NCBI GenBank assembly: GCA_964035545.1
Contig: OZ037766.1
Span: 32,478,773 to 32,542,772, forward strand
DNA length: 64,000 bases
Reading direction: 5' to 3'
Origin: Bugula neritina
Lineage: Eukaryota > Animalia > Bryozoa
Positions within the stretch are counted from its first letter, which is position 1; every line of letters begins with the position of its first letter. Position numbers and translations under genes: made by a program. This document shows positions 1-64,000 of this stretch, piece after piece. The notes under the pieces were generated by a model, which saw only the letters and a list, made by a program, of their open reading frames with translations, was not told where the DNA came from and did no database searches.

Positions 1-3000
1 AAGTTTATTTCTTTTAAGAAGCTACTTAAGTTTCGGTAATTTACTAACAGATAAAAGCTTGAAACTGCTAAAACATAACAATACGCTAAAGACAAGATGG
101 TGTATTAATATACTATCAGTAAAATACAAAATGAGCAGAATATGCTACGCTATGCATGTGTAGTGTGGGATGTGTTGGTAGAAGTATCACAATGCAGTTA
201 CACTGGTAGATCTCAAACAAGTTCTCATAATGATGAGGTTTTTATTTTCTCAGCATGAAAAAAGTAACTTATCTTGCATTGTTGTTTAATTAAATAACAC
301 AACTGCTAAAAAATCAACTGCGCAAAAAGAGCATTTTGTAACATTGTGATATTTTGTGTGGTTTAGGCTCTTGTTTATAGCAGTCTATCACATATACAAT
401 AGCGCATTAGTTGCATAAGAGTAATAAAAAATCAGAGAAAGGATATAATAGTAAGTCGAAAAATTAAATAAATCTACTAAATAGATAAATACACGTAGTC
501 CTTTATTAGCATGAATTATAATTCTACAGTAAACTGTGATGTCTACGGCTTAATGCAATGAGCTGATCAACAGCAAAGGCGGCAGCTTACTTAGTTTAGA
601 CACGCTATAAGACTCGTGCATACTTGAAACTCAAAGCATGCGATGCTTTTTAATGCAAACACTATACAATCCAAGGCTGAGAAACCCGTTTAGTGAATAA
701 TTCCATGAGAACAACTTTATAAAATGTAATTTGATTCTATGCAATCAAAACTGAATGAGTAAATAATGATTTTAGTTTTAATCCCATCGAGGTATAACCT
801 ATAATAAGTATTAACTCATTTTAGCCCTTTTAACTTAATCCCTTATTCTTGAGCTTTGTTAAATCAATAGACTATATTGTTCATAGCCAAAACCCTAATA
901 TGTACATTGGGAAGTTCTATATGCATTGTATACGTTGTATTGTGCTACATGCGTTAGCTGTGCTATATTGTATTGTATACTACTTCTGAACCTGTACACT
1001 ACCCTGGCACCTAGCTCATTGGAGTACTATGATTAACCATATTTTAAAAATCCTATAAAGCAGTTTACTAATGTAAATCTCTTATTAATTGTAAATATGC
1101 GTATCTTATACAGAGCTATTTTTAGATACAATAATTGTTAGTAGAGATAGTATAACTTCGAAGCTATGCAACTCAAGTCATGGTTATGTTGAAGTCAGTT
1201 TTTCTGCACAGTTGCAGCATATTAAACCTACTATTACATATATAATTACTTGAATGCTACTACGAAATATATAATTATACCTACAAATACAAAATACAAA
1301 TAGTAGAAAAAATCAAATCATTACAAAATATGATAATATATTATGTGGAATAAAAACAATGCAACCAATGACACTGGAACTGCAAAGTGAAGCTTTAATT
1401 GCCTTAACCAGAACTGGATTGAAATTACAGCGAGTCAAATTAAGTCAATTTAATGGTTAACCAGTTTAAGTTATGTAAGTCACAATTCATGCCAAAAATG
1501 ATGCATTGAGACTAGTTGAACTGATATAAGACTCGTAAAAGTATTTAATTTGTTCATTTAAAATGTTACAATCAAGCTGGTAGTAGCAATTAGCAAGTCA
1601 GAAAGTATATTGACAGTGTTAGTTCCTGCTATTTGGAAGTCATTATTGTCTATTATTGTTAATTATACGTAATAATTTGTAGTAAATTTCGAAACCTCTG
1701 CTGTATTATAGCAGCTAAACACACCAATAGCTTACTGATTAGAGACGCTCCGAATAGTTTTCCTTAAAAATTCTATCGCACTATCACTAGCAAACTTATA
1801 TCTATAAATGCAAGCAACTCCCTATAAATGTTGAATCTAGAATTCAATTTAATTGATCTTTTGAAGGTTTCATCTCAAATTATAGACACTTTCTACTTAG
1901 ACACTTATCAGTTAGACACTTCTCAGTTAGTTATTTTTTATTTTGATACCATAATGATATATATACCTACATAACTGTTGTATTGATTGCTAAATAGCTA
2001 ATATGCTAATAGCTATAATAGCTAATATAAAGTATTTGGAACAATAGTCTACTTTTCACAGATTTGTGTGGGGCGAAAACAGTAATACATTAACAATATA
2101 TAGACATTATTTTTGATGAATATTTATTAACGAAATATTTTTTCAGACAACAAGAAATATAGAATATGCAAAATTAGTAAGTTAATGCAAATCACAAGAC
2201 TTTATTTATACGCTAGATAACAAACAATTAATCCAAGTTTATGTAAATATATATATTTTTTAATCACATTAAAATAAATTGCACATAAAATATATATTGT
2301 ACCAAAATCAATAAATAACTGGGAAGCGTCTATCTGAGATGGCACCCTTTTGAATAGAATAAAAATTTGCAGCAAAAGAATCAACAATTTTTAAATTAAG
2401 TGAACCAAAATTAAAGAATTTTCAAAGCTTCAAGTGAGATCGAAAGAGCTTTTGAATTATACAACATAATGAATGTTCCTATATATAAGTTATTATAAAG
2501 ATGAGTAAACTGCCCAGTTCTTTCTCTGAACGTTATTTTTTGCGAAAACCTTCGTATGAAAACTTAAAACAATTTTTGTTCTACAAACCTTATGATTAAT
2601 ATATTCACAAATATAGATTATACAAAAGCATGAGTAGAGTTAGCGCAGGTCTAGACGCCATAATTAAATGAATGATATACCTATATAACTTACCTGCACG
2701 TGAGCTTCGCGCACACTGACCCCAAAAAAGTTGAGTATAATTTTACTTGACAACAGACATGAAACCAATAAACTCAAAATTGCTCTTTTTGCACCCACGA
2801 GTGCTTGTCTTAGCGTCATTTATGTTCCCAGCTTAAAAGCTGAGCAAATAAGGTGTACGAGTGTTATATTGTGTTATAACAAAGACTGGTGGCTGATATC
2901 TTATAAAGCTGAGAGTCATGACAACGCGTGAAGATTAGTTAAAAATAGGATGTTCATTTTAATGAGTTGCTCAGAATTTTATTTGATAACTTTCATTTGA

Positions 3001-3825
3001 GATGAGTTTAGTGTCATTTCTTCTCTGCAACGCTAAAAACAGTTTCAAGTTTGATGAGAATATATAAACAGTAATTTCTCCCCCCCCCCCATAGCAAGTC
3101 GGTATGACAGATGAGAGGGCACACATTTCACTTAAATCATGTTATGTATGCAAAGCTTTATTGAAGTTAATGCAAAGACTATGATGTATGAACATCTGTA
3201 CTACAGTTATATTGTATTGTCAGTTGCAAAGTATTATTAGTCATGGGTTCTCTGTACATAATATTGTTTGGTAAATAATTTTGCTATTGTATTATTAATG
3301 TATCTTTTGCTATGGGATGAAAACTGAATGACTGCAACATAGCTATGAATAAGAAAGGAGTAATACAAAAATACTAACAATTTAATATACTTGCGTTGCA
3401 TAACTGCTTGAAACAATGATCTTTGTATTTCGAAGTTGTCTCCAAATGTTAGCGGTAAAACAACTCCAATTGTTAGAGGTAAAACAACTTCTATTGCTAG
3501 TTTCTAGAGTAGCTTCTGAGTTGTTCTAGAACATACTTAAAGGTTGATACTGCATAACGGTTACTGCAAAAGTGAAGATAATAAGGTGCAGCAAGTTAAT
3601 TTGTTGGACAGTTAGTTTCCATAACTATTATATATAGCTGTGTAATTCATACATTTAATAGCAGCTATAGCAAATATCTCAGCTCTCTACAACTGTGTAC
3701 TATCATTATGAAGGAGCAGTAAATAAAATTGATCTCAACTGAGTTAAATCGGAAAACTAAGTTAATTTTTACGTTGGAGAGGCATCTAGTTGCTCCTGTC
3801 ATCTACTGCAGCTAATTTAGTTGTA

Positions 3826-4123
3826 CAGACATGATGTGACAAGTGATTTGTGACATCATGTGACAAGTGACTTGTTATATGATGTGACAGGTGATTTGAG
3901 ACATGATGTGACAAGTGACTTGTGACATGATGTGACAAGTGACCTGTGACATGATGTGACAAGTGACTTGTCACATCATGTGACAAGTGATTTGTGCCAT
4001 GATGTGACAAGTGATTTGTGACATGATGTGACAAGTGACTTGTGACATGATGTGACAAGTGATTTGTGACATGATGTGACAAGTGATTTGTGCGATGATG
4101 TGACAAGTGACTTGTTATATGAC
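3826..4123. repeat. 24-bp minisatellite, ~12 copies (ACATGATGTGACAAGTGA(T/C)TTGTG)
   Basis: Direct tandem units are visible; they produce the spurious His-rich ORF 3786..4223. Confidence 0.95.
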
Positions 4124-4179
4124 ACGCATGCAACACATGAAGTAGGTGTTCATGCTGATACAACACAAAATTTGCTCTA

Positions 4180-5513
4180 GGGGTAAGGGGGGGGGGTGGG
4201 GGGGGGCACAACGGGTTTTGCATTTTTTGCTCTCATTCGTCTGTTTTTCGAATTACTAGTTCAATAATTTCTAGTCTAAATGCTGCATGTGTTGTCTGCT
4301 ACAGGTATCAATTAGTTGTTTCCATCTCTTTCACAACTTTCAGAATAATGAAATTTTCATGTTGAAAAAATCGGCCCATTGTGCCCCGGTACCGGGGTAC
4401 AATGGGCCACTGGGTGGGGCACAACAAATATATTGAAACTTTGCAGATTTTGTTGCATCTGATCTTTATTTATTTAATATTACAAATAAAACATTCTTTC
4501 AGATCTAAAGCAAAACTCATGTTTTAGCTGTGCAGTTTGTGCCGCCACGGATAGCAGAGGAAGGCAAAATCAAACAAACATCACTCGGTTCTACGGTGCC
4601 ATTATCATTACTGTTTAGAACTAAAAATGTTTTTTATTTACACTTCAGAGAAACTTTTATCAGAAAAAAAAACTTTAGTAACATGTACTACAACATTTTG
4701 GGTGGAATTTTTTCTATGAACTGTAGCTAAGGTGCATGGCTGAGGTTTGTGGCTGGAGTGCAAAAGGGAGAGGGGGGGGGAGCGAATGAGCAAATCACAA
4801 TTTATTTTAGTCAAATACATGTATATTCCCTCAATGATATAATATATGATGAATATCATGACTAGCTACTATATAGTAGCAATACAGCAGAGCATTTTGT
4901 ATTATGTATAAAATAGCAAAGCTTTAACCTCACCAGATGTATATATTAAGGGAGCTTCACCTTGTAGTTTTGTAGTCTTACCATGATGTACGTCTTTGAT
5001 ATTTTACAAAAAGGTCAGAAATGGCTATATCTATAGATTTTAGTAACATTTCAACCAACCTTTTGGGCAAACAAATTAATAACAGTGATCAGGGTACAAT
5101 AATCAGGTGGCCCATTGTGCCCCGGTCAGCGTGGCCCATTGTGCCCCGGATGGCCAAATTTAGCATAAATGTGCCTCAAGGAAAATTTATTTTAAAGTTT
5201 GCTGTTATACTAGTTAAGCAATGTAGAGACAAGCAATGGTAACAATATCAGTAAAATCTAGGCTTGTTGCCTTTGAGTGTAAAAAGTTATAAAGCTTTAA
5301 CGACATCTTAAAAATTTTACAAAAAGTAGGTAAAAACAGTTTTTCACTCATCTTTTCAACACGTATGTTCCGCAAGTGTTGAAACTACAATGACTGAATA
5401 TTTATGGCAATACCTTTTTATGAAAAAAAAATCACAACTTTAAGTCAATAAGTTTTCTCACAATTTGGCCGGCTTTTTGTACCCCTATGACCGTTGTGCC
5501 CCCCCCTTACCCC
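4180..5513. mobile_element. Non-autonomous DNA transposon (MITE-like, Tc1/mariner-pogo type) with TIRs and TA target-site duplication
   Basis: Left end TA|GGGGTAAG(G-run)GCACAACGG; right end CCGTTGTGC(C-run)TTACCCC|TA. Internal subterminal repeats GGCCCATTGTGCCCCGG at ~4373 (as a palindrome) and twice at ~5109-5150. No transposase ORF. Confidence 0.8.
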
Positions 5514-7079
5514 TACTGCAAAACTTCCAAGGCAGCTTCAAATTGTCTTATATATATGAGCTGGAGCTAATGATTCAAAGAAAGTGCTATACATTTATAT
5601 ATAGCTTTCCGTTGCTATCTCAATTTAGTAAGAAAATTATTATTGGCTCTTAAGATCATTCTAGCTTGAAGAGATCTAATATGTCTTTTCACTATAAAAT
5701 GGAGGTGTTTTGATCTTTCAAGCATTCAAGGCATCTTCAGGCTTTTGTTAAAAAAATCTTTGAACATGTGGCCAATGGTATGAGTGCACACAACTATAAT
5801 TATATTTCGCTATACATGACTGTTTAGATTTTTATATTTGATATGGCTTATACCTCTTAAGAGACATTTTTTATATGCTTAAATATGAATAGAAAAATTT
5901 CTTCCATTGGCCAAAGATTGTAGTAACTGTTAGGGCACTAAAATCGGCGTCTCAGACGCAGCAAGGCAGCAGATTTCTCAGTGTGGTGTACTAAAAGAGT
6001 TGTGAATTATCCTCAGCTTTTAAACAAACAACTCGTTAGAAATTGTCTTCTGTTTACAGAATGCAATTTTAATTATTTTTAAGGCAAAAAAGCTAAAAAA
6101 AATATAAAACTATTCATTAACTTGCTGTAAAGTCAAAAATCTATACGCGCAGTCACCTGTGCGTTGCATTGCAACCAAAACACTTCATATAATTTTGCCA
6201 CATTATTAAAAGTTGTTTTCTTTTAAACTTCAGTTAAATTTGTGCAAAAACATCATGCCAATTTGAAAGTTTTTAAGATATACAATTATTAAACAATTAA
6301 AGCTGGGATTGTTGAATTGATAGAAAAAGTTGCAAAGAACTTTAATATGTAACAGAGTTGAGACTTTCTATTTCAAGCTAATTTATCTACTGAATCCTAT
6401 AAAAAAAGTTACTAAAACTACCAGAAGAATATAAATTACCAAGTAGTTCCTAATAACACAACAAAATTTTAATCAAGATGATTTATTAGCAATTGCTAGA
6501 AAATCTTAAAAATACTTTTCAAGAATTATATGCAGAAAAATGTTTTCACATTTTCAGAATTAGTTTTTACTCCAAGTCCATTACACACGAGCAACTTATA
6601 GAATGATGTAAAATAGACTTCCAAGAATATTCTAGTATATTTGGATGTCACATTAAAGTCAGCCTTCTCTTAGAAAAACTGAAATAGTTAATTGGTTTGG
6701 ATGCAGCGCAGCTATACATGAATTTGGCTAGACACAGTATGGGGTGTCAGTGTTGCTGGCATGTGTTAGAGCAGACGTTGACAAGCAATGCAAGTACTCT
6801 CTGCGTGTGACAGCTATATGTGGCAGCAGTGCAAAGTGCTGTCTCGACTGTTAAGCGGGATCACGTGGCAACCAGCCTCAACCTTTATTGTCTCGGAGAT
6901 CCACAAACAGATAAAGTCTGTGCGGCAGCACAGTATTTGTGAGATGAACTTTGATGCCTGAGTGGAAAAAACCTTCATGAGTTGTAAATTCAACAAAAAT
7001 AAACTAATGGAAAACAGATGAAGTGTGTTTGAGTGACTGTTCCCTTACAGCAACTTGGGTAAATGCCAAGAGAAAATTT

Positions 7080-7080
<1 letters not shown>

Positions 7081-7110
<30 letters not shown>

Positions 7111-7373
7111 GTGCGTGTGTGCGTGTGTGCGTGTGTGCGTGTGTGCGTGTGTGCGTGTGTGCGTGTGTGCGTGTGTGCGTGTGTGCGTGTGTGCGTGTGT
7201 GCGTGTGTGCGTGTGTGCGTGTGTGCGTGTGTGCGTGTGTGCGTGTGTGCGTGTGTGCGTGTGTGCGTGTGTGCGTGTGTGCGTGTGTGCGTGTGTGCGT
7301 GTGTGCGTGTGTGCGTGTGTGCGTGTGTGCGTGTGTGCGTGTGTGCGTGTGTGCGTGTGTGTGTGTGTGTGTG
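7081..7373. repeat. (GT)n/(GTGTGC)n microsatellite
   Basis: Direct; explains ORFs 7023..7486. Confidence 0.98.
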
Positions 7374-8244
7374 TTATCAGCAATATCTTAGAGGTTTGGC
7401 TGTTGAAAACAAAATGTAGAATAAAAGCATGCAGCATATTAATAATGTTTGATTCACACATACCAGCCAAGTGCACTCTAACCTGAGGAAACTTAAGGGT
7501 AGAATAAAATGGATGACTCAGTTGTAAAATTCTGCACTCGTTGACTGTTCTAAAAATATAAAAGTATAAATAACAAATTCTTATAACAAGGAAGCCTCAG
7601 GCCATAAAAGAGAAAGGCTGCAGGATGGTACTGAACTGGTATACCCACATGAACTTACAGAGGCTAAGAAGTTATGATGGAAAAAAGCTAAAAGCCTACT
7701 CTTAGTTCGTGCATACTTTACATTGCTCTGAATGGAATGATTTAGATTAATTACTTCAGAATGCTTTACCTGTTCCAAATTATAGAATTCATTGAGTGAC
7801 ATTCACACTTTACTTTGACTTTATTATTCTTTGTGTGTTAATGCTGCATGACTTTGAGTTGAAGCACTAATTGGTATGTTGTAGGCAAATCTGTTAGTGC
7901 ACTGTTATAAACACTCGGCTCAGCATTCTACAATAACATAATTGCATATGTGAAGAAACTTATTTTTAAATAGGCTACTAAATTTTATAGCCTTTTTATA
8001 CTAAAAATAAGCTTGAAACATAATATTATCTAATTGAAATTTAATTGCAACAAATTTAGAATTTTTATAAATAAACCACTGTTTCTTTGTTCTATTTACA
8101 TTATTTAGATTCAACATTATTCTCTATAAATAATATGTTTTTCCCCTTTATTCATCTTATGTAACATGCTATATTAAAATGCAATATAACATTATATAAC
8201 ACAATATTACAGACTCACAAAAATGTTTAAAGTCTCAATTTCTG

Positions 8245-8352
8245 TGAACACCCAAATGGAAAGGGTTTCCTTAAGACTTGTTTTCTATTGTGGCACAAAA
8301 GTACCCTGGTAGAATGCCCTTCCTAACATCGCCAATGGCCTTTATTGAACCA
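8245..8352. mobile_element. Dispersed repeat, probably a SINE-like fragment; second copy at ~33900-34020
   Basis: Shared blocks ATGGAAAGGGTTT and GAATGC(C/T)CTTCCTAAC(A/T)TC(G/A)CCAATGGCCTT in both places. Confidence 0.45.
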
Positions 8353-9061
8353 AGCTGACTTTGTATTTACTTTAAGTCAGTGATCTAAACACTATGCCAT
8401 GGCTTCTCTCAAAATAATATAGTATAATAAAAAAATATAGTGTAGTATAATTTGCTATAGTATAATATATTATCATATATAATAATATAATATAATTTAA
8501 TATAATATAATATAAAGTAATATTATCTGATATAATACAATATAAAACAATGTTATATATGATATAATACAGCTTAATTATATAACACAATATATTACAA
8601 TATAATATAATGTAACATAGCATAGCATGATAGTACAACATATTATAATGTAATAATATAATGCAATATAATGTAAATAATATAATATTTTAAGATAATA
8701 TAATATTTTTAAAGCAAACCCAACATTGATAGGGAGTTGCTTTCCCACTATAACTGCAACAGCGCAGTAACGACTGACCTAGAGGCAAGGGCATACACTT
8801 TGTCACATGATCTGAATGATATCTTTGTGAATTGCAGATTATGACTGTTCAAATAAGCTGCCAATTCACTTTCACATAGATGCCCTATTGTCATGCACAC
8901 ATCCATTAATCACCGGTGTACTATAAATAGCTTTTGTTCAATGTATTGAGCCATTTTAGTAATTTCCTTTTATACCAAATATTATTAATATAAAGTGTGG
9001 CCATTCAATACCACCTGCTAGCTGAGTGCAGACGAACTACTGGAGCAGACGGTAATTGCTG

Positions 9062-9133
9062 GTCATGTGACTATTATTCAACAAGTAAGAAATCTTGCAG
9101 CCATGCATACCTGTCTGACAGAGTACTATATAA
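9062..9133 (+). promoter_or_regulatory. Sulfatase proximal promoter: M-box/CLEAR-like GTCATGTGAC (9062-9071) and TATA box TATATAA (9127-9133)
   Basis: Both motifs lie 50-120 bp upstream of the ATG at 9182; a second E-box, GTCACATGA, is at ~8802. Confidence 0.45.
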
Positions 9134-9181
9134 GCGTGTAGATACTAGACCAGCTCTACATTTTTAAAAGGAAAATTCATC

Positions 9182-12100
9182 ATGAGTCTGACATTGATGC
9201 TGCCTCTGTGTGGCATGCTAACAACAGTATCGGCAGCAAAGCAACCCAACATTATATTCATCATGGCTGATGACCTAGGTGAGTACATCGTAATTTATAT
9301 TTTATTGCAAACAAAATTTTGCTTATTATTATTAACTTTCATAAATTGCCAGAAATATTGGCAAGAATGGGCTGTAAACATATAACTTCTTACTGTTTAC
9401 ACTTTCTCTTTACGAACAGCTACAGTTTGGGATTTCAGGGCTGCTGCTTGTTATAGCCAGAATAATTGCTACACAATTTGTAAAACGATGCATTGTAATG
9501 TTAAGGCAGTAGCTCTAAACTGCAAGATCGTGTTGGGAAACTTACGTATATATCAGCCTATTTTAATATAACAATAATATTCTAAGGGATGTAATTAAGT
9601 CAGGTTGCCATTGTTTTAACTGTAAGAAATCAAACACCTACTTTAGGCAACACAAAACCCTGTAGTAATTTGGTTGTTATAGTTGTTAGCTTTTTACATC
9701 AAGTTAAATGTGATTCTTGTATTATACTATTTTGAAAAAGAAATTTTAAATATTGATTATTTATTTAAGGCTGTAATGTACTGAATGTCAGAAAACTTCA
9801 ACTCTCACGGTGGTGATATCTTCTGAAATCTTATAGCATACTTCTAGACCTGGCACTTTTTCGTCCTTCCACTTTCCTCATAATAAATATGAACTTTTTT
9901 GACCATTTAAAAGCCTTTTACAAAAAAAAACAAAGGCTGTATAGTTGATTTACTAAAATAGTTATTGTAATTAAAGACACTATAGCGGTTGTGGAAAATA
10001 GAACCTTTAATATCATAAGATGGTGGCAGTAAAATAGACTCTTTGTGTTTAGGCTGGAATGATGTGGGTTTCCACAACCCAAAACTAAAGACTCCAAACA
10101 TGAATTGGTTGGCTAAAGAAGGAATAGAACTAACCAATCACTACGCACAGCCTCTTTGCTCGCCGTAATGTGTTAATATTTATTCCTAAATTTTGTAATA
10201 CAGATTGCTGAATATAGCAGCACCATGGTATTATAATACAGCCTCTCTTTGAAGTCGCTTTTTACTGTAACTAAAAGTCCAGCTAAATGCTTGCTTATAC
10301 TAAAGATTGCTTTCAAAACTATAATATTTCACAGTCAATAATTAGTATAGTAAGTATAGTAAATATATAGTAAGGGTATTATAGTAAGTATAGTATAAGT
10401 ATAGTGAGTATAGTGAGTATATAGTAAGTATAAAATAGTAAGTATAGTTTAAGTGTTATTATAGTGTGTGTGCCCCATACAATAAGCTGCACTATATATT
10501 CTTAAAGATACCAAAACCTGCTACTACTTTGTATAGTCTATGAATATGTTGTATTTATAAGAATATTACGTAAGATATATTAGGATTGCAATTTAATAAA
10601 AAGAATTCAGTATTATATTACAGCTGACATAAATAATCTAACTTCAAGCTACAATTTCCTGAAATAACAATATGCTGCCTTTTCCAGGTCAAGGTCGGCG
10701 TTGATGACAGGGAAGTACCCGTCTATGAATGGTCTCAGTGTAAGTTTCTGAGCTATATTAGCCTCTGCCCCTTTTTGAGTTGAGTGAGATTTTTAGCTAC
10801 TAGCATGTGGCCCTTATTAAGAAAACTTTTATGAATATATTATATATTTATATAAACTATATTTCAATTTTAATATGTTATTAATTGTTTAAATAAAAAT
10901 GATGCAATATTTTTTAAAAATATTTCGTTTAAGGAGAGAAATTATGTAAAATGGTATAAAAACTGCATGCTTTGTAGTTTATTATATATTTAGTCTGCTA
11001 GTTTACATGATCCTATTTATAGATTGCTCAACACAATACGAGTGATTGTAGAACTTCGAGTGGTTAAAACTTTATAGCCAGTCTTGTACTACTTAATATT
11101 TAGATGCATCTGTCATGTATACAACACTATACTATGCTACCATAATTACTACTTTCGTGGTATTTCATGTAACTTTAGTCCTCTATAATTATCCCACTGA
11201 GTCACAATAACTTGTTCAAATCTTAAACATAATAACAACTCAATTAAAATATTTCTCCATATTTAACTACAAGTTATTATGTTATTGCACCTATATATAT
11301 ATATATATATAAGAATTAGTTTAGAAATCAAGATTTCTGGGATTTTTGATTTTATCACTTTAACACATACATGCTGTTATTTTGATACCCAGTCTTTGGT
11401 TAAACCTATAAAATAGCTATGCACTAAACTTAGCTTACTATACAGTATACCTATATACTGTTTCTATTTTAGCAACTAGTCCTTTGCCCTTTGAGTAAAA
11501 GTTGTCTTCCCCTAGAACACAAAATCCTCCCTCAATACCTCAAAGAGCTGGGTTATGCGACCAAATATGTTGGAAAGTAGGTATTATAAAGGCAGCAATG
11601 CCATTTTGGTTATAAGGTAGTTCAAATTAAGAGAATGTTGTGTAAATACTACTTTGTAACATAATTTAGACTATAGTGTTCAAAATATTTACTTTCAGAT
11701 GGCATTTGGGAGACTGCCACGAGAGTTGTCTGCCCACTAACAGAGGTATAGATGAGTTTAGAGGAATCCTGTTTGGTCAAGCTGATCACTTTACTTGGGG
11801 TTTGTCTTTTCTAATTTATCTTTATAGTTATATAATCATTTCAATGTTATATAATATGCAAATGTTTAGCTGTTGGATCATCATCTTCCATAAAACTAAC
11901 TCTTCAGATGTTTTGCAGAGTTTGGAGGAGTAGTAAACAGATATATTAACGATTCTGTTTCTCTTAGGAACCTTGGAACACATTTGTCAGTAAGTCATAG
12001 TTACCTTCCTTTTGCTAGCAGCTATTCAAGCTATTTCTAATGTCAATAAATGTTGATACATGAATAAATGTTGATATGAGTAACTGTTGATATGAATAAC

Positions 12101-15100
12101 TGTTGATATATAAGTAACTGTTGATATGACAAACTGTTGATACGAATAACCGTTGATATGACAAACTGTTGATATGAATAACTGTTGATATGAATAACTG
12201 TTGATATGAGTAACTGTTGATATGACAAACTGTTGATATGAATAACTGTTGATATGACAAACTGTTGATATGAACCACTGTTGATATGGGTAACTGTTGA
12301 TATGAATAACTGTTGATATGAATAACTGTTGATATGAATAACTGTTGATATGAGTAACTGTTGATATGAGTAACTATTGATATGACAAACTGTTGATATA
12401 ACTAAGTGTTGATGTAACTCTAAAGTCAATGTCTCAAATATATAAACAAAACTCATTTTGTGCAGCTTTTAGAGAAATCTGATGCAAGGGAGATGATCAC
12501 AGCTCACAAAGGCAATGATTCCCCACTGTTTATGGTGGTATCTACTACAGCCCCGCACACTCCTCTAAAGGTCGGTGAGGTTCTCTACTAACACAGCGGT
12601 TGCCTAGCAACAGCTAGTATATGCTGAGATGCTAGCTCAGACTCTCCAATTACAAGTTTGAAAATGTTTTGCTTTACAAATGATGCTAAGTAGCTGAAAT
12701 ACCTGTCTCAATAGTTTTCGAGTATTTTGTTAAATTATTAGACACTACTAACAGTAGTTTATGATATTAGCGATGGGATTCTACTTCATTACAAGGTACA
12801 CTGGTATACTTTTTGAAAATATACTTGATGCACATATTTTATGTTATTTTTAGTTTAATTGTGTGCTCCTATGGGAAATGCATGGTATGGTATCAACAAA
12901 TGATATACAATTGGCATCTATGCTATATGAACATAAGGAAATAACAGCCTTTTTATGCTTCGAATCTTTTCTTATTAAAGAGCACTTAACTCCAACTAGT
13001 ACTTGTTTTCAGGTCACACCAGATATGTTAAAGACTCATGAATTTCTGAATAGCAGTGACCCAGAAACGACAGCTCGTAGGAAATATTTGGGTAAGTAAC
13101 ATTGCCTTGTTCTGTGTCTTGGGTAAGTAACATTAACTTATTCTATATCCTACTGTAAGTGTGGCAGAATATCGTCTGTATATTATTATAAAGTAGATTA
13201 TCTCCCCAGGTCTGGTCTCAGCTGTTGATGACATCATAGGGGAAACCATACAGTCTCTGAAAAATGCCGATCTCTACAATAACTCTGTTATAATCTTCAC
13301 ATCAGACGTAAGTGAAAGCTAAAATAAGAATGCAATTAAATGTTGAGATGTCAGTTTTCACTTGGCTTGAGTTGCAAAATTCTAGCTTTATTACTCCTTG
13401 GATTTGCAACTTTTTGCGTTGCTGTTTTTTAAAGTCAAATATTCACTGCTTAAACTGATGAGTAAGCAATGCTTTGCATTCACCTTTATACATGGTTCAT
13501 TAAGAAGCTCATGCTTGTCACAGCTGTGGATGTGTGGGGACAACTCCTGATAGTGTGCTATAACATGAAACTCTTTTTTGTGTGTTTAAATTGACACTAT
13601 TGGTATTAATATTACACCTTATGGCCTTTTTTTATTGCCTTACCTTGCAAAGTATCACCATGTATATAAAGTAGCACTGCCTAATGACATTATAGAACAT
13701 AGCATTAAATAATAAGGCAGTATAGTAGCATTACATATTAGTATCATAGAATAATATATCTTTGCTATTAGCTGTTGTAGCTGGCAGTCATCAATACAAA
13801 TACTAAAGCTGCATGGAGTAAGATTGAGTGATGAAAATCACCACTTGGTTGTGATTAATTAAAGGCTAGTATATTACCGGATAACAATTAATGCAATTAG
13901 TCAAATGCTTATATTTAAGTTGTTTGTATTTGTTGGATTTACACAGAATGGTGGAACCAGCCTTCCATTTAACATCCGAGGTTTCACAACAGAAGCAGCA
14001 GCAAATAACTATCCCCTAAGGAGTGGAAAAGGCAGCATGCTAGAAGGGGGTGTAAAAGTACCAACTCTATACTTCGATACTCGTCTTCCACAAAAATACG
14101 CTGGGACTAAACGAGACTTCTTAATGCACATCTCTGATTGGTTGCCTACAATGATGCAACTGGCTGGAAATGATAACTTGGGTGAGCTTCTATAATAATG
14201 GTTTCATAATATAACACTATTTCTTTGTCTTTGCATGTTATATGTATGTATATACTATTCAGTGATGTGACTGGATAGAAGTTAAACAATTGGTACACAT
14301 GCTACAATGAATGTTCTATAAGCAGCTCCGAGTTGGTGGTGAATGAGTGCAGTTGATTGAGGGGTTTCGAGTTGGAAGTTGGGAACGTAACACCAAATTT
14401 CAGACCCCCTCTACCCCCTCCTAAACTACTGCACTCATTCACCACCAACTTAGAGCTACTTATATAGAAACATTCTTCTACATAACTAAACAATTTCTAG
14501 TTTACTGTTGCTAATAGAAATTGTAACAAAACTGTAATAAGCTGTTGAAAGTTTCAATCCTTATATAATTAATTATATTACTCATCGCATAACTTTATTT
14601 CTTATAGATAGTGTTGTTTTTGCTGATTATAATTAATGTATATTATAAAATACTTCTGAAAGCATGTAATGTTAAATACTGTAAGATTTCTTGTTTATAA
14701 AATATTGTTGGGTTGAAAAATGTAAAAGTTTTCTTTAAGTTGTTGACAGTTTTAAATCTAATTCACGAGAATCAAAGTTATTAAATTGCTAAACCTTTCA
14801 CTTTCTCTACTTTTAGAATTTTAGAACTTTAAATATCTATTTTTAGATGACACAATTGATGGTGTATCCCAATACCATAACTTAGGAGAGAACTACAGTG
14901 ATCAGAACAAGTATCACACCCGACAGGGGGCGCTGCTTTCCTTAACAGATTATTCGGCAGCAAATCCACTGACTTCATGTGGAGATGCTGATACTGCCTT
15001 CAGGTTAGTTGCTTCTTGGAGTTGTGCTACATTTGCATAAATTTCAGTTGCTTGCAGGTAATAAATCTGAAATGCAATTGCAGATTTTAAAGGATGACTA

Positions 15101-16279
15101 ATATTATATAGTTAATGACTTTAAATAGATTCATTGTATTGCTCTTAAAAAGTTTAAATTTATTTGTTCTTTGATAAAATTATACAGAAAAAGAAACACT
15201 GAATTGGGAGTATTAAAAGAAAAACTAAATAGTATTACATAGATTTTGTCTCTTGGCGTGAAAATAGTAAAGTAACGCATATTAAAATGGTATTTCAAAA
15301 TATTGACTTATATAGCTACTAATAACCATACTATTTACAAATATTGTTTTTCACCTAAAAAAATCCTACAAATGTTTATAGGATTATATACTATATATTA
15401 AATAAAATTTGTATTTATGTTCCTGCATAATATTATATTCATATATTGAAATATTGGAAATTTAATTTCAAAGTATAGTTTTCATATGTTTCTTATACTT
15501 TTTACCTGTAAAGATGTTAAAGGTGTACATTTAAAATAGGTTTGAAGATTGGAAATTACTGTACGGCACAGAATCTGGAGTAGTGAGTCACAGCGTGCCA
15601 ACTGAGTGGGTGAAACCTGTAGAGTCTCCAGAACTTCCGGATATCACAGGGGATTCTTGTTTCAGGTTGGATGAGGAGGGAAACCAGGTACTAAGATGTC
15701 TCTTCAACCTGAAAGGTGAATCTAAACTCAGTTAATTAATCTTTTAACTGCAAAAGTTAGATAACCTTTTGATTGATGTCATAGCATATATGTATGTGGT
15801 ATTTAATAGCATATGATATTTATATTAGTAATTCAGATTTAAAATAAACTCACAAATCATAATTATGTTGCACTTATTTTTATATCTCGCAAAGGTTTTT
15901 AAACAACAATAATTTATAGAATTCAAAAACGCATTGCCAATTTCAATTTTCATTGGAAAATAAATTATTTTTATCGCAATTTGCGTGTTCAAAGTAGCAT
16001 TGTGTTTGCTTCATTAAAATTTGCCTTAAATTTTTTGTAGACGATCCATATGAACAGAGAAATCTGTATGACCTTCACCCTGAGGTCGTGAGTAAGATGA
16101 TCAAGATGATAGACAGAGAAAAGAGGAAAAGAGTGCAGAACATTTTCAAAGTAACTTTAGGAGCAAATAATGTGACTACGCACACACATGTCGGCCATCT
16201 TGTTCCGAGGAGTGACTACTGCAATCCCCTGACCGACTTCCCTTTACAGCCCGCTCACGCTTCCTGCAATGCGACTTAA
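9182..16279 (+). CDS. ARSB: Arylsulfatase, ARSB/ARSI/ARSJ-like (S1 formylglycine-dependent sulfatase) with signal peptide, 13 coding exons
   Basis: Phase-consistent GT-AG exons: 9182-9278, 10053-10164, 10688-10739, 11473-11576, 11699-11799, 11919-11989, 12466-12570, 13013-13091, 13210-13307, 13947-14181, 14848-15003, 15540-15715, 16041-16279. Motifs: PNIIFIMADDLGWNDVGFH, CSPSRSALMTGKY (CxPxR), GYATKYVGKWHLG, APHTPL, FTSDNGG, NYPLRSGKGSMLEGG, LFNLKDDPYEQRNL. The symbol is family-level; orthology is not established. Confidence 0.92.
12050..12415. repeat. Intronic ~18-bp minisatellite (ACTGTTGATATGAATA-type)
   Basis: Direct tandem units in sulfatase intron 6; explains ORFs 12015..12456. Confidence 0.93.
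14309..14475. mobile_element. Small foldback/MITE-like element in a sulfatase intron
   Basis: Inverted arms AGCAGCTCCGAGTTGGTGGTGAATGAGTGCAGT ... ACTGCACTCATTCACCACCAACTTAGAGCTACT around a ~75-bp spacer. Confidence 0.6.
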
Positions 16280-17618
16280 TTTGATCTAAACACCATCTTC
16301 ACCCGCCATACCATACTTTTACCTTGTAAAATCATGGGATCGTCATACAGCTATAGTTGATAATCTTTACCTTTTCTTGTTATATTATTTCTGTGATACT
16401 TTTTTTTATTCAACATCTTTTTAAGATTTAGATATGACAAAACTACTGCTTGACAATGAAAATATTTATATGTCCAAATAAGATTATTGCTAAAATTACA
16501 TTGTATATAGACATTATATAGCTAAAAATGTAAATACATGTTTATTAGCAACTATATTCTTATATAGATATTATTATACTCATCATTTTAGAATAAACAG
16601 TAAATATCAAAAAGCTTATAGGTGGCTATTGTGATGATATTGCTATGCATTTCACTGTCACTGGTATATAGTGTGTGTTGAACTGTATATTCTGATACAT
16701 ATATTGTTTGGCTGTTTATGACGCAAACTAACAAAAGTTAAATTTAAAATAAAACAAATATTCTTTACAAAGAGCTTGTTGCAATGTTTCCTATGAATCG
16801 GCTCTAGTCTTATTATTATGAGTTGCATATGACTGAGCAGATGTACTACATACTACTGTACTAACAAAGTAGGCCCAAGTTGGCCTCAATACAGTTGAGA
16901 GAGTAGCTTTCTGTTAATCTAAACATGAAAGTATAAATAGATGGAGGTGCAGTTTACTGACTAATGATTTCTCTACTTTAACAGACAGGAAATATCAGTT
17001 TAGTAAAGTTTAGTTAATAAAGGATAGGTGTGGGATAGGATTGTATGAGAAGGAAGTTGGACTCAAACCAAATTTTAAACTGAAAAGCTCACTAAAGCTA
17101 ATTGCAAATCTCAGTTTGGGATAGCATTTCAGTAAATTATAGTACAAAGTTATTACATTATATTCACGAACACCTATAGAACTGTTTGACAGCAAACAAG
17201 TAGATCAAATGCATCATGGTGAAGATGTTGGCTGCCTAAAGGTCATAGCTGAAACATACGTCAAATTTTCTAAGACATGTCATAGTATGAGTATGATATA
17301 GCAGGTAACGATAGTAGTTTTCGGTGTGTTTCCTGGTCTATATAGCTGCAGTCAATGGCAATGCCCGAACGCAACTGTATCTGCTTAGAGATTTAAATGA
17401 TAAACTTTGTTATATGTTTTGTGGTAGTCTATGTAAGCAATATGAAAACAGGTGTAAGTTACACTTTCAACAGGTGGGATAGTGAGAAAGGTAGCTAAAA
17501 CATCTGAGGGCAGTCGCTGACTAGGAAGTTCCTGGTAGGCAGGATACCTGGATTCACATAGTTCACATTACTTCTCTATCATTATCTGTAGATTGTGTTA
17601 GGTGTGTAGACGCATGGT

Positions 17619-17785
17619 GTTAGCTCAGCATGGTGGGTATACTACCTAAGTTAGCTCAGCATGGTGGGTGTATTACCTAAGTTAGCTTAGCATGGTGGGT
17701 GTATTACCTAGGATAGCTCAGCATGGTGGGAATACTACCTAAGTTAGCTCAGCATGGTGGGTGTATTACCTAAGTTAGCTCAGCA
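17619..17785. repeat. 31-bp tandem repeat, ~5 copies (TAGCTCAGCATGGTGGGTGTATTACCTAAGT)
   Basis: Direct; upstream of NTase-TPR copy 1. Confidence 0.9.
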
Positions 17786-18190
17786 TTATTTATATATAAA
17801 ACTATAGTTTATGATGTTGGTTTTAAATATGGAAGTATCACCATAATTACTATGTTTATATCTCTATTTCCAGTTGTCTGCATAGTATATTTCACTCAGA
17901 GTCCTGTATTTTACTGTTGAGCTTATGTGTTATTGTACTATATATATAATGTGTGTGTTATATGTGCGTGTATGCATGTATATATAGGATTAGCGCATAG
18001 CAGATCTGTTTAGTATTATATATATAGGATAGTATATGTTTATAGTACCATGTACATATAGTCTGCAACAAGTTATCATTACTCCATGTATTTTTAGATG
18101 CATTGTACTCTCTACAGAGTTGAATTTGGTAGAGTTGTAAAGTGTTACTATATCCCACACCTTTTCTAACAACACCTGCTTTCCACACAC

Positions 18191-21100
18191 ATGGATGACT
18201 TGGTGGTGAGTGAGCCGTAACCTAAATATTGGTTGTGAATACCAACCAGCATAAATAGTATCCTTATAGTTTTTGGTTTTAATGTGTGGAAGTTTCAAAC
18301 ACTGAAGACTTGGCACAATAAACTAAATCAACATGTCTTGAAATTATTTGAGACTAAGTTAACTGACTATTACTGTACTGAAACTAGCCTTGTTATATTT
18401 TCAAAAAAGTTGACTAATCTGTTCACAGATAACTCCAGAAGAGCTGAAAGCGTTTAAAAAAGCTTACTGTGGTGCACATGGTGGGAAATACAACCTGGAG
18501 GTGTCTGTACCTTACCTAGAGAAGTTAGCCAATGGGTACCTGGAGAAATACAAAACATCTGATAATTGGACAGATATCCTCAAGGTACATTATTATGCAT
18601 TTATATTTCAGATATTTAAATGTGATCTTTTAGTCCTTGTTACGAAAACAATTAAAAAACATTCACAGTGTTTGTAATTTTAGGGGAGGGTGGGGGATGT
18701 GCACAGTTCTGGCCATATAATTCACGTCTTTGACGATTGATAAAGCTGTAGTCATATTGGCTAAACTAGCAGACAAATAGGATAGCTGTCTGCACTTCTT
18801 TAGCTCTTTGCAGAGCAGGTGGTTTGAATATGTCATCTTTTTATTTCTTGTAAATGATGCAAAAATCAGCAATCATGAATGAAAACAGCTACAGCTAGAT
18901 TCCTATAATAATCATAATTGTATTCATTTCTTACAATTTCTCACTTAACAAAGTTTAATTTCCAATGTCATGCATATTTTTCAAGTTTAATGCGTTTTTA
19001 GCCGCTAAACTAGTAGAATTAAAGTAACAATAAAAGTAACGTGAAGTGAGAATAAACAGCAGAAGAGCCAACATATAGGCTAAACTAGAGATGGCCATGT
19101 TTGCCTATATTGCGTTTTGGCAACTGGTAATGTCTATTTATTAGGTAGTTGTGTTCTCTTGTGAATGGGTTGCTATGGATAAAACTATGCACACATTATG
19201 CTATCAATAAAAACATAGTGTATGCTAAATAATAGCTGACATTATATTGAATATTATAGGAGATGAAATAAATTAAAATATATTAAATTTATATTACCTA
19301 CAGAGTAGTATAATGCTCTAAAGAGTAAGCAGGCTAGCGTTAGTATAACTATTGAAAGTTTCAGTGTATCTACAGAGAAGTACTCTTGCTATATGTAAAT
19401 TGTTAACTAATAACTTAAGTGCAAGCTAGAATGGTTCTATAGACAGCTCAGAGTTTGTGGTTCCAGAGTTTGGAGTTGGGGGTTTGTCTTGTCTACATAT
19501 ATAGCTTGCGCTCTGATATGTTTTAGGCACATGCTCTATGCAATTCTGTAGCTACCAGAAAGGCATCTGAAGTAGACTTGTGGAGAAAGAGGGCCTTTGA
19601 AGCACAATGTACTTATTGGAAGGATGATAGGGTTTGGAGTTATGAAGCACAATGTGCTATTATTTCAGAACTCTCCACCAATTTAGAAAGCATAAGAGAA
19701 CAAACTCGACTTAAAATTAAACAAGTTGACCAGCTTGTACAGATGCAGGATAAAAATCAGATTACAAAAGCAGAATTTATAAAAGCATTTGCAGAGCGAG
19801 TGGAGCATTGTTCACTTGACTGCACTGAAGAAATGGGGGCTTTTGCATGCAAGGTTTTTGAGTACAGCGTTGCTAGCTTGGCTGTCCAACCTCCATGCCA
19901 ATTCTGCGTAGTGGCAATAGGCTCTCTGGCTAAAGGAGAAGCAACACCTTATTCCGATATTGAGTATTTGTTTTTGATAGAAAAGGAGGGTCCCGGGGTA
20001 ATGCAGTATTTTGAAAAGTTAGCAATTTCTAGCTATTTTATAATTGGCAGCTTAGCGGAAACCCCTCTTGGATATCTATCAATTGCTGAACTAAGGGGCT
20101 GGTTTGAAGATACACAAATAAGTGGTTTTAAAATAGATGGTTTGAAAAATGGAGCAGGTAATATTCCAACAGGAAATGGCTCTACCACCAACAAAAATCA
20201 CTTTATTGTAACGCCAGAAAAGCTCATAGTAAGGTACAGGCACACACTAAATAACCCTGAAAGGGAGGCTCTCAGAGGTGATCTTACAGCTAAGTTGCAG
20301 TTTACAAAACTTGTTTATTCTCAAGGAGAAGAGGCTGAAGATTTGTTAAACAAGTTCTTGGAAGAGAAAGATTTAATGCAGGCAAATGACAAAAGGCAAG
20401 AATCAAACAGAGAAATGTTTGTTGAAGATGCCAAAAAATATGGGTTTCAACCAACAGAAGAGTTGATTAACAATGGCTTCTCTATTAACACAAAAAAGGA
20501 GCTGTATAGATATCCGTCTATTTTACTGTTCAATCTTGCAATAATATTCGCCTGTACGTATCAAAATTCTTGGAGAACTTTGGAGAAGCTTTCCCAGCAA
20601 AGGAAAATTTCAGATTCCGTGTATCAATCTGTTCAGTTTTTACTAGCATGCGCCTGTTACCTCCGGCTTTCAACATATCTGTTTTATAATTCAGCTGATG
20701 ATCGCCTGTCAGTTTTGCCAAAGCTCTTTTTTCAGTCTCAGGCACAAGAAGAGAACTCAGGAAAACGCTGGTTTCTTGTGCAAAGTTTGTTCAATCTCCA
20801 CTCTGACTTTTCCGTCCCTCTCAAAAAACACATTCGTTGTTGCCAATTTGAAGAAATCACTTCAGCACTAAAGAAAGAAATTCCAAAATCCAACTGGCTG
20901 GTAAAGTTTCAAACATACCATTGCTGCAATCGCTGGTCTAAAAGTCAAGATCATTTTGAAAAATATGTTAGCAAAAAATCACTTTTAACAAACCCTGAAC
21001 AGATTATCTATGAAATCCAGTGTGAGGTTTTAAGCAACTTTAGAGAGCTCTGGAATTCTGTCAAAGCTCTAACTTATTCATTGTGTCAAGAGAGAAAAGA

Positions 21101-22391
21101 GAAAGAAGCTCTTGAATATCATTTTGCAATCCAGCACATGATAGAGTCTGACAGATGTTCAGGAATCAGCTATAGAGAGCAGCAGCTGATTATGGCTGAC
21201 TCAAAAGCCGAGGCAGCGGACTGTTATTATGGTCTGCTGAATTACATCAAAGCACTTGAAGAATTTTGTTTTTCACTAGAAATTAGAAAACTGCATTTAG
21301 AACCTGATGATGAGCTGTTGGCTAAAACACATTTCTGCATTGGCAGAGTTTACAACATGATGTACAAATATCAAAAAGCACTTGCACATCTTTTCAAAGC
21401 CCTAGAAATTTGCCACATCCGGACATCAAAGGAAATAGAATACAATTATTACGGAGAGATAGTATACTCAGATGAAGACGTAGAACCATTGGTAGATCTC
21501 CTGAAAGAGAATCCAGAAGGCAGACTCAAGTATCTCAACAACCCTTCCATTATTCTTGCACATGTCTTGTGGACCATCGGACTCAACTACCTCTACACCA
21601 AGTACTATCAGTTTGCTTTCTTGTATTTTGAGAGAAGTAAAGAGATGCTGTACGAGAAATATGGAAGTGAGGCGTGTCACCGAGATATTTCCTACATCTT
21701 TTATGAACTTGCCAGTATAAGCACAATGCTAGGACGTCATGAAGATGCTGCCGTGTACTTCAACAAAGGCTTACTTATGCTGATACAATTATATGGACAG
21801 AAGAACAAGTTCAAAGCTGCTATATTAAAATATCTTGCTACAAGGAAACCTGCTTTTTATCACAGATTGATGGGCAACTTGCTGTTTAGTTTGCCTCGTT
21901 TTAAAGTTCCACATGCACAGTCTGCTGTTGTCGTTGCCCGATATGGTTTGCACCTTCTACATACTAGAGAACACAAGTTAGCGCAGATAGCTTTAAAACT
22001 AGCTCTTGAAATTTTTGAAAGAGCCGTGGCAGAAAATAAGGACTATTTGTACAAATATAAATCTAATGCAGTATCTTATCTAGCTCTCAATTACTGGAAA
22101 CAAGGGAAGTTTAAAAGCGCAGAAACATTATATCAAGAATCATTAGACCTTCTCTCAAAATGTAATAGAGCTTTGGATTTTCCTCAGTCTTTGGGCTTAG
22201 AGCAAGGAGAAATATTGCAAAATATTGGTATAATGTACCAATCATCCCGACAGTATGCAACAGCTCTCAGTTTATTTCGTGAGTCGAAACACTGCTTTAC
22301 GCGCAGCATTGATGATTCTAATCACCCAAAACTTTCTGAAGTTGAAGGTCAAATTGAAGCTGCAATATCATTGCTAGAATCTATACAATAA
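18191..22391 (+). CDS. Nucleotidyltransferase (GlnD/DUF294-like)-TPR protein, copy 1, ~1011 aa
   Basis: In-frame GT-AG exons 18191-18205 (MDDLV), 18429-18584 and 19527-22391; the same structure recurs in the paralogs. Pol-beta NTase motif VVAIGSLAKGEATPYSDIEYLFL, then GFKIDG, then a helical domain (KKELYRYP...LRLSTYL), then TPR-like repeats (e.g. LAKTHFCIGRVYNMMYKYQKALAHLFKALEI; ILQNIGIMYQSSRQYATALSLFRES). Confidence 0.9.
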
Positions 22392-23244
22392 AGTCATGTA
22401 GTGCAGAATGCATGACATTGACCTGTAAACCAGAGGCTATAGAAATATTCCTCAGTTGGCATTAATTAGCTGCTGCATATATTCTATTGCATTAAACTCT
22501 GTTTTATTATTATACTTGGCAATTATTACTGAACAAGCTGGCAAAAGTGTTAATCTTTAATGGCATGTTATACCATTTTTAACTTGTATTACATGTTATA
22601 TATAACATCTTTATGCAAAACATCTTTCTTTTGAAACTATGCATCATGCATTTTTAAATATCCTATTTGTACGCTAGCTTTACATTACTATCACATGGCT
22701 TGAATAGTTTATTGTCAAAAGCAGTTTAATAAACATGATTAATTTTAATTTCAATTAAAGTTATGTTTTTTAAACACTCATATAATTATACGAACTTATT
22801 CTGCAACAGTCATAATTCAATCGCAATGCCCGGTCTTTAAAATTTTTTAATCAACAATTGTTAAGACACAAACTTAAAGCTTCAATCTAGTTTTTTATGT
22901 TTAAAATAATACTTATATAATGCATTTCTTATTACACCCGCATTACTATATAATAATACAGTATTTGAAATAATATATTCCACCGTATGAAATTGTGGTA
23001 ATTAATGCACTATTATAATAAACCCAACAGGAAATTTTAAAATGCGGAATTGCTAAAAAGACATCAAGACTTGTTGAGAGTAAGGTAGAAGCTAGTGCTC
23101 AGTTTTTTGGGAATACCATGTATAAACACAAATTAAATGGCTGCCAAATGACCAGTGTTCTAGCCTTTTTTGGTACTAGTCTTTCAGCTCTGTGTTGACA
23201 TGCAGTAGGCCTGGTACTTTTTGCTTTTGGTTATAACTCTCGTA

Positions 23245-23696
23245 ATTCTGCAGTATGGCTTGCATCTAGTTCATACCAGAAAGAACATTTGGCAAAGTTT
23301 TTTCTAAATAAAGCAGTAGAAATGTTTAAAAACACAGCATCAAAAAATAAAGAATACATAGATGGATATATTTCCAATGCTTTGGCCAAACTAGCATTAA
23401 ATCATTGGAAACAAGGAAATGTGAGCCATGCTAAACAGACCTATAGTGAATCGCTCTCTCTGCTGGCTGAGTTAGAGAAAGTTTCACCAGAAGTAGCGAC
23501 ACTAGAAAAAGGAGAAATATTACAATCTATGGGCAGCATGTATGACTCACTTTGGCAGCATGAGAAAGCTTTCATTCACTTTTAAAAGGCAAAAGAAAAT
23601 TTTCTGTTTGCTTGTGATGTATTAGATCATCCAAAAGTTTGTGAAACTGAGCTCCAAATTAAATCTGTTCAAAAAAAGCTAGACACTGAGCTAGTC
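23245..23696 (+). pseudogene. Orphan C-terminal TPR fragment of an NTase-TPR gene (copy-3/4 type)
   Basis: Matches copy 3 from ILQYGLHLVHT to LDTELV. In-frame TAA at 23583-23585 (CTA in copies 3/4); the normal stop is lost; no upstream NTase part. Confidence 0.85.
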
Positions 23697-24392
23697 TGTA
23701 TCTACTGTTACGTTGTAGTTTTCACTTTCTGCTACACTCTGTGAGTGACACTATAAACTAAAATTAGATTTTCTTACAACATGATAAACCATTGCTTTAG
23801 TTTTATATTTTAACGCCAATATTATATATAGTCTGTTTTCATCAACACATATTTTTGTATTTAAAAGTAATGTTGATTATTTACCACTGTGACCTACTGG
23901 CTGACTTTTGTCAGAATAACATTATACATGATACACTTTATGCAGCTTATGATAAGAAAAATGTTTAAATAAGTATTAAACAGGTTTTCATCCTTGTATT
24001 TTGCTTTATGCATCTATAGGTCATTGTTTCTCTTTTATGAATTTTAGAAATTCAACCAAATAACTTTGCATCCCATCTGGCAATGGAAGTAACTCCTTTA
24101 AATAATAACTTAGTTTAAACTATTTCTGCATGAAGAATATACCAGAACTACATAGATAGATTAGCTGAAACTATATGTAGAAGTAAAACACAATACAACT
24201 CAAACAAACAGCAAGGAAATTACTTTAATTAATTGCTAAAAAGATGCATTGATCAACTGAGTTAGGACAACAGGTTTTCCTGCTGTTATATGCAAAGACT
24301 CTTATAATAAAATATGAGATCTATAGATCTCATATTTTATTATAACCAGTATCACTATATAATAATATGTTTTCTCCACATGCACGCACTTG

Positions 24393-24437
24393 TTTATTTA
24401 TTTATTTATTTATTTATTCATTTATTCATTTATTCAT

Positions 24438-24476
<39 letters not shown>

Positions 24477-24481
24477 TATAT

Positions 24482-24532
<51 letters not shown>

Positions 24533-24563
24533 TTCATTTATTCATTTATCTATTTATTTATTT
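24393..24563. repeat. (ATTT)n microsatellite
   Basis: Direct; explains ORFs 24314..24626. Confidence 0.97.
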
Positions 24564-25044
24564 ATAATATTGGCAGTGAACTGTTATAGTTGTTATAGTA
24601 AATTCATAAAATATAATTCACTGTAATTCAGCCTCCTTATTTTCACATATTATTACATCACACTCTACTAGCTCAGGAATGGCGCTGTTTTAAGAAACTA
24701 AACAATAAACTTAAAACAGCATATATTTAATGGAGAATTCGGTTGAAGTTCATATCAGTGTCACACATTGTGTAGAGCCCATATATGTAAAAACTGTAAT
24801 TGACTGGATATAAATTCATCCTCACTCTATAACACTGAAGATAATAAATTTGAATATTCAAGTTTCATGAGACAAAATCTTGAATAGGTGCATATTTTAC
24901 AAAGAATTATTTTTATAAAAAGCTTTCTTTGGGTTCTCAACCTATTATATATACTATATTTGATTCATTTTCTCTTAAGAAACATAACGAAAATTAATTT
25001 TCAACCACACTCAATATTTGCAGAACTTGCTTGTTATAAGTAAT

Positions 25045-25112
25045 GTTGCCCACTGGAATTCAAATCCAAGACCTCTAGCACGCAAGTGCAGGCAGTTAAT
25101 CATTACACTACA
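25045..25112 (-). mobile_element. tRNA-derived SINE head remnant; a similar remnant lies at ~41055-41110 (+)
   Basis: Minus strand TGTAGTGTAATGATTAACTGCCTGCACTTGCGTGCTAGAGGTCTTGGATTTGAATTCCAG resembles degenerate A/B boxes. It lies in a block absent from the paralogous segment at ~54700. Confidence 0.35.
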
Positions 25113-26078
25113 GGAATCACTTGGTGATATCAACACTACATTGCTCACACTTGCATTTTTGCGTTGTGCCAATATTAGATTTAATTTCACAATAAAACAA
25201 TTATGATGTTAAAATCAGCTGAGTATATCAAATTTTTGAAACACTGCAGTACCTTATCCTTACTTCAAGAGTTTTCAATTTTGAAAGCTTTAGAATTATT
25301 CTTAGCCTATAATATTTTTTTTATTTTTATGTCATAGAAATGTTTCAAAACCTAATTCAACTCATTTTTTATTTAAATGATATAAGCTTTCAATTATCCT
25401 TCGGGCTTTGATTTTAAACAATGCAGATACCTAATTGTCATACCCATACATAGTGTTTCCCTATATTTTAACTACCAAATATAGTCAAGTTTCTGGAATT
25501 AAAGTCAGTAATTTACAATCCAATCATTTTTATATTATATAAACCTTTCTGCATGGGTAAACATTTAAAGAATTTTATTTTATTCAACGAAAATGTGCAG
25601 ATAGTTATTATGATGAACAAGTGATCAGGTTTAGCTTGCTTACAAATGATGACAGGGAGAAAAACTATCTATATAATTATTTATTAGAATGGTTTGCATA
25701 ATCATATGATTAATAACAATTTATCCTTGGGTGGTAATTGCAATGTACGATTAAAATAGGTTTCAAGGAGCTACGAAAAATTATCATGATATTTTAAAAA
25801 CATAAGCTAAGTTACGATTTATAGAATACTTCTATATATACAGTCTATTAAAAAAATGTGATAATTTCAAAGCATAATGGTTTCAGGTTTTAGCAGCAAA
25901 AATCTAATAAAAATTAGTTTTTTAAATTTAAAAAATACCAAATTATCAACATAAACTAATTAGAAGTAATTTGCCCCTGTCAAACATATAATTGCTTATG
26001 GCTTATAGCCGTAGACTTGGAGGTTTAAGAACACCAACTAACTCCTTTCTCTTGACAGAATTTTGATATATTTCCTGG

Positions 26079-26446
26079 TTATTTTCCCAGAAATTTGGAG
26101 CTTGTACTTAAATTCACAACGTACCTGTAACTGGACAAACACTTGCAGTTGTGTAGTTGGTTAGACTGAGCTCTTTCACACGGCTCTTTACACGAGTCCT
26201 TGTCAATACAGCATGCATGTTTGACAGAGACTTCTACTTCTGCTAAACAAAGAAGTTGGGCAGGGTCGACATCAAGCATGCTGACTTTGACAAATCGTCC
26301 AATCATAGAGCTGGTACATGTGAATACTTCTGGTCTATTCTCCCCAGCAGCAGGAGCACCATCTCTGTAGACACACAGTGAGTCATCATCATCTATAACT
26401 GACTCCAACTTGGCCACCGTTATCTTTATATTCTGCATCTGGTTTA
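26079..26446 (-). pseudogene. Isolated copy of the terminal exon of the lectin-repeat gene (domain half plus Cys-rich tail, frameshifted)
   Basis: Near-identical to 53842-54210, with an AG acceptor at 26447-26448. An insertion after SSYR shifts the frame and removes the final CxC. No upstream lectin exons are present. Confidence 0.8.
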
Positions 26447-26456
26447 CTAGGAAAAC

Positions 26457-26665
26457 AATGCAATGCAATGCAATGCAATGCAACGCGATGCAAGGCGAGG
26501 CGAGGCGAGACGAGGCGAGGCGAGACGAGGCGAGGCGAGACGAGGCGAGGCAAGGCAAGGCAAAGCAAGGCAAGGCAAGTCGAGGCGAGGCAATACAATT
26601 ATACAATACATTACAATACAATACAATACAATAAAATACCATATAATACAATAACATACAACACA
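26457..26665. repeat. Compound pentamer microsatellite (AATGC)n-(GAGGC/GAGAC)n-(AAGGC)n-(AATAC)n
   Basis: Direct; explains the RRGE/RRDE ORFs 26389..26710. Confidence 0.92.
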
Positions 26666-27372
26666 ATATATAATATTATTATGCTATACTTGCATGAATA
26701 CAATATGTAGATCCATGGAGTTGTATGAAAGAAATATTCGGATTTTAACAGTTTTAGTTAAGAAAATTAGTGGCATTAGCAACATGTGTATATATGGCCT
26801 ACCAGATGTTTATACTACACAAGAATAATATGGAATTATTATTATCAGCAGAGATAAGTATAAGTTACCATAATTAATATAAAAACCAAAATTATTTTAC
26901 TATTACAAATGTACTTCTTAGAGCTTTGCTGAGCAAACCTATACTGTGCTAATCAGAATGCATATGCATATATAACAGTTTTTTACTCATCTTAAGCATG
27001 AAAATGGCCACTGAAAAGTGGGCAAAGGCCATAAGTGTCTACCCCTGCTATATAAGAGCATAAACTCTGCATACTAGTTGAACGCAATGCTTCTGATTGA
27101 CTGACCGACTACTAAACGCATTATAGCCATTACACATATTATTAGAACATATACGGTATACCACCAACTCTAAAATATAATGCTGGGGAAGCTCTCAGTA
27201 ATTATCACTGGATGAACTAAATGAGGAATTATCAGCTCTTACTGAGGGAAATTTATTCATAGTTAAATGCAGTTAAAGTGCTAAGTTTAGAACTATTTAT
27301 AGTGTCCATGTCACTTAAAGTATGTGTGCATCCTGCATTATGTCTTTCTGCTAATCAAATACAGTACATCTT

Positions 27373-28172
27373 TTAGTGTGTAAACATTGAGCTCTTTAGT
27401 GTGTAAACATTGAGCTCTTTAGTGTGCAAACATTGAGCTCTTTAGTGTGTCTGGTAGCAGAAGAACCTCAGCATGTTATATACCAGCTGCATTCATTGTT
27501 TGAAAACAAACTATATAACATAAACACTGGTTTCTGCTGTCTAAGTGTTGCAGCAAGACAAGCTACTCTAGTATAATGGTGACTCACTGTCTGCTATATA
27601 TATATTATTATTATAATATTTTAATTAGATATTTGGAACCGATCACAATCTACTATACTTTGACGACAGCAAGGGTCACTCTATCTGTGACAGCTGCGAT
27701 ATACTATTCCAGGCACTTGACACACTATAGTCACCTACATACTCACCTGTAATCTCTTAACCAATCATATTTGCTCTCTCAATCAATCAGCCAATGAACA
27801 ACAACCTCTGAGCTCTATATTAATTGTATTGTAAAACCTAATGGCAGCAGGAATTTGTCTTCTTTCTTTTTATTATAAACATTTTCACAGAACTCTGACA
27901 TGTTTACATAACTTAAATTCATCTGTTGATATTACATAAAACAGAACAAGGCTTTCTCCTGGCATTCTTATTCGCTAATAATTAAACTCCATCACAGTTA
28001 CACCAAAACAAGTTAAGCTTAGATTTACTTTGTAATTGATCTCTGGTCAGACTACAAGCTTGCTTATATGTAGTTGTGAAGAACCAAACCATGCTATATG
28101 TTGACGCAAAGTGTAGAATTATCTAGTAGATTGATGAACCTTATATAGCTTCTTGCTTCTCTGCAGCATTGG
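27373..28172 (+). promoter_or_regulatory. Putative promoter and first non-coding exon of NTase-TPR copy 2
   Basis: 23-bp VNTR x3, AP-1 TGACTCA 27580-27586, CCAAT 27761 and 27791, donor GTGAGT at ~28172. Conserved in inverted form at ~60340-61260 and in direct form at ~34365-35110. Confidence 0.5.
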
Positions 28173-29297
28173 TGAGTTTTAAATTCTAGTTTTTTCGAAA
28201 CAATTTTTTTGACTTCAAGTATGCAATTGACAGCAAATATTGTAATTCTGAACATGTATGTATAACTTATTTTTAGTTAAGCACCAGTATATGTACTGCA
28301 GTGGACTTTATGCACTAATCAATTGTAGAAAAAGTTGTGTTTTTTCAAATAAACATCAGATAAATTGACCGTTATCATTTGGTCAATTTATCTGATGCTT
28401 ATTTGAAATATTATATACACTTGATGGAAGCTGCTGAGTATATAGCACTTTAAATAACAGAGTAAATTTTAATATTTCCTATTTTGAAATTACTATTCAT
28501 TAAACACTACACAGTGATAAAAGTATATAGGAACTGGCCATAAACCCTACTAAAATGTATTAACCAATAAAATTTTCTAAAATCTTATAGAAGATGTTTT
28601 TAAAAGGCTTAAGATGGCATATATAGGCTACAGTCAAAATTGACAATAAAACTTTATCAAATTACAGTGAATTAACAACTTCATTCAACGTTTAAGCCAA
28701 CTCAGTGATAAAGCTTAACTGCTGAGCTGGCTTAAAAGCTAAAAAAATTAAACTTTTTGAATCCAGTTTCATGTGGGCCAGGCTGTATTTAGTAGCATTT
28801 ATAACTGTAGAGTGCAATGAAAGTCAGCAATAGTTAGCATTGGTACTGTGCATGTTTTAATAATGTTATCAGAATGAGTTCAGACAAAATATTTATATAT
28901 ATATAGAAAGAGAGCTTGTTTAAACTTTGGATGCTAAATATTCAACTAGATAAGATGGTTTGTCAATAGAATTTTTCATAGACAAACTACCAGTCAATTA
29001 GTTTACAAGTGTGATGTTTTAGTCTCTGATATTCTTTTTATGTCTGAAAAGATCATGTTAGATATATGTATATATCCTCAAATGAAATGACAAGTTTTGT
29101 TGGAAAGTTAATTATTATAGTTTGTGTATTTGTTTGGAGTTATACTAATTACTAATTATTCATGACTTTTACAAGAACTTCTGTGGATTACATATAATTG
29201 AACAATGCAGATACTTACATGTATACATACTCTTTCCATATTATAGACAATGATGGTAACTCCTATATACAACAACTTGTGAAATAACAGAAGTAAA

Positions 29298-32200
29298 ATG
29301 GATGATGAGTTTGTGGTGAGTATGTTGATAGATTTAAAAGGCCAACACTTGTAGCCAGTATTAGAGTATCATATTATAGTATCTATATACAGTATATATA
29401 GCGTGTTATACTACCACATACAATACATGCAATATTATTGCATATGTATGCAACAATATAACATAGTACGTGTATAATATAATAGTAAAATAACATACGT
29501 GTGTAGATACCCCCAGAAGAGCTGAAAGCATTTAAAGAAGCTTACTGTGGTGCACATGGTGGGAAATACAACCTGGAAGTGTCTAAACCTTACCTAGAGA
29601 AGTTAGCCAATGGGTATCTAGAGAAATACAAAGCATCTGATGATTGGACAGATATCCTCAAGGTAGAAGCTTTAGTTATAGTCACCTTCAACTATTACCA
29701 TGTCTGCCCATTTTTTCTGAAGCCCATTTGTTATTGCTGTGTGCACGCAGTTTTTATTGAATTTTCTGCAGTGGACATATCTCTAATTATGAAGCTTTTC
29801 ACATATGATAGTTTATAAAGTAATTTAATTTAACAACTTAGCTGTAGCTTTTAATTCAGCAAAATAATATAGATACAAGAAAATCATATAAAGAATGGCA
29901 GCATAATAAAAATAGTGTCTGCTGTATGTTTTAGGCACATGCTCTTTATAACTCCGTTTCTGTGAGAGTAAGTCAAGAAAATGTGGAATTCTGGAAGCAG
30001 AAAGCTTTCAAGACTCAAAGTTTGTATTGGAAAGAGGATAGAGCCTGGAGCTATGAGGTACAAAAAGACGTAACATGCAAGTTAACAAACACTCTTTCAC
30101 AAATTAGGGAGATGGTAAGAAGTCAAGTTGATCAGGCAGACAAGCTTGTAATCAAACTTGACAAACAAAAAATATCAAGCGTTGAATTCATAGACACGTT
30201 TGTCACTAATATTGAAAAGATTTCACTGGAAAGCACAGAGCAAATGGTTGGATTTGCAAAAATGGTCTTTGAATACAGTGTTGAAAGCCTGATTTCTCAG
30301 CCTCCCTGTAGTTTCTGTGTGGTGGCACTCGGTTCTTTGGCTAAAGGTGAAGCTACTCCGTACTCAGATATCGAGTACCTTTTCCTAATTGAAACGGCAA
30401 CACTCGATAACATCACCTACTTTGAGAGATTGGCTTTGTCAAGCTATTTTATAATAGGCAACCTGGCAGAAACCCCACTGGGGTATCTATCAGTGTTGGA
30501 GCTAAGGAGATGGTTTGAAGATGCCCAGGTGAGTGGTTTTAAAATAGATGGACTGAAGAAAGGCGCTGGAAGCATACCCACAGGGAATGGTACTGATGTG
30601 CAGAAAAACCATTTTATCGCTACTCCTTCACAGCTTCTAGAAAGCTATGAACAAGTCTTGAATAATCCAAAAAAGAAGGATTCGATTAGGGGAGACCTCA
30701 CAGCAAAACTGCAGTATACCAGGCTAGTATACAGTCATGGAAAAGACGCAGACAAGCTGCTTAGAGAGTTTGTTGAAAGAAAAAATATGTTGCAGCCTAA
30801 AAATGTCAAAAGGCATAGGGCCAATAGAAAAATGTTCGTTTCTGATGCAAAAAAGTTTGGTTTCCAGCCTACTGAGGAGTTGATAAACAATGGATTTTCT
30901 ATCAACACCAAAAAGGAATTATACCGATACCCCTCTATTCTTCTGTACAACCTCTCTATTATATTTAGCTCCTCATTTTTGGACTCGTGGACAACATTGA
31001 ATATTTTGTTTCAACAGCAACTCATTTCCAGCTCTGTGCACAAATTTTTGCAGTTCCTACTTTCATGTGCATGCTATTTGCGTCTTTCGACTTACCTGTT
31101 CTACAACTCAGCTGACAACAAGTTATCAGTCTTACCTAAAAACTATTTCCCTTCTCAAATTACTCAGCCAGCAATCAAAGGAGAAGTGAGTTCAGGGCAA
31201 AGATGGTTTTTGTCTCAGACATTGTTTCACCTCCATTGCGACTATTCAATTCCATTAAAGAAGCATGTTGGCAGCTGCACAGTTGATGATATCGAGCAAA
31301 TGATTAAAAAAGAAATAGAAAAGCCAATTTGGTTGGTAAAGTTCCAAGTTTTTCACTGCTGCAACCGCTGGTTTAAAGGCAATGACCATTTTGAAAAGCA
31401 AATTGGAAGTAAGAATCTGCTTACAAATTCAGAAAAAGTTATTCACGAAATTCAAAGCGTAGTTCACGGTGGCTTTTCAGAAGTATGGAACTCTGTTAAA
31501 GCACTAACCTATTCTATGTGTGAAGAAAGGAAATACAAAGAAGCTCTGGAATATCATCTTGCAATACAAAGAATGATTGAGGATGGCCATGGCTCGGAAA
31601 ATTTCCAGGAGCAACAGCTTATTATGGCTGATTCAAAGGCTGAAGCTGCAGATTGTTATTATGGTCTGATCAATTACACAAAAGCAGTGGAGGAATACAA
31701 ATCTTCGTTAGAAATCCGTAAAAGGCATTTGAAAAGCAATCATGAGTTGCTAGCAAAAACAGAATTTTGCATTGGACGAGTTTACAACATGTTGTATCAG
31801 TATGTTGAAGCTCAAGATCACCTTTTTAAAGCCCTTGAAATTTGCCATCTTCTGGCATCCAGAGAGATTGAAAACAATTATTATGGGGAGATAGTATACT
31901 CAGATGAAAATGTTGAACCATTGGTAGATCTTCTGAAAGAGAATCCAGAAGGCAGACTCAAGTATCTTAACAACCCTTCCATTATTCTTGCTCATGTCTT
32001 GTGGACCATCGGACTCAACTACTCCTACACCAAGTACTATCGGTTTGCTTTCTTGTATTTTGAGAAAAGCAAGGAGATGTTCTACGGGAGATACGGAAGT
32101 GAGGCATGTCACCGAGATATTGCTCACATAATGTTCGCATTAGGCAGCGCATGTACAATGCTAGGACGACATCAAGATACCGAGGAATACTTCAATCGAT

Positions 32201-32826
32201 GCTTAACTATGACCACTCAGTTGTATGGACAAAAGAGTAAGTTCAAAGCTGCTGTCTTACACTACTTTGCCACAAAAAGCTCTCCAACATACCATAACAT
32301 TTTAGTCAAGGTGTTCCTCAGTCTACCCCGCTACCAAGTTCTACATGCACAATCGGCAGTTGTGATTGCGCAGTATGGCCTACATCTAGTCCATACTGGA
32401 AAGAATTATTTGGCCAATTTTGCACTAAGTGAGGCAATAAAAATGTTTCAGGCCGTAGCAAAAACAGCAGAAAACAAAGAATGCTTAGATTTGTATATTT
32501 CCCTTGCTAAAGCCAAGTTAGCATTAAGTTATTGGAAGCAAGGAAATGTGAGTCTTGCTGAAAAGACATATGATGAGTCGCTGTCTCTGTTGATCAACTT
32601 AGAGAAAACATTCCCAAAGGCAGCAGCTCTAGAAGTAGGAGAAATACTTCAGAGCTTGGGCGACATGTACGACTCAATTGGACAACATGAAAAGGCTTTG
32701 ATACACTTTCAAAGAGCAAAAGAAAAATTTATTTTCGCTTCAGATGATTCTTCTCATCCAAAAATCCGCGAATCTGAGCTTCAAATTCAATTTATTCGAA
32801 GCAAAACAGACAATACTATTGTTTAG
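29298..32826 (+). CDS. NTase (GlnD/DUF294-like)-TPR protein, copy 2, ~1021 aa
   Basis: Exons 29298-29315 (MDDEFV), 29507-29662, 29935-32826; motif GSLAKGEATPYSDIE; intact ORF with TPR region. Confidence 0.9.
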
Positions 32827-34364
32827 TAAACTTACTGCTGCTGTACCTGGCTTTTACTTTGCACTATATCCTGTGAATTACCTAGCACTGTCATTTGAGT
32901 GTTTTTATTACATGATTGACTTTGACAATTATACCTGTATCGATTTTTGCCAATATAGATTGCTGTCTTTGTTAGATGTTTGCACATTGTACTCTGAATG
33001 ATGATACTGACTGATTTCACTCAGCTTGGTGATTTATACACTCTAAACATGTTTTATGCTATGTAGAATATGGTAATGAAAGTATTCAAACTAGTACCAC
33101 CATTTATATGTATACATTTTTTACCTTTTGCATTAATACCTTGCTGTAGTTGTCCTATATTGTAAAGTTTCATGCTCATAGAATGTTTTTAGAAGAACCT
33201 GTTAATGAAAAGCAATACATATAATAATGAACAACCATTCTATGCAGTAATTATTTTTGAATTTCATCTTGCAATAAGAGTTACACCATATGCAGCCATT
33301 TATCATAATAAGTGGAATAAAACTTCAAATTATATCAGCATCTGTAACTAACAAATAACTTGAGGCATTCAATTTTACAATGCAGATGTGAGTCTAAAAT
33401 AGTAATTAAAGATTTCCTGGCACATTCGACTTATATGTAATAATAAAATATTTTTATATATCAAATTTCATCTACATACTGTTTTCAAGTTGTACACTTA
33501 AGCGAATTCCCTTTAAAAATAATTTTGAGTGCACATGTTCTGAATTGATTTGGGATTTCTGATTGCTTGCAAATGGCATATTTGGTTGGCTTTAGCTTTG
33601 AGCTGCTATATTATAAAACTTATCCTGATTAAAGCTAATTTCCATTGCGTGTTATTTTTAGCTGCTGCAGCACACAGTCTATAATTATTACTTAGACTGA
33701 GCTGGTTGAAAATTTGACACTTTAAAGTTTCAAGGTTTAATGAAAAACATTCTCGAGTCAAGGTTACATCAGCAACATGTTCAAGCTAGGATCAGAAATT
33801 CTTATGGTATTGAGATATCACATGCCACGTTCACATGTTGAATTCTGTGATGTTAGCCTTTCTAAACATAACTAATGCAACTTTATAGTCACTACCCTCG
33901 TGAGAATCCCTGATGGAAAGGGTTTTTGTTAAATTGGGCTAAGGATGAATTCAGATGGGGCGCAGGAGCAATTATGACTGAATGCTCTTCCTAACTTCAC
34001 CAATGGCCTTAGTTTGACCCCATGAATTTGGGGTGACTATATAGGCAAACACTTTAACCCCTAGACCATGGTGTTAGCCTTTCTACATAAGCTTTAAATT
34101 GGTGAACACACAGGAATGAATAAAACTATGATGTAAATACACGCAGTCATACTATAAGCAATAATACAAAATATTATGTATATAGAATAATTTTCTATAA
34201 AGAATATTGTTCTATTCATAATATTCTGTACAGAATACTATATACGTATAATATATTCTGCGCATATATGAAATGTACATTCATATATAATATAATGTAC
34301 ATATCATATACAAAACATTCTGTACAGAATGCATCTCCACAGACATTATAAAATTACTCAGATA

Positions 34365-35110
34365 CAGTAAACATTGAGCTCTTTAGTGTGTAAACATTGA
34401 GCTCTTTAGTGTGTCTGGTAGCAGAAGAACCTCAGCATGTTATATACCAGCTGTATTCATTGTTTGACAACAAACTATATAACATAAACACTGGTTTCTG
34501 CTGTCTAAGTGCTGCAGTAAGACAAGCTACTTTAGTATAATGGTGACTCACTGTCTGCTATATATTATTATTATAATATTTTAATTAAATATTTGGAACC
34601 GATCACAATCGACTATACTTTGAAGACAGCAAGTGTCACTCTATCTGTGACAGCTGCGATATACTATTCCAGGCACTTGACACACTATAGTTACCTACAT
34701 ATTCACCTATAATCTCTTAACCAATCATATTTGCTCTCTCAATCAATCAGCCAATGAACAATGGCCTCTGAGCTCTATATTAATTGTATTGTAAAACCTA
34801 ATGGCAGCAGGAATTTGTCTTCTACTTTTTTATTATAAACATTTTCACAGAACTTTGACATGTTTACATAACTTAAACTCATCTGTTGATATTACATAAA
34901 ACAGAACAGGGCTTTCTCCTGGCATTCTTATTCGCTAATAATTAAACTCCATCACAGTTACACCAAAACAAGTTAAGCTTGTTGGATTTACTTTGTAATT
35001 GATCTCTGGTCAGACTACAAGCTTGCTTATATGTAGTTGTGAAGAGCCAAATCACGCTATGTACGCTGACTCAAAGTGCAGAGTAATCTGGTAGATTGAT
35101 GACACTTATA
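34365..35110 (+). promoter_or_regulatory. Orphan duplicate of the NTase-TPR upstream region, not followed by an NTase-TPR gene
   Basis: Near-identical to ~27380-28145 (VNTR x2, TGACTCA 34544-34550, two CCAAT); similarity ends at ~35110. Confidence 0.75.
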
Positions 35111-38100
35111 TAATTTAATCACTGCCATATTCCTGGGTTTGAATCTCTAGGTTTTGCAAAACAAAATTTTGACGTGGAGTATGCAAAAATTCAAGATTTA
35201 CAAAAGTGGCTTCTTCCACGGATTTCCTAAAGTTTGCTGGTATCATTGCAACTTGCTCTGGGTCATTTATATTTGAATATGTTTGTGGGTTATTGAATAC
35301 ACTTTTTCTAAAAATTAGGCTTATCTACTGGGTATTCAGAATCATTCTCAGGCATTATATTATGACATAATGTCCATACATTTCAAGGTAAAAATGGCAA
35401 ACTCAGTTATAGATATTATACACAAGGTTTAAAGCTTTTTTGCAACTTACTATAGCCTTGACCTGTACAATAGACTTCTGATAGTTTAAACAACAGAATA
35501 GCTGGATTTTCAGTCTCCAAAATGAGAAAGTCTCATGTTTTGGTTTAGAGTTCAACAGAGTTTAACAAAATATCAAATGCTTTGTACTCGATTGCTTGGA
35601 GGAAATTGGGGACAACTCCTTCATAACACAAACCATTTAGCCACATTTGAGATTGAGTGAACAACTCCCTCTTCTTCATATCACTTATAGAATTGAGAGG
35701 GCAACTCTCTCAATTTTCTGAGAAGACTCTAAATAAAACCCATTGTTGAACTTTTCATTTTGCTCTGTTTTCGGAGTTTCTTCAGTGTATATACAGCGTT
35801 GGATATTATAGCGCTAAGGCCTTAAAATTGTAGCTAAAGTTCACTAATTAGAATATTCAGTTTTAGAAACAAGTGATCTGCATTTAAAAATAAAATCCAT
35901 AAAGAAAAAATAGGCCTAATCTCGTAGTTTTTAATAATTAGGCCAGTGCTTTTAAATGCTTAGAAATTGTCTTGTCAAAATCGCAGTGTCATATGTTTTG
36001 TTAATATAATTTCTACTTTCATATTTTTTACTGATAATTTTTTGAATAGTTTTGCAAATACTGATTTTTTGTCATGCTACATTAAATAATAGTAAAATGG
36101 TATTGCCAAGTACCCTCGATTTAATCTGAGTTATTAATTAACTCTACCATAGTTATGACCTCAAATGTTTCCTAGTGATCACATCCAAGGAACCTCTGCA
36201 GTTGAACTCAGCTATTGCGTATTAATTGTCCTCCCTTTCACAACACTGCGCGAGCACAATTAGCAGAGGTATTTTATAACAAGTGGGTGCATGGAGTTTA
36301 TTCTATACAATATAGATGCATGAATGTACGTGGTATTCACACTAGGATATAATATTGTTATTGCAAAGTCAATGAACTGAAACACGACGTCACAGGTTAA
36401 TCCACAACAAAGCTTACTGAAGCGTGCGTTAACCTCTAAACTGCTATAATATATTATATTATCTGTAACTTGATCTAAATGATAATCACTGGTATAAAGT
36501 AAGCTCCATTCAACTCCCATTCATTCCTATTCAATAATTTCGTTTTGATAAAACGTAGTAAAATATTTAAACTGAAACTTATTTTGTCTCCAGAAGAAAG
36601 AAGAATGTTTATTGTGACATTTATGTGTAAGTTACTCCCTCTAAATACTATTGGCTTTTTTGTCACCTGATTTTTGTGTGTAAATATTGTTCTTTTAGAA
36701 GTTAGGTTTAAATCTGCATTATTCTTAAAAGATAAATATGTCATGCTTCAGTTTTTTATAATTAAGTTATTTCTATATTAAATAACAATATATTATAATC
36801 GAATTTTACTGAAAAAAAAAATTACTTACCTAGTCTTTTACTCAAATGTTACCATCATTAAACCACTGCCATCTAAATTTTTTGAAACTAAACGAAAAAG
36901 TTTTAAAAAATATACCTTATCAAGTGCAACTTTTCTTTATCTTTCTCAAAAATGCTATTATATTGCGGTAGACTTGAAAGCACAAAGAATTGATCATTAA
37001 AACAAAATGCAAATACATACAAGCTTGCTGCGAACACGTGAAAACTAATAATAGCTATAGGTGTTTTATTTTGAACGTATGAGTTTGAATAATGAAAATT
37101 TATTTATAATTGGCCCTATTATATACGAGAGAACATATACAGACTTAAAGAGGGAGAAAGACATAAAATAGTTACCAGTTAAAATTTCGTTTATGTAAAT
37201 ATTATATAATGCTAAGAACTATCATCACAGTAAAGCACAGGAGCAACCGGTTGCCATTCAGGGTCAAAAGTTCGTACATCGTTTAACTTATAATTATACA
37301 TAATAAAGTCAGTCATAGTACAACACAGCACCAAAAGTGTGCACTAGACTGAAGGGTACTGCTGTACTGCAGTGTCACATTTTACTTAGAAACATGTAGA
37401 CAGATAAAATTTCATAAATTATAATGTAGATGTCAGTTTATAGTGTATTTACTGTAAGCAGATGGTAAGTGCAATCACAGCTAGCCAGATTTTCTAGCAA
37501 TACATTATTGATAAAAAGATCATAGTATATACGTGAACACAATCAGTGAGCCTAGCTAAACCTAGAACATAATATGTGCACCTAAAACACTAAATTTAGT
37601 AAAAAATTAGCAAAACACAAAATAAAAGTATGTAGAATAACTGTCCATATACTGTGAAAGATATGTTAAGCTGTTAAATAGAAAATAACTGGTCATATTA
37701 GCTGTCACAATGAGTTTATTCGTCAACCAGGCAATTCTTCATTGAAGTTCCAAACTTTACAAAAATATCATAAAAATCGAGAAAAATAAAGTTGGTAAGC
37801 CTAATTAAAGGGGTGTGAAAAAGTATACTGCACAATTATTTCTGAATAAGCCAGCTATAATGCAAATATATGTTATGGTTAGTTTTACTTTTACACTCAC
37901 TGGTGCAGTCATGCAGTGCATGGTAAAAAGTTAGTTTTAACTGAAGATATTTTATGAGCTGCAAAGTAAAATATCTTGGTTCACGAAGCAATTAACATAA
38001 ACTAATAAAACCTTCACAGAGATTATCAGTCTGAAGTCTGTTATTATAACAGATGATGGCTATAGGATTATTATAATTTATAGGTTTTATTGTTCACATA

Positions 38101-38823
38101 GCATGTTAGCTATAGTTTAGTACAGAGAGAGTGGAATCAATGTGTACCAAATCATTAGCTATATTTAACTAAAACTTTTAATTATAGCTTTTCCCTGAAA
38201 GCTTTTTATAGCCTTTTCTCTGAAAGCTTTTTATAGCTCTTTCATTGAGAGTTTGCATGGTAAAAATGGTATTATGATGCAACGGTTTACTATTTAGCTT
38301 TGCTATAAAAGTTAGTATGTAATGTGAGTTTTGCTTGGGGCTCTTTGCTTCACATCATGGACACATTTCCATCCCACCCGTGGCAGGTTTAGGAACACGG
38401 CCTAAACTAAACTTTACATAAATAGAACTAAGTCAGTATACTGTCATTTACATGGCACCAGCATTTTAGCCTATTCTTAAAATATGTTATATATGGTCTA
38501 AATTACTTTTACTTAGCTGTAAAATTGTATGAATGTCAATAACGTTATTTCTGACACTTGAATTACCTTCTACTATTTCATTCAGTTGGGTGAACAACCT
38601 GCATAGTAAAGTTTCTAACCTATCGGTCATGTGTAACCTAATCCGAGCTACAGAATAAATGTTAGTTTTTATATAGGGTTATGACGATGCATTTATTGAG
38701 ACAAGGCGTGTCATATACCTGAACGTAGTAGTAGTGGTAAAGAGAAAAGTTTGTGTATGTAACATTGCAGTTTCAAGTTCAATGCAACACTGCATAATCA
38801 ATCATATGCTTTCTATTTTTCAG

Positions 38824-41800
38824 CATTGCTAGCCGCTGCCTGGGGTATGTATTGCTTGCTGTCTACTTTTCCTCTGCTTCAGTGTCCCTATATCTAGTCA
38901 TATAGAATAATGCATGCCATAATTATGTTTGATATCTTTGCATATATAACCAGTTGCCATAGAAACTAAAAGCTATTATTCAAAAGAGAAGTGCATGTTT
39001 GCATATCAGTGCTAAAACCAATTTTCTCTAATTTTAAGTGTGAATTATGCATATTTTACTAGCAATTTGAAACATTTTCTTCAGCGTATTCCATACACAT
39101 CTTGTTATGTTAACATGCAGCAAGCTTTCTGCTTTATTAAACTTTTTTGTTATCAAAATAAAATCAGAGCTACTGAATAATATAAATTTCTTTAATTTAA
39201 CTTGACGTACGCATGAGGTAGAAATTAGGTCAATTATACATAGGAGTGATGCAATATGTAACTTAACTCTATAAATGAATATGGTGACGTGTTCCTCATG
39301 AATGAATATGGTGACGTGTTCCTCATGAATGAATATGGTGACGTGTTCCTCATGAATGAATTCACACGATGATTTATTTTTCAGGGGCGTCACAGCTTGA
39401 TGTTGCAAGTAAGTAAATAATATGTTGATACTCTAGCTGAGCATTGAAATATAGATGATTAGCAGGCATTCAACACACGCCTGACAATGTGTCACAATAA
39501 ATCATGTTGCAATAGTCAGTAAGAGAATGAGAATAATATTTTTGTGGTGAAATTAAATTACTGGTAGTATATACAAACATCCACTATATCATAATGTTAC
39601 TAACCTATAAAGTCTATCAAAGTAGTATATAAAAAAATTATGTAAAATTTTATATTTATATTTTCAAAAACGTTCTATTGATATGTTTTGAGTTTAGATA
39701 TGATAAATTGATGTTATATTTTATATATTTTGAAACTATTATATAAAAACTATATTGTAAAAACATAATTGGCGTGCAGCTAAAATCATGGTTTAGCCCC
39801 CCCTTTTCTGCCCTTGGAAGAAACTTGTTGGTACGTGAACAAACTCCTTAGCTCTGTGTATATCCTCTCAAGTATAGAACAGAAGTCAAATATACAGGCA
39901 TGTTAAATAAAATACAGGAGAAGATAAATATCTTAGTTTATATAAAAAAGGGTTTCAATGCAGGTATTTCTGGATCAGTGAGTTACAGCAACTATGCTGT
40001 TGGTAACCTGGTTGATGGAGACTATGCGAGCAGTTTCTGCACTAAAGATGTGAGTATATACTAGAGGTCACTGTGTATAGACTAGAGGTCACTGAGTATA
40101 GACTAGAGTTCACTGAGTATACACAGAGAGAAATATTAGTGTTGGAGTGAACATTAGCTGACAACTAAAACCTCTCGTTTTTTGGATCCCTAAATTGACC
40201 AGCAGTGAATAGAAATTAGTGTCAGGTACTGTTCACAGTGAATAGTATGTTAGATCAATGTTGATATAAAGAGTTGTGAAGTTGATTCTTTGTATTTGTC
40301 ACAATGAGCCAAGTTATGTTCAATGGTGATCTTATATATGTTCAATGGTGAGCTTATATATGTTCAATGGTGAGCTTATTTATGCTCAATAGTGATATTA
40401 TATATGTTTAATAGTGATCTTATTTATGTTCAATAGTGATATTATATATGTTCAATGGTGAGCTTATATATGTTCAATAGTGAGCTTATATATATTCAAT
40501 GGTGATCTTATTTATGCTCCATAGTGGTATTATATATGTTGAATGATGATCTTATTTCTGTTCAATGATGATCTTAGATATGCTCAATGCTGAACTAAGT
40601 TATATTCAAAGCTGAACTTATAAATGTTCCATGCTGCTCTAATTTTTGTTGGAAATAAGCTTCTGCAAAAATTATTACTGATCACTCTGAACTAACTTGT
40701 CATAACTTCTAACCGGTATGAGAGTATAGTAATGGGAATTTTATTGTATATGATAGTTGAATATAAGAAATGCAACAAAAAATAACTTCTAAAGATTAAA
40801 ATAAGAAAAAAAACATGAAAATAAACATTTGCAGAATTTTTCTACGACTGTAAATTCAGTTAACTTTTCTCAATATTAGCAGAACCTGTGTGTCATTACA
40901 TTCTTGCTCTGTAGTGTAGCGATAACCAAGCAGTTGTAGTGTGTAATGGTTAGCACTCCGAGTGGTCAGGGAAGCTTGAAGGAGTAGTATAAAAAGGCAG
41001 GTGAGTTCTTGAAAAGTGGGTAAGGTGTAGTGTCGAGAGCATCCAGTGACGCTTGTAATGTAGTGGTGAGTGCGCCTGCTTGCAGGCTGAAGGCCTCAGC
41101 ATGATTCAAAGTTTTGTAACGGTCAAACTTTTTTGTGTGCTCCTATTCAGCCTCTTTGAGTGCATGTTCTTAAAAAATGTTATGGGATCTACAACAAAAG
41201 ATAAAAGTTGGGTAACATTTAAACTGTATTAGTATGAACAGTAAACATTTGGTTAAGATATACAATCATAAGCAGCGTAAATAAATTAAGTTCAACTTTG
41301 AAGAAGCTGAAGTCTAAGGCCAAAACTAATAGTATCAATGATGTTAGCTATGAATCTTTCAGCATATTTTCAGCACCATGGTACCAATCGTTTGACTCTG
41401 AATAACCATACAGGCTTTGGCAAACTTATAATCATTATGTTGCGTAGTGTTTGGGTTAGTTTGAGCTTATCAAAATTTAGTAACAATTTTGGCCATCATT
41501 TTATTTTACTTCTTTCTTAATTACAAATGCAAGAGCTGTTGGGCATAATTAGTTTAGTTAATAGCTTTCTCTGCATTAAAATGATCTTAAAATGTCAGTG
41601 AACCACAACTTAAGCTAGAGTCAGCATTTTATATGGACCCCTCATATTGATATCGAGATAACAGATATTGATAAGTTTCAGTATGTCTATAAATTGAAAA
41701 ACAAATAAAGTACTACCAAGAGAAATGTTGCTACTTAAACATGTTTTTATATTTAATTGTGCTGTGCAAAGATAAATAAAAGAATAAACTGGTAGCACGG

Positions 41801-44800
41801 AAGTTAATAAATTTTTTTGCCATTTTACCACTAATATTGGCATTTTGGTACTTAGCTATAAAACAAGAAGCTAGCTTGGCAGCTGCTTAAGGCTAATAAC
41901 TACTTGTAGGCTGCTAAACTGCATTATTACCAATACTTCTACAATGGGGGGGGGGGGAATTCAAATTAATGAATTTAGCACAAATTGCTAGAAGGTGAAG
42001 TGGAAATAAAACGCTAAATTTTTTGAAAATAGATTGTTACAGGAAAACTCGTATTAAATTAACATAGGAATAGAGTAGTTTGGGAAATATCAGTCAATGT
42101 GGTCTCTTAAAAATTATAGTTGCACAAATTCAATTATCTGTCTACAGCAATAGTCATACTGTCATTGTGATATCAAATGACAGCGTTAAGCAAATGATTG
42201 AGCTTACCTTTTGCTGCAATGACAACTTCAGTTCCTAACTCTGAAAGAAAGTGATCATCTTCTATCTCTGAGAGGTAGCTGCAATCTTTACCCATGTGAT
42301 GAAATGATTCAATGTTTTCCATGTTGTGAGGTTGTTTGGAAGCACAAATTCACTGAATCTCAAAGCACAACCTCTTAGTCTGAGCCTCTGGTGTTCACTA
42401 TGCCGGCAGAATATTTCTTCTGTCAATAGCCGTGACTGAAAACTATGTGCTGTTATGTAATAACCTTTGTTTTGCGCTTTCGATGCTTGGTAAGCCAGTT
42501 TCTTGCCTTTGAATTACAATTTAAATATTTCCTTACTATAGCTCTGTTATGCAACATCTTCTTTTGTTCCGCCAGGTAGTTTACACAAGTTACTTAGGCT
42601 TTTGAAGTGGCTCACCTGATCCACAATTGACTATTCAGTAGCTTGTTTCATTGTTAATTTTAGGCTTCTTGTTTGAAACACATTTGCTGATAACTGAGTA
42701 CATTGGAGTTTAATGGTGCATCTCCCTGATTTCTCTTTTACACACATTTTAAATTAGTTGGCTTTCCTTTCCATGAATGAAATTGACTAGTGAAGCCTAA
42801 ACTACCCATGCAAGAGATATGTGCAGTTGAAATTTTTTGTTGATAAATTCAACTTAAGTCTTTGATAAACGGAGTGGGGCAATGTTTAATAGTAGTCTGG
42901 TAACAAGCTATTTGAAAATGTTTTGGGTTCAAAAAAATTTTGAAATCATAAAAAGCTAGTAGGTTGAAGGAGTTTCATTCCACTTATATGCTCCCTAGTT
43001 AGGCTGTATTTTTTGTTTTGGTACTAAGTTTTATATACCTATATACCCTTATATAACTTTCATATGAATCGCTAAACATAAAATAACCATTAATATGATA
43101 TATTTGCAACAATATTTAAATTTTCCCAAATTTGTGTTGAAAAAAAGCATTAAATGCATTAATAATAACATTTTTTCAAAAAACAAAAAAATATAGAAAA
43201 TGCAAAATTAATAGGGTATGCAGAGCAAAGAAATTTTATTTGTGCGCCAATTATAAAAAGCAATTGACTCAAATTTATTTAAATACACATATATTTCAAT
43301 GGTATTCAAATAAATTGCACGTAAAATGTATAAATAGCATCTAACTGGGAAGCACCAATTGAAATGACCCAAATGTAAGGTTCAACTCTATCCTAGCTTC
43401 CTATAAAGGTTTGTGATCATCATTAGTGCACATGTGAACGAATAATGTTGTTAGGTGAACAACTGCCGATTGTTCCATAATTCTTTTGTAAATTAAATTT
43501 TGCTTGAACATATGTAGTTGTAGCATTGATCTCACTTTCTGCTCCTATCAACTACTGTTTAGCTTTATTCAGACCTAGGGATGATGATTACGTAATACTT
43601 GTGAAAAGTAGCGTTGGCTTAACAACTAAGTGGTTTCAGAGCTACTACAAAATATTTTTCAGCTTACACTAATCGGATTAATTTTCAATTTCATTAAAAT
43701 AAGTGCAGGTCTAACAACTATTAGAGGTGTGGTGCAGGCTATACCGACAATAAAAGGCTCTTTGAACAACTTTAGTGCAAGCGCTGCACTAATATTTCTC
43801 TCTGTGTAGACTAGAGTTCACTGTGACATAGAAAATATAAGATAATGCAACTTCATTAACTAGTTAAATAACACCTTTTTACATGTGCTTTAAAACTTTC
43901 AATTTTTTCACTGATTATAAATTCTGTAATGTTTCTTGTTTCACGTTTGGTTGCAATATGTCTGCTGTTTGTTATCTTGCTCAGGATGATGGTCGCTATG
44001 CACTAATGGACTTAGGAGATCTGTATGATGTAACAGAGATATGGCTATGGGGAAGAGATGAGAATTCAAGCTTCTACTGTAGGTTTAACTCATTGCTCAA
44101 GTTTTTAGTCATGAAATATCAATTTTCTTATAGTAAAACACACTCATAGCTTTGAAAGTAAAATATCATCAAAACAAAAGTTTCAATAATGCATGCTATT
44201 GTGTAAAAAGTAAAAACTTGTAGATTAATTCAATAAATATTATATGACTTTTTTATATGCTATTATTTTACTCTATAGCTAGATTTTAAATTTTTAATGA
44301 TGCGAAGTCAGCCAGCTCAGCTAAACTAAAAAAGCTAAAGAATGTTTAAGTGAATACAAATAATTTAATTTATCAATAAATACTTGTACAAAATTTCTGG
44401 TGTCCTGAAAGATAAAGATTATTGAGACATCAATTAAATATATAGCACCAAAGTGTAAGACTAGTAACTAGGACTTAATAACTAACATGCCAGAGGCTTA
44501 AAGACTGCATGCCTGTTAAAGTAATTTAGGCTGTAAAATTATGCCAAACATTCTCAATTCCTTATATTTTTCTAGTAAATCAGATGCAAAATATGAAGAT
44601 AACGGTGGCCACGACAGAGTCAGCTATAGATGATGATGACTCACTGTGTGTCTACAGAGATGGTGCTCCTGCTGCCGGGGAGAATAGACCAGAAGTATTC
44701 ACATGTACCAACTCTATGATTGGACGATATGTCAAAGTCAGCATGGTTGATGTCAGCACTATAAACCAGTTTCTCTGCATGAATGCAGTTGAGGTTTACG

Positions 44801-47800
44801 GAGCAGAATATTCAGGTAAATAAATTAATTATAAACTGTTGGTTATATATTACAAGTCTGTTATATATGTAGTTGTCTACCCTTTGCAGGTTACATGCTC
44901 TACAGGCTATACAGTCGCAGTTGCAAGCTATTAGCAAAGATAATGAAGTAATCGCTTTTAAATCTGTTTTCATGTCTTATATTTAATTATAAAATTTATA
45001 ATTAGAAATATTTCCATAAAAAAGCTAAATTAGTAAACTATTGTTTCAATTACCTCATACACTATCAGGAGTAAGTGCAAGGTTCTATAAAGGTGTTTGG
45101 ACCAGAAGTGTAAGTACTTTAACAAATATTTTTATACAACTTTATTGTTATAACTTGAAGAAAGGCAAAGCAAAAACTCTGTTTACATAATTGGCAATCT
45201 GCCCATATATCACATTTGTGTCACGTACTTGTATGCTGAGCCTTTCATATAGTTAAGGATTATCTTCTCCAATCTTATTACTTTTGAATACTAAATTGAT
45301 TTAATTTTAATTAAATTCAGCAACTAATAAAATACCATATTGCATACGGTAATTTTTATTTTTATTTGTAGGGCCAGCCCAGCTGAACACTACAGGTATT
45401 ATTTACAATGTCATGTATTTGGTGCATTTTACTTCTATTTAGCTGTATAATATAGACAAGCATATTCAGTTTAATAGAGCGAATTTTTCCTTTGCAGGTC
45501 TTTCTTTATATTAGCTAATTTTATAAAAAAAAGGTCAATTGAGCCATTTTTAGCAAAATTTATTTGCTGTTGTAGCTAATAATGATAAAATTAATATTTG
45601 CATGCATACTTAGCAATGATAATATGAAAAATATGATGTATCATAAAAATGAGATTATATATCAGGTATTTTGAAGTTATTTAATAATTGCTAGCCTCGT
45701 GTTTGCAGAGGTAACTGAAAGCTCCACAAAGTATTCCAACTATGCGGCAGAAAATCTACTAGATGGTGACTACAGCAGTGACTTCTGTACACAAGATGTA
45801 AGTATGATTTATGGAACTAGCATTTTTACAGTTGTCAAATCTCTATATAACATTGCACTATAACATTGCTATAACATTACTATAACATTGCTATAACAGC
45901 GCTATAACATTGCTATAACATTGCTATAACAGCGCTATAACATTGCTATAACATTGCTATAACATTGCTATAACATCGCTATAACATCGCTATAACATCG
46001 CTATAACATTGCTATATAACAGCACTATAACAGCGCTATAACATTGCTATAACATTGCTATAACATTGCTATAACAGCGCTATAACAGCGCTATAACAGC
46101 GCTATAACATTGCTATAACATTGCTATAACATCGCTATAACATTTTATAAGTGACATAATATAGAGGTTCATCACTTTCCAGGACTCTGGCCGATATGCA
46201 GTGATAGATCTCGGAGATGTTTATGAAGTGACAGAGCTATGGGTTTGGGGCAGAGATGAGACATCCAGCTTTTATTGTACGTATATACTATACATTCCTG
46301 AATTATCTCTATGTAATTAAAACTGAATTTATTTAGGTCAGATGTGTAAGTATGCACATTCATTCAATATGTGTATGGCTATATAACTTGTACACAAACT
46401 CACTGCTATGCATGCAAGTATAATGACTATAAATTATTTGGGAGACAAAAAACATTATATTATTAGCAGTATACATAAAACTCTTACGTATCAAAAGAAG
46501 CTATACATTACTTAGCTCCTTTATTTATAAATTAAGCTCGATATATTATGTTAAGAACTTTGTTAAATAACTAATAACTTACTTTTTACTCATAAAGTAC
46601 TTCGTGATAAAGAAAATTTTTGGTTCAATACAATAAGTTATTTTTACTGCCGATAAAATTATTTTGAAACTAAATGGTGATGCCCCACTGCACTGGCATG
46701 GTACATCTTATTAGGTTGTGAAAGTATATTAGTCAATTATTTCAATGAAAAAAATTTATTCTTGTCTATTCTTATAATATATGGTAAAATTTATGTTGTT
46801 AGTTTTATTATTTATAAAACATTGTTTATTTCATTAACTGAAAGAAAACATGCTTTGTAAAATTATTTTGCAAAATTCTCTTAATTTAAACGTAGCTTTT
46901 AATAAATAAAAATATTTATTATTATCCTCGAACTAATATTATAAACTAATTGCTTAAGAAGCTCCTAATGCAATATTAACTTATAATAAATATGCACACT
47001 TTATATAGTACTTTTCATTAATTGATGAATGACTTTTTACCTGTTGCTGTCTAGTAAACCAGATGCAGAATATGAAGATAACGGTGGCCAAGTTGGAGTC
47101 AGCTATAGATGATGATGACTCACTGTGTGTCTACAGAGATGGTGTTCCTGCTGCCGGGGAGAATAGACCAGAAGTATTCACATGTACCAGCTCTATGATT
47201 GGACGATATGTCAAAGTCAGCATGGTTTATGTCCAATCAGGACAGTTTTTCTGTTTGACAGAAGTAGAAGTGTTTGGGTACAACTATGAGGGTGAGTTAT
47301 GTCTAGTCTAAATGTAAGGCATATGTTGACAGATTAGCTGTTAAATAACCTCTATTGCAAATTACCTTTTTGCTAAAAGGAAGCTGAGAAATACTTATAG
47401 ATAAAACCTTAGCGTAATGCTATTTAAGATGTTATAATATAGCTCTGTAAAATGTTTCACCCATGGATAGTGTAATATATTATCATAATTGTTATGTTTA
47501 TTTTCAGGTCCTGATATGATTGTAATTGCTGGTAAGTAAATAATTTCCCTATTAAGTCATTGCATAACGATATTCTAAATATAATAACTGTTCATTATTA
47601 TATAACATTCTATAGAATGTTATATAATAATAAACAGTTATTATTTACTGAAGAAATAGCTAAAACATGCTATCATAACTGTTATATATATATAACAGTT
47701 ATGATAGCATGTTTTAGCTATTTCTTCAGTAAATAAAAATGCATAATTTGCTATATTTCAGCAATATAGCTATGCAGTTTAACCGCATTTTATTTTATGG

Positions 47801-50800
47801 CTTGCATTGAATATAGTACAATCATTAAGTTATAAAAAGAGGATTTTCTTAATGAGTTATATTTCAACAGTTGATATTCTTCTGCTATACAAATACAGTA
47901 GCTTGAAAAGTTTTTTGTAAATCAAATTAAAAGGCTATTTAAATATTAAATTATGATGCAACTAAAATATAGTTATAATATATAATTATGCTACAACTAT
48001 GATATAACTATAATATGATTATGTAACATAGCTATAATATAACTATAATATAATTATAATATAACTATAATACCATATAATATTGTAGACATACCAGACA
48101 GCTCAACTAGCTACATTAACTACGCTGTAACTAATTTATATGACAGAGATTATTCTACTGATTTCTGCACTAAAGATGACGTGAGTAAATTTCAATATTC
48201 TGTTTCTGGAAGTTACTTCTGTCCCAGAAATTTCACAAAATGTGGCATATTACAGCAAATTTTATATTAAATGTTTTTCTTTTGAAAAAATGCAGTCAAA
48301 TATTATTCAAGTATTTTTCAATAAATTAGTTCAGCAAACAAAAAAATCTGTTTGACTATGAGTGCCTAGCAAGGCCAAGTTAGAATTTACATGAAAAATG
48401 ATTTCAGTATTAAAATCCATTTAGAACTTGAAAAAATCAAACTCTTGGCAATTAAAAACACAATTTAATAATATACTGAGTAATATAGACATGCACTATA
48501 TCTCTTTTATTTGACTTTTTATCTAGAACTGTTAAAATCAAACTATATCCTTCATACAACTATATAGAACTATAACTGGAAATATAACTAGTATCTATGC
48601 TACTGGAGCTATAACATATTGTATTGGTAGGAATCTGGAAGATATGCACTGATAGACTTGGGGGACTTCTATAAAGTTGAAGAGCTTTGGCTGTGGGGTA
48701 GAGAAGGCACGTCCAGTTTCTACTGTAAGTCCTGCTAAAACTCAGTCTAAAATACTAAAATAGTTTTATCTATTTAAAAAAAATTTTTTTAACCACATGG
48801 CACCATGGTTCTAAATTTTGAAAATATATTTTAGTTAGAGTTGTTTCATTCACATATTAGTTGAAGTAATAACAAATTGATATAATGAAACTTGCACTAA
48901 AACTCTTCTATTAAATTAAAAAACATCCTGTCATTTTAAACTGCTTATTATAGATCTATTTTTATCTATTCTGAATATAATTATTTTCCATTAATAAAGC
49001 TACAAGACTTTATACTACATTTATTCAACAGTAAATCAGATGCAGAATATGAAGATAACGGTGGCCATGACAGAGTCAGCTATAGATGATGATGACTCAC
49101 TGTGTGTCTACAGAGATGGTGCTCCTGCTGCCGGGGAGAATAGACCAGAAGTATTCACATGTACCAGCTCTATGATTGGACGATATGTCAAAGTCAGCAT
49201 GGTTGATGTCCAATCAGGACAGTTTTTCTGTTTGGTAGAAGTAGAAGTGTTTGGGTACAACTATGAGGGTGAGTTGTGTTTCAGAATAGTCTGAGTTCTT
49301 TGACTAAACATAACATAAGTTCCTGACTTCTGTGTTTTAACTGCGAGTTTAATAGCTTGCTGCTAAACTATAGACATGCTTAAAGCACAATCATTTGCCT
49401 TATATTCAGCACTTTCACTTTTGCTCTGTCATTATAGACAAATAACTTCAATGAGTTCTTTATTAACAAGTTGTGTGGCAGTCTCAGTTTGAAGTTAGGC
49501 TAGTTGTATTTGTCATTGTAAAGATCTATTGTGAAATGCAACCGTGCAGCTGAAATCTTGAATGTTTATATTTATTATATTTCAGGTCCTGCCGAGATTG
49601 CTATATCTGGTGAGTAAGATAACAATTTATTACGTGCTGTGTTGCGCATTATAAATATTTTAAATATAGAGTATAATAGTCTAATGATAAAACTGCTAAA
49701 TGTTTTGCATTTGAAAAAAAAAATTACAAATGAATCTAAAATTCAAGACTTGCAACTTAAAAATCTGATAATTAAGTTGATATAACTGCTGTTGGAAAAA
49801 GAGCTATTCTCATCGATAATAGTTCAATTTGTTGAAGATCATTATAATAGCTGTTGTTATGCATGCAATGTATATTCCGTAGCAAATGACAATTATTTTT
49901 ATAATATGTTGCTATAATAATTTTCACCCTAAATATATCATAATTAAGGTATCAAACTATAGTAGTTCCAGTAATACATATTACCAAAATTACTTAACAG
50001 AAAAAACGTAGTATATATTCTTATTCAGCAGTTAATGTAATATAATTATAATTATAATTATATACCTATACTATATATCTTATATATATAACTACAATAT
50101 ATGTACATATACTATAATTATAATTTAACTATACTATATAAATATATAATACAAATATTATATAACTATAATATAATAATAATATAACTATAATATAACT
50201 ATAAGATAACCATATTATAACTAAATACTATGCATGTTGTAGACATACCAGATAGCTCAACTAGCTACAGTAGCTACGCTGTAACTAATTTATATGACAG
50301 AGATTATTCCACTGACTTCTGCACTAAAGATGACGTGAGTAAATTTCAATATTCTGTTTCTGGAAGTCATTTCTGTTTCAAAGATTTTACAAAATATGGT
50401 GTGTTATAGATTATATTATAAATTTTTTTGGAAATGAAAAATAAAATGACTTCGTTTAAGCATATCTTTTTAATTGTTTTACTAGAAAAGCTCTTTACAT
50501 ATATAGCGATTTCTGTAATGCTGATGCTATAACCACAAAAAATCTTTCTAAGAATTAGAAGTTTTGAATTTTTATTGCTCAGTAAAATTCTAAGAAGTAC
50601 ATCTGTAATAGTAAAATATTTTTGGTTTATATATTAATTACCTAATTTATCTTTGCTGATAATAATAATAACCCCATTATTCTTGTGTAGCCATAAGCAT
50701 CTGGTAGGTAAAATATACAAGTGCTGTTAATGCCACCATTGTTCTCATCTAAAACCGTTAAAATCAAACTCTTTCCTTCATTCTACTGGAACTATAGCAT

Positions 50801-53800
50801 ACTGTATTCATACTACAACTAAAACTATAATATATGTATTGTTATAGTTATATAAATTTATAACATAATATTGTATTGTTAGGAATCTGGAAGATATGCA
50901 CTGATAGACTTGGGGGACTTCTATAAAGTTGAAGAACTTTGGCTGTGGGGTAGAGAAAGCACCTCCAGTTTCTACTGTAAGTCCTGCTAACACTCATGGT
51001 TTATGTATTTTTAAAAATATGAAAGATTTGAATTAAATTTGCAAAAAAAACCTAAACACTCTGTATCGCATGAAAAACTGATTTTACTTTCAGTATGTTA
51101 AACATTTTAAAACTAAACTAGTGATTTTATATCTAAAAGTTTAAATTACTTCAATTATGGGAATATAATTATTTTCTTAGTAAATCAGACGCAGAATATG
51201 AAGATAACAGTGGCCACGACAGAGTCAGCTATAGATGATGATGACTCACTGTGTGTCTACAGAGATGGTGCTCCTGCTGCCGGGGAGAATAGACCAGAAG
51301 TATTCACATGTACCAGCTCTATGATTGGACGATATGTCAAAGTCAGCATGGTTGATGTCCAATCAGGAGAGTTCTTTTGTTTGACAGAAGTAGAAGTGTT
51401 TGGATATGGAGCTGAAGGTAGCAGTTTAGTATAAGCAGAGTATAATATACTGCTTTGCTACTTACTCCTCACTGAACATTACATCAGCATAGCTGCTTGA
51501 ATAAGTTGACTGCACTCTTCCACATTTAGTTTTCAGAAGATGTATTAGCAAATTACACAAGTATTAGTTTTGTGGTTTACTTACTAAACATATATTGTGA
51601 AGAGTTTTTATTCAAATAAAAAAGTTTCATAATTTGCAATAACTATGTCCATATATGTTATCATTTGTCAATCACTATTATATTATGTTGAGCTCTTCTA
51701 ACTCTGCTATTGTATGTTTCAGAGATAAGTAGAGCTGCAGTGACGGGTAAGTGCTGCCAGTAACATGTGAAATGAATAGCCCTGTTTTTCTGCTGCCAGT
51801 AACATGTAAAATGAAAAGCCCTGTTTTCTTATATATTTCATAGTTTAACAGCTTTTCGTAAATTATAAGTAATAACTATGATATATTCTTTAATTGGTGA
51901 GCAATAAAATGGTATTCTAGCAGGATTTGTAAACTCAAATAAAACAAATAATTGGACTAACTGCAGGTAAAGAGTTTAACATTAACCAGCATGTATAGCT
52001 AAACTGTGAATTCAATCTGTGCGTGCAATGTATTGCGAGATATGCAGATATACCTCAGTTTGTGGAGGTATTTGGCTTTTTAAGCTACTAACAAACTTGC
52101 TCTGTTTGCTAACTACTTTTGTGCTGTAATTTAAAACTTTTGACTTTGCTCTAATATGTATAACACAGCTGAAACAAGCTTCAAACTAGATAGCTTGAGA
52201 GCAAAAATACTTTTTCTGTATAAATGACAGCAAAGTAAAATACGCAGTATTTAGCTGTCTATATATATATTATACTTTGGTGCGTTTCTAACATTGCATA
52301 TAATTAGCCTTTTACACTTCATATAAAACTGATGGTATGTGTAATATAATATACTGTGTCATTTTGTCTATGTAAAAGTGCCAATATTTATAACACACTG
52401 TAGATATATCTGGCTCAGAAGAACTCAGTAACTTTACAATTTCCAACTTGATTGATGGAGATTACACCAGCACCTTCTGCACTGCAGCTGTGAGTGTTTA
52501 CCAGGCTGCCAGTGTTTATTGATTCATAAAAAAGTGTCTAAGTTTTATCTTCAAAAAATTCATGTAAACAAGCTCATTGGCTACAAGTTTACTATAGCAA
52601 ACAACTATCTGGCTCTAGGAATTGCCAATCTGGTTATTTTGCTAATAAAATTTTAGTTTTGAGTTAGAAGTCACTCTGACTGAGTTGAACCTCAAATTTT
52701 ATTTTATATGAATAGCAACACATACACAAGTTGTTTTTATAGCAATTTTAGGCTTATATATTGTTGTTATAGTAAAATAAATAATTATATATAAATATTC
52801 AGAGTATAATTGATATATAATTGCATACATTGACATTCAATGAAACTAATTGGTGTAACAATTTTAATTCTGAACTGCCTCTTCTATTGATTCAAAAATT
52901 AAACTGCTTTTAAATATTCATTGCGTAAAGTTAGTTTACTCAAAGCACTATTCTGATTTTGCAAGAAAGTTACAACTTTAGTCCAGACTACTTTTTGAAG
53001 CTTTCTTTTCCTGTACATATATTGAAATTCATGAAGCATAAACTATATGTATATATGATGATATAAATATATAGCTTTAATTGTGGCTGATTACAGGAGT
53101 CAGGTAAATATGCGGTGATGGATCTGAAGAATGTGTATGAAATTGCAGAGCTGAGAATATGGGGAAGAAACTACAAATCCAGCATCCATTGTAAGTAAAA
53201 TTTTATAAATAGATAAGTTTCTTTCTAAAAGGTAACATTAATGTGTAATATAAGTTAAAGTCTTAACAAATAGCAAATTATGTGAAAGAAAATAATATTA
53301 AAAAAATATTAAAAAGTATTGCTTTAAACTAGTTATTAAAATTAATAAAAAAGAAATTATCAAACAAAAACCGAGTATATGTTATAATTTTTCTTGCATA
53401 AATCTTCTAAAAGAATTCTATTTTAACTTCTTATAAACCCTCTATATAAACCTTTTATAGACCTTCTATATTTATAAACCTTCTATAATAAACTTCTTTA
53501 AGCCTTTTATAAATTTTTTATATATCTTGTATCAGTTTACATAAAATGTTTTACACAGCTTTTTCAATCTATTATAAGCAAACTAAAAGGTCGTATTTGC
53601 TAACAGATGACATACTGTTTAGCAGTTTTTTGCTGCTTGCTTTTATTTCCCTTACTGCATTTTGCTGCAAGTTTCTTACAGTTTTATAACGCTTCAGGAT
53701 GTTAGAAAAAATTTTGAATCTCATTCTTACAAAGTTCAATAGATGAATTTATTTAAAAGTAATTTATTTTAATTTTATAGGTAAACAATACTTATATAGC

Positions 53801-54245
53801 GCTAATGTAAATACGATATTTAAACTTACTTTATTCAACAGTAAATCAGATGCAGAATATGAAGATAACGGTGGCCACGACAGAGTCAGCTATAGATGAT
53901 GATGACTCACTGTGTGTCTACAGAGATGGTGCTCCTGCTGCCGGGGAGAATAGACCAGAAGTATTCACATGTACCAGCTCTATGATTGGACGATATGTCA
54001 AAGTCAGCATGGTTGATGTCGACCCTGCCCAACTTCTTTGCTTAGCAGAAGTAGAAGCCTATGTCATGCATGTGGGCTGTATTGACAAGGACTCGTGTAA
54101 AGAGCCGTGTGAAAGAGCTCAGTCTAACAAACTTCACAACTACAAGTGTTTGTCCAGTTACAGGTGTGAATGCAAGTACAAGTTCCAAGTTTTTGGGAAA
54201 ATAACCAGGAAATATACCAAAACTTTGTCAAGAGAAAAGAGTTAA
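38824..54245 (+). CDS. Probably secreted protein with five tandem F-type-lectin/F5-8 type C-like domains and a C-terminal six-Cys (CSab-like) module; ~800 aa; start exon not located
   Basis: Phase-consistent exons: 38824-38844 (xLLAAAWG, possible signal-peptide end). D1 39385-39408, 39964-40049, 43985-44078, 44576-44815. D2 45372-45395, 45709-45797, 46183-46276, 47055-47291. D3 47508-47531, 48089-48180, 48631-48724, 49032-49268. D4 49586-49609, 50243-50334, 50883-50976, 51181-51417. D5 51723-51746, 52404-52489, 53097-53190, 53842-54245. Domain motifs NLxDGD, FCT, IDLG..Y.V..LWLWGR, FTC...MIGRYVKV, C..EVEV. Confidence 0.85.
39275..39360. repeat. 27-bp tandem repeat x3 (ATGAATATGGTGACGTGTTCCTCATGA)
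   Basis: Direct; just upstream of the first microexon acceptor. Confidence 0.9.
40315..40620. repeat. Degenerate ~22-24-bp intronic minisatellite (TGTTCAATGGTGAGCTTATATA-like)
   Basis: Direct tandem units. Confidence 0.85.
45845..46150. repeat. 11-bp minisatellite (CTATAACATTG/CTATAACAGCG)
   Basis: Fills most of the D2 intron between exons 45709-45797 and 46183-46276. Confidence 0.93.
47581..47736. repeat. Two abutting AT-rich palindromes (64 bp with one mismatch; 96 bp perfect)
   Basis: 47581-47644 is centred on CTATAG; 47641-47736 (TTATTTACTGAAG...CTTCAGTAAATAA) has no spacer. Confidence 0.93.
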
Positions 54246-55699
54246 TTGGTGTACTTGAATCGTCAGGTCTAAGATTATAAACTATAAACAATGATGTGTT
54301 TGACAAGGACAAATTACTTTTAATTAGTTTACGTTGATGTCGTGATATATTCTTAAAATTTAAAAAGCTACTTTTTAACAAATTTTTCCCACTAAATCTG
54401 ACACTAATATGCGTTGAAACTCTCACATTTTTTGTTTTAATAAATTGTAAAGCATTCTATAAATTATAATTTAGCTTGTGCTTTTAAAAAATCATTTTTT
54501 TTGTAGCTCCATGAAACATATTCTAATAAATTGTATTACACACAAACATAAATTGCCATCAATTATAATTATACAAACCTTAATATACTAAGAATAAATA
54601 AAATTTCTTCCTGCGTCACCATCTGCAAGTTAGTTAAACCCAAGCACCTTTTTATTATTAGCTGCACATTGTAGATAAAATAAAAGTTCAATTTACAGTT
54701 TTACGTAGAAAGGCTTATATAGCAATAATTAAAATATTCAAATTTATCATCTCAACTATTAGATAGTGAGGATGACTTTATATCTAGTCAATTATGGTTT
54801 TTACATATATGGGCTCTACACAATGTGTGACATTGATATGAACTTCAACCGAATTCTCCATTAAATGTATGCTGTTTTAAGTTTATTGTTTAGTTTCTTA
54901 AAACAGCACCATTCCTGAGCTGCAGTAGCAGTGTGTAATGCAATAATATGTGATAAGAAGGAGATTGACTTGTAGTGAACTGCATTGTATGTTTACTACT
55001 AGCTAACAGTTCATATAAGCAGATATAGAAATATGTGTATAAATATAAAAATATAACACAAAAATAGTGATACTGATTATAGTAGGAGACGAGATCTACT
55101 AGTTATTGTTGATCAGTTGATCAGCAGTGCAATCTTTTAGCTATTAGTTAAAGTAGTTTTCTGTTTGTTTGAGTTGGAGTTGTGTTCTACTGCTACATGG
55201 CTTCAGCTGATCCATCTATAGTGCTGGTTTTTCCAGTCATTGTTTAAGCTAACTATAAAAGTAATTATTTAAAGTAGTTATCTACACTGTAAGATAAGAA
55301 ACTATAAGGGATTTTAATTTGCTTCCAATTTTATAATTTTCTAAACCAATGCAGAAATTAGGAGAAAACCTCTCCTCAAAGTTTAGATGTATAGAATATG
55401 ATGAAAAGATGAAAACATGTTTGATGCCTGTTTGAACAATTTTATTATCATTATTAACTGTATAAAATGTATTATGTAACATTATGCTGACAAAAGTCAG
55501 CCAGTATAATTAGTCATAATCAACATTGCCTACTTTTAAATACAAAAATATGTGTTGATGAAAACAGACTATATATTATTAGTGAATATAAAGTATAAAG
55601 CTAGTCATGGTTTATCATGTAACAAGAAAATATAATTTTAGTTTAAAGTGTCACTCACAGAACGTAGCAGAAAGTGAAAGCTACAACGTAGCAGCAGAC

Positions 55700-58600
55700 T
55701 TAGACTAGCTCAGTGTCTAGCTTTCTTTGCACAGATTTAATTTGGTGCTCAGTTTCACAAATTTTTGGATGATCTAATACATCGCAAGCAAACACAAAAC
55801 TTTCTTTTGCCTTTAGAAAGTGAATGAAAGCTTTCTCATGCTGCTGAAGTGAGACATACATGCTGCCCATAGATTGCAAAATTTCTCCTCTTTCTAGTGC
55901 TGCTGGTTTTGGTGAGATTCTGTCAAACTGAGCCAGCAGAGAGAGCGATTCGCTATAGGTCTGTTCAGCAAGACTCACATTTCCTTGCTTCCAATGACTT
56001 AATGCTAGTTTGGCCAAAGCATTGGAAATATATCCATCTAAGTATTCTTTATTTTCTGACGCTGCAATTTTAAACATCTCTATTGCTTTATTCAGGTAAA
56101 ATTTTGCCAAATCATTCTTTCCAGTATGAACTAAATGCAAGCCATACTGCAGAATCGCAACTGCTGATTGTGCATGTGGAACTTGGTAGCGGGATAAACA
56201 GAGGAAAACTCTGACTAAGATGTTACGATATGTTGGAGAGTTTCTTGTGACAAAGTAGTGTAAGACAGCAGCTTTGAACTTACTCTTTTGTGCATACAAT
56301 TGAGCAGTCATAGTTAGGCATCGCTTAATGTACTCCTCGGTATCTTCATGTCGTCCTAGCATTGTACATGCGCTGCCTAATGCATACATTATGTGAGCAA
56401 TGTCTCGGTGACACGCCTCACTTCCGTACCTCTCATAGAACATCTCCTTACTTCTCTCAAAATACAAGAAAGCAAACTGATAGTACTTGGTGTAGAAATA
56501 GTTGAGTCCGATGGTCCACAAGACATGAGCAAGAATAATGGAAGGGTTGTTGAGATACTTGAGTCTGCCTTCTGGATTCTCTTTCAGGAGATCTACCAAT
56601 GGTTCTACGTCTTCATCTGAGTATATTATCTCTCCGTAATAATTGTATTCAATCTCTCTTGATGCCAGAAGATGACAAATTTCTAGGGCTTTGAAAAGGT
56701 GATCCCGAGCTTCAACATACTGATACAGCATGTTGTAAACTCGTCCAACGCAAAATTCTGTTTTTGCTAGCAACTCATGATTGCTTTTCAAATGCCTTTT
56801 ACGGATTTCTAGCGAAGATTTGTATTCCTCCACTGCTTTTGTGTAATTGATCAAACCATAATAACAATCTGCAGCTTCAGCCTTTGAATCAGCCATAATA
56901 AGCTGTTGCTCCTTGAAGTTTTCTGAGCCATGGCCATCCTCAATCATTCTTTGTATTGCAAAATGATATTCCAGAGCTTCTTTGTATTTCCTTTCTTCAC
57001 ACATAGAATAGGTTAGTGCTTTTACAGAATTCCAAACTTCAGAAAAGCCTCCTTGGACTGTTTTTTGAATTTCGTGAATAACTCCTTCAGGGTTTGTGAG
57101 CAGACTCTTATTTTCGATATGCTTTTCAAAATAATCATTGCCTTTAGACCAGCGATTGCAGCAGTGAAAAACTTGGAATTTTATCAACCAGTTTGGATTT
57201 TCAATTTCTTTTTTAACCATTTGCTCAATATCATCAACTGTGCAGCTGCCAACATGCTTCTTTAATGGAACTGAATAGTCACAATGAAGGTTGAACAATG
57301 TCTGAGACAAAAACCATCTTTGTCCTGAACTCACTTCTCCTTTGATTGCTGGTTGAGTAATTTGAGAAGGGAAATAGTTTTTAGGTAAGACTGATAACTT
57401 GTTGTCAGCTGAGTTGTAGAGCAAGTAAGTTGAAAGACGCAAATAGCATGCACATGAAAGTAGAAACTGCAGAGATTTGTGCACAGAGTTGGAAATGAGT
57501 TGCTGTTGAAAAAAAATATTCAATGTTGTCCACGAGTCCAAAGATGAGGAGCCAAATATAATAGAGAGGTTGTACAGAAGAATGGAGGGGTATCGGTATA
57601 ATTCCTTTTTGGTGTTGATAGAAAAGCCATTGTTTATCAACTCCTCGGTAGGCTGGAAACCAAACTTTTTTGCATCAGAAATAAACATGTTTCTGTTGGC
57701 TCTATGCCTGTTGACATTTTTAGGTTGCAACTTGTTCTTTCTTTCAACAAACTGTTTAAACAGCTCCTTGGAATCTTTTCCATGACTGTATACCAGTTTG
57801 GTATACTGCAGTTTTGCCGTGAGGTCTCCCTTAATTGAATATTCTTCTTTTGGATCATTCAAGACTTGTTCATAGCTTTCTAGAAGCTGTGAAGGAGTAG
57901 CGATAAAATGGTTTTTCTGCACATCAGTACCATTTCCTGTGGGTATACTTCCAGCGTCTTTCTTCAATCCATCAATTTTAAAACCACTCATTTGGGCATC
58001 TTCAAACCATCTTTTTAGCTCCAACACTGATAAATACCCCAGTGAGGTTTCTGCCAGGTTGCCTATTATAAAATAGCTTGACAAAGCCAATTTCTCAAAG
58101 TAGGTGATGTTATCTGGTGTTGCTGTTTCAATTAAGAAAAGGTACTCAATATCTGAGTACGGAGTAGCTTCACCTTTAGCTAAGGAACCGAGCGCCACCA
58201 CACAGAAACTACAGGGAGGCTGAGAAATCAGGCTTTCAACACTGTATTCAAAGACGGTTTTTGCAAATCCAACCATTTGCTCTGTGCATGCCAGTGAAAT
58301 CTTTTCAATATCAGTGACAAATGTGTCAATGAATTCAAAGTTTGTTATCGTTTGTTTGTCAAGTTTAATTACAAGCTTGTCTACCTGAGCAACTTGACAT
58401 TTTACCTTCTCCCTAATGCATGAAAGAGTGTTTGCTAACTTGCATGTCACGTCTTTTTGTACGTCATAGCTCCAGCTTCTATCCTCTTTCCAATATAAAC
58501 TTTGAGCCTCGAAAGCCTGCTGTTTCCAGAATTCCACATTTTTTTTGCTCACTCTCACAGAAACGGAGTTATAAAGAGCATGTGCCTGAAACATACAGCA

Positions 58601-59221
58601 GGCACTATTTTTATTATGATGCAATTCTCAATATGGTTTTCTTGTATCTATATATTATTTTACTGAATTAAAAGCTACAGCTAAGTTGTTAAATTAAATT
58701 ATTTTGTAAACTATCATATGTGAAAAGCTTCATAATAAGAGATATGTCCACCGCAGAAAATTCAATAAGAACTGTGTGCATATACAGCAATAACAACTGT
58801 GCCCTAAGAGAAATGAGAAGAGTTGGTAATATTTGAATGTAACCCTAAACAAAGCTTCTTTACCTTGAGGATATCTGTCCAATCGCCAATTGCATTGTAT
58901 TTCTCCAGGTAGCCATTGGCTAATTTCTCTAGGTAAAGTTTAGACACTTCCAGGTTGTATTTCCCACCATGTGCACCACAGTAAGCTTCTTTAAATGCTC
59001 TCAGCTCTTCTGGGAGCATCTACACACGTATTGTTATTTTACTATTATATTATACACGTACTATGTTATATTGTTGCATGCATATGCAATAATATTGCAT
59101 GTATTGTATGTGGTAGTATAACACGCTATATATATACTGTATATAGATACTATAATGTGGTACTCTAATACATACGGCCTTTCAAATCTACCAACTTACT
59201 CACCACAAACTCATCATCCAT
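55700..59221 (-). CDS. NTase (GlnD/DUF294-like)-TPR protein, copy 3, ~1019 aa
   Basis: Exons 59221-59204 (MDDEFV), 59019-58864, 58585-55700. The listed ORF start at 58624 is intronic (acceptor TTTCAG at 58586-58591). Same motifs as copies 1 and 2. Confidence 0.9.
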
Positions 59222-60339
59222 TTTACTTTCTGTTATTTCACAAGTTGTTGTATATAGGAGTTACCATCATTGTCTATAACATGGAAAGAGTATGTATACA
59301 TGTAAGGGTATGCATTGTTCAATTATATGTAATCCACAGAAGTTCTTGTAAAAGTCCTGAATAATTAGTAATTAGTATAACCTCAAACAAATACACAAAC
59401 TATAGTAATTAGTCTTCCAAAAAAACTTGTCATTTCATTTACTGATACATTTTTACCATCATCTTTTCAGACATAAAAAGAATATCAGAGACTAAAACAT
59501 CACACTTGTCAACTAACTGACTGTTAGTTTGTCTATGAAAAATTCTATTGACAAACCATCTTATCTAGTTGAATATTTAGCATCCAAAGTTTAAACAAGC
59601 TCTCCTTCTATATATATAAATATTTTGTCTGAATTTATTCTGATAACAGTATATTAAAGCATGCACAGTACCAATGCTAACTATTGCTGACTTTCATTGC
59701 ACTCTACAGTTATAGATGCTATTATAAATACAGCCTAGCCCTTGATCAAACTGGCTTTAAAAGTTTCAACTTTTTAGCTTTCAAGCCAGCTCAGCAGTTA
59801 AGCTTTATCACTGAGTTGGCTTAAACGTTGAATGAAGTTGTTAATTCGCAATAATTTGATAAGCTTTTATTGTCAATTTTGACTGTAGCCTATATATGCC
59901 ATCTTATAAGCCTTTTAAAAACATCTTCTATATAAGATTTTAGAAAATTTTGTTGGTTAATACATTTTAGTAGGGTTTATGGCCAGTTCCTATATACTTT
60001 TATCACTGTGTAGTGTTTAATGAATAGTAATTTCAAAATAGGAAATATTAAAATTTACTCTTTTATTTAAAGTGCTATATACTTAGCAGCTTTCATCAAG
60101 TGTATATATTCTTTCAAATAAACATCGTATAAATTGACCAAATGATAACGGTCAATTTAATTCATTGCTGATTTGAAAAAACACAACTTTTTTACAATTG
60201 ATTAGTGCATAAAGTCCACTGCAGTACCGGTGCTTAACTAAAAATATGTTATACATACATGTTCAGAATTACAATATTTGCTGTCAATTGCATAGTTGAA
60301 GTCAAAATATTGTTTTGAGAAAACTAGAATTTAAAACTC

Positions 60340-61260
60340 ACCAATGCTGCAGAGAAGAAGCTGTATAAGTTTCATCAATCTACTAGATAATTCTACACTT
60401 TGAGTCAACATAGCATAGTTTGGTTCTTCACAACTACATATAAGCAAGCTTGTAGTCTGACCAGAGATCAATTACAAAGTAAATCTGAGCTTGTTTTGAG
60501 GTAACTGTTTGTGATGGAGTTTTATTAGCCAATAAGAAAGTCAGAAGAAAGAATGCCAGGAGATAAGGCCTGGTCCTATAAAATGTAATATCAACAGATG
60601 AGTTTAAGTTATGTAAACATGTCAGAGTTCTGTGAAAATGTTTATAATAAAAAGGTAGAAGACAAATTCCTGCTGCCATTAGGTTTTACAATACAATTAA
60701 TACAGAGCTCAGAGGCCATTCTTCATTGGCTGATTGATTGAGAGAGCAAATATGATTGGTTAAGAGATTACAGGTGAATATGTAGGTGACTATAGTGTGT
60801 CAAGTGCCTGGAATAGTATATCGCAGCTGTCACAAATAGAGTGATCCTTGCTGTCTTCAAAGTATAGTCGATTGTGATCAGTGCCAAATGTTTAATCAAA
60901 ACATTACATTAATAATATATAGCAGACAGTGAGTCACCATTATACTAGAGTAGCTTGTCTTACTGCAACACTTAGACAGCAGAAACCAGTGTTTATGTTA
61001 TATAGTTTGTTGTCAAACAATGAATACAGCTGGTATGTAATATGCTGAGGTTCTTCTGCTACCAGACACACTAAAGAGCTCAATGTTTACACACTAGAGA
61101 GCTCAATGTTTACACACTAGAGAGCTCAATGTTTACACACTAGAGAGCTCAATGTTTACACACTAAAGAGCTCAATGTTTACAGGCTAAAGAGCTCAATG
61201 TTTACACACTAGAGAGCTCAATGTTTACACACTAAAGAGCTCAATGTTTACACACTAAAA
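60340..61260 (-). promoter_or_regulatory. Putative promoter and first non-coding exon of copy 3, with 23-bp VNTR x8 (61067-61258)
   Basis: Reverse complement of 27373-28172; TGAGTCA 60930-60936; ATTGG boxes; eight CAATGTTTAC units. Confidence 0.55.
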
Positions 61261-62003
61261 GATGTACTGTATTTGATTAGCAGAAAGACATAATGCAGGA
61301 TGTACAGATACATTGTGTGACATGCGTCAAGAAAAAACTGATGGACACTATAAATAGTTCTAAACTTAGCACTTTAACTGCATTTAACTATGAATTTATT
61401 TCCCACAGTAAGAGCTGATAACTCCTTATTTAGTTCATCCAGTGATAATTGCTGAGAGCATTATATTTTAGAGTTAGTGGTATATGTTCTAATAATATGT
61501 GTAATGACTATAATTCATTTAGTAGTCGGTCAGTCAATCAGAAGCATTGCGTTCAACTTATAGTATGTAGAGTTTATGCTTTTATATAGCAGGGGTAGAC
61601 ACTTATGGCCTTTGCCCACTTTTCAGTGGCCATTTTCATGCTTATAAGATGAGTAAAAAAACTGTTATATATGCATATGCATTCTGATTAGCACAGCTAG
61701 CATAGGTTTGCTCAGCAACGCTCTAAGAAGTACATTTGTAATAGCAAAATAATTTTGGTTTCTATATTAATTATGGTAACTTATCTTTGCTGATAATAAT
61801 AATCCCATGATAATTCTTGTGTAGTAAAAGCATCTGGTAGGCCATATATACACATTTTGCTAATGCTACCAATTTTCTCAACTAAAACTGTTAAAATCCA
61901 AATATTTCTTTCATACAACTCCATGGAGCTACATATTGTATTCATGCAAGTATGACATAATATTATATTGTATTGTATTGTATTGTATTGTAGTGCTTCC
62001 TAG

Positions 62004-62137
62004 GAAATTAGATGCGGAATATAGAGATAACGGTGGCCACGTTGGAGTCAGCTTTAGATGATAATGACTGCAAGTTCCAAATTTTTTGGAAAATAACCAG
62101 GAAATATACCAAAATTCTGTCAAGAAAAAAGAGTTAG
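62004..62137 (+). pseudogene. Internally deleted remnant of the lectin gene's terminal exon
   Basis: The exon start (GATAACGGTGGCCACGTTGGAGTCAGC) is joined at ~62068 directly to CAAGTTCCAAATTTTTTGGAAAATAACCAGG from the exon's 3' end; the downstream sequence matches 54245 onward. Confidence 0.75.
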
Positions 62138-63559
62138 TTGGTGTACTTAAATCGTCGGGTCTAAGATTATAAACTATAAACAATGATGTGTTTGACAAGG
62201 ACAAATTATTTTTAATTAGTTTACGTTGATGTCATGATATATTCTTAAAATTTAAAAAGCTGTTTTTTAACAAATTTTTCCCACTAAATCTGACACTGTT
62301 ATGCATTGAAACTGTCACATTTTTTGTTTTAATAGACTGTAAAGCATTCTATAAATTATAATTTAGCTTATGTTTTTAAAAAATCATATTTTTTGTAGCT
62401 CCATGAAACTTATTCTATTATATTGTATTACGTACACAAACATGAAGTGCTATCAATTATAATTATACATACAAACCTTAATTTACTAAAAGTAGATAAA
62501 ATTCTTTCCTGCCACCATCTGTAAGTTAGTTAAACTCAAGCATGATTTCATTATATTAGCTGCATATTCTCAAATTCAATAAAATAAAAGTTCAATTTGC
62601 AGTTTTACGTAGAAAAGCTTATACAGCAATAATTGGAATATTCAAATTCATTATCTCAACTATTTATAGATAGTGCGGATAAATTTATATCCAGTCAATT
62701 ATAGTTTTTACATATATGGGCTCTACACAATTGTGACATTGATATGAACTTCAACCAAAATTTCCATTAAATGTATGCTGTTTTAAGTTTATTTTGTGGT
62801 GCAACAATATGCGAAAAGAAGGAGGTTGATTTGCAGTGAACTGCATTGTATGTTTACTACTAACAGTTCATAGCAGATATAAAAGTATGTGTATAAATAT
62901 AAAACTATAACACAAAAATAGTGATATTGATTATAGTAGGAGATGAGATCTATTAGTCATTGTATATAACGATGTTTCTAACTCAGTTGATCAGTGCATC
63001 TTTTAGCAATTATATAGCTAAAGTATTGTCCTGTTTGTTTGAGTTGGAGTTGCGTTCTACTGCTACATGGTTTCAGCTAATCCATCTATAGTGCTCGTTT
63101 TTTTCAGTCATTGTTTAAGCTATAAACTATACTAAGTAGTTATTTAAAGTAGTTATCTACATTGTAAGATAAGAGGCAGAAGTGCAGAAATTATAGAAAG
63201 AAATCTCTCCTCAAAGTTTTTTAGTGCATAATTCACCAGGGCTTCACAACATAGAATAGAAACAATAACCTACAGAGGTATAAAATATAATAAGAGGATG
63301 AAAACCTGTTTGATAACTGTTTGAAAATTTTTACTATTATCATAAGCTGTATAAAATGTATTATGTAACAATACGCTGACAAAAGTCAGCCAGTAGGTCA
63401 CACTTGTAAATAATCAACATTAGTTTTAAATAAAAGACTATGTGCTGATGAAAACAGACTATATTACTGAATAAATATAAAACTAGTCATGGTTTATCAT
63501 GTTATAAGAAAATCGAATTTTAGTTTAAAGTGTCACTCGCGAGACATATAGCAGTAGAC

Positions 63560-64000
63560 TTAGACTAGATCAGTGTCTAGCTTTCTTTGCACAGTTTTAA
63601 TTTGGTGCTCAGTTTCACAGATTATTGGATGATCTAATACTTCACATGCAAACACAAAACTTTCTTTTGCCTTTAGAAAGTGAATGAAAGCATTCTCATG
63701 CTGCTGAAGCGAGTCATACATGCTGCCCATAGATTGCAAAATTTCTCCTCTTTCTAGTGCTGCTGGTTTTGGTGAGATTCTGTCAACTCGAGCCAGCAGA
63801 GAGAGCGATTCACTATAGGCCTGTTCAGCAAGATTCACATTTCCTTGCTTCCAATGACTTAATGCTAGTTTGGCCAAAGCATTGGAAATATATCCATCTA
63901 TGTATTCTTTATTTTCTGATGCAGCAGTTTTAAACATCTCTATTGCTTTATTCAGGTAAAATTTTCCCAAATCATTCTTTCCAGTATGGACTAGATGCAA
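63560..64000 (-). CDS. 3' end of NTase-TPR copy 4 (partial, runs off the window)
   Basis: Open frame closely matching the last 146 aa of copy 3, with the same stop position. Whether the gene is complete cannot be seen. Confidence 0.7.
   Translation of the reverse strand: MHLVHTGKNDLGKFYLNKAIEMFKTAASENKEYIDGYISNALAKLALSHWKQGNVNLAEQAYSESLSLLARVDRISPKPAALERGEILQSMGSMYDSLQQHENAFIHFLKAKESFVFACEVLDHPIICETEHQIKTVQRKLDTDLV

Follow-up and report, generated by a model that had tools for sequence, protein, structure and literature searches.

Spliced bryozoan genes joining a GlnE/DrrA-type nucleotidyltransferase module to a TPR array: probable protein AMPylases of an expanded animal family

The window analyzed here is a 64-kb stretch of the Bugula neritina genome, set in a 33.6-Mb chromosome-scale contig of AT-rich animal DNA with microsatellites. 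A tblastn search of the whole window with a 954-aa open reading frame returned three full-length intact copies, at 19572-22358 (+), 29962-32823 (+) and 55703-58558 (-), together with one partial copy and one C-terminal fragment. In total, the window holds genes 1-3, each intact and built of three exons, together with a fourth gene represented by its 3' end and one broken C-terminal relic (Table 1), in agreement with the preliminary description of this DNA, which had counted four paralogs plus a fragment. All encode an N-terminal nucleotidyltransferase (NTase) followed by ~450 aa of TPR helices.

Genes 1-3 share one layout of three exons, all in phase 0 and bounded by canonical AG/GT sites. Position 18191, at which the cluster had been proposed to start, proved to be the ATG that opens exon 1 of gene 1, whose donor is GTGAGT. 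The peptide encoded by exon 2 is common to the Bugula genes and a Watersipora RefSeq gene model, the sole other carrier among the 244 homologous proteins compared. The NTase-TPR genes of Bugula are real, spliced animal genes. Database searches and structure modeling were performed on exon 3 or exon 2 separately, and the models cover the mature protein beyond its first ~66 residues. A search of sequencing runs for the locus listed no RNA run; the single run that contains it is a DNA run, and its short contigs include intergenic DNA.

The tandem and inverted duplication suggested earlier was recovered in the cluster. Separate from the NTase-TPR genes, the window carries repeated two-exon modules. 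Four Pfam scans of the module exons gave no match, and a protein-language-model match to discoidin/F5_F8_C is a lead only. Of the lectin neighbor proposed in the preliminary description, the repeated modules and this weak lead remain, with no Pfam match behind them.

Table 1. Coordinates of the NTase-TPR genes and neighboring features within the window
Feature	Position	Strand	Details
Gene 1 exon 1	18191..18205	+	15 nt, ATG, MDDLV, donor GTGAGT
Gene 1 exon 2	18429..18584	+	52 aa, AG...GT; matches the N-terminus of Watersipora gene model P0006
Gene 1 exon 3	19527..22391	+	TTTTAG acceptor, then AHALCNS...; NTase module and TPR array, intact
Relic of a further copy	23251..23696	+	last ~140 codons only; frame change, two frames, internal stop
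Gene 2 exon 1	29298..29315	+	ATG, MDDEFV, donor GTGAGT
Gene 2 exon 2	29507..29662	+	52 aa
Gene 2 exon 3	29935..32826	+	modeled protein is 29962-32823
Gene 2 catalytic motif G124-S-x10-D136-I-E138 (GSLAKGEATPYSDIE)	30331..30375	+	
Gene 2 GFKIDG strand with third acidic residue D196, then invariant G-N-I-P-T-G-N-G loop	30535..30591	+	
Gene 2 TPR array	31597..32823	+	residues ~546-954
Gene 3 exon 3	55700..58585	-	TTTCAG acceptor, intact, 85% identity to gene 2
Gene 3 exon 2	58864..59019	-	
Gene 3 exon 1	59204..59221	-	ATG, MDDEFV, donor GTGAGT
Gene 4, 3' end	63563..64000	-	complete and intact past the window edge (locus L003, contig 32542338-32545193)
Inverted duplication	27374..32812 vs 61142-55714	opposite orientations	5.4 kb, 89.7% identity
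Module array (two-exon repeats, at least five)	43883..54245	+	modules end ...FxCLxEVEVFGY
Further module copies	25536-26448 and 62071-62589	- (first copy)	

Each of the three full copies carries the GSLAKGEATPYSDIE motif and the GFKIDG strand described earlier. Judged by this motif and by a third acidic residue that lies on a subsequent strand, the module belongs to the Pol-beta superfamily of NTases. G124, D136 and E138 (G124-x11-D136-x-E138), D196, K317, R322 and R374 are kept in all window copies and paralogues, and across 36-50 homologues little or no variation occurs at G124, S125, E130, T132, P133, S135, D136, E138 and D196. A G-x11-[DE]-x-[DE] motif is the mark of GS-ATase/DrrA AMPylases (PMC8097203, PMC12409994). 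The gene 2 motif aligns residue for residue with G98-x11-D110-x-D112 of DrrA, which also ranked first when the family profile was compared with the PDB, with GSLAKgeATpYSDLE aligned to GSLAKaqATeYSDLD.

Among 50 homologues, Pfam matched DUF294 in 46 (E<=0.01), SidM_N in 32, NTP_transf_2 in 27 and PF03710 in one. Within the window, DUF294 (PF03445, cut-off 21 bits) scored 24.4 bits in gene 1, 22.3 in gene 3 and, just below the cut-off, 18.5-19.9 in gene 2, and Pfam gave no sequence match to DUF294_C (PF10335) in these copies; amphioxus relatives reached 40-80 bits for DUF294 and 35-49 bits for DUF294_C. SidM_N (cut-off 27 bits) scored 14.4 bits in the window copies and 28.0 in one NTase-only paralogue. 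No Mab21, OAS or CD-NTase match was found by Pfam in the window copies or their homologues, and none of the PADLOC defense NTase models matched. GlnD uridylyltransferase identity was rejected, with the NCBIfam equivalog models at 16-18 bits against cut-offs of at least 519 and no HD or ACT match.

An AF2 model of gene 2 residues 1-440 (pLDDT 90, pTM 0.91) assigns the module a GlnE/DrrA-type adenylyltransferase fold, in which an NTase core is followed by a helical domain. In a Foldseek search with this 440-aa model, DrrA and GlnE (E 2e-7 to 1e-6) were the sole matches with an E value under 1e-3. In VIA-align comparisons, DrrA 6yx5_B scored Z 25.3 with 315 of 339 residues aligned, and the N- and C-domains of GlnE scored 21.6 and 21.1; the next tier was that of the aminoglycoside NTases (Z 7.6), HalB scored ~6, and the CD-NTases DncV, CdnB and CdnE scored 3.7-4.2. 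In the ESM Atlas, the N-module was matched by several bacterial DUF294+DUF294_C clusters (TM 0.65 over residues 35-440) and by a chordate DUF294+TPR cluster (TM 0.84). These results bear out the preliminary view of a GlnD/GlnE/DUF294-type enzyme, unlike Mab21/cGAS/OAS, with a helical partner domain; the latter is seen in the match to the bacterial clusters and as PF10335 in the amphioxus relatives.

The TPR-like repeats reported earlier correspond to TPR_12 and related Pfam matches that span the C-terminal half, TPR_12 reaching E 1e-15 to 1e-18 in the window copies, and up to 22 TPR units were counted by Pfam in paralogues. In the gene 2 model, paired helices occupy residues 548-953, where eight helix pairs are closed by a cap helix and interrupted once, by an insert at 636-660; residues 441-545, between NTase and TPR, form plain helices. 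Since the full-length gene 2 model has a pLDDT of 89 and a pTM of 0.89, the two halves are predicted to pack against each other in a defined way. Pfam detected no NACHT, NB-ARC or other NTPase domain in any copy or long paralogue. Membership of the NLR/STAND receptors was ruled out because no central NTPase lies between effector and repeats.

The genome-wide count gave ~60 family loci in this Bugula neritina genome, a lineage-expanded family arranged in tandem clusters and including pseudogenes, the last of which the preliminary description had noted; TPR length across the family ranges from 861 to 2267 aa. Relatives occur in Watersipora, in amphioxus, in the annelid Owenia (where one carries an OTU domain) and in the amoeba endosymbionts Jidaibacter and Neochlamydia (NEX2), so that the DUF294+TPR architectures mentioned in the preliminary description for amphioxus and environmental chlamydiae do exist. 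The only real relative from a scan of bacterial genomes came from an uncultured MAG and was 26% identical; the remaining matches were motif-only. In a quick tree of NTase domains, each animal lineage formed its own clade and the bryozoan domains were monophyletic with 100% support; because the backbone is open, with several long branches, no donor or direction of horizontal transfer can be named. Part of clade A is older than the split between Bugula and Watersipora, and conserved.

Over long evolutionary distances the TPR part diverges faster than the NTase (~30% versus ~50% identity). Selection within the cluster was gauged by pairwise NG86 dN/dS in nine close paralogue pairs, broken down by domain, TPR helix class and 30-codon windows, a crude measure as compared with a site model. 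By this measure dN/dS was 0.13-0.33 across all domains, about 0.2, with 0.24 for TPR A helices and 0.22 for B helices, and no 30-codon window in the nine pairs rose above 0.5. Every domain of the cluster genes is under purifying selection. Thus, the divergent sensor ends claimed in the preliminary description do not hold for this cluster, given a dN/dS near 0.2 everywhere and no elevated window.

Of the known systems compared, the best match by both sequence profile and structure is the N-terminal adenylyltransferase domain of Legionella DrrA/SidM (6yx5, 3nku), which has the motif, NTase core and helical domain in common with the Bugula module. Identity is nevertheless ~15%, the TPR array stands where DrrA has its Rab GEF and PI4P-binding (P4M) domains, and DrrA is a secreted effector whereas the Bugula protein is encoded by the animal host. 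Membership of DrrA/SidM proper was rejected on the subthreshold SidM_N score and the lack of GEF and P4M domains. E. coli GlnE (1v4a, 3k7d) has the same bipartite fold, similar to the module in both of its halves, and the same catalytic motif; compared with GlnE and GlnD, the Bugula protein has one NTase module rather than two and lacks PII- or ACT-type regulatory parts, and its matches to GlnD models are weak and at motif level. The closest Pfam family is bacterial DUF294+DUF294_C (PF03445/PF10335), in which the NTase is likewise fused to a sensor or binding domain. There, however, small-molecule sensors (usually CBS, cNMP, Cache or PAS) lie at the N-terminus, whereas the Bugula proteins carry a C-terminal TPR array and, at residues 5-108, an additional long stretch of three helices on the N-terminal side.

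The Neochlamydia NEX2 family has the architecture F-box/OTU - DUF294 - TPR (Domman et al. 2014, PMC4209131). NEX2 and the giant TPR proteins of Candidatus Jidaibacter resemble the Bugula family in their DUF294+TPR core and massive lineage-specific expansion, but are encoded by amoeba endosymbionts and presumed to be effectors; NEX2-type membership was rejected for the window proteins, in which Pfam found no F-box or OTU match. Metazoan FICD/HYPE, which joins TPRs to a Fic AMPylase, offers a functional analogy as an animal AMPylase with a substrate-selecting TPR (PMC12409994, PMC8065156), and the FICD TPR is reported to pick the substrate BiP (PMC8065156). Its Fic catalytic fold is unrelated, and it is single-copy, ER-anchored and conserved across animals, in contrast to the multi-copy, patchy Bugula family with no TM segment. 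SidL (PMC13431035), considered as a precedent for metabolite adenylylation, was dropped for its unrelated MCF1-SHE fold.

We propose that these genes encode a cytosolic animal NTase of the GlnE/DrrA/DUF294 type with a TPR solenoid, and hold with moderate confidence that its likeliest chemistry is NMP transfer to a protein hydroxyl. The family members are best read as TPR-directed NMP transferases, probably protein AMPylases. In such an enzyme, the Pol-beta core would be complemented by a helical KNTase_C/DUF294_C-like domain giving basic residues for the NTP, and NMP (AMP by analogy) would be moved from NTP onto a hydroxyl of the target protein. Selecting or presenting that target would fall to the TPR array, which might also restrain the enzyme; TPRs act in this way in FICD, OGT and PP5. 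What we infer here comprises the enzyme activity, the nucleotide, the protein acceptor and the TPR role and, below, a part in defense or another conflict. Since bacterial DUF294 enzymes have no established function, a nucleic acid or some small molecule could also serve as acceptor.

An innate-immune sensor-enzyme is a possible, though doubtful, reading. The TPR array would then sense a microbial or danger ligand and switch on the NTase, which would NMPylate host or pathogen proteins in an NLR-like manner with no NTPase switch. The defense label of the preliminary description draws on family dynamics, and these are indeed suggestive: numerous tandem loci with pseudogenes, widely varying TPR length, a patchy phyletic distribution with independent lineage-specific expansions, and a TPR that outpaces the NTase in long-range divergence. 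The habitual fusion of bacterial versions of the module to CBS, Cache and PAS sensors, and the expansion of related modules into effector-like families in amoeba endosymbionts, point the same way. The cluster itself, however, bears no mark of diversifying selection, its TPR A and B helices being equally constrained; PADLOC returned no defense NTase, the lectin neighbor is a weak lead, and the conserved part of clade A already existed before Bugula and Watersipora diverged.

The fold does not tell in which direction the reaction runs, because the N-terminal domain of GlnE removes AMP with this same fold. The family might hence comprise phosphorolytic deAMPylases, or bifunctional enzymes, whose substrates would be proteins that pathogens or other AMPylases have modified. 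The deadenylylating N-domain of GlnE (1v4a) fits the model as well as the adenylylating C-domain, the reversibility of GS-ATase has been described (PMC12409994), and no sequence feature separates the two directions; yet DrrA, which matches most closely by sequence as well as by structure, is a forward AMPylase, and we consider NMP removal unlikely. Synthesis of a nucleotide second messenger or oligonucleotide in the manner of cGAS, CD-NTases or OAS, with the TPR array as the activator-binding part, is the less likely of the two chemistries raised in the preliminary description and appears quite improbable. It would account for the common Pol-beta catalytic triad and for the slight resemblance in structure to CD-NTases and Hailong HalB, but Z scores of about 6 and below contrast with 21-25 for GlnE/DrrA, Pfam matched no such family and no receptor partner is evident. 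Finally, although the nearest characterized relatives are bacterial and related architectures occur in intracellular bacteria, contamination by a bacterium or symbiont, or a recent untranscribed horizontal-transfer relic, is effectively refuted by the three-exon structure with GT-AG introns and an exon 2 in common with Watersipora and by the chromosomal context, alongside bryozoan monophyly and purifying selection.

Protein AMPylases of the GS-ATase/DrrA class are treated as bacterial. Here, genes of this class are host-encoded, intact and under purifying selection, with ~60 TPR-fused loci in one bryozoan. Our literature search found no paper describing an animal NTase-TPR family, and database labels call its members uncharacterized or 'Protein-PII uridylyltransferase N-terminal domain-containing' only. 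According to reviews, the AMPylase classes known in animals are only Fic (FICD) and SelO (PMC8097203); an NTase-TPR enzyme that tags with AMP would be of a kind not yet described in animals. We tentatively suggest that GS-ATase/DrrA-type enzymes may form a third, unrecognized metazoan class, radiated into a large TPR-addressed repertoire in bryozoans, amphioxus and some annelids that might tag pathogen or self proteins in defense or colony conflict, with an ancestry in common with endosymbiont effectors. The architecture that this family has in common with endosymbiont effector families is a lead on how eukaryotes and intracellular bacteria may have exchanged genes. Should the enzymes prove active, AMPylation in some animal phyla would far exceed the diversity assumed so far, and the family would offer ready enzyme/address pairs for substrate finding.

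The six-frame ORF listing and tblastn revealed three uninterrupted ORFs in the window, a relic and the end of a further copy, which a genome search showed to be intact and whole directly past the window edge (locus L003, gene 4). The preliminary description, with its four paralogues and one fragment, was thus exact in its count.

Copies of the nucleotidyltransferase (NTase)-TPR gene in the window
Feature	Position	Strand	Source
Gene 1, 937-codon ORF	19578-22391	+	ORF listing, tblastn
C-terminal relic, 140 codons, frame change and internal stop	23251-23696	+	tblastn
Gene 2, 954-codon ORF	29962-32826	+	ORF listing, tblastn
Gene 3, 974-codon ORF	55700-58624	-	ORF listing, tblastn
Gene 4, last 146 codons	63563-64000	-	tblastn

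The long ORFs are only part of the genes, as upstream exons precede each of the three. An acceptor, TTT(T/C)AG followed by GCACATGCT, is conserved ahead of all three, and therefore the ORF proper starts at AHAL(C/Y)NS. Exon 2 (156 nt, AG/GT borders, 52 residues, ITPEELKAFK...NWTDILK) lies ~1 kb upstream of the long ORF in gene 1 and ~0.3 kb upstream in genes 2 and 3; a first exon of 15-18 nt (ATG GAT GA..., then GTGAGT) is found ~220 nt upstream of exon 2, with phase 0 at every junction of genes 1-3. The cluster start proposed earlier, 18191, is the exact position of the gene 1 ATG. The NCBI gene model P0006 of the bryozoan Watersipora subatra joins the same exon-2 peptide to SHALWNSVS..., which is independent support, from sequence, for the predicted splice pattern. 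All searches used exon 2 or exon 3, each by itself.

Self-comparison of the window bore out the proposed tandem and inverted duplication, with 5.4-kb inverted arms (27374-32812 versus 61142-55714, 89.7%) and a direct repeat (54179-56140 versus 62071-64000). Gene 1, with 62% protein identity to gene 2, is an older copy. Exon 2 of these two genes (18429-18584 and 29507-29662; gene 3 at 58864-59019) is far more alike (93% nucleotide, 90% protein identity) than the main exon (about 70% and 62%, dS saturated), and its alignment ends exactly at the splice sites, a pattern that points to exon-confined gene conversion or nucleotide-level constraint. Within the gene 2 ORF (30340-30636 and 31549-31769), the assembly and the contigs of a single public DNA run disagree at 3-5% of positions. 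Either heterozygosity is high or close paralogues cross-map; the difference could bear on allelic diversity.

Near the NTase-TPR genes, and duplicated along with them, is an array in which a two-exon module recurs at least five times (43883-54245, +; further copies lie at 25536-26448, -, and at 62071-62589). The second exon of the module reads ...DDDDSLCVYRDGAPAAGENRPEVFTC...GRYVKVSM...FCLxEVEVFGY, and in the last copy, at 53850-54245, it carries a tail rich in Cys. No Pfam match was found in these modules; protein-atlas features weakly suggest discoidin/F5_F8_C. Long microsatellite and minisatellite tracts occupy 3786-4223, 7023-7486 and 12043-12456 (e.g. (TG/CA)n with a 24-nt period, HLSHHVT-type repeats), and their 120-145-codon ORFs were rejected as spurious and repeat-made.

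In the 216-Mb assembly (window at G000:C2:32478773-32542772), the local cluster has five intact genes (L012, genes 1-3 and L003) and a sixth that contains stops (L004/L016). The whole genome has ~60 loci of the family, counts being lower bounds. Exon 2 is common to a clade of 16; a larger clade, with GSVARGTATPYSDLE, has ORFs of 861-2267 codons, all encoding the NTase and TPR arrays of widely differing length. The Bugula neritina protein EB796_018089 has a 97% match in the genome, and another B. neritina protein adjoins a local paralogue on a near-zero branch of the tree, which points to B. neritina or a sibling species as the source of the DNA. One ORF of 463 codons (L049:5475-6863, -; G000:C2 about 24502660-24503790) is an NTase module without TPRs; its GSLARGEATPYSDIE motif is intact, and it is the sole local copy above the SidM_N Pfam cut-off (28.0 bits).

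The window copies score at or near the Pfam DUF294 threshold (24.4, 22.3 and 18.5 bits, cut-off 21). Of 50 aligned N-terminal modules, 46 matched DUF294, 32 SidM_N and 27 NTP_transf_2, and amphioxus relatives reached 1e-10 to 1e-22 for DUF294 and 1e-8 to 1e-13 for DUF294_C. Invariant or near-invariant columns (numbered on the 954-codon ORF of gene 2) are G124, S125, E130, T132, P133, S135, D136, E138, D196, a G-N-I-P-T-G-N-G loop, D295, K317, R322, R374 and Y378; these are retained in all window copies and all paralogues checked. The top PDB entry for the family profile was the Legionella AMPylase DrrA (E 2.7e-5), with GSLAKgeATpYSDLE aligned to GSLAKaqATeYSDLD, i.e. G98-x11-D110-x-D112. GlnD identity was rejected (16-18 bits, cut-off 519), and the module matched none of the PADLOC defence NTase models.

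The AlphaFold2 model of residues 1-440 (pLDDT 90, pTM 0.91) gave DrrA and the two domains of glutamine synthetase adenylyltransferase (GlnE) as sole Foldseek matches below E 1e-3. VIA-align ranked DrrA, the nearest solved relative, first (Z 25.3, 315/339 residues), then the GlnE N- and C-domains (21.6, 21.1), with aminoglycoside NTases (7.6), HalB (about 6) and CD-NTases (≤4.2) in lower tiers. Structures in the ESM Atlas that superpose with the model are a DUF294+TPR cluster of mainly chordate origin (TM 0.84) and, over residues 35-440, bacterial proteins in which DUF294+DUF294_C is joined to a CBS, Cache or PAS sensor (TM 0.65). Assignment to the GlnD/GlnE/DUF294 branch, not Mab21 or OAS, was correct, and the suggested Pfam, AlphaFold and Foldseek analysis returned DUF294 matches, a DrrA/GlnE fold and TPRs in the C-terminal half.

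Matches to TPR_12, TPR_10 and TPR_1 span about residues 546-954. The full-length model (pLDDT 89.4, pTM 0.89) contains a helical linker (441-545), then eight pairs of helices closed by a cap helix; residues 636-660 interrupt this array with a loop and a small hairpin. A pTM this high implies that the two predicted halves are packed in a defined way. Pairwise NG86 dN/dS among recent paralogues was 0.13-0.33 overall (individual domains in individual pairs ranged over 0.06-0.64), without TPR excess over NTase core, helical domain or linker. The pooled ratio was 0.20 in the NTase module, against 0.24 and 0.22 in the TPR A and B helices, and no 30-codon window exceeded 0.5. Low dN/dS in every domain therefore indicates that all parts are constrained and functional. 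The proposed 'divergent sensor ends', which would be an arms-race signature, were not seen in the window cluster with this crude pairwise test. Over long range the TPRs are faster-diverging (about 30% versus about 50% identity).

When 1.84 billion representatives were searched exhaustively with the profile, 2304 proteins had E≤1e-3, and 657 of them E≤1e-30. The named animal members are proteins of Branchiostoma belcheri, B. floridae, B. lanceolatum, Owenia fusiformis, Watersipora and Bugula; bacterial ones are 3000-3700-aa TPR proteins of Candidatus Jidaibacter acanthamoeba, one named F-box. Metagenome matches lie on gene-poor, eukaryote-like contigs. The Neochlamydia NEX2 family has 50 F-box/OTU-DUF294-TPR members (PMC4209131). 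The amphioxus and environmental-chlamydia architectures named in the preliminary description thus both exist. The annelid protein P0210 (O. fusiformis; OTU, two DUF294, TPR) has an architecture like that of NEX2 members (F-box-OTU-DUF294-TPR; PMC4209131), and this likeness, with Jidaibacter P0203, P0207 and P0236, is a lead suggesting that eukaryotes and the endosymbionts of amoebae may have exchanged genes. Branchiostoma models P0097, P0105 and P0124 carry two or three NTase modules (three identical in P0105) and may reflect the merging of tandem genes or artefacts of assembly, not true multi-enzyme proteins. A quick ML tree, with no backbone resolution, placed bryozoan domains as monophyletic (support 100) and amphioxus and Owenia each in their own clade, which points to independent expansions without a readable direction of transfer.

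Literature searches found no description of an animal NTase-TPR family, and reviews give Fic and SelO as the only metazoan AMPylases (PMC8097203). Databases already label the domain automatically, and the enzyme fold and DUF294+TPR architecture are already known from bacteria; new would be the animal-encoded, expanded version and its putative DrrA-like nature.

The GS-ATase/DrrA-type active site is complete and, with an NTP-binding helical domain, is joined to the TPR solenoid in fixed geometry. TPRs fused to enzymes (FICD, OGT, PP5) serve substrate selection or autoinhibition. No signal peptide or TM segment was matched in the NTase-TPR protein, which is predicted to be cytosolic. G-x11-[DE]-x-[DE] enzymes of the GS-ATase/DrrA fold transfer AMP or UMP onto Tyr of a target protein, such as GS Tyr397, PII Tyr51 and Rab1 Tyr77 (PMC8097203, PMC12409994). 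By analogy, we infer a putative NMP transferase whose NTase module would move NMP onto a protein addressed by the TPR array, and each paralogue may have its own target or ligand. A role in conflict or defence would fit several features of the family: it is multi-copy and clustered, includes pseudogenes, is patchily distributed and parallels the effector families of endosymbionts. A regulatory family would accord equally well with the purifying selection and with the age of clade A.

What the first reader, a model, noticed from the sequence alone, without database searches (positions are those of the whole stretch)
54078..54245. Lectin array ends in a CSab defensin / scorpion alpha-KTx-like module plus a basic tail
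Seen: CIDKDSCKEPCERAQSNKLHNYKCLSSYRCECKY = C-x5-C-x3-C-x12-C-x5-C-x-C, followed by KFQVFGKITRKYTKTLSREKS*. Established: C..CxxxC..C..CxC defines the cysteine-stabilised alpha/beta fold of invertebrate defensins and short scorpion toxins. Charybdotoxin is C-x5-C-x3-C-x10-C-x4-C-x-C, with the pore-blocking Lys just before Cys4 and a Tyr after Cys6; a Lys before Cys4 and a nearby C-terminal Tyr are both present here. Inference: a glycan-targeted antimicrobial or ion-channel effector (multivalent lectin plus warhead), an architecture I do not recognise. Caveat: a weak donor (AG|GTGTGA) after SSY could change the true C-terminus.
Basis: partly seen in the sequence, partly recalled or inferred. Interest (0 to 1): 0.8.

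Follow-up and report, generated by a model that had tools for sequence, protein, structure and literature searches.

The report
Lectin-fold array with defensin-like end cap

Summary
The motif is real: C-x5-C-x3-C-x12-C-x5-C-x-C, in frame at the end of the last exon of a five-domain F-type-lectin-fold gene. It is the only tight match in six frames; 1 of 200 shuffled windows gave one. The one full-length relative found, a Bugula neritina hypothetical protein, keeps 6 of 6 cysteines but has another tail (net +1 against +7). Contigs of likely-RNA runs read from the lectin domain into the module (2 of 3 runs) and cover the weak donor (3 of 3); one contig of depth 5.6 against 793 leaves there. AlphaFold gives helix plus hairpin (pLDDT 74); 5 of 5 Foldseek and 22 of 30 VIA rows are CSab peptides, all weak (E 0.88 or worse, Z 4.2 or less). 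No Pfam family matches. The alpha-KTx signature K-C-X-N is half met (KCLS), the module is nearly neutral, and the fucose-binding motif is missing in 5 of 5 lectin domains. Verdict: a real, lineage-restricted, likely CSab-fold module tethered to a lectin-fold array; new domain combination of known parts; activity untested; toxin reading unlikely. Interest 0.45.

The parts
54078..54173 (+). Six-cysteine module C80-C111 (C-x5-C-x3-C-x12-C-x5-C-x-C), predicted CSab fold: helix carrying CxxxC, hairpin ending in CxC
   Evidence: 6 of 6 Cys and 27 of 32 residues kept in P0002
54174..54245 (+). C-terminal tail to the stop; basic here (+7), replaced by an aromatic, near-neutral stretch (+1) in P0002 and in loose ends of two RNA-type runs
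53842..54245 (+). Last coding exon B5: second half of lectin-fold domain 5 running without an intron into the module
   Evidence: RNA-type contigs start at 53842 and cross from 53990 to 54156
54164..54169 (+). Weak splice donor; rarely used. The spliced form would end ...SSYS-stop, without the CxC (inferred)
   Evidence: (one contig, depth 5.56 against 792.9)
39964..44815 (+). Domain 1: exons 39964-40049, 43985-44078, 44576-44815
45709..47291 (+). Domain 2: exons 45709-45797, 46183-46276, 47055-47291
48089..49268 (+). Domain 3: exons 48089-48180, 48631-48724, 49032-49268
50243..51417 (+). Domain 4: exons 50243-50334, 50883-50976, 51181-51417
52404..53190 (+). Domain 5, first two exons 52404-52489 and 53097-53190
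39385..51746 (+). Five 24-nt phase 1-1 linker exons: 39385-39408, 45372-45395, 47508-47531, 49586-49609, 51723-51746 (inferred from splice signals)
36605..38844 (+). Candidate signal-peptide exons 36605-36626 (MFIVTFM) and 38824-38844 (LLAAAW); inferred, no RNA check
26041..26468 (-). Orphan copy of the last exon: no A1/A2 exon found near it, 5 extra bases after the SSYR codons put CEC and tail out of frame, two other residues are Cys, stronger donor (9.8)
62002..62134 (+). Second orphan copy with a 271-base deletion that removes most of the lectin half and the module

Best explanation
The gene has five tandem F-type-lectin-fold repeats and ends, in the same exon as the fifth, in a six-cysteine module predicted to adopt the CSab (defensin) fold; it likely encodes a secreted protein of about 810 residues in which the repeats would grip a surface by avidity and the tethered module would act as a defensin-like host-defence binding knob. 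Shown: the motif, its frame, its read-through in RNA-type contigs of close alleles or paralogues, its retention in a Bugula neritina protein. Predicted: the fold and the C1-C4, C2-C5, C3-C6 bonding (the tool gives no bonds; bonding follows from the fold, established knowledge). Inferred: secretion, a single mRNA joining all exons, and the function. Because the module is nearly neutral and has no conserved dibasic cleavage site before it, it would more likely bind a specific lipid, wall polymer or protein on microbes or foulers than lyse membranes as a free cationic peptide. The ligand of the repeats is unlikely to be fucose in the canonical way.
For: Motif beyond chance. AF2 on the 40-residue module: helix 8-18 holds C11 and C15, strands 23-28 and 34-38 hold C28, C34, C36; mean pLDDT 73.8, five models 66.5-73.8; the same helix and strands appear in the 134-residue model. 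Foldseek: 5 of 5 matches are CSab peptides. VIA wide: 22 of 30 rows are CSab peptides (15 by title or paper, 7 by my recall), top Sm2a Z 4.2, rmsd 1.8, 38 aligned, and termicin Z 4.0, rmsd 2.0, 35 aligned. P0002 keeps 6 of 6 Cys. RNA-type contigs in 2 of 3 runs span lectin end and module in one piece (53990-54135, 53990-54156), and listed differences change no Cys. Exon phases fit five whole domains; 14 of 15 exons beat 20 shuffles on a profile of 23 F5/8-type repeats, in the right order. P0011, 37% identical to the lectin half, hits the F-type lectin FBP32 at E 1.4e-06.
Against: All fold matches are weak (Foldseek E 0.88-9.1; Z under 5), pTM 0.39, alignment depth 2, and no control fold of a shuffled sequence with fixed cysteines was run, so the model may only echo the Cys spacing. 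No Pfam or NCBIfam family for the 40-mer. Keeping 6 Cys through 5 changes in 32 residues has chance probability 0.33; the module diverges no less than the lectin half (27 of 32 against 65 of 72). Net charge +1 and 0. Fucose motif absent in 5 of 5 domains, cation motif in 3 of 5. The contigs that cross the junction differ from the window by 10-16 letters in 117-167, so this exact copy is not shown expressed; run X9 has no cover at 54054-54119; splice joins seen at 53842 resemble repeats 1-2, so joining of domain 5 to the rest is not shown. The best fold match, Sm2a, has no antimicrobial or channel activity (PMC7232367, passages).
Confidence: 0.4

Rival explanations
1. The module is a weakly constrained Cys-rich cap or a worn EGF-like remnant with no activity of its own; the protein is an ordinary multi-domain F-type-fold surface protein.
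For: Best PDB sequence hit is a fibrillin calcium-binding EGF pair, E 0.37, with DxC..C and SYRCEC alike. The Atlas's best named hit for the whole exon is a MEGF10-like cluster, score 0.85, a lead only. Divergence data show no clear constraint. Broken copies exist.
Against: Both AF2 models put CxxxC in a helix, which EGF domains lack (recalled). The Gly residues and last Cys of the EGF pattern (recalled) are missing. The fibrillin hit was not found with P0002 or the two-sequence profile.
Confidence: 0.25
2. The module has the CSab fold but serves non-immune recognition (adhesion, settlement, gamete or colony self-recognition), as a small protein-binding knob on a multivalent surface protein.
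For: Neutral charge; tethered without a cleavage site; fold matches include plant receptor ligands (5gyy, 5yah) and the inactive Sm2a; F-type lectins also act in fertilisation (PMC12221842, search listing).
Against: No expression data by tissue or stage; most listed fold matches are defence peptides.
Confidence: 0.2
3. The module blocks or modulates potassium channels like a short scorpion toxin and deters predators or foulers.
For: Lys before Cys4 and K-Y after Cys6 kept in both copies; aOSK1 and kaliotoxin among the fold matches with 32% identity; a plant defensin with only the KC half blocks Kv1.2 and Kv1.6 (PMC5004176, passages).
Confidence: 0.1
4. The normal transcript splices at 54164 and the CEC and tail are intron read-through.
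For: Donor score 7.2, and 9.8 in the 26-kb copy; one X1 contig leaves at 54163 and rejoins downstream, with an AG acceptor at the matching distance in the 26-kb locus.
Against: That contig has depth 5.56 against 792.9; contigs in X1 and X9 run on to 54180 and then read like the P0002 tail (9 of 10 residues); the spliced form would stop one codon later, so no further domain is gained; P0002 keeps an open frame to the same end.
Confidence: 0.05

Closest known systems
CSab (cis-) defensins: termicin (1mm0), Sm2a (6bl9), mussel MGD-1 (1fjn), plant defensins (1gps, 2gl1)
   Same: CxxxC in a predicted helix, CxC in the last strand, six cysteines; best structural matches.
   Different: No sequence-profile match; nearly neutral; sits at the end of a large multi-domain protein rather than behind a signal peptide or pro-piece (usual layout, recalled); no intron before it; activity untested.
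Scorpion alpha-KTx (aOSK1 2ck4, kaliotoxin 2ktx)
   Same: Predicted fold, Lys before Cys4, 32% identity over 34 aligned residues.
   Different: K-C-X-N signature half met; longer loops; low charge; tethered; no evidence of a venom context.
Tandem F-type lectins (FBP32, Xenopus multi-domain FTLs and pentraxin fusion; PMC5712786)
   Same: Tandem repeats of about 140 residues matching F5/8-type profiles; DG cation motif in 3 of 5; extra C-terminal domain.
   Different: HX24RXDX4(R/K) fucose motif absent in 5 of 5; partner is a CSab-type module, not among CTLD, HTLD, PXN, CCP listed in that review's Figure 1 legend.
Streptococcal lectinolysin (FTLD fused to a cytolysin; PMC12221842, passages)
   Same: Precedent for an F-type domain aiming an effector domain.
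   Different: Bacterial, a large pore-forming partner, intact fucose site; unrelated to this module.
Bugula neritina hypothetical protein EB796_022385 (P0002)
   Same: 81% identical over the last exon, same module.
   Different: Annotated as 130 residues only (last exon alone), unnamed, different tail.

Membership tests
CSab defensin superfamily | Cys pattern C...CxxxC...C...CxC | tested here: met
CSab defensin superfamily | Helix with CxxxC packed on a beta-hairpin with CxC | tested here: met
   Predicted only; fold matches weak, Z 4.2 at best
CSab defensin superfamily | Disulfides 1-4, 2-5, 3-6 | not testable with these tools
   The fold tool reports no bonds or coordinates
CSab defensin superfamily | Sequence homology to a defensin family profile | tested here: inconclusive
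   No Pfam, NCBIfam or PDB sequence hit; short divergent peptides are often missed
Antimicrobial invertebrate defensins | Small cationic mature peptide cut from a short precursor (recalled) | tested here: not met
   Net +1 and 0 over C80-C111; fused to lectin-fold domain 5 with no dibasic site
Antimicrobial invertebrate defensins | Antimicrobial activity | not testable with these tools
   Needs assay
Scorpion alpha-KTx | Signature K-C4-X-N (PMC5004176, PMC9657394) | tested here: not met
   KCLS in the window and in P0002: Lys present, Asn absent
Scorpion alpha-KTx | Lys-aromatic dyad about 6.6 A apart | not testable with these tools
   No coordinates; Y26, Y32 and Y38 of the 40-mer are candidates
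F-type lectin | F-type domain homology over about 140 residues | tested here: met
   (indirect, through relatives with F5_F8_type_C hits)
F-type lectin | Fucose motif HX24RXDX4(R/K) (PMC5712786) | tested here: not met
   0 of 5 domains
F-type lectin | Cation motif h2DGx | tested here: inconclusive
   Present in domains 1, 2, 5 (loose pattern); D-R in 3 and 4
EGF-like domain | Six Cys ending CxC-x2-G-(F/Y)-x-G-x2-C, all beta (recalled) | tested here: inconclusive
   Gly residues and last Cys missing by eye; helix predicted; one weak fibrillin hit E 0.37

The most novel reading that the evidence does not exclude
A bryozoan has built a targeted defence effector by fusing a CSab peptide to a five-domain F-type-fold array with a non-fucose specificity: the first CSab defensin-like module from Bryozoa and the first carried on a multivalent lectin-fold scaffold, active against microbes or against ion channels of predators and foulers at the colony surface.
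Probability: 0.2. Interest if true: 0.75.

Novelty: new variant of a known kind. Interest (0 to 1): 0.45.

Why it matters
CSab peptides are known as small free peptides; one tethered to a lectin-fold array would be a natural targeting-plus-effector design and would add Bryozoa, whose own immune effectors are hardly described (searches gave no paper on this), to the range of the fold. It is cheap to test: a 32-residue natural peptide and one cDNA. If inactive, it is still a case of a defensin-like fold used as a structural or recognition cap.

Tried and rejected
No whole genome is held, so copy number outside the window is unknown. Homologue searches: longer proteins, 115 candidates, none scored; module region among 73-235-residue proteins, only P0002; 24-79-residue proteins, none; HMMER over 1.84 billion representatives gave 14 hits, 1 of them covering the module in frame; Atlas on the module, no usable hit; metagenome contigs, none by protein or DNA pattern. 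Cluster look-up could not be made. Fold searches with the 134-residue half-domain model were uninformative (pLDDT 53.6). No EGF chain was listed in the module's fold searches, which does not exclude it. RNA could be laid only on 53790-55750, so the upstream exons and the signal peptide have no RNA check. I considered that the P0002 tail is an inversion or another frame of the window tail; none of the six frames gives it. The 26-kb copy as a functional variant with another Cys framework was set aside: no A1/A2 exon was found near it, and its insertion was seen in none of the 3 RNA-type runs (other strains, so weak). Earlier findings: three look-ups, nothing returned. The Bishnoi 2015 census of F-type domain partners and the Dash 2019 paper on ancient CSab defensins were not read; no supplements were opened; either may bear on the novelty claim.

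Full report
Observation. Window 54078-54245 (+) reads CIDKDSCKEPCERAQSNKLHNYKCLSSYRCECKYKFQVFGKITRKYTKTLSREKS-stop, in frame with ORF 53811-54245. A tight CSab-type pattern matches once in the six frames of the window, here; 1 of 200 shuffled windows held a match and 0 of 20,000 in-frame shuffles of 54066-54245 did. The pattern was chosen after seeing the motif, so the figures flatter it, but the motif is not a plausible accident.

Gene anatomy. tblastn within the window found five sets of three exons (A1, A2, B) on the + strand from 39964 to 54245. All have AG and GT ends, and their lengths fit phases 1-0, 0-1, 1-1 in 5 of 5 domains, the last B exon running to the stop. Five 24-base linker exons and two candidate signal-peptide exons complete a model of 2,433 bases, 810 residues (summed, not checked by RNA). 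On a profile built from 23 repeats of four database proteins with F5_F8_type_C hits, A1 exons fall at positions 15-39, A2 at 52-75 and B at 78-145 of 145; 14 of 15 exons beat all 20 of their shuffles, A1 of domain 3 did not; module and tail do not match. P0011, 37% identical to the lectin half, hits the F-type lectin FBP32 at E 1.4e-06. So the repeats are F-type-fold domains. By the motifs given in PMC5712786 (passages and first part of section 16), the fucose motif HX24RXDX4(R/K) is absent in 5 of 5 and the DG cation motif present in 3 of 5. 'Lectin' is therefore a statement about fold, not about a shown sugar site. B1-B4 end at a phase-1 donor a few codons after the domain; B5 has none there and continues into the module.

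Relatives. HMMER over 1.84 billion representatives gave 14 hits; one, P0002, covers the module (81% over 131 residues). A source names it Bugula neritina hypothetical protein EB796_022385, so the window is probably that bryozoan or a close relative (inference). P0002 keeps 6 of 6 cysteines, the Lys before Cys4 and K-Y after Cys6; identity is 65 of 72 in the lectin half and 27 of 32 in the module; its tail is different, net +1 against +7. Five changes among 32 residues miss all six cysteines by chance with probability 0.33, so two sequences do not prove constraint. No other relative of the module was found. Two broken copies lie in the window: 26041-26468 (-), with 5 extra bases after SSYR and two other Cys, and 62002-62134 (+), with a 271-base deletion.

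Expression and the splice caveat. Eighteen runs hold part of the stretch; I laid 4 of 18 on 53790-55750. X1, X2 and X9 are guessed to be RNA; they behave so, with loose ends at 53842 that read like A2 exon ends and little or no cover beyond 54580, where X17 is continuous. Single contigs cross from the lectin end into the module in X1 (53990-54135) and X2 (53990-54156); X9 has no cover at 54054-54119. Depth at 54164 is 792.9, 285 and 235.1, none with the 5-base insertion. In X1 and X9 a contig runs to 54180 and goes on with letters that translate like the P0002 tail (9 of 10 residues, by hand). Cover of 54186-54251 is 60, 0 and 73 against 583, 386 and 121 just before. Of the listed differences in codons 13-96, nine are silent (one in a Cys codon) and six change a residue, none a Cys; 78 further rows were not shown. 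These contigs differ from the window by 10-16 letters in 117-167, so they come from other alleles or paralogues; this exact copy is not shown to be expressed, and since the B exons are nearly identical, joining of domain 5 to the others is not shown either. One X1 contig of depth 5.56 leaves there and rejoins downstream; an AG lies at the matching distance in the 26-kb locus. That form would stop one codon later. The caveat is thus real but minor.

Fold. AlphaFold2 on the 40-residue module (two sequences) gives a helix at 8-18 with CxxxC and strands at 23-28 and 34-38 with C4 and CxC; mean pLDDT 73.8, pTM 0.39; the 134-residue model shows the same elements. Foldseek returned 5 matches, all CSab peptides (aOSK1, gamma-thionin, SPE10, kaliotoxin, MGD-1), E 0.88-9.1; realigned, Z 2.8-3.9, a plant thionin first. 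The wide VIA search listed 30 chains with Z of 2 or more; 22 are CSab peptides (15 by title or paper, 7 by my recall), led by Sm2a (Z 4.2, rmsd 1.8, 38 aligned) and termicin (Z 4.0, rmsd 2.0, 35 aligned). The agreement is consistent but each score is low, and no fixed-cysteine shuffle was folded as a control. Sequence profiles give nothing: no family in Pfam or NCBIfam for the 40-mer, two unrelated weak Pfam hits for the 55-mer. The best PDB sequence hit is fibrillin EGF at E 0.37, not reproduced with P0002 or the profile; the Atlas's best named hit for the whole exon is a MEGF10-like cluster at 0.85, a lead only.

Toxin reading. PMC5004176 and PMC9657394 (passages) define the alpha-KTx signature as six cysteines plus K-C4-X-N. 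The module has KCLS in both copies: half. PMC5004176 also reports that a plant defensin with only the KC half blocks Kv1.2 and Kv1.6, so weak channel activity is not excluded. The module's net charge is +1 here and 0 in P0002, and the basic tail is not shared. The top fold match, Sm2a, is described as without antimicrobial or channel activity (PMC7232367, passages): the fold does not give the function.

Mechanism. Most likely (0.4) a secreted protein whose five repeats bind a surface by avidity and whose tethered CSab-type module binds a specific microbial or fouler target; secretion, joining and function are inferred, the fold predicted. Rivals: inert cap or EGF remnant (0.25), non-immune recognition knob (0.2), channel modulator (0.1), intron read-through (0.05). 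Taken together, the chance that the CSab fold is right is about 0.7.

Novelty. Both parts are of known kinds. 'Defensin' does not occur in the main text of two F-type lectin reviews, and searches (listings only) showed no F-type/CSab fusion and no bryozoan CSab peptide; the library lacks most subscription papers, and the 2015 census of F-type partners was not read. F-type domains aiming an effector have a bacterial precedent, lectinolysin (PMC12221842, passages). It works like a defensin-fold module on a lectin-fold scaffold; it is not filed as an alpha-KTx, a classical cationic defensin or a fucose-binding lectin, since each failed a defining feature. New variant of a known kind; interest 0.45.

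Noticed in passing
window 19527-22388 (+), 29935-32823 (+), 55703-58627 (-), pieces at 23199-23582 (+) and 63563-64000 (-): Three long single-frame ORFs (954-975 aa) with a DUF294 nucleotidyltransferase-like part and TPR repeats, plus two 3' pieces. Each copy of the lectin last exon lies tail to tail with one of them.
   Followed up: partly
window 27374-32812 and 55714-61142: Inverted segmental duplicate of 5.5 kb at 89.7% identity; further duplicates 25536-26448 / 53840-54721 and 54179-56140 / 62071-64000.
   Followed up: partly
window exons B1-B5 (44576 to 54057): The first 180-220 bases of the B exons are 91-99% identical between repeats while A1 exons and introns differ much more, which suggests gene conversion within the array.
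   Followed up: no
window 54163 to about 55117, and 24256 (-): A low-depth RNA-type contig leaves at the weak donor and rejoins 241 bases before 55385-like sequence; an AG lies at that distance in the 26-kb locus. Its letters fit the 63-kb copy best (7 of 10), so the source locus is uncertain.
   Followed up: partly
window 13863-14192 and 15998-16276 (+): Exons of a probable sulfatase gene; weak Pfam Sulfatase hit for the first, E 0.002.
   Followed up: no
window 27403-28226, 34367-35186, 60288-61113: A repeat of about 830 bases in three copies at 88-91% identity, possibly a non-autonomous mobile element.
   Followed up: no
P0003, P0005: Database proteins that are frameshifted versions of the same last exon, so several broken or mis-assembled copies exist in this lineage.
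   Followed up: no
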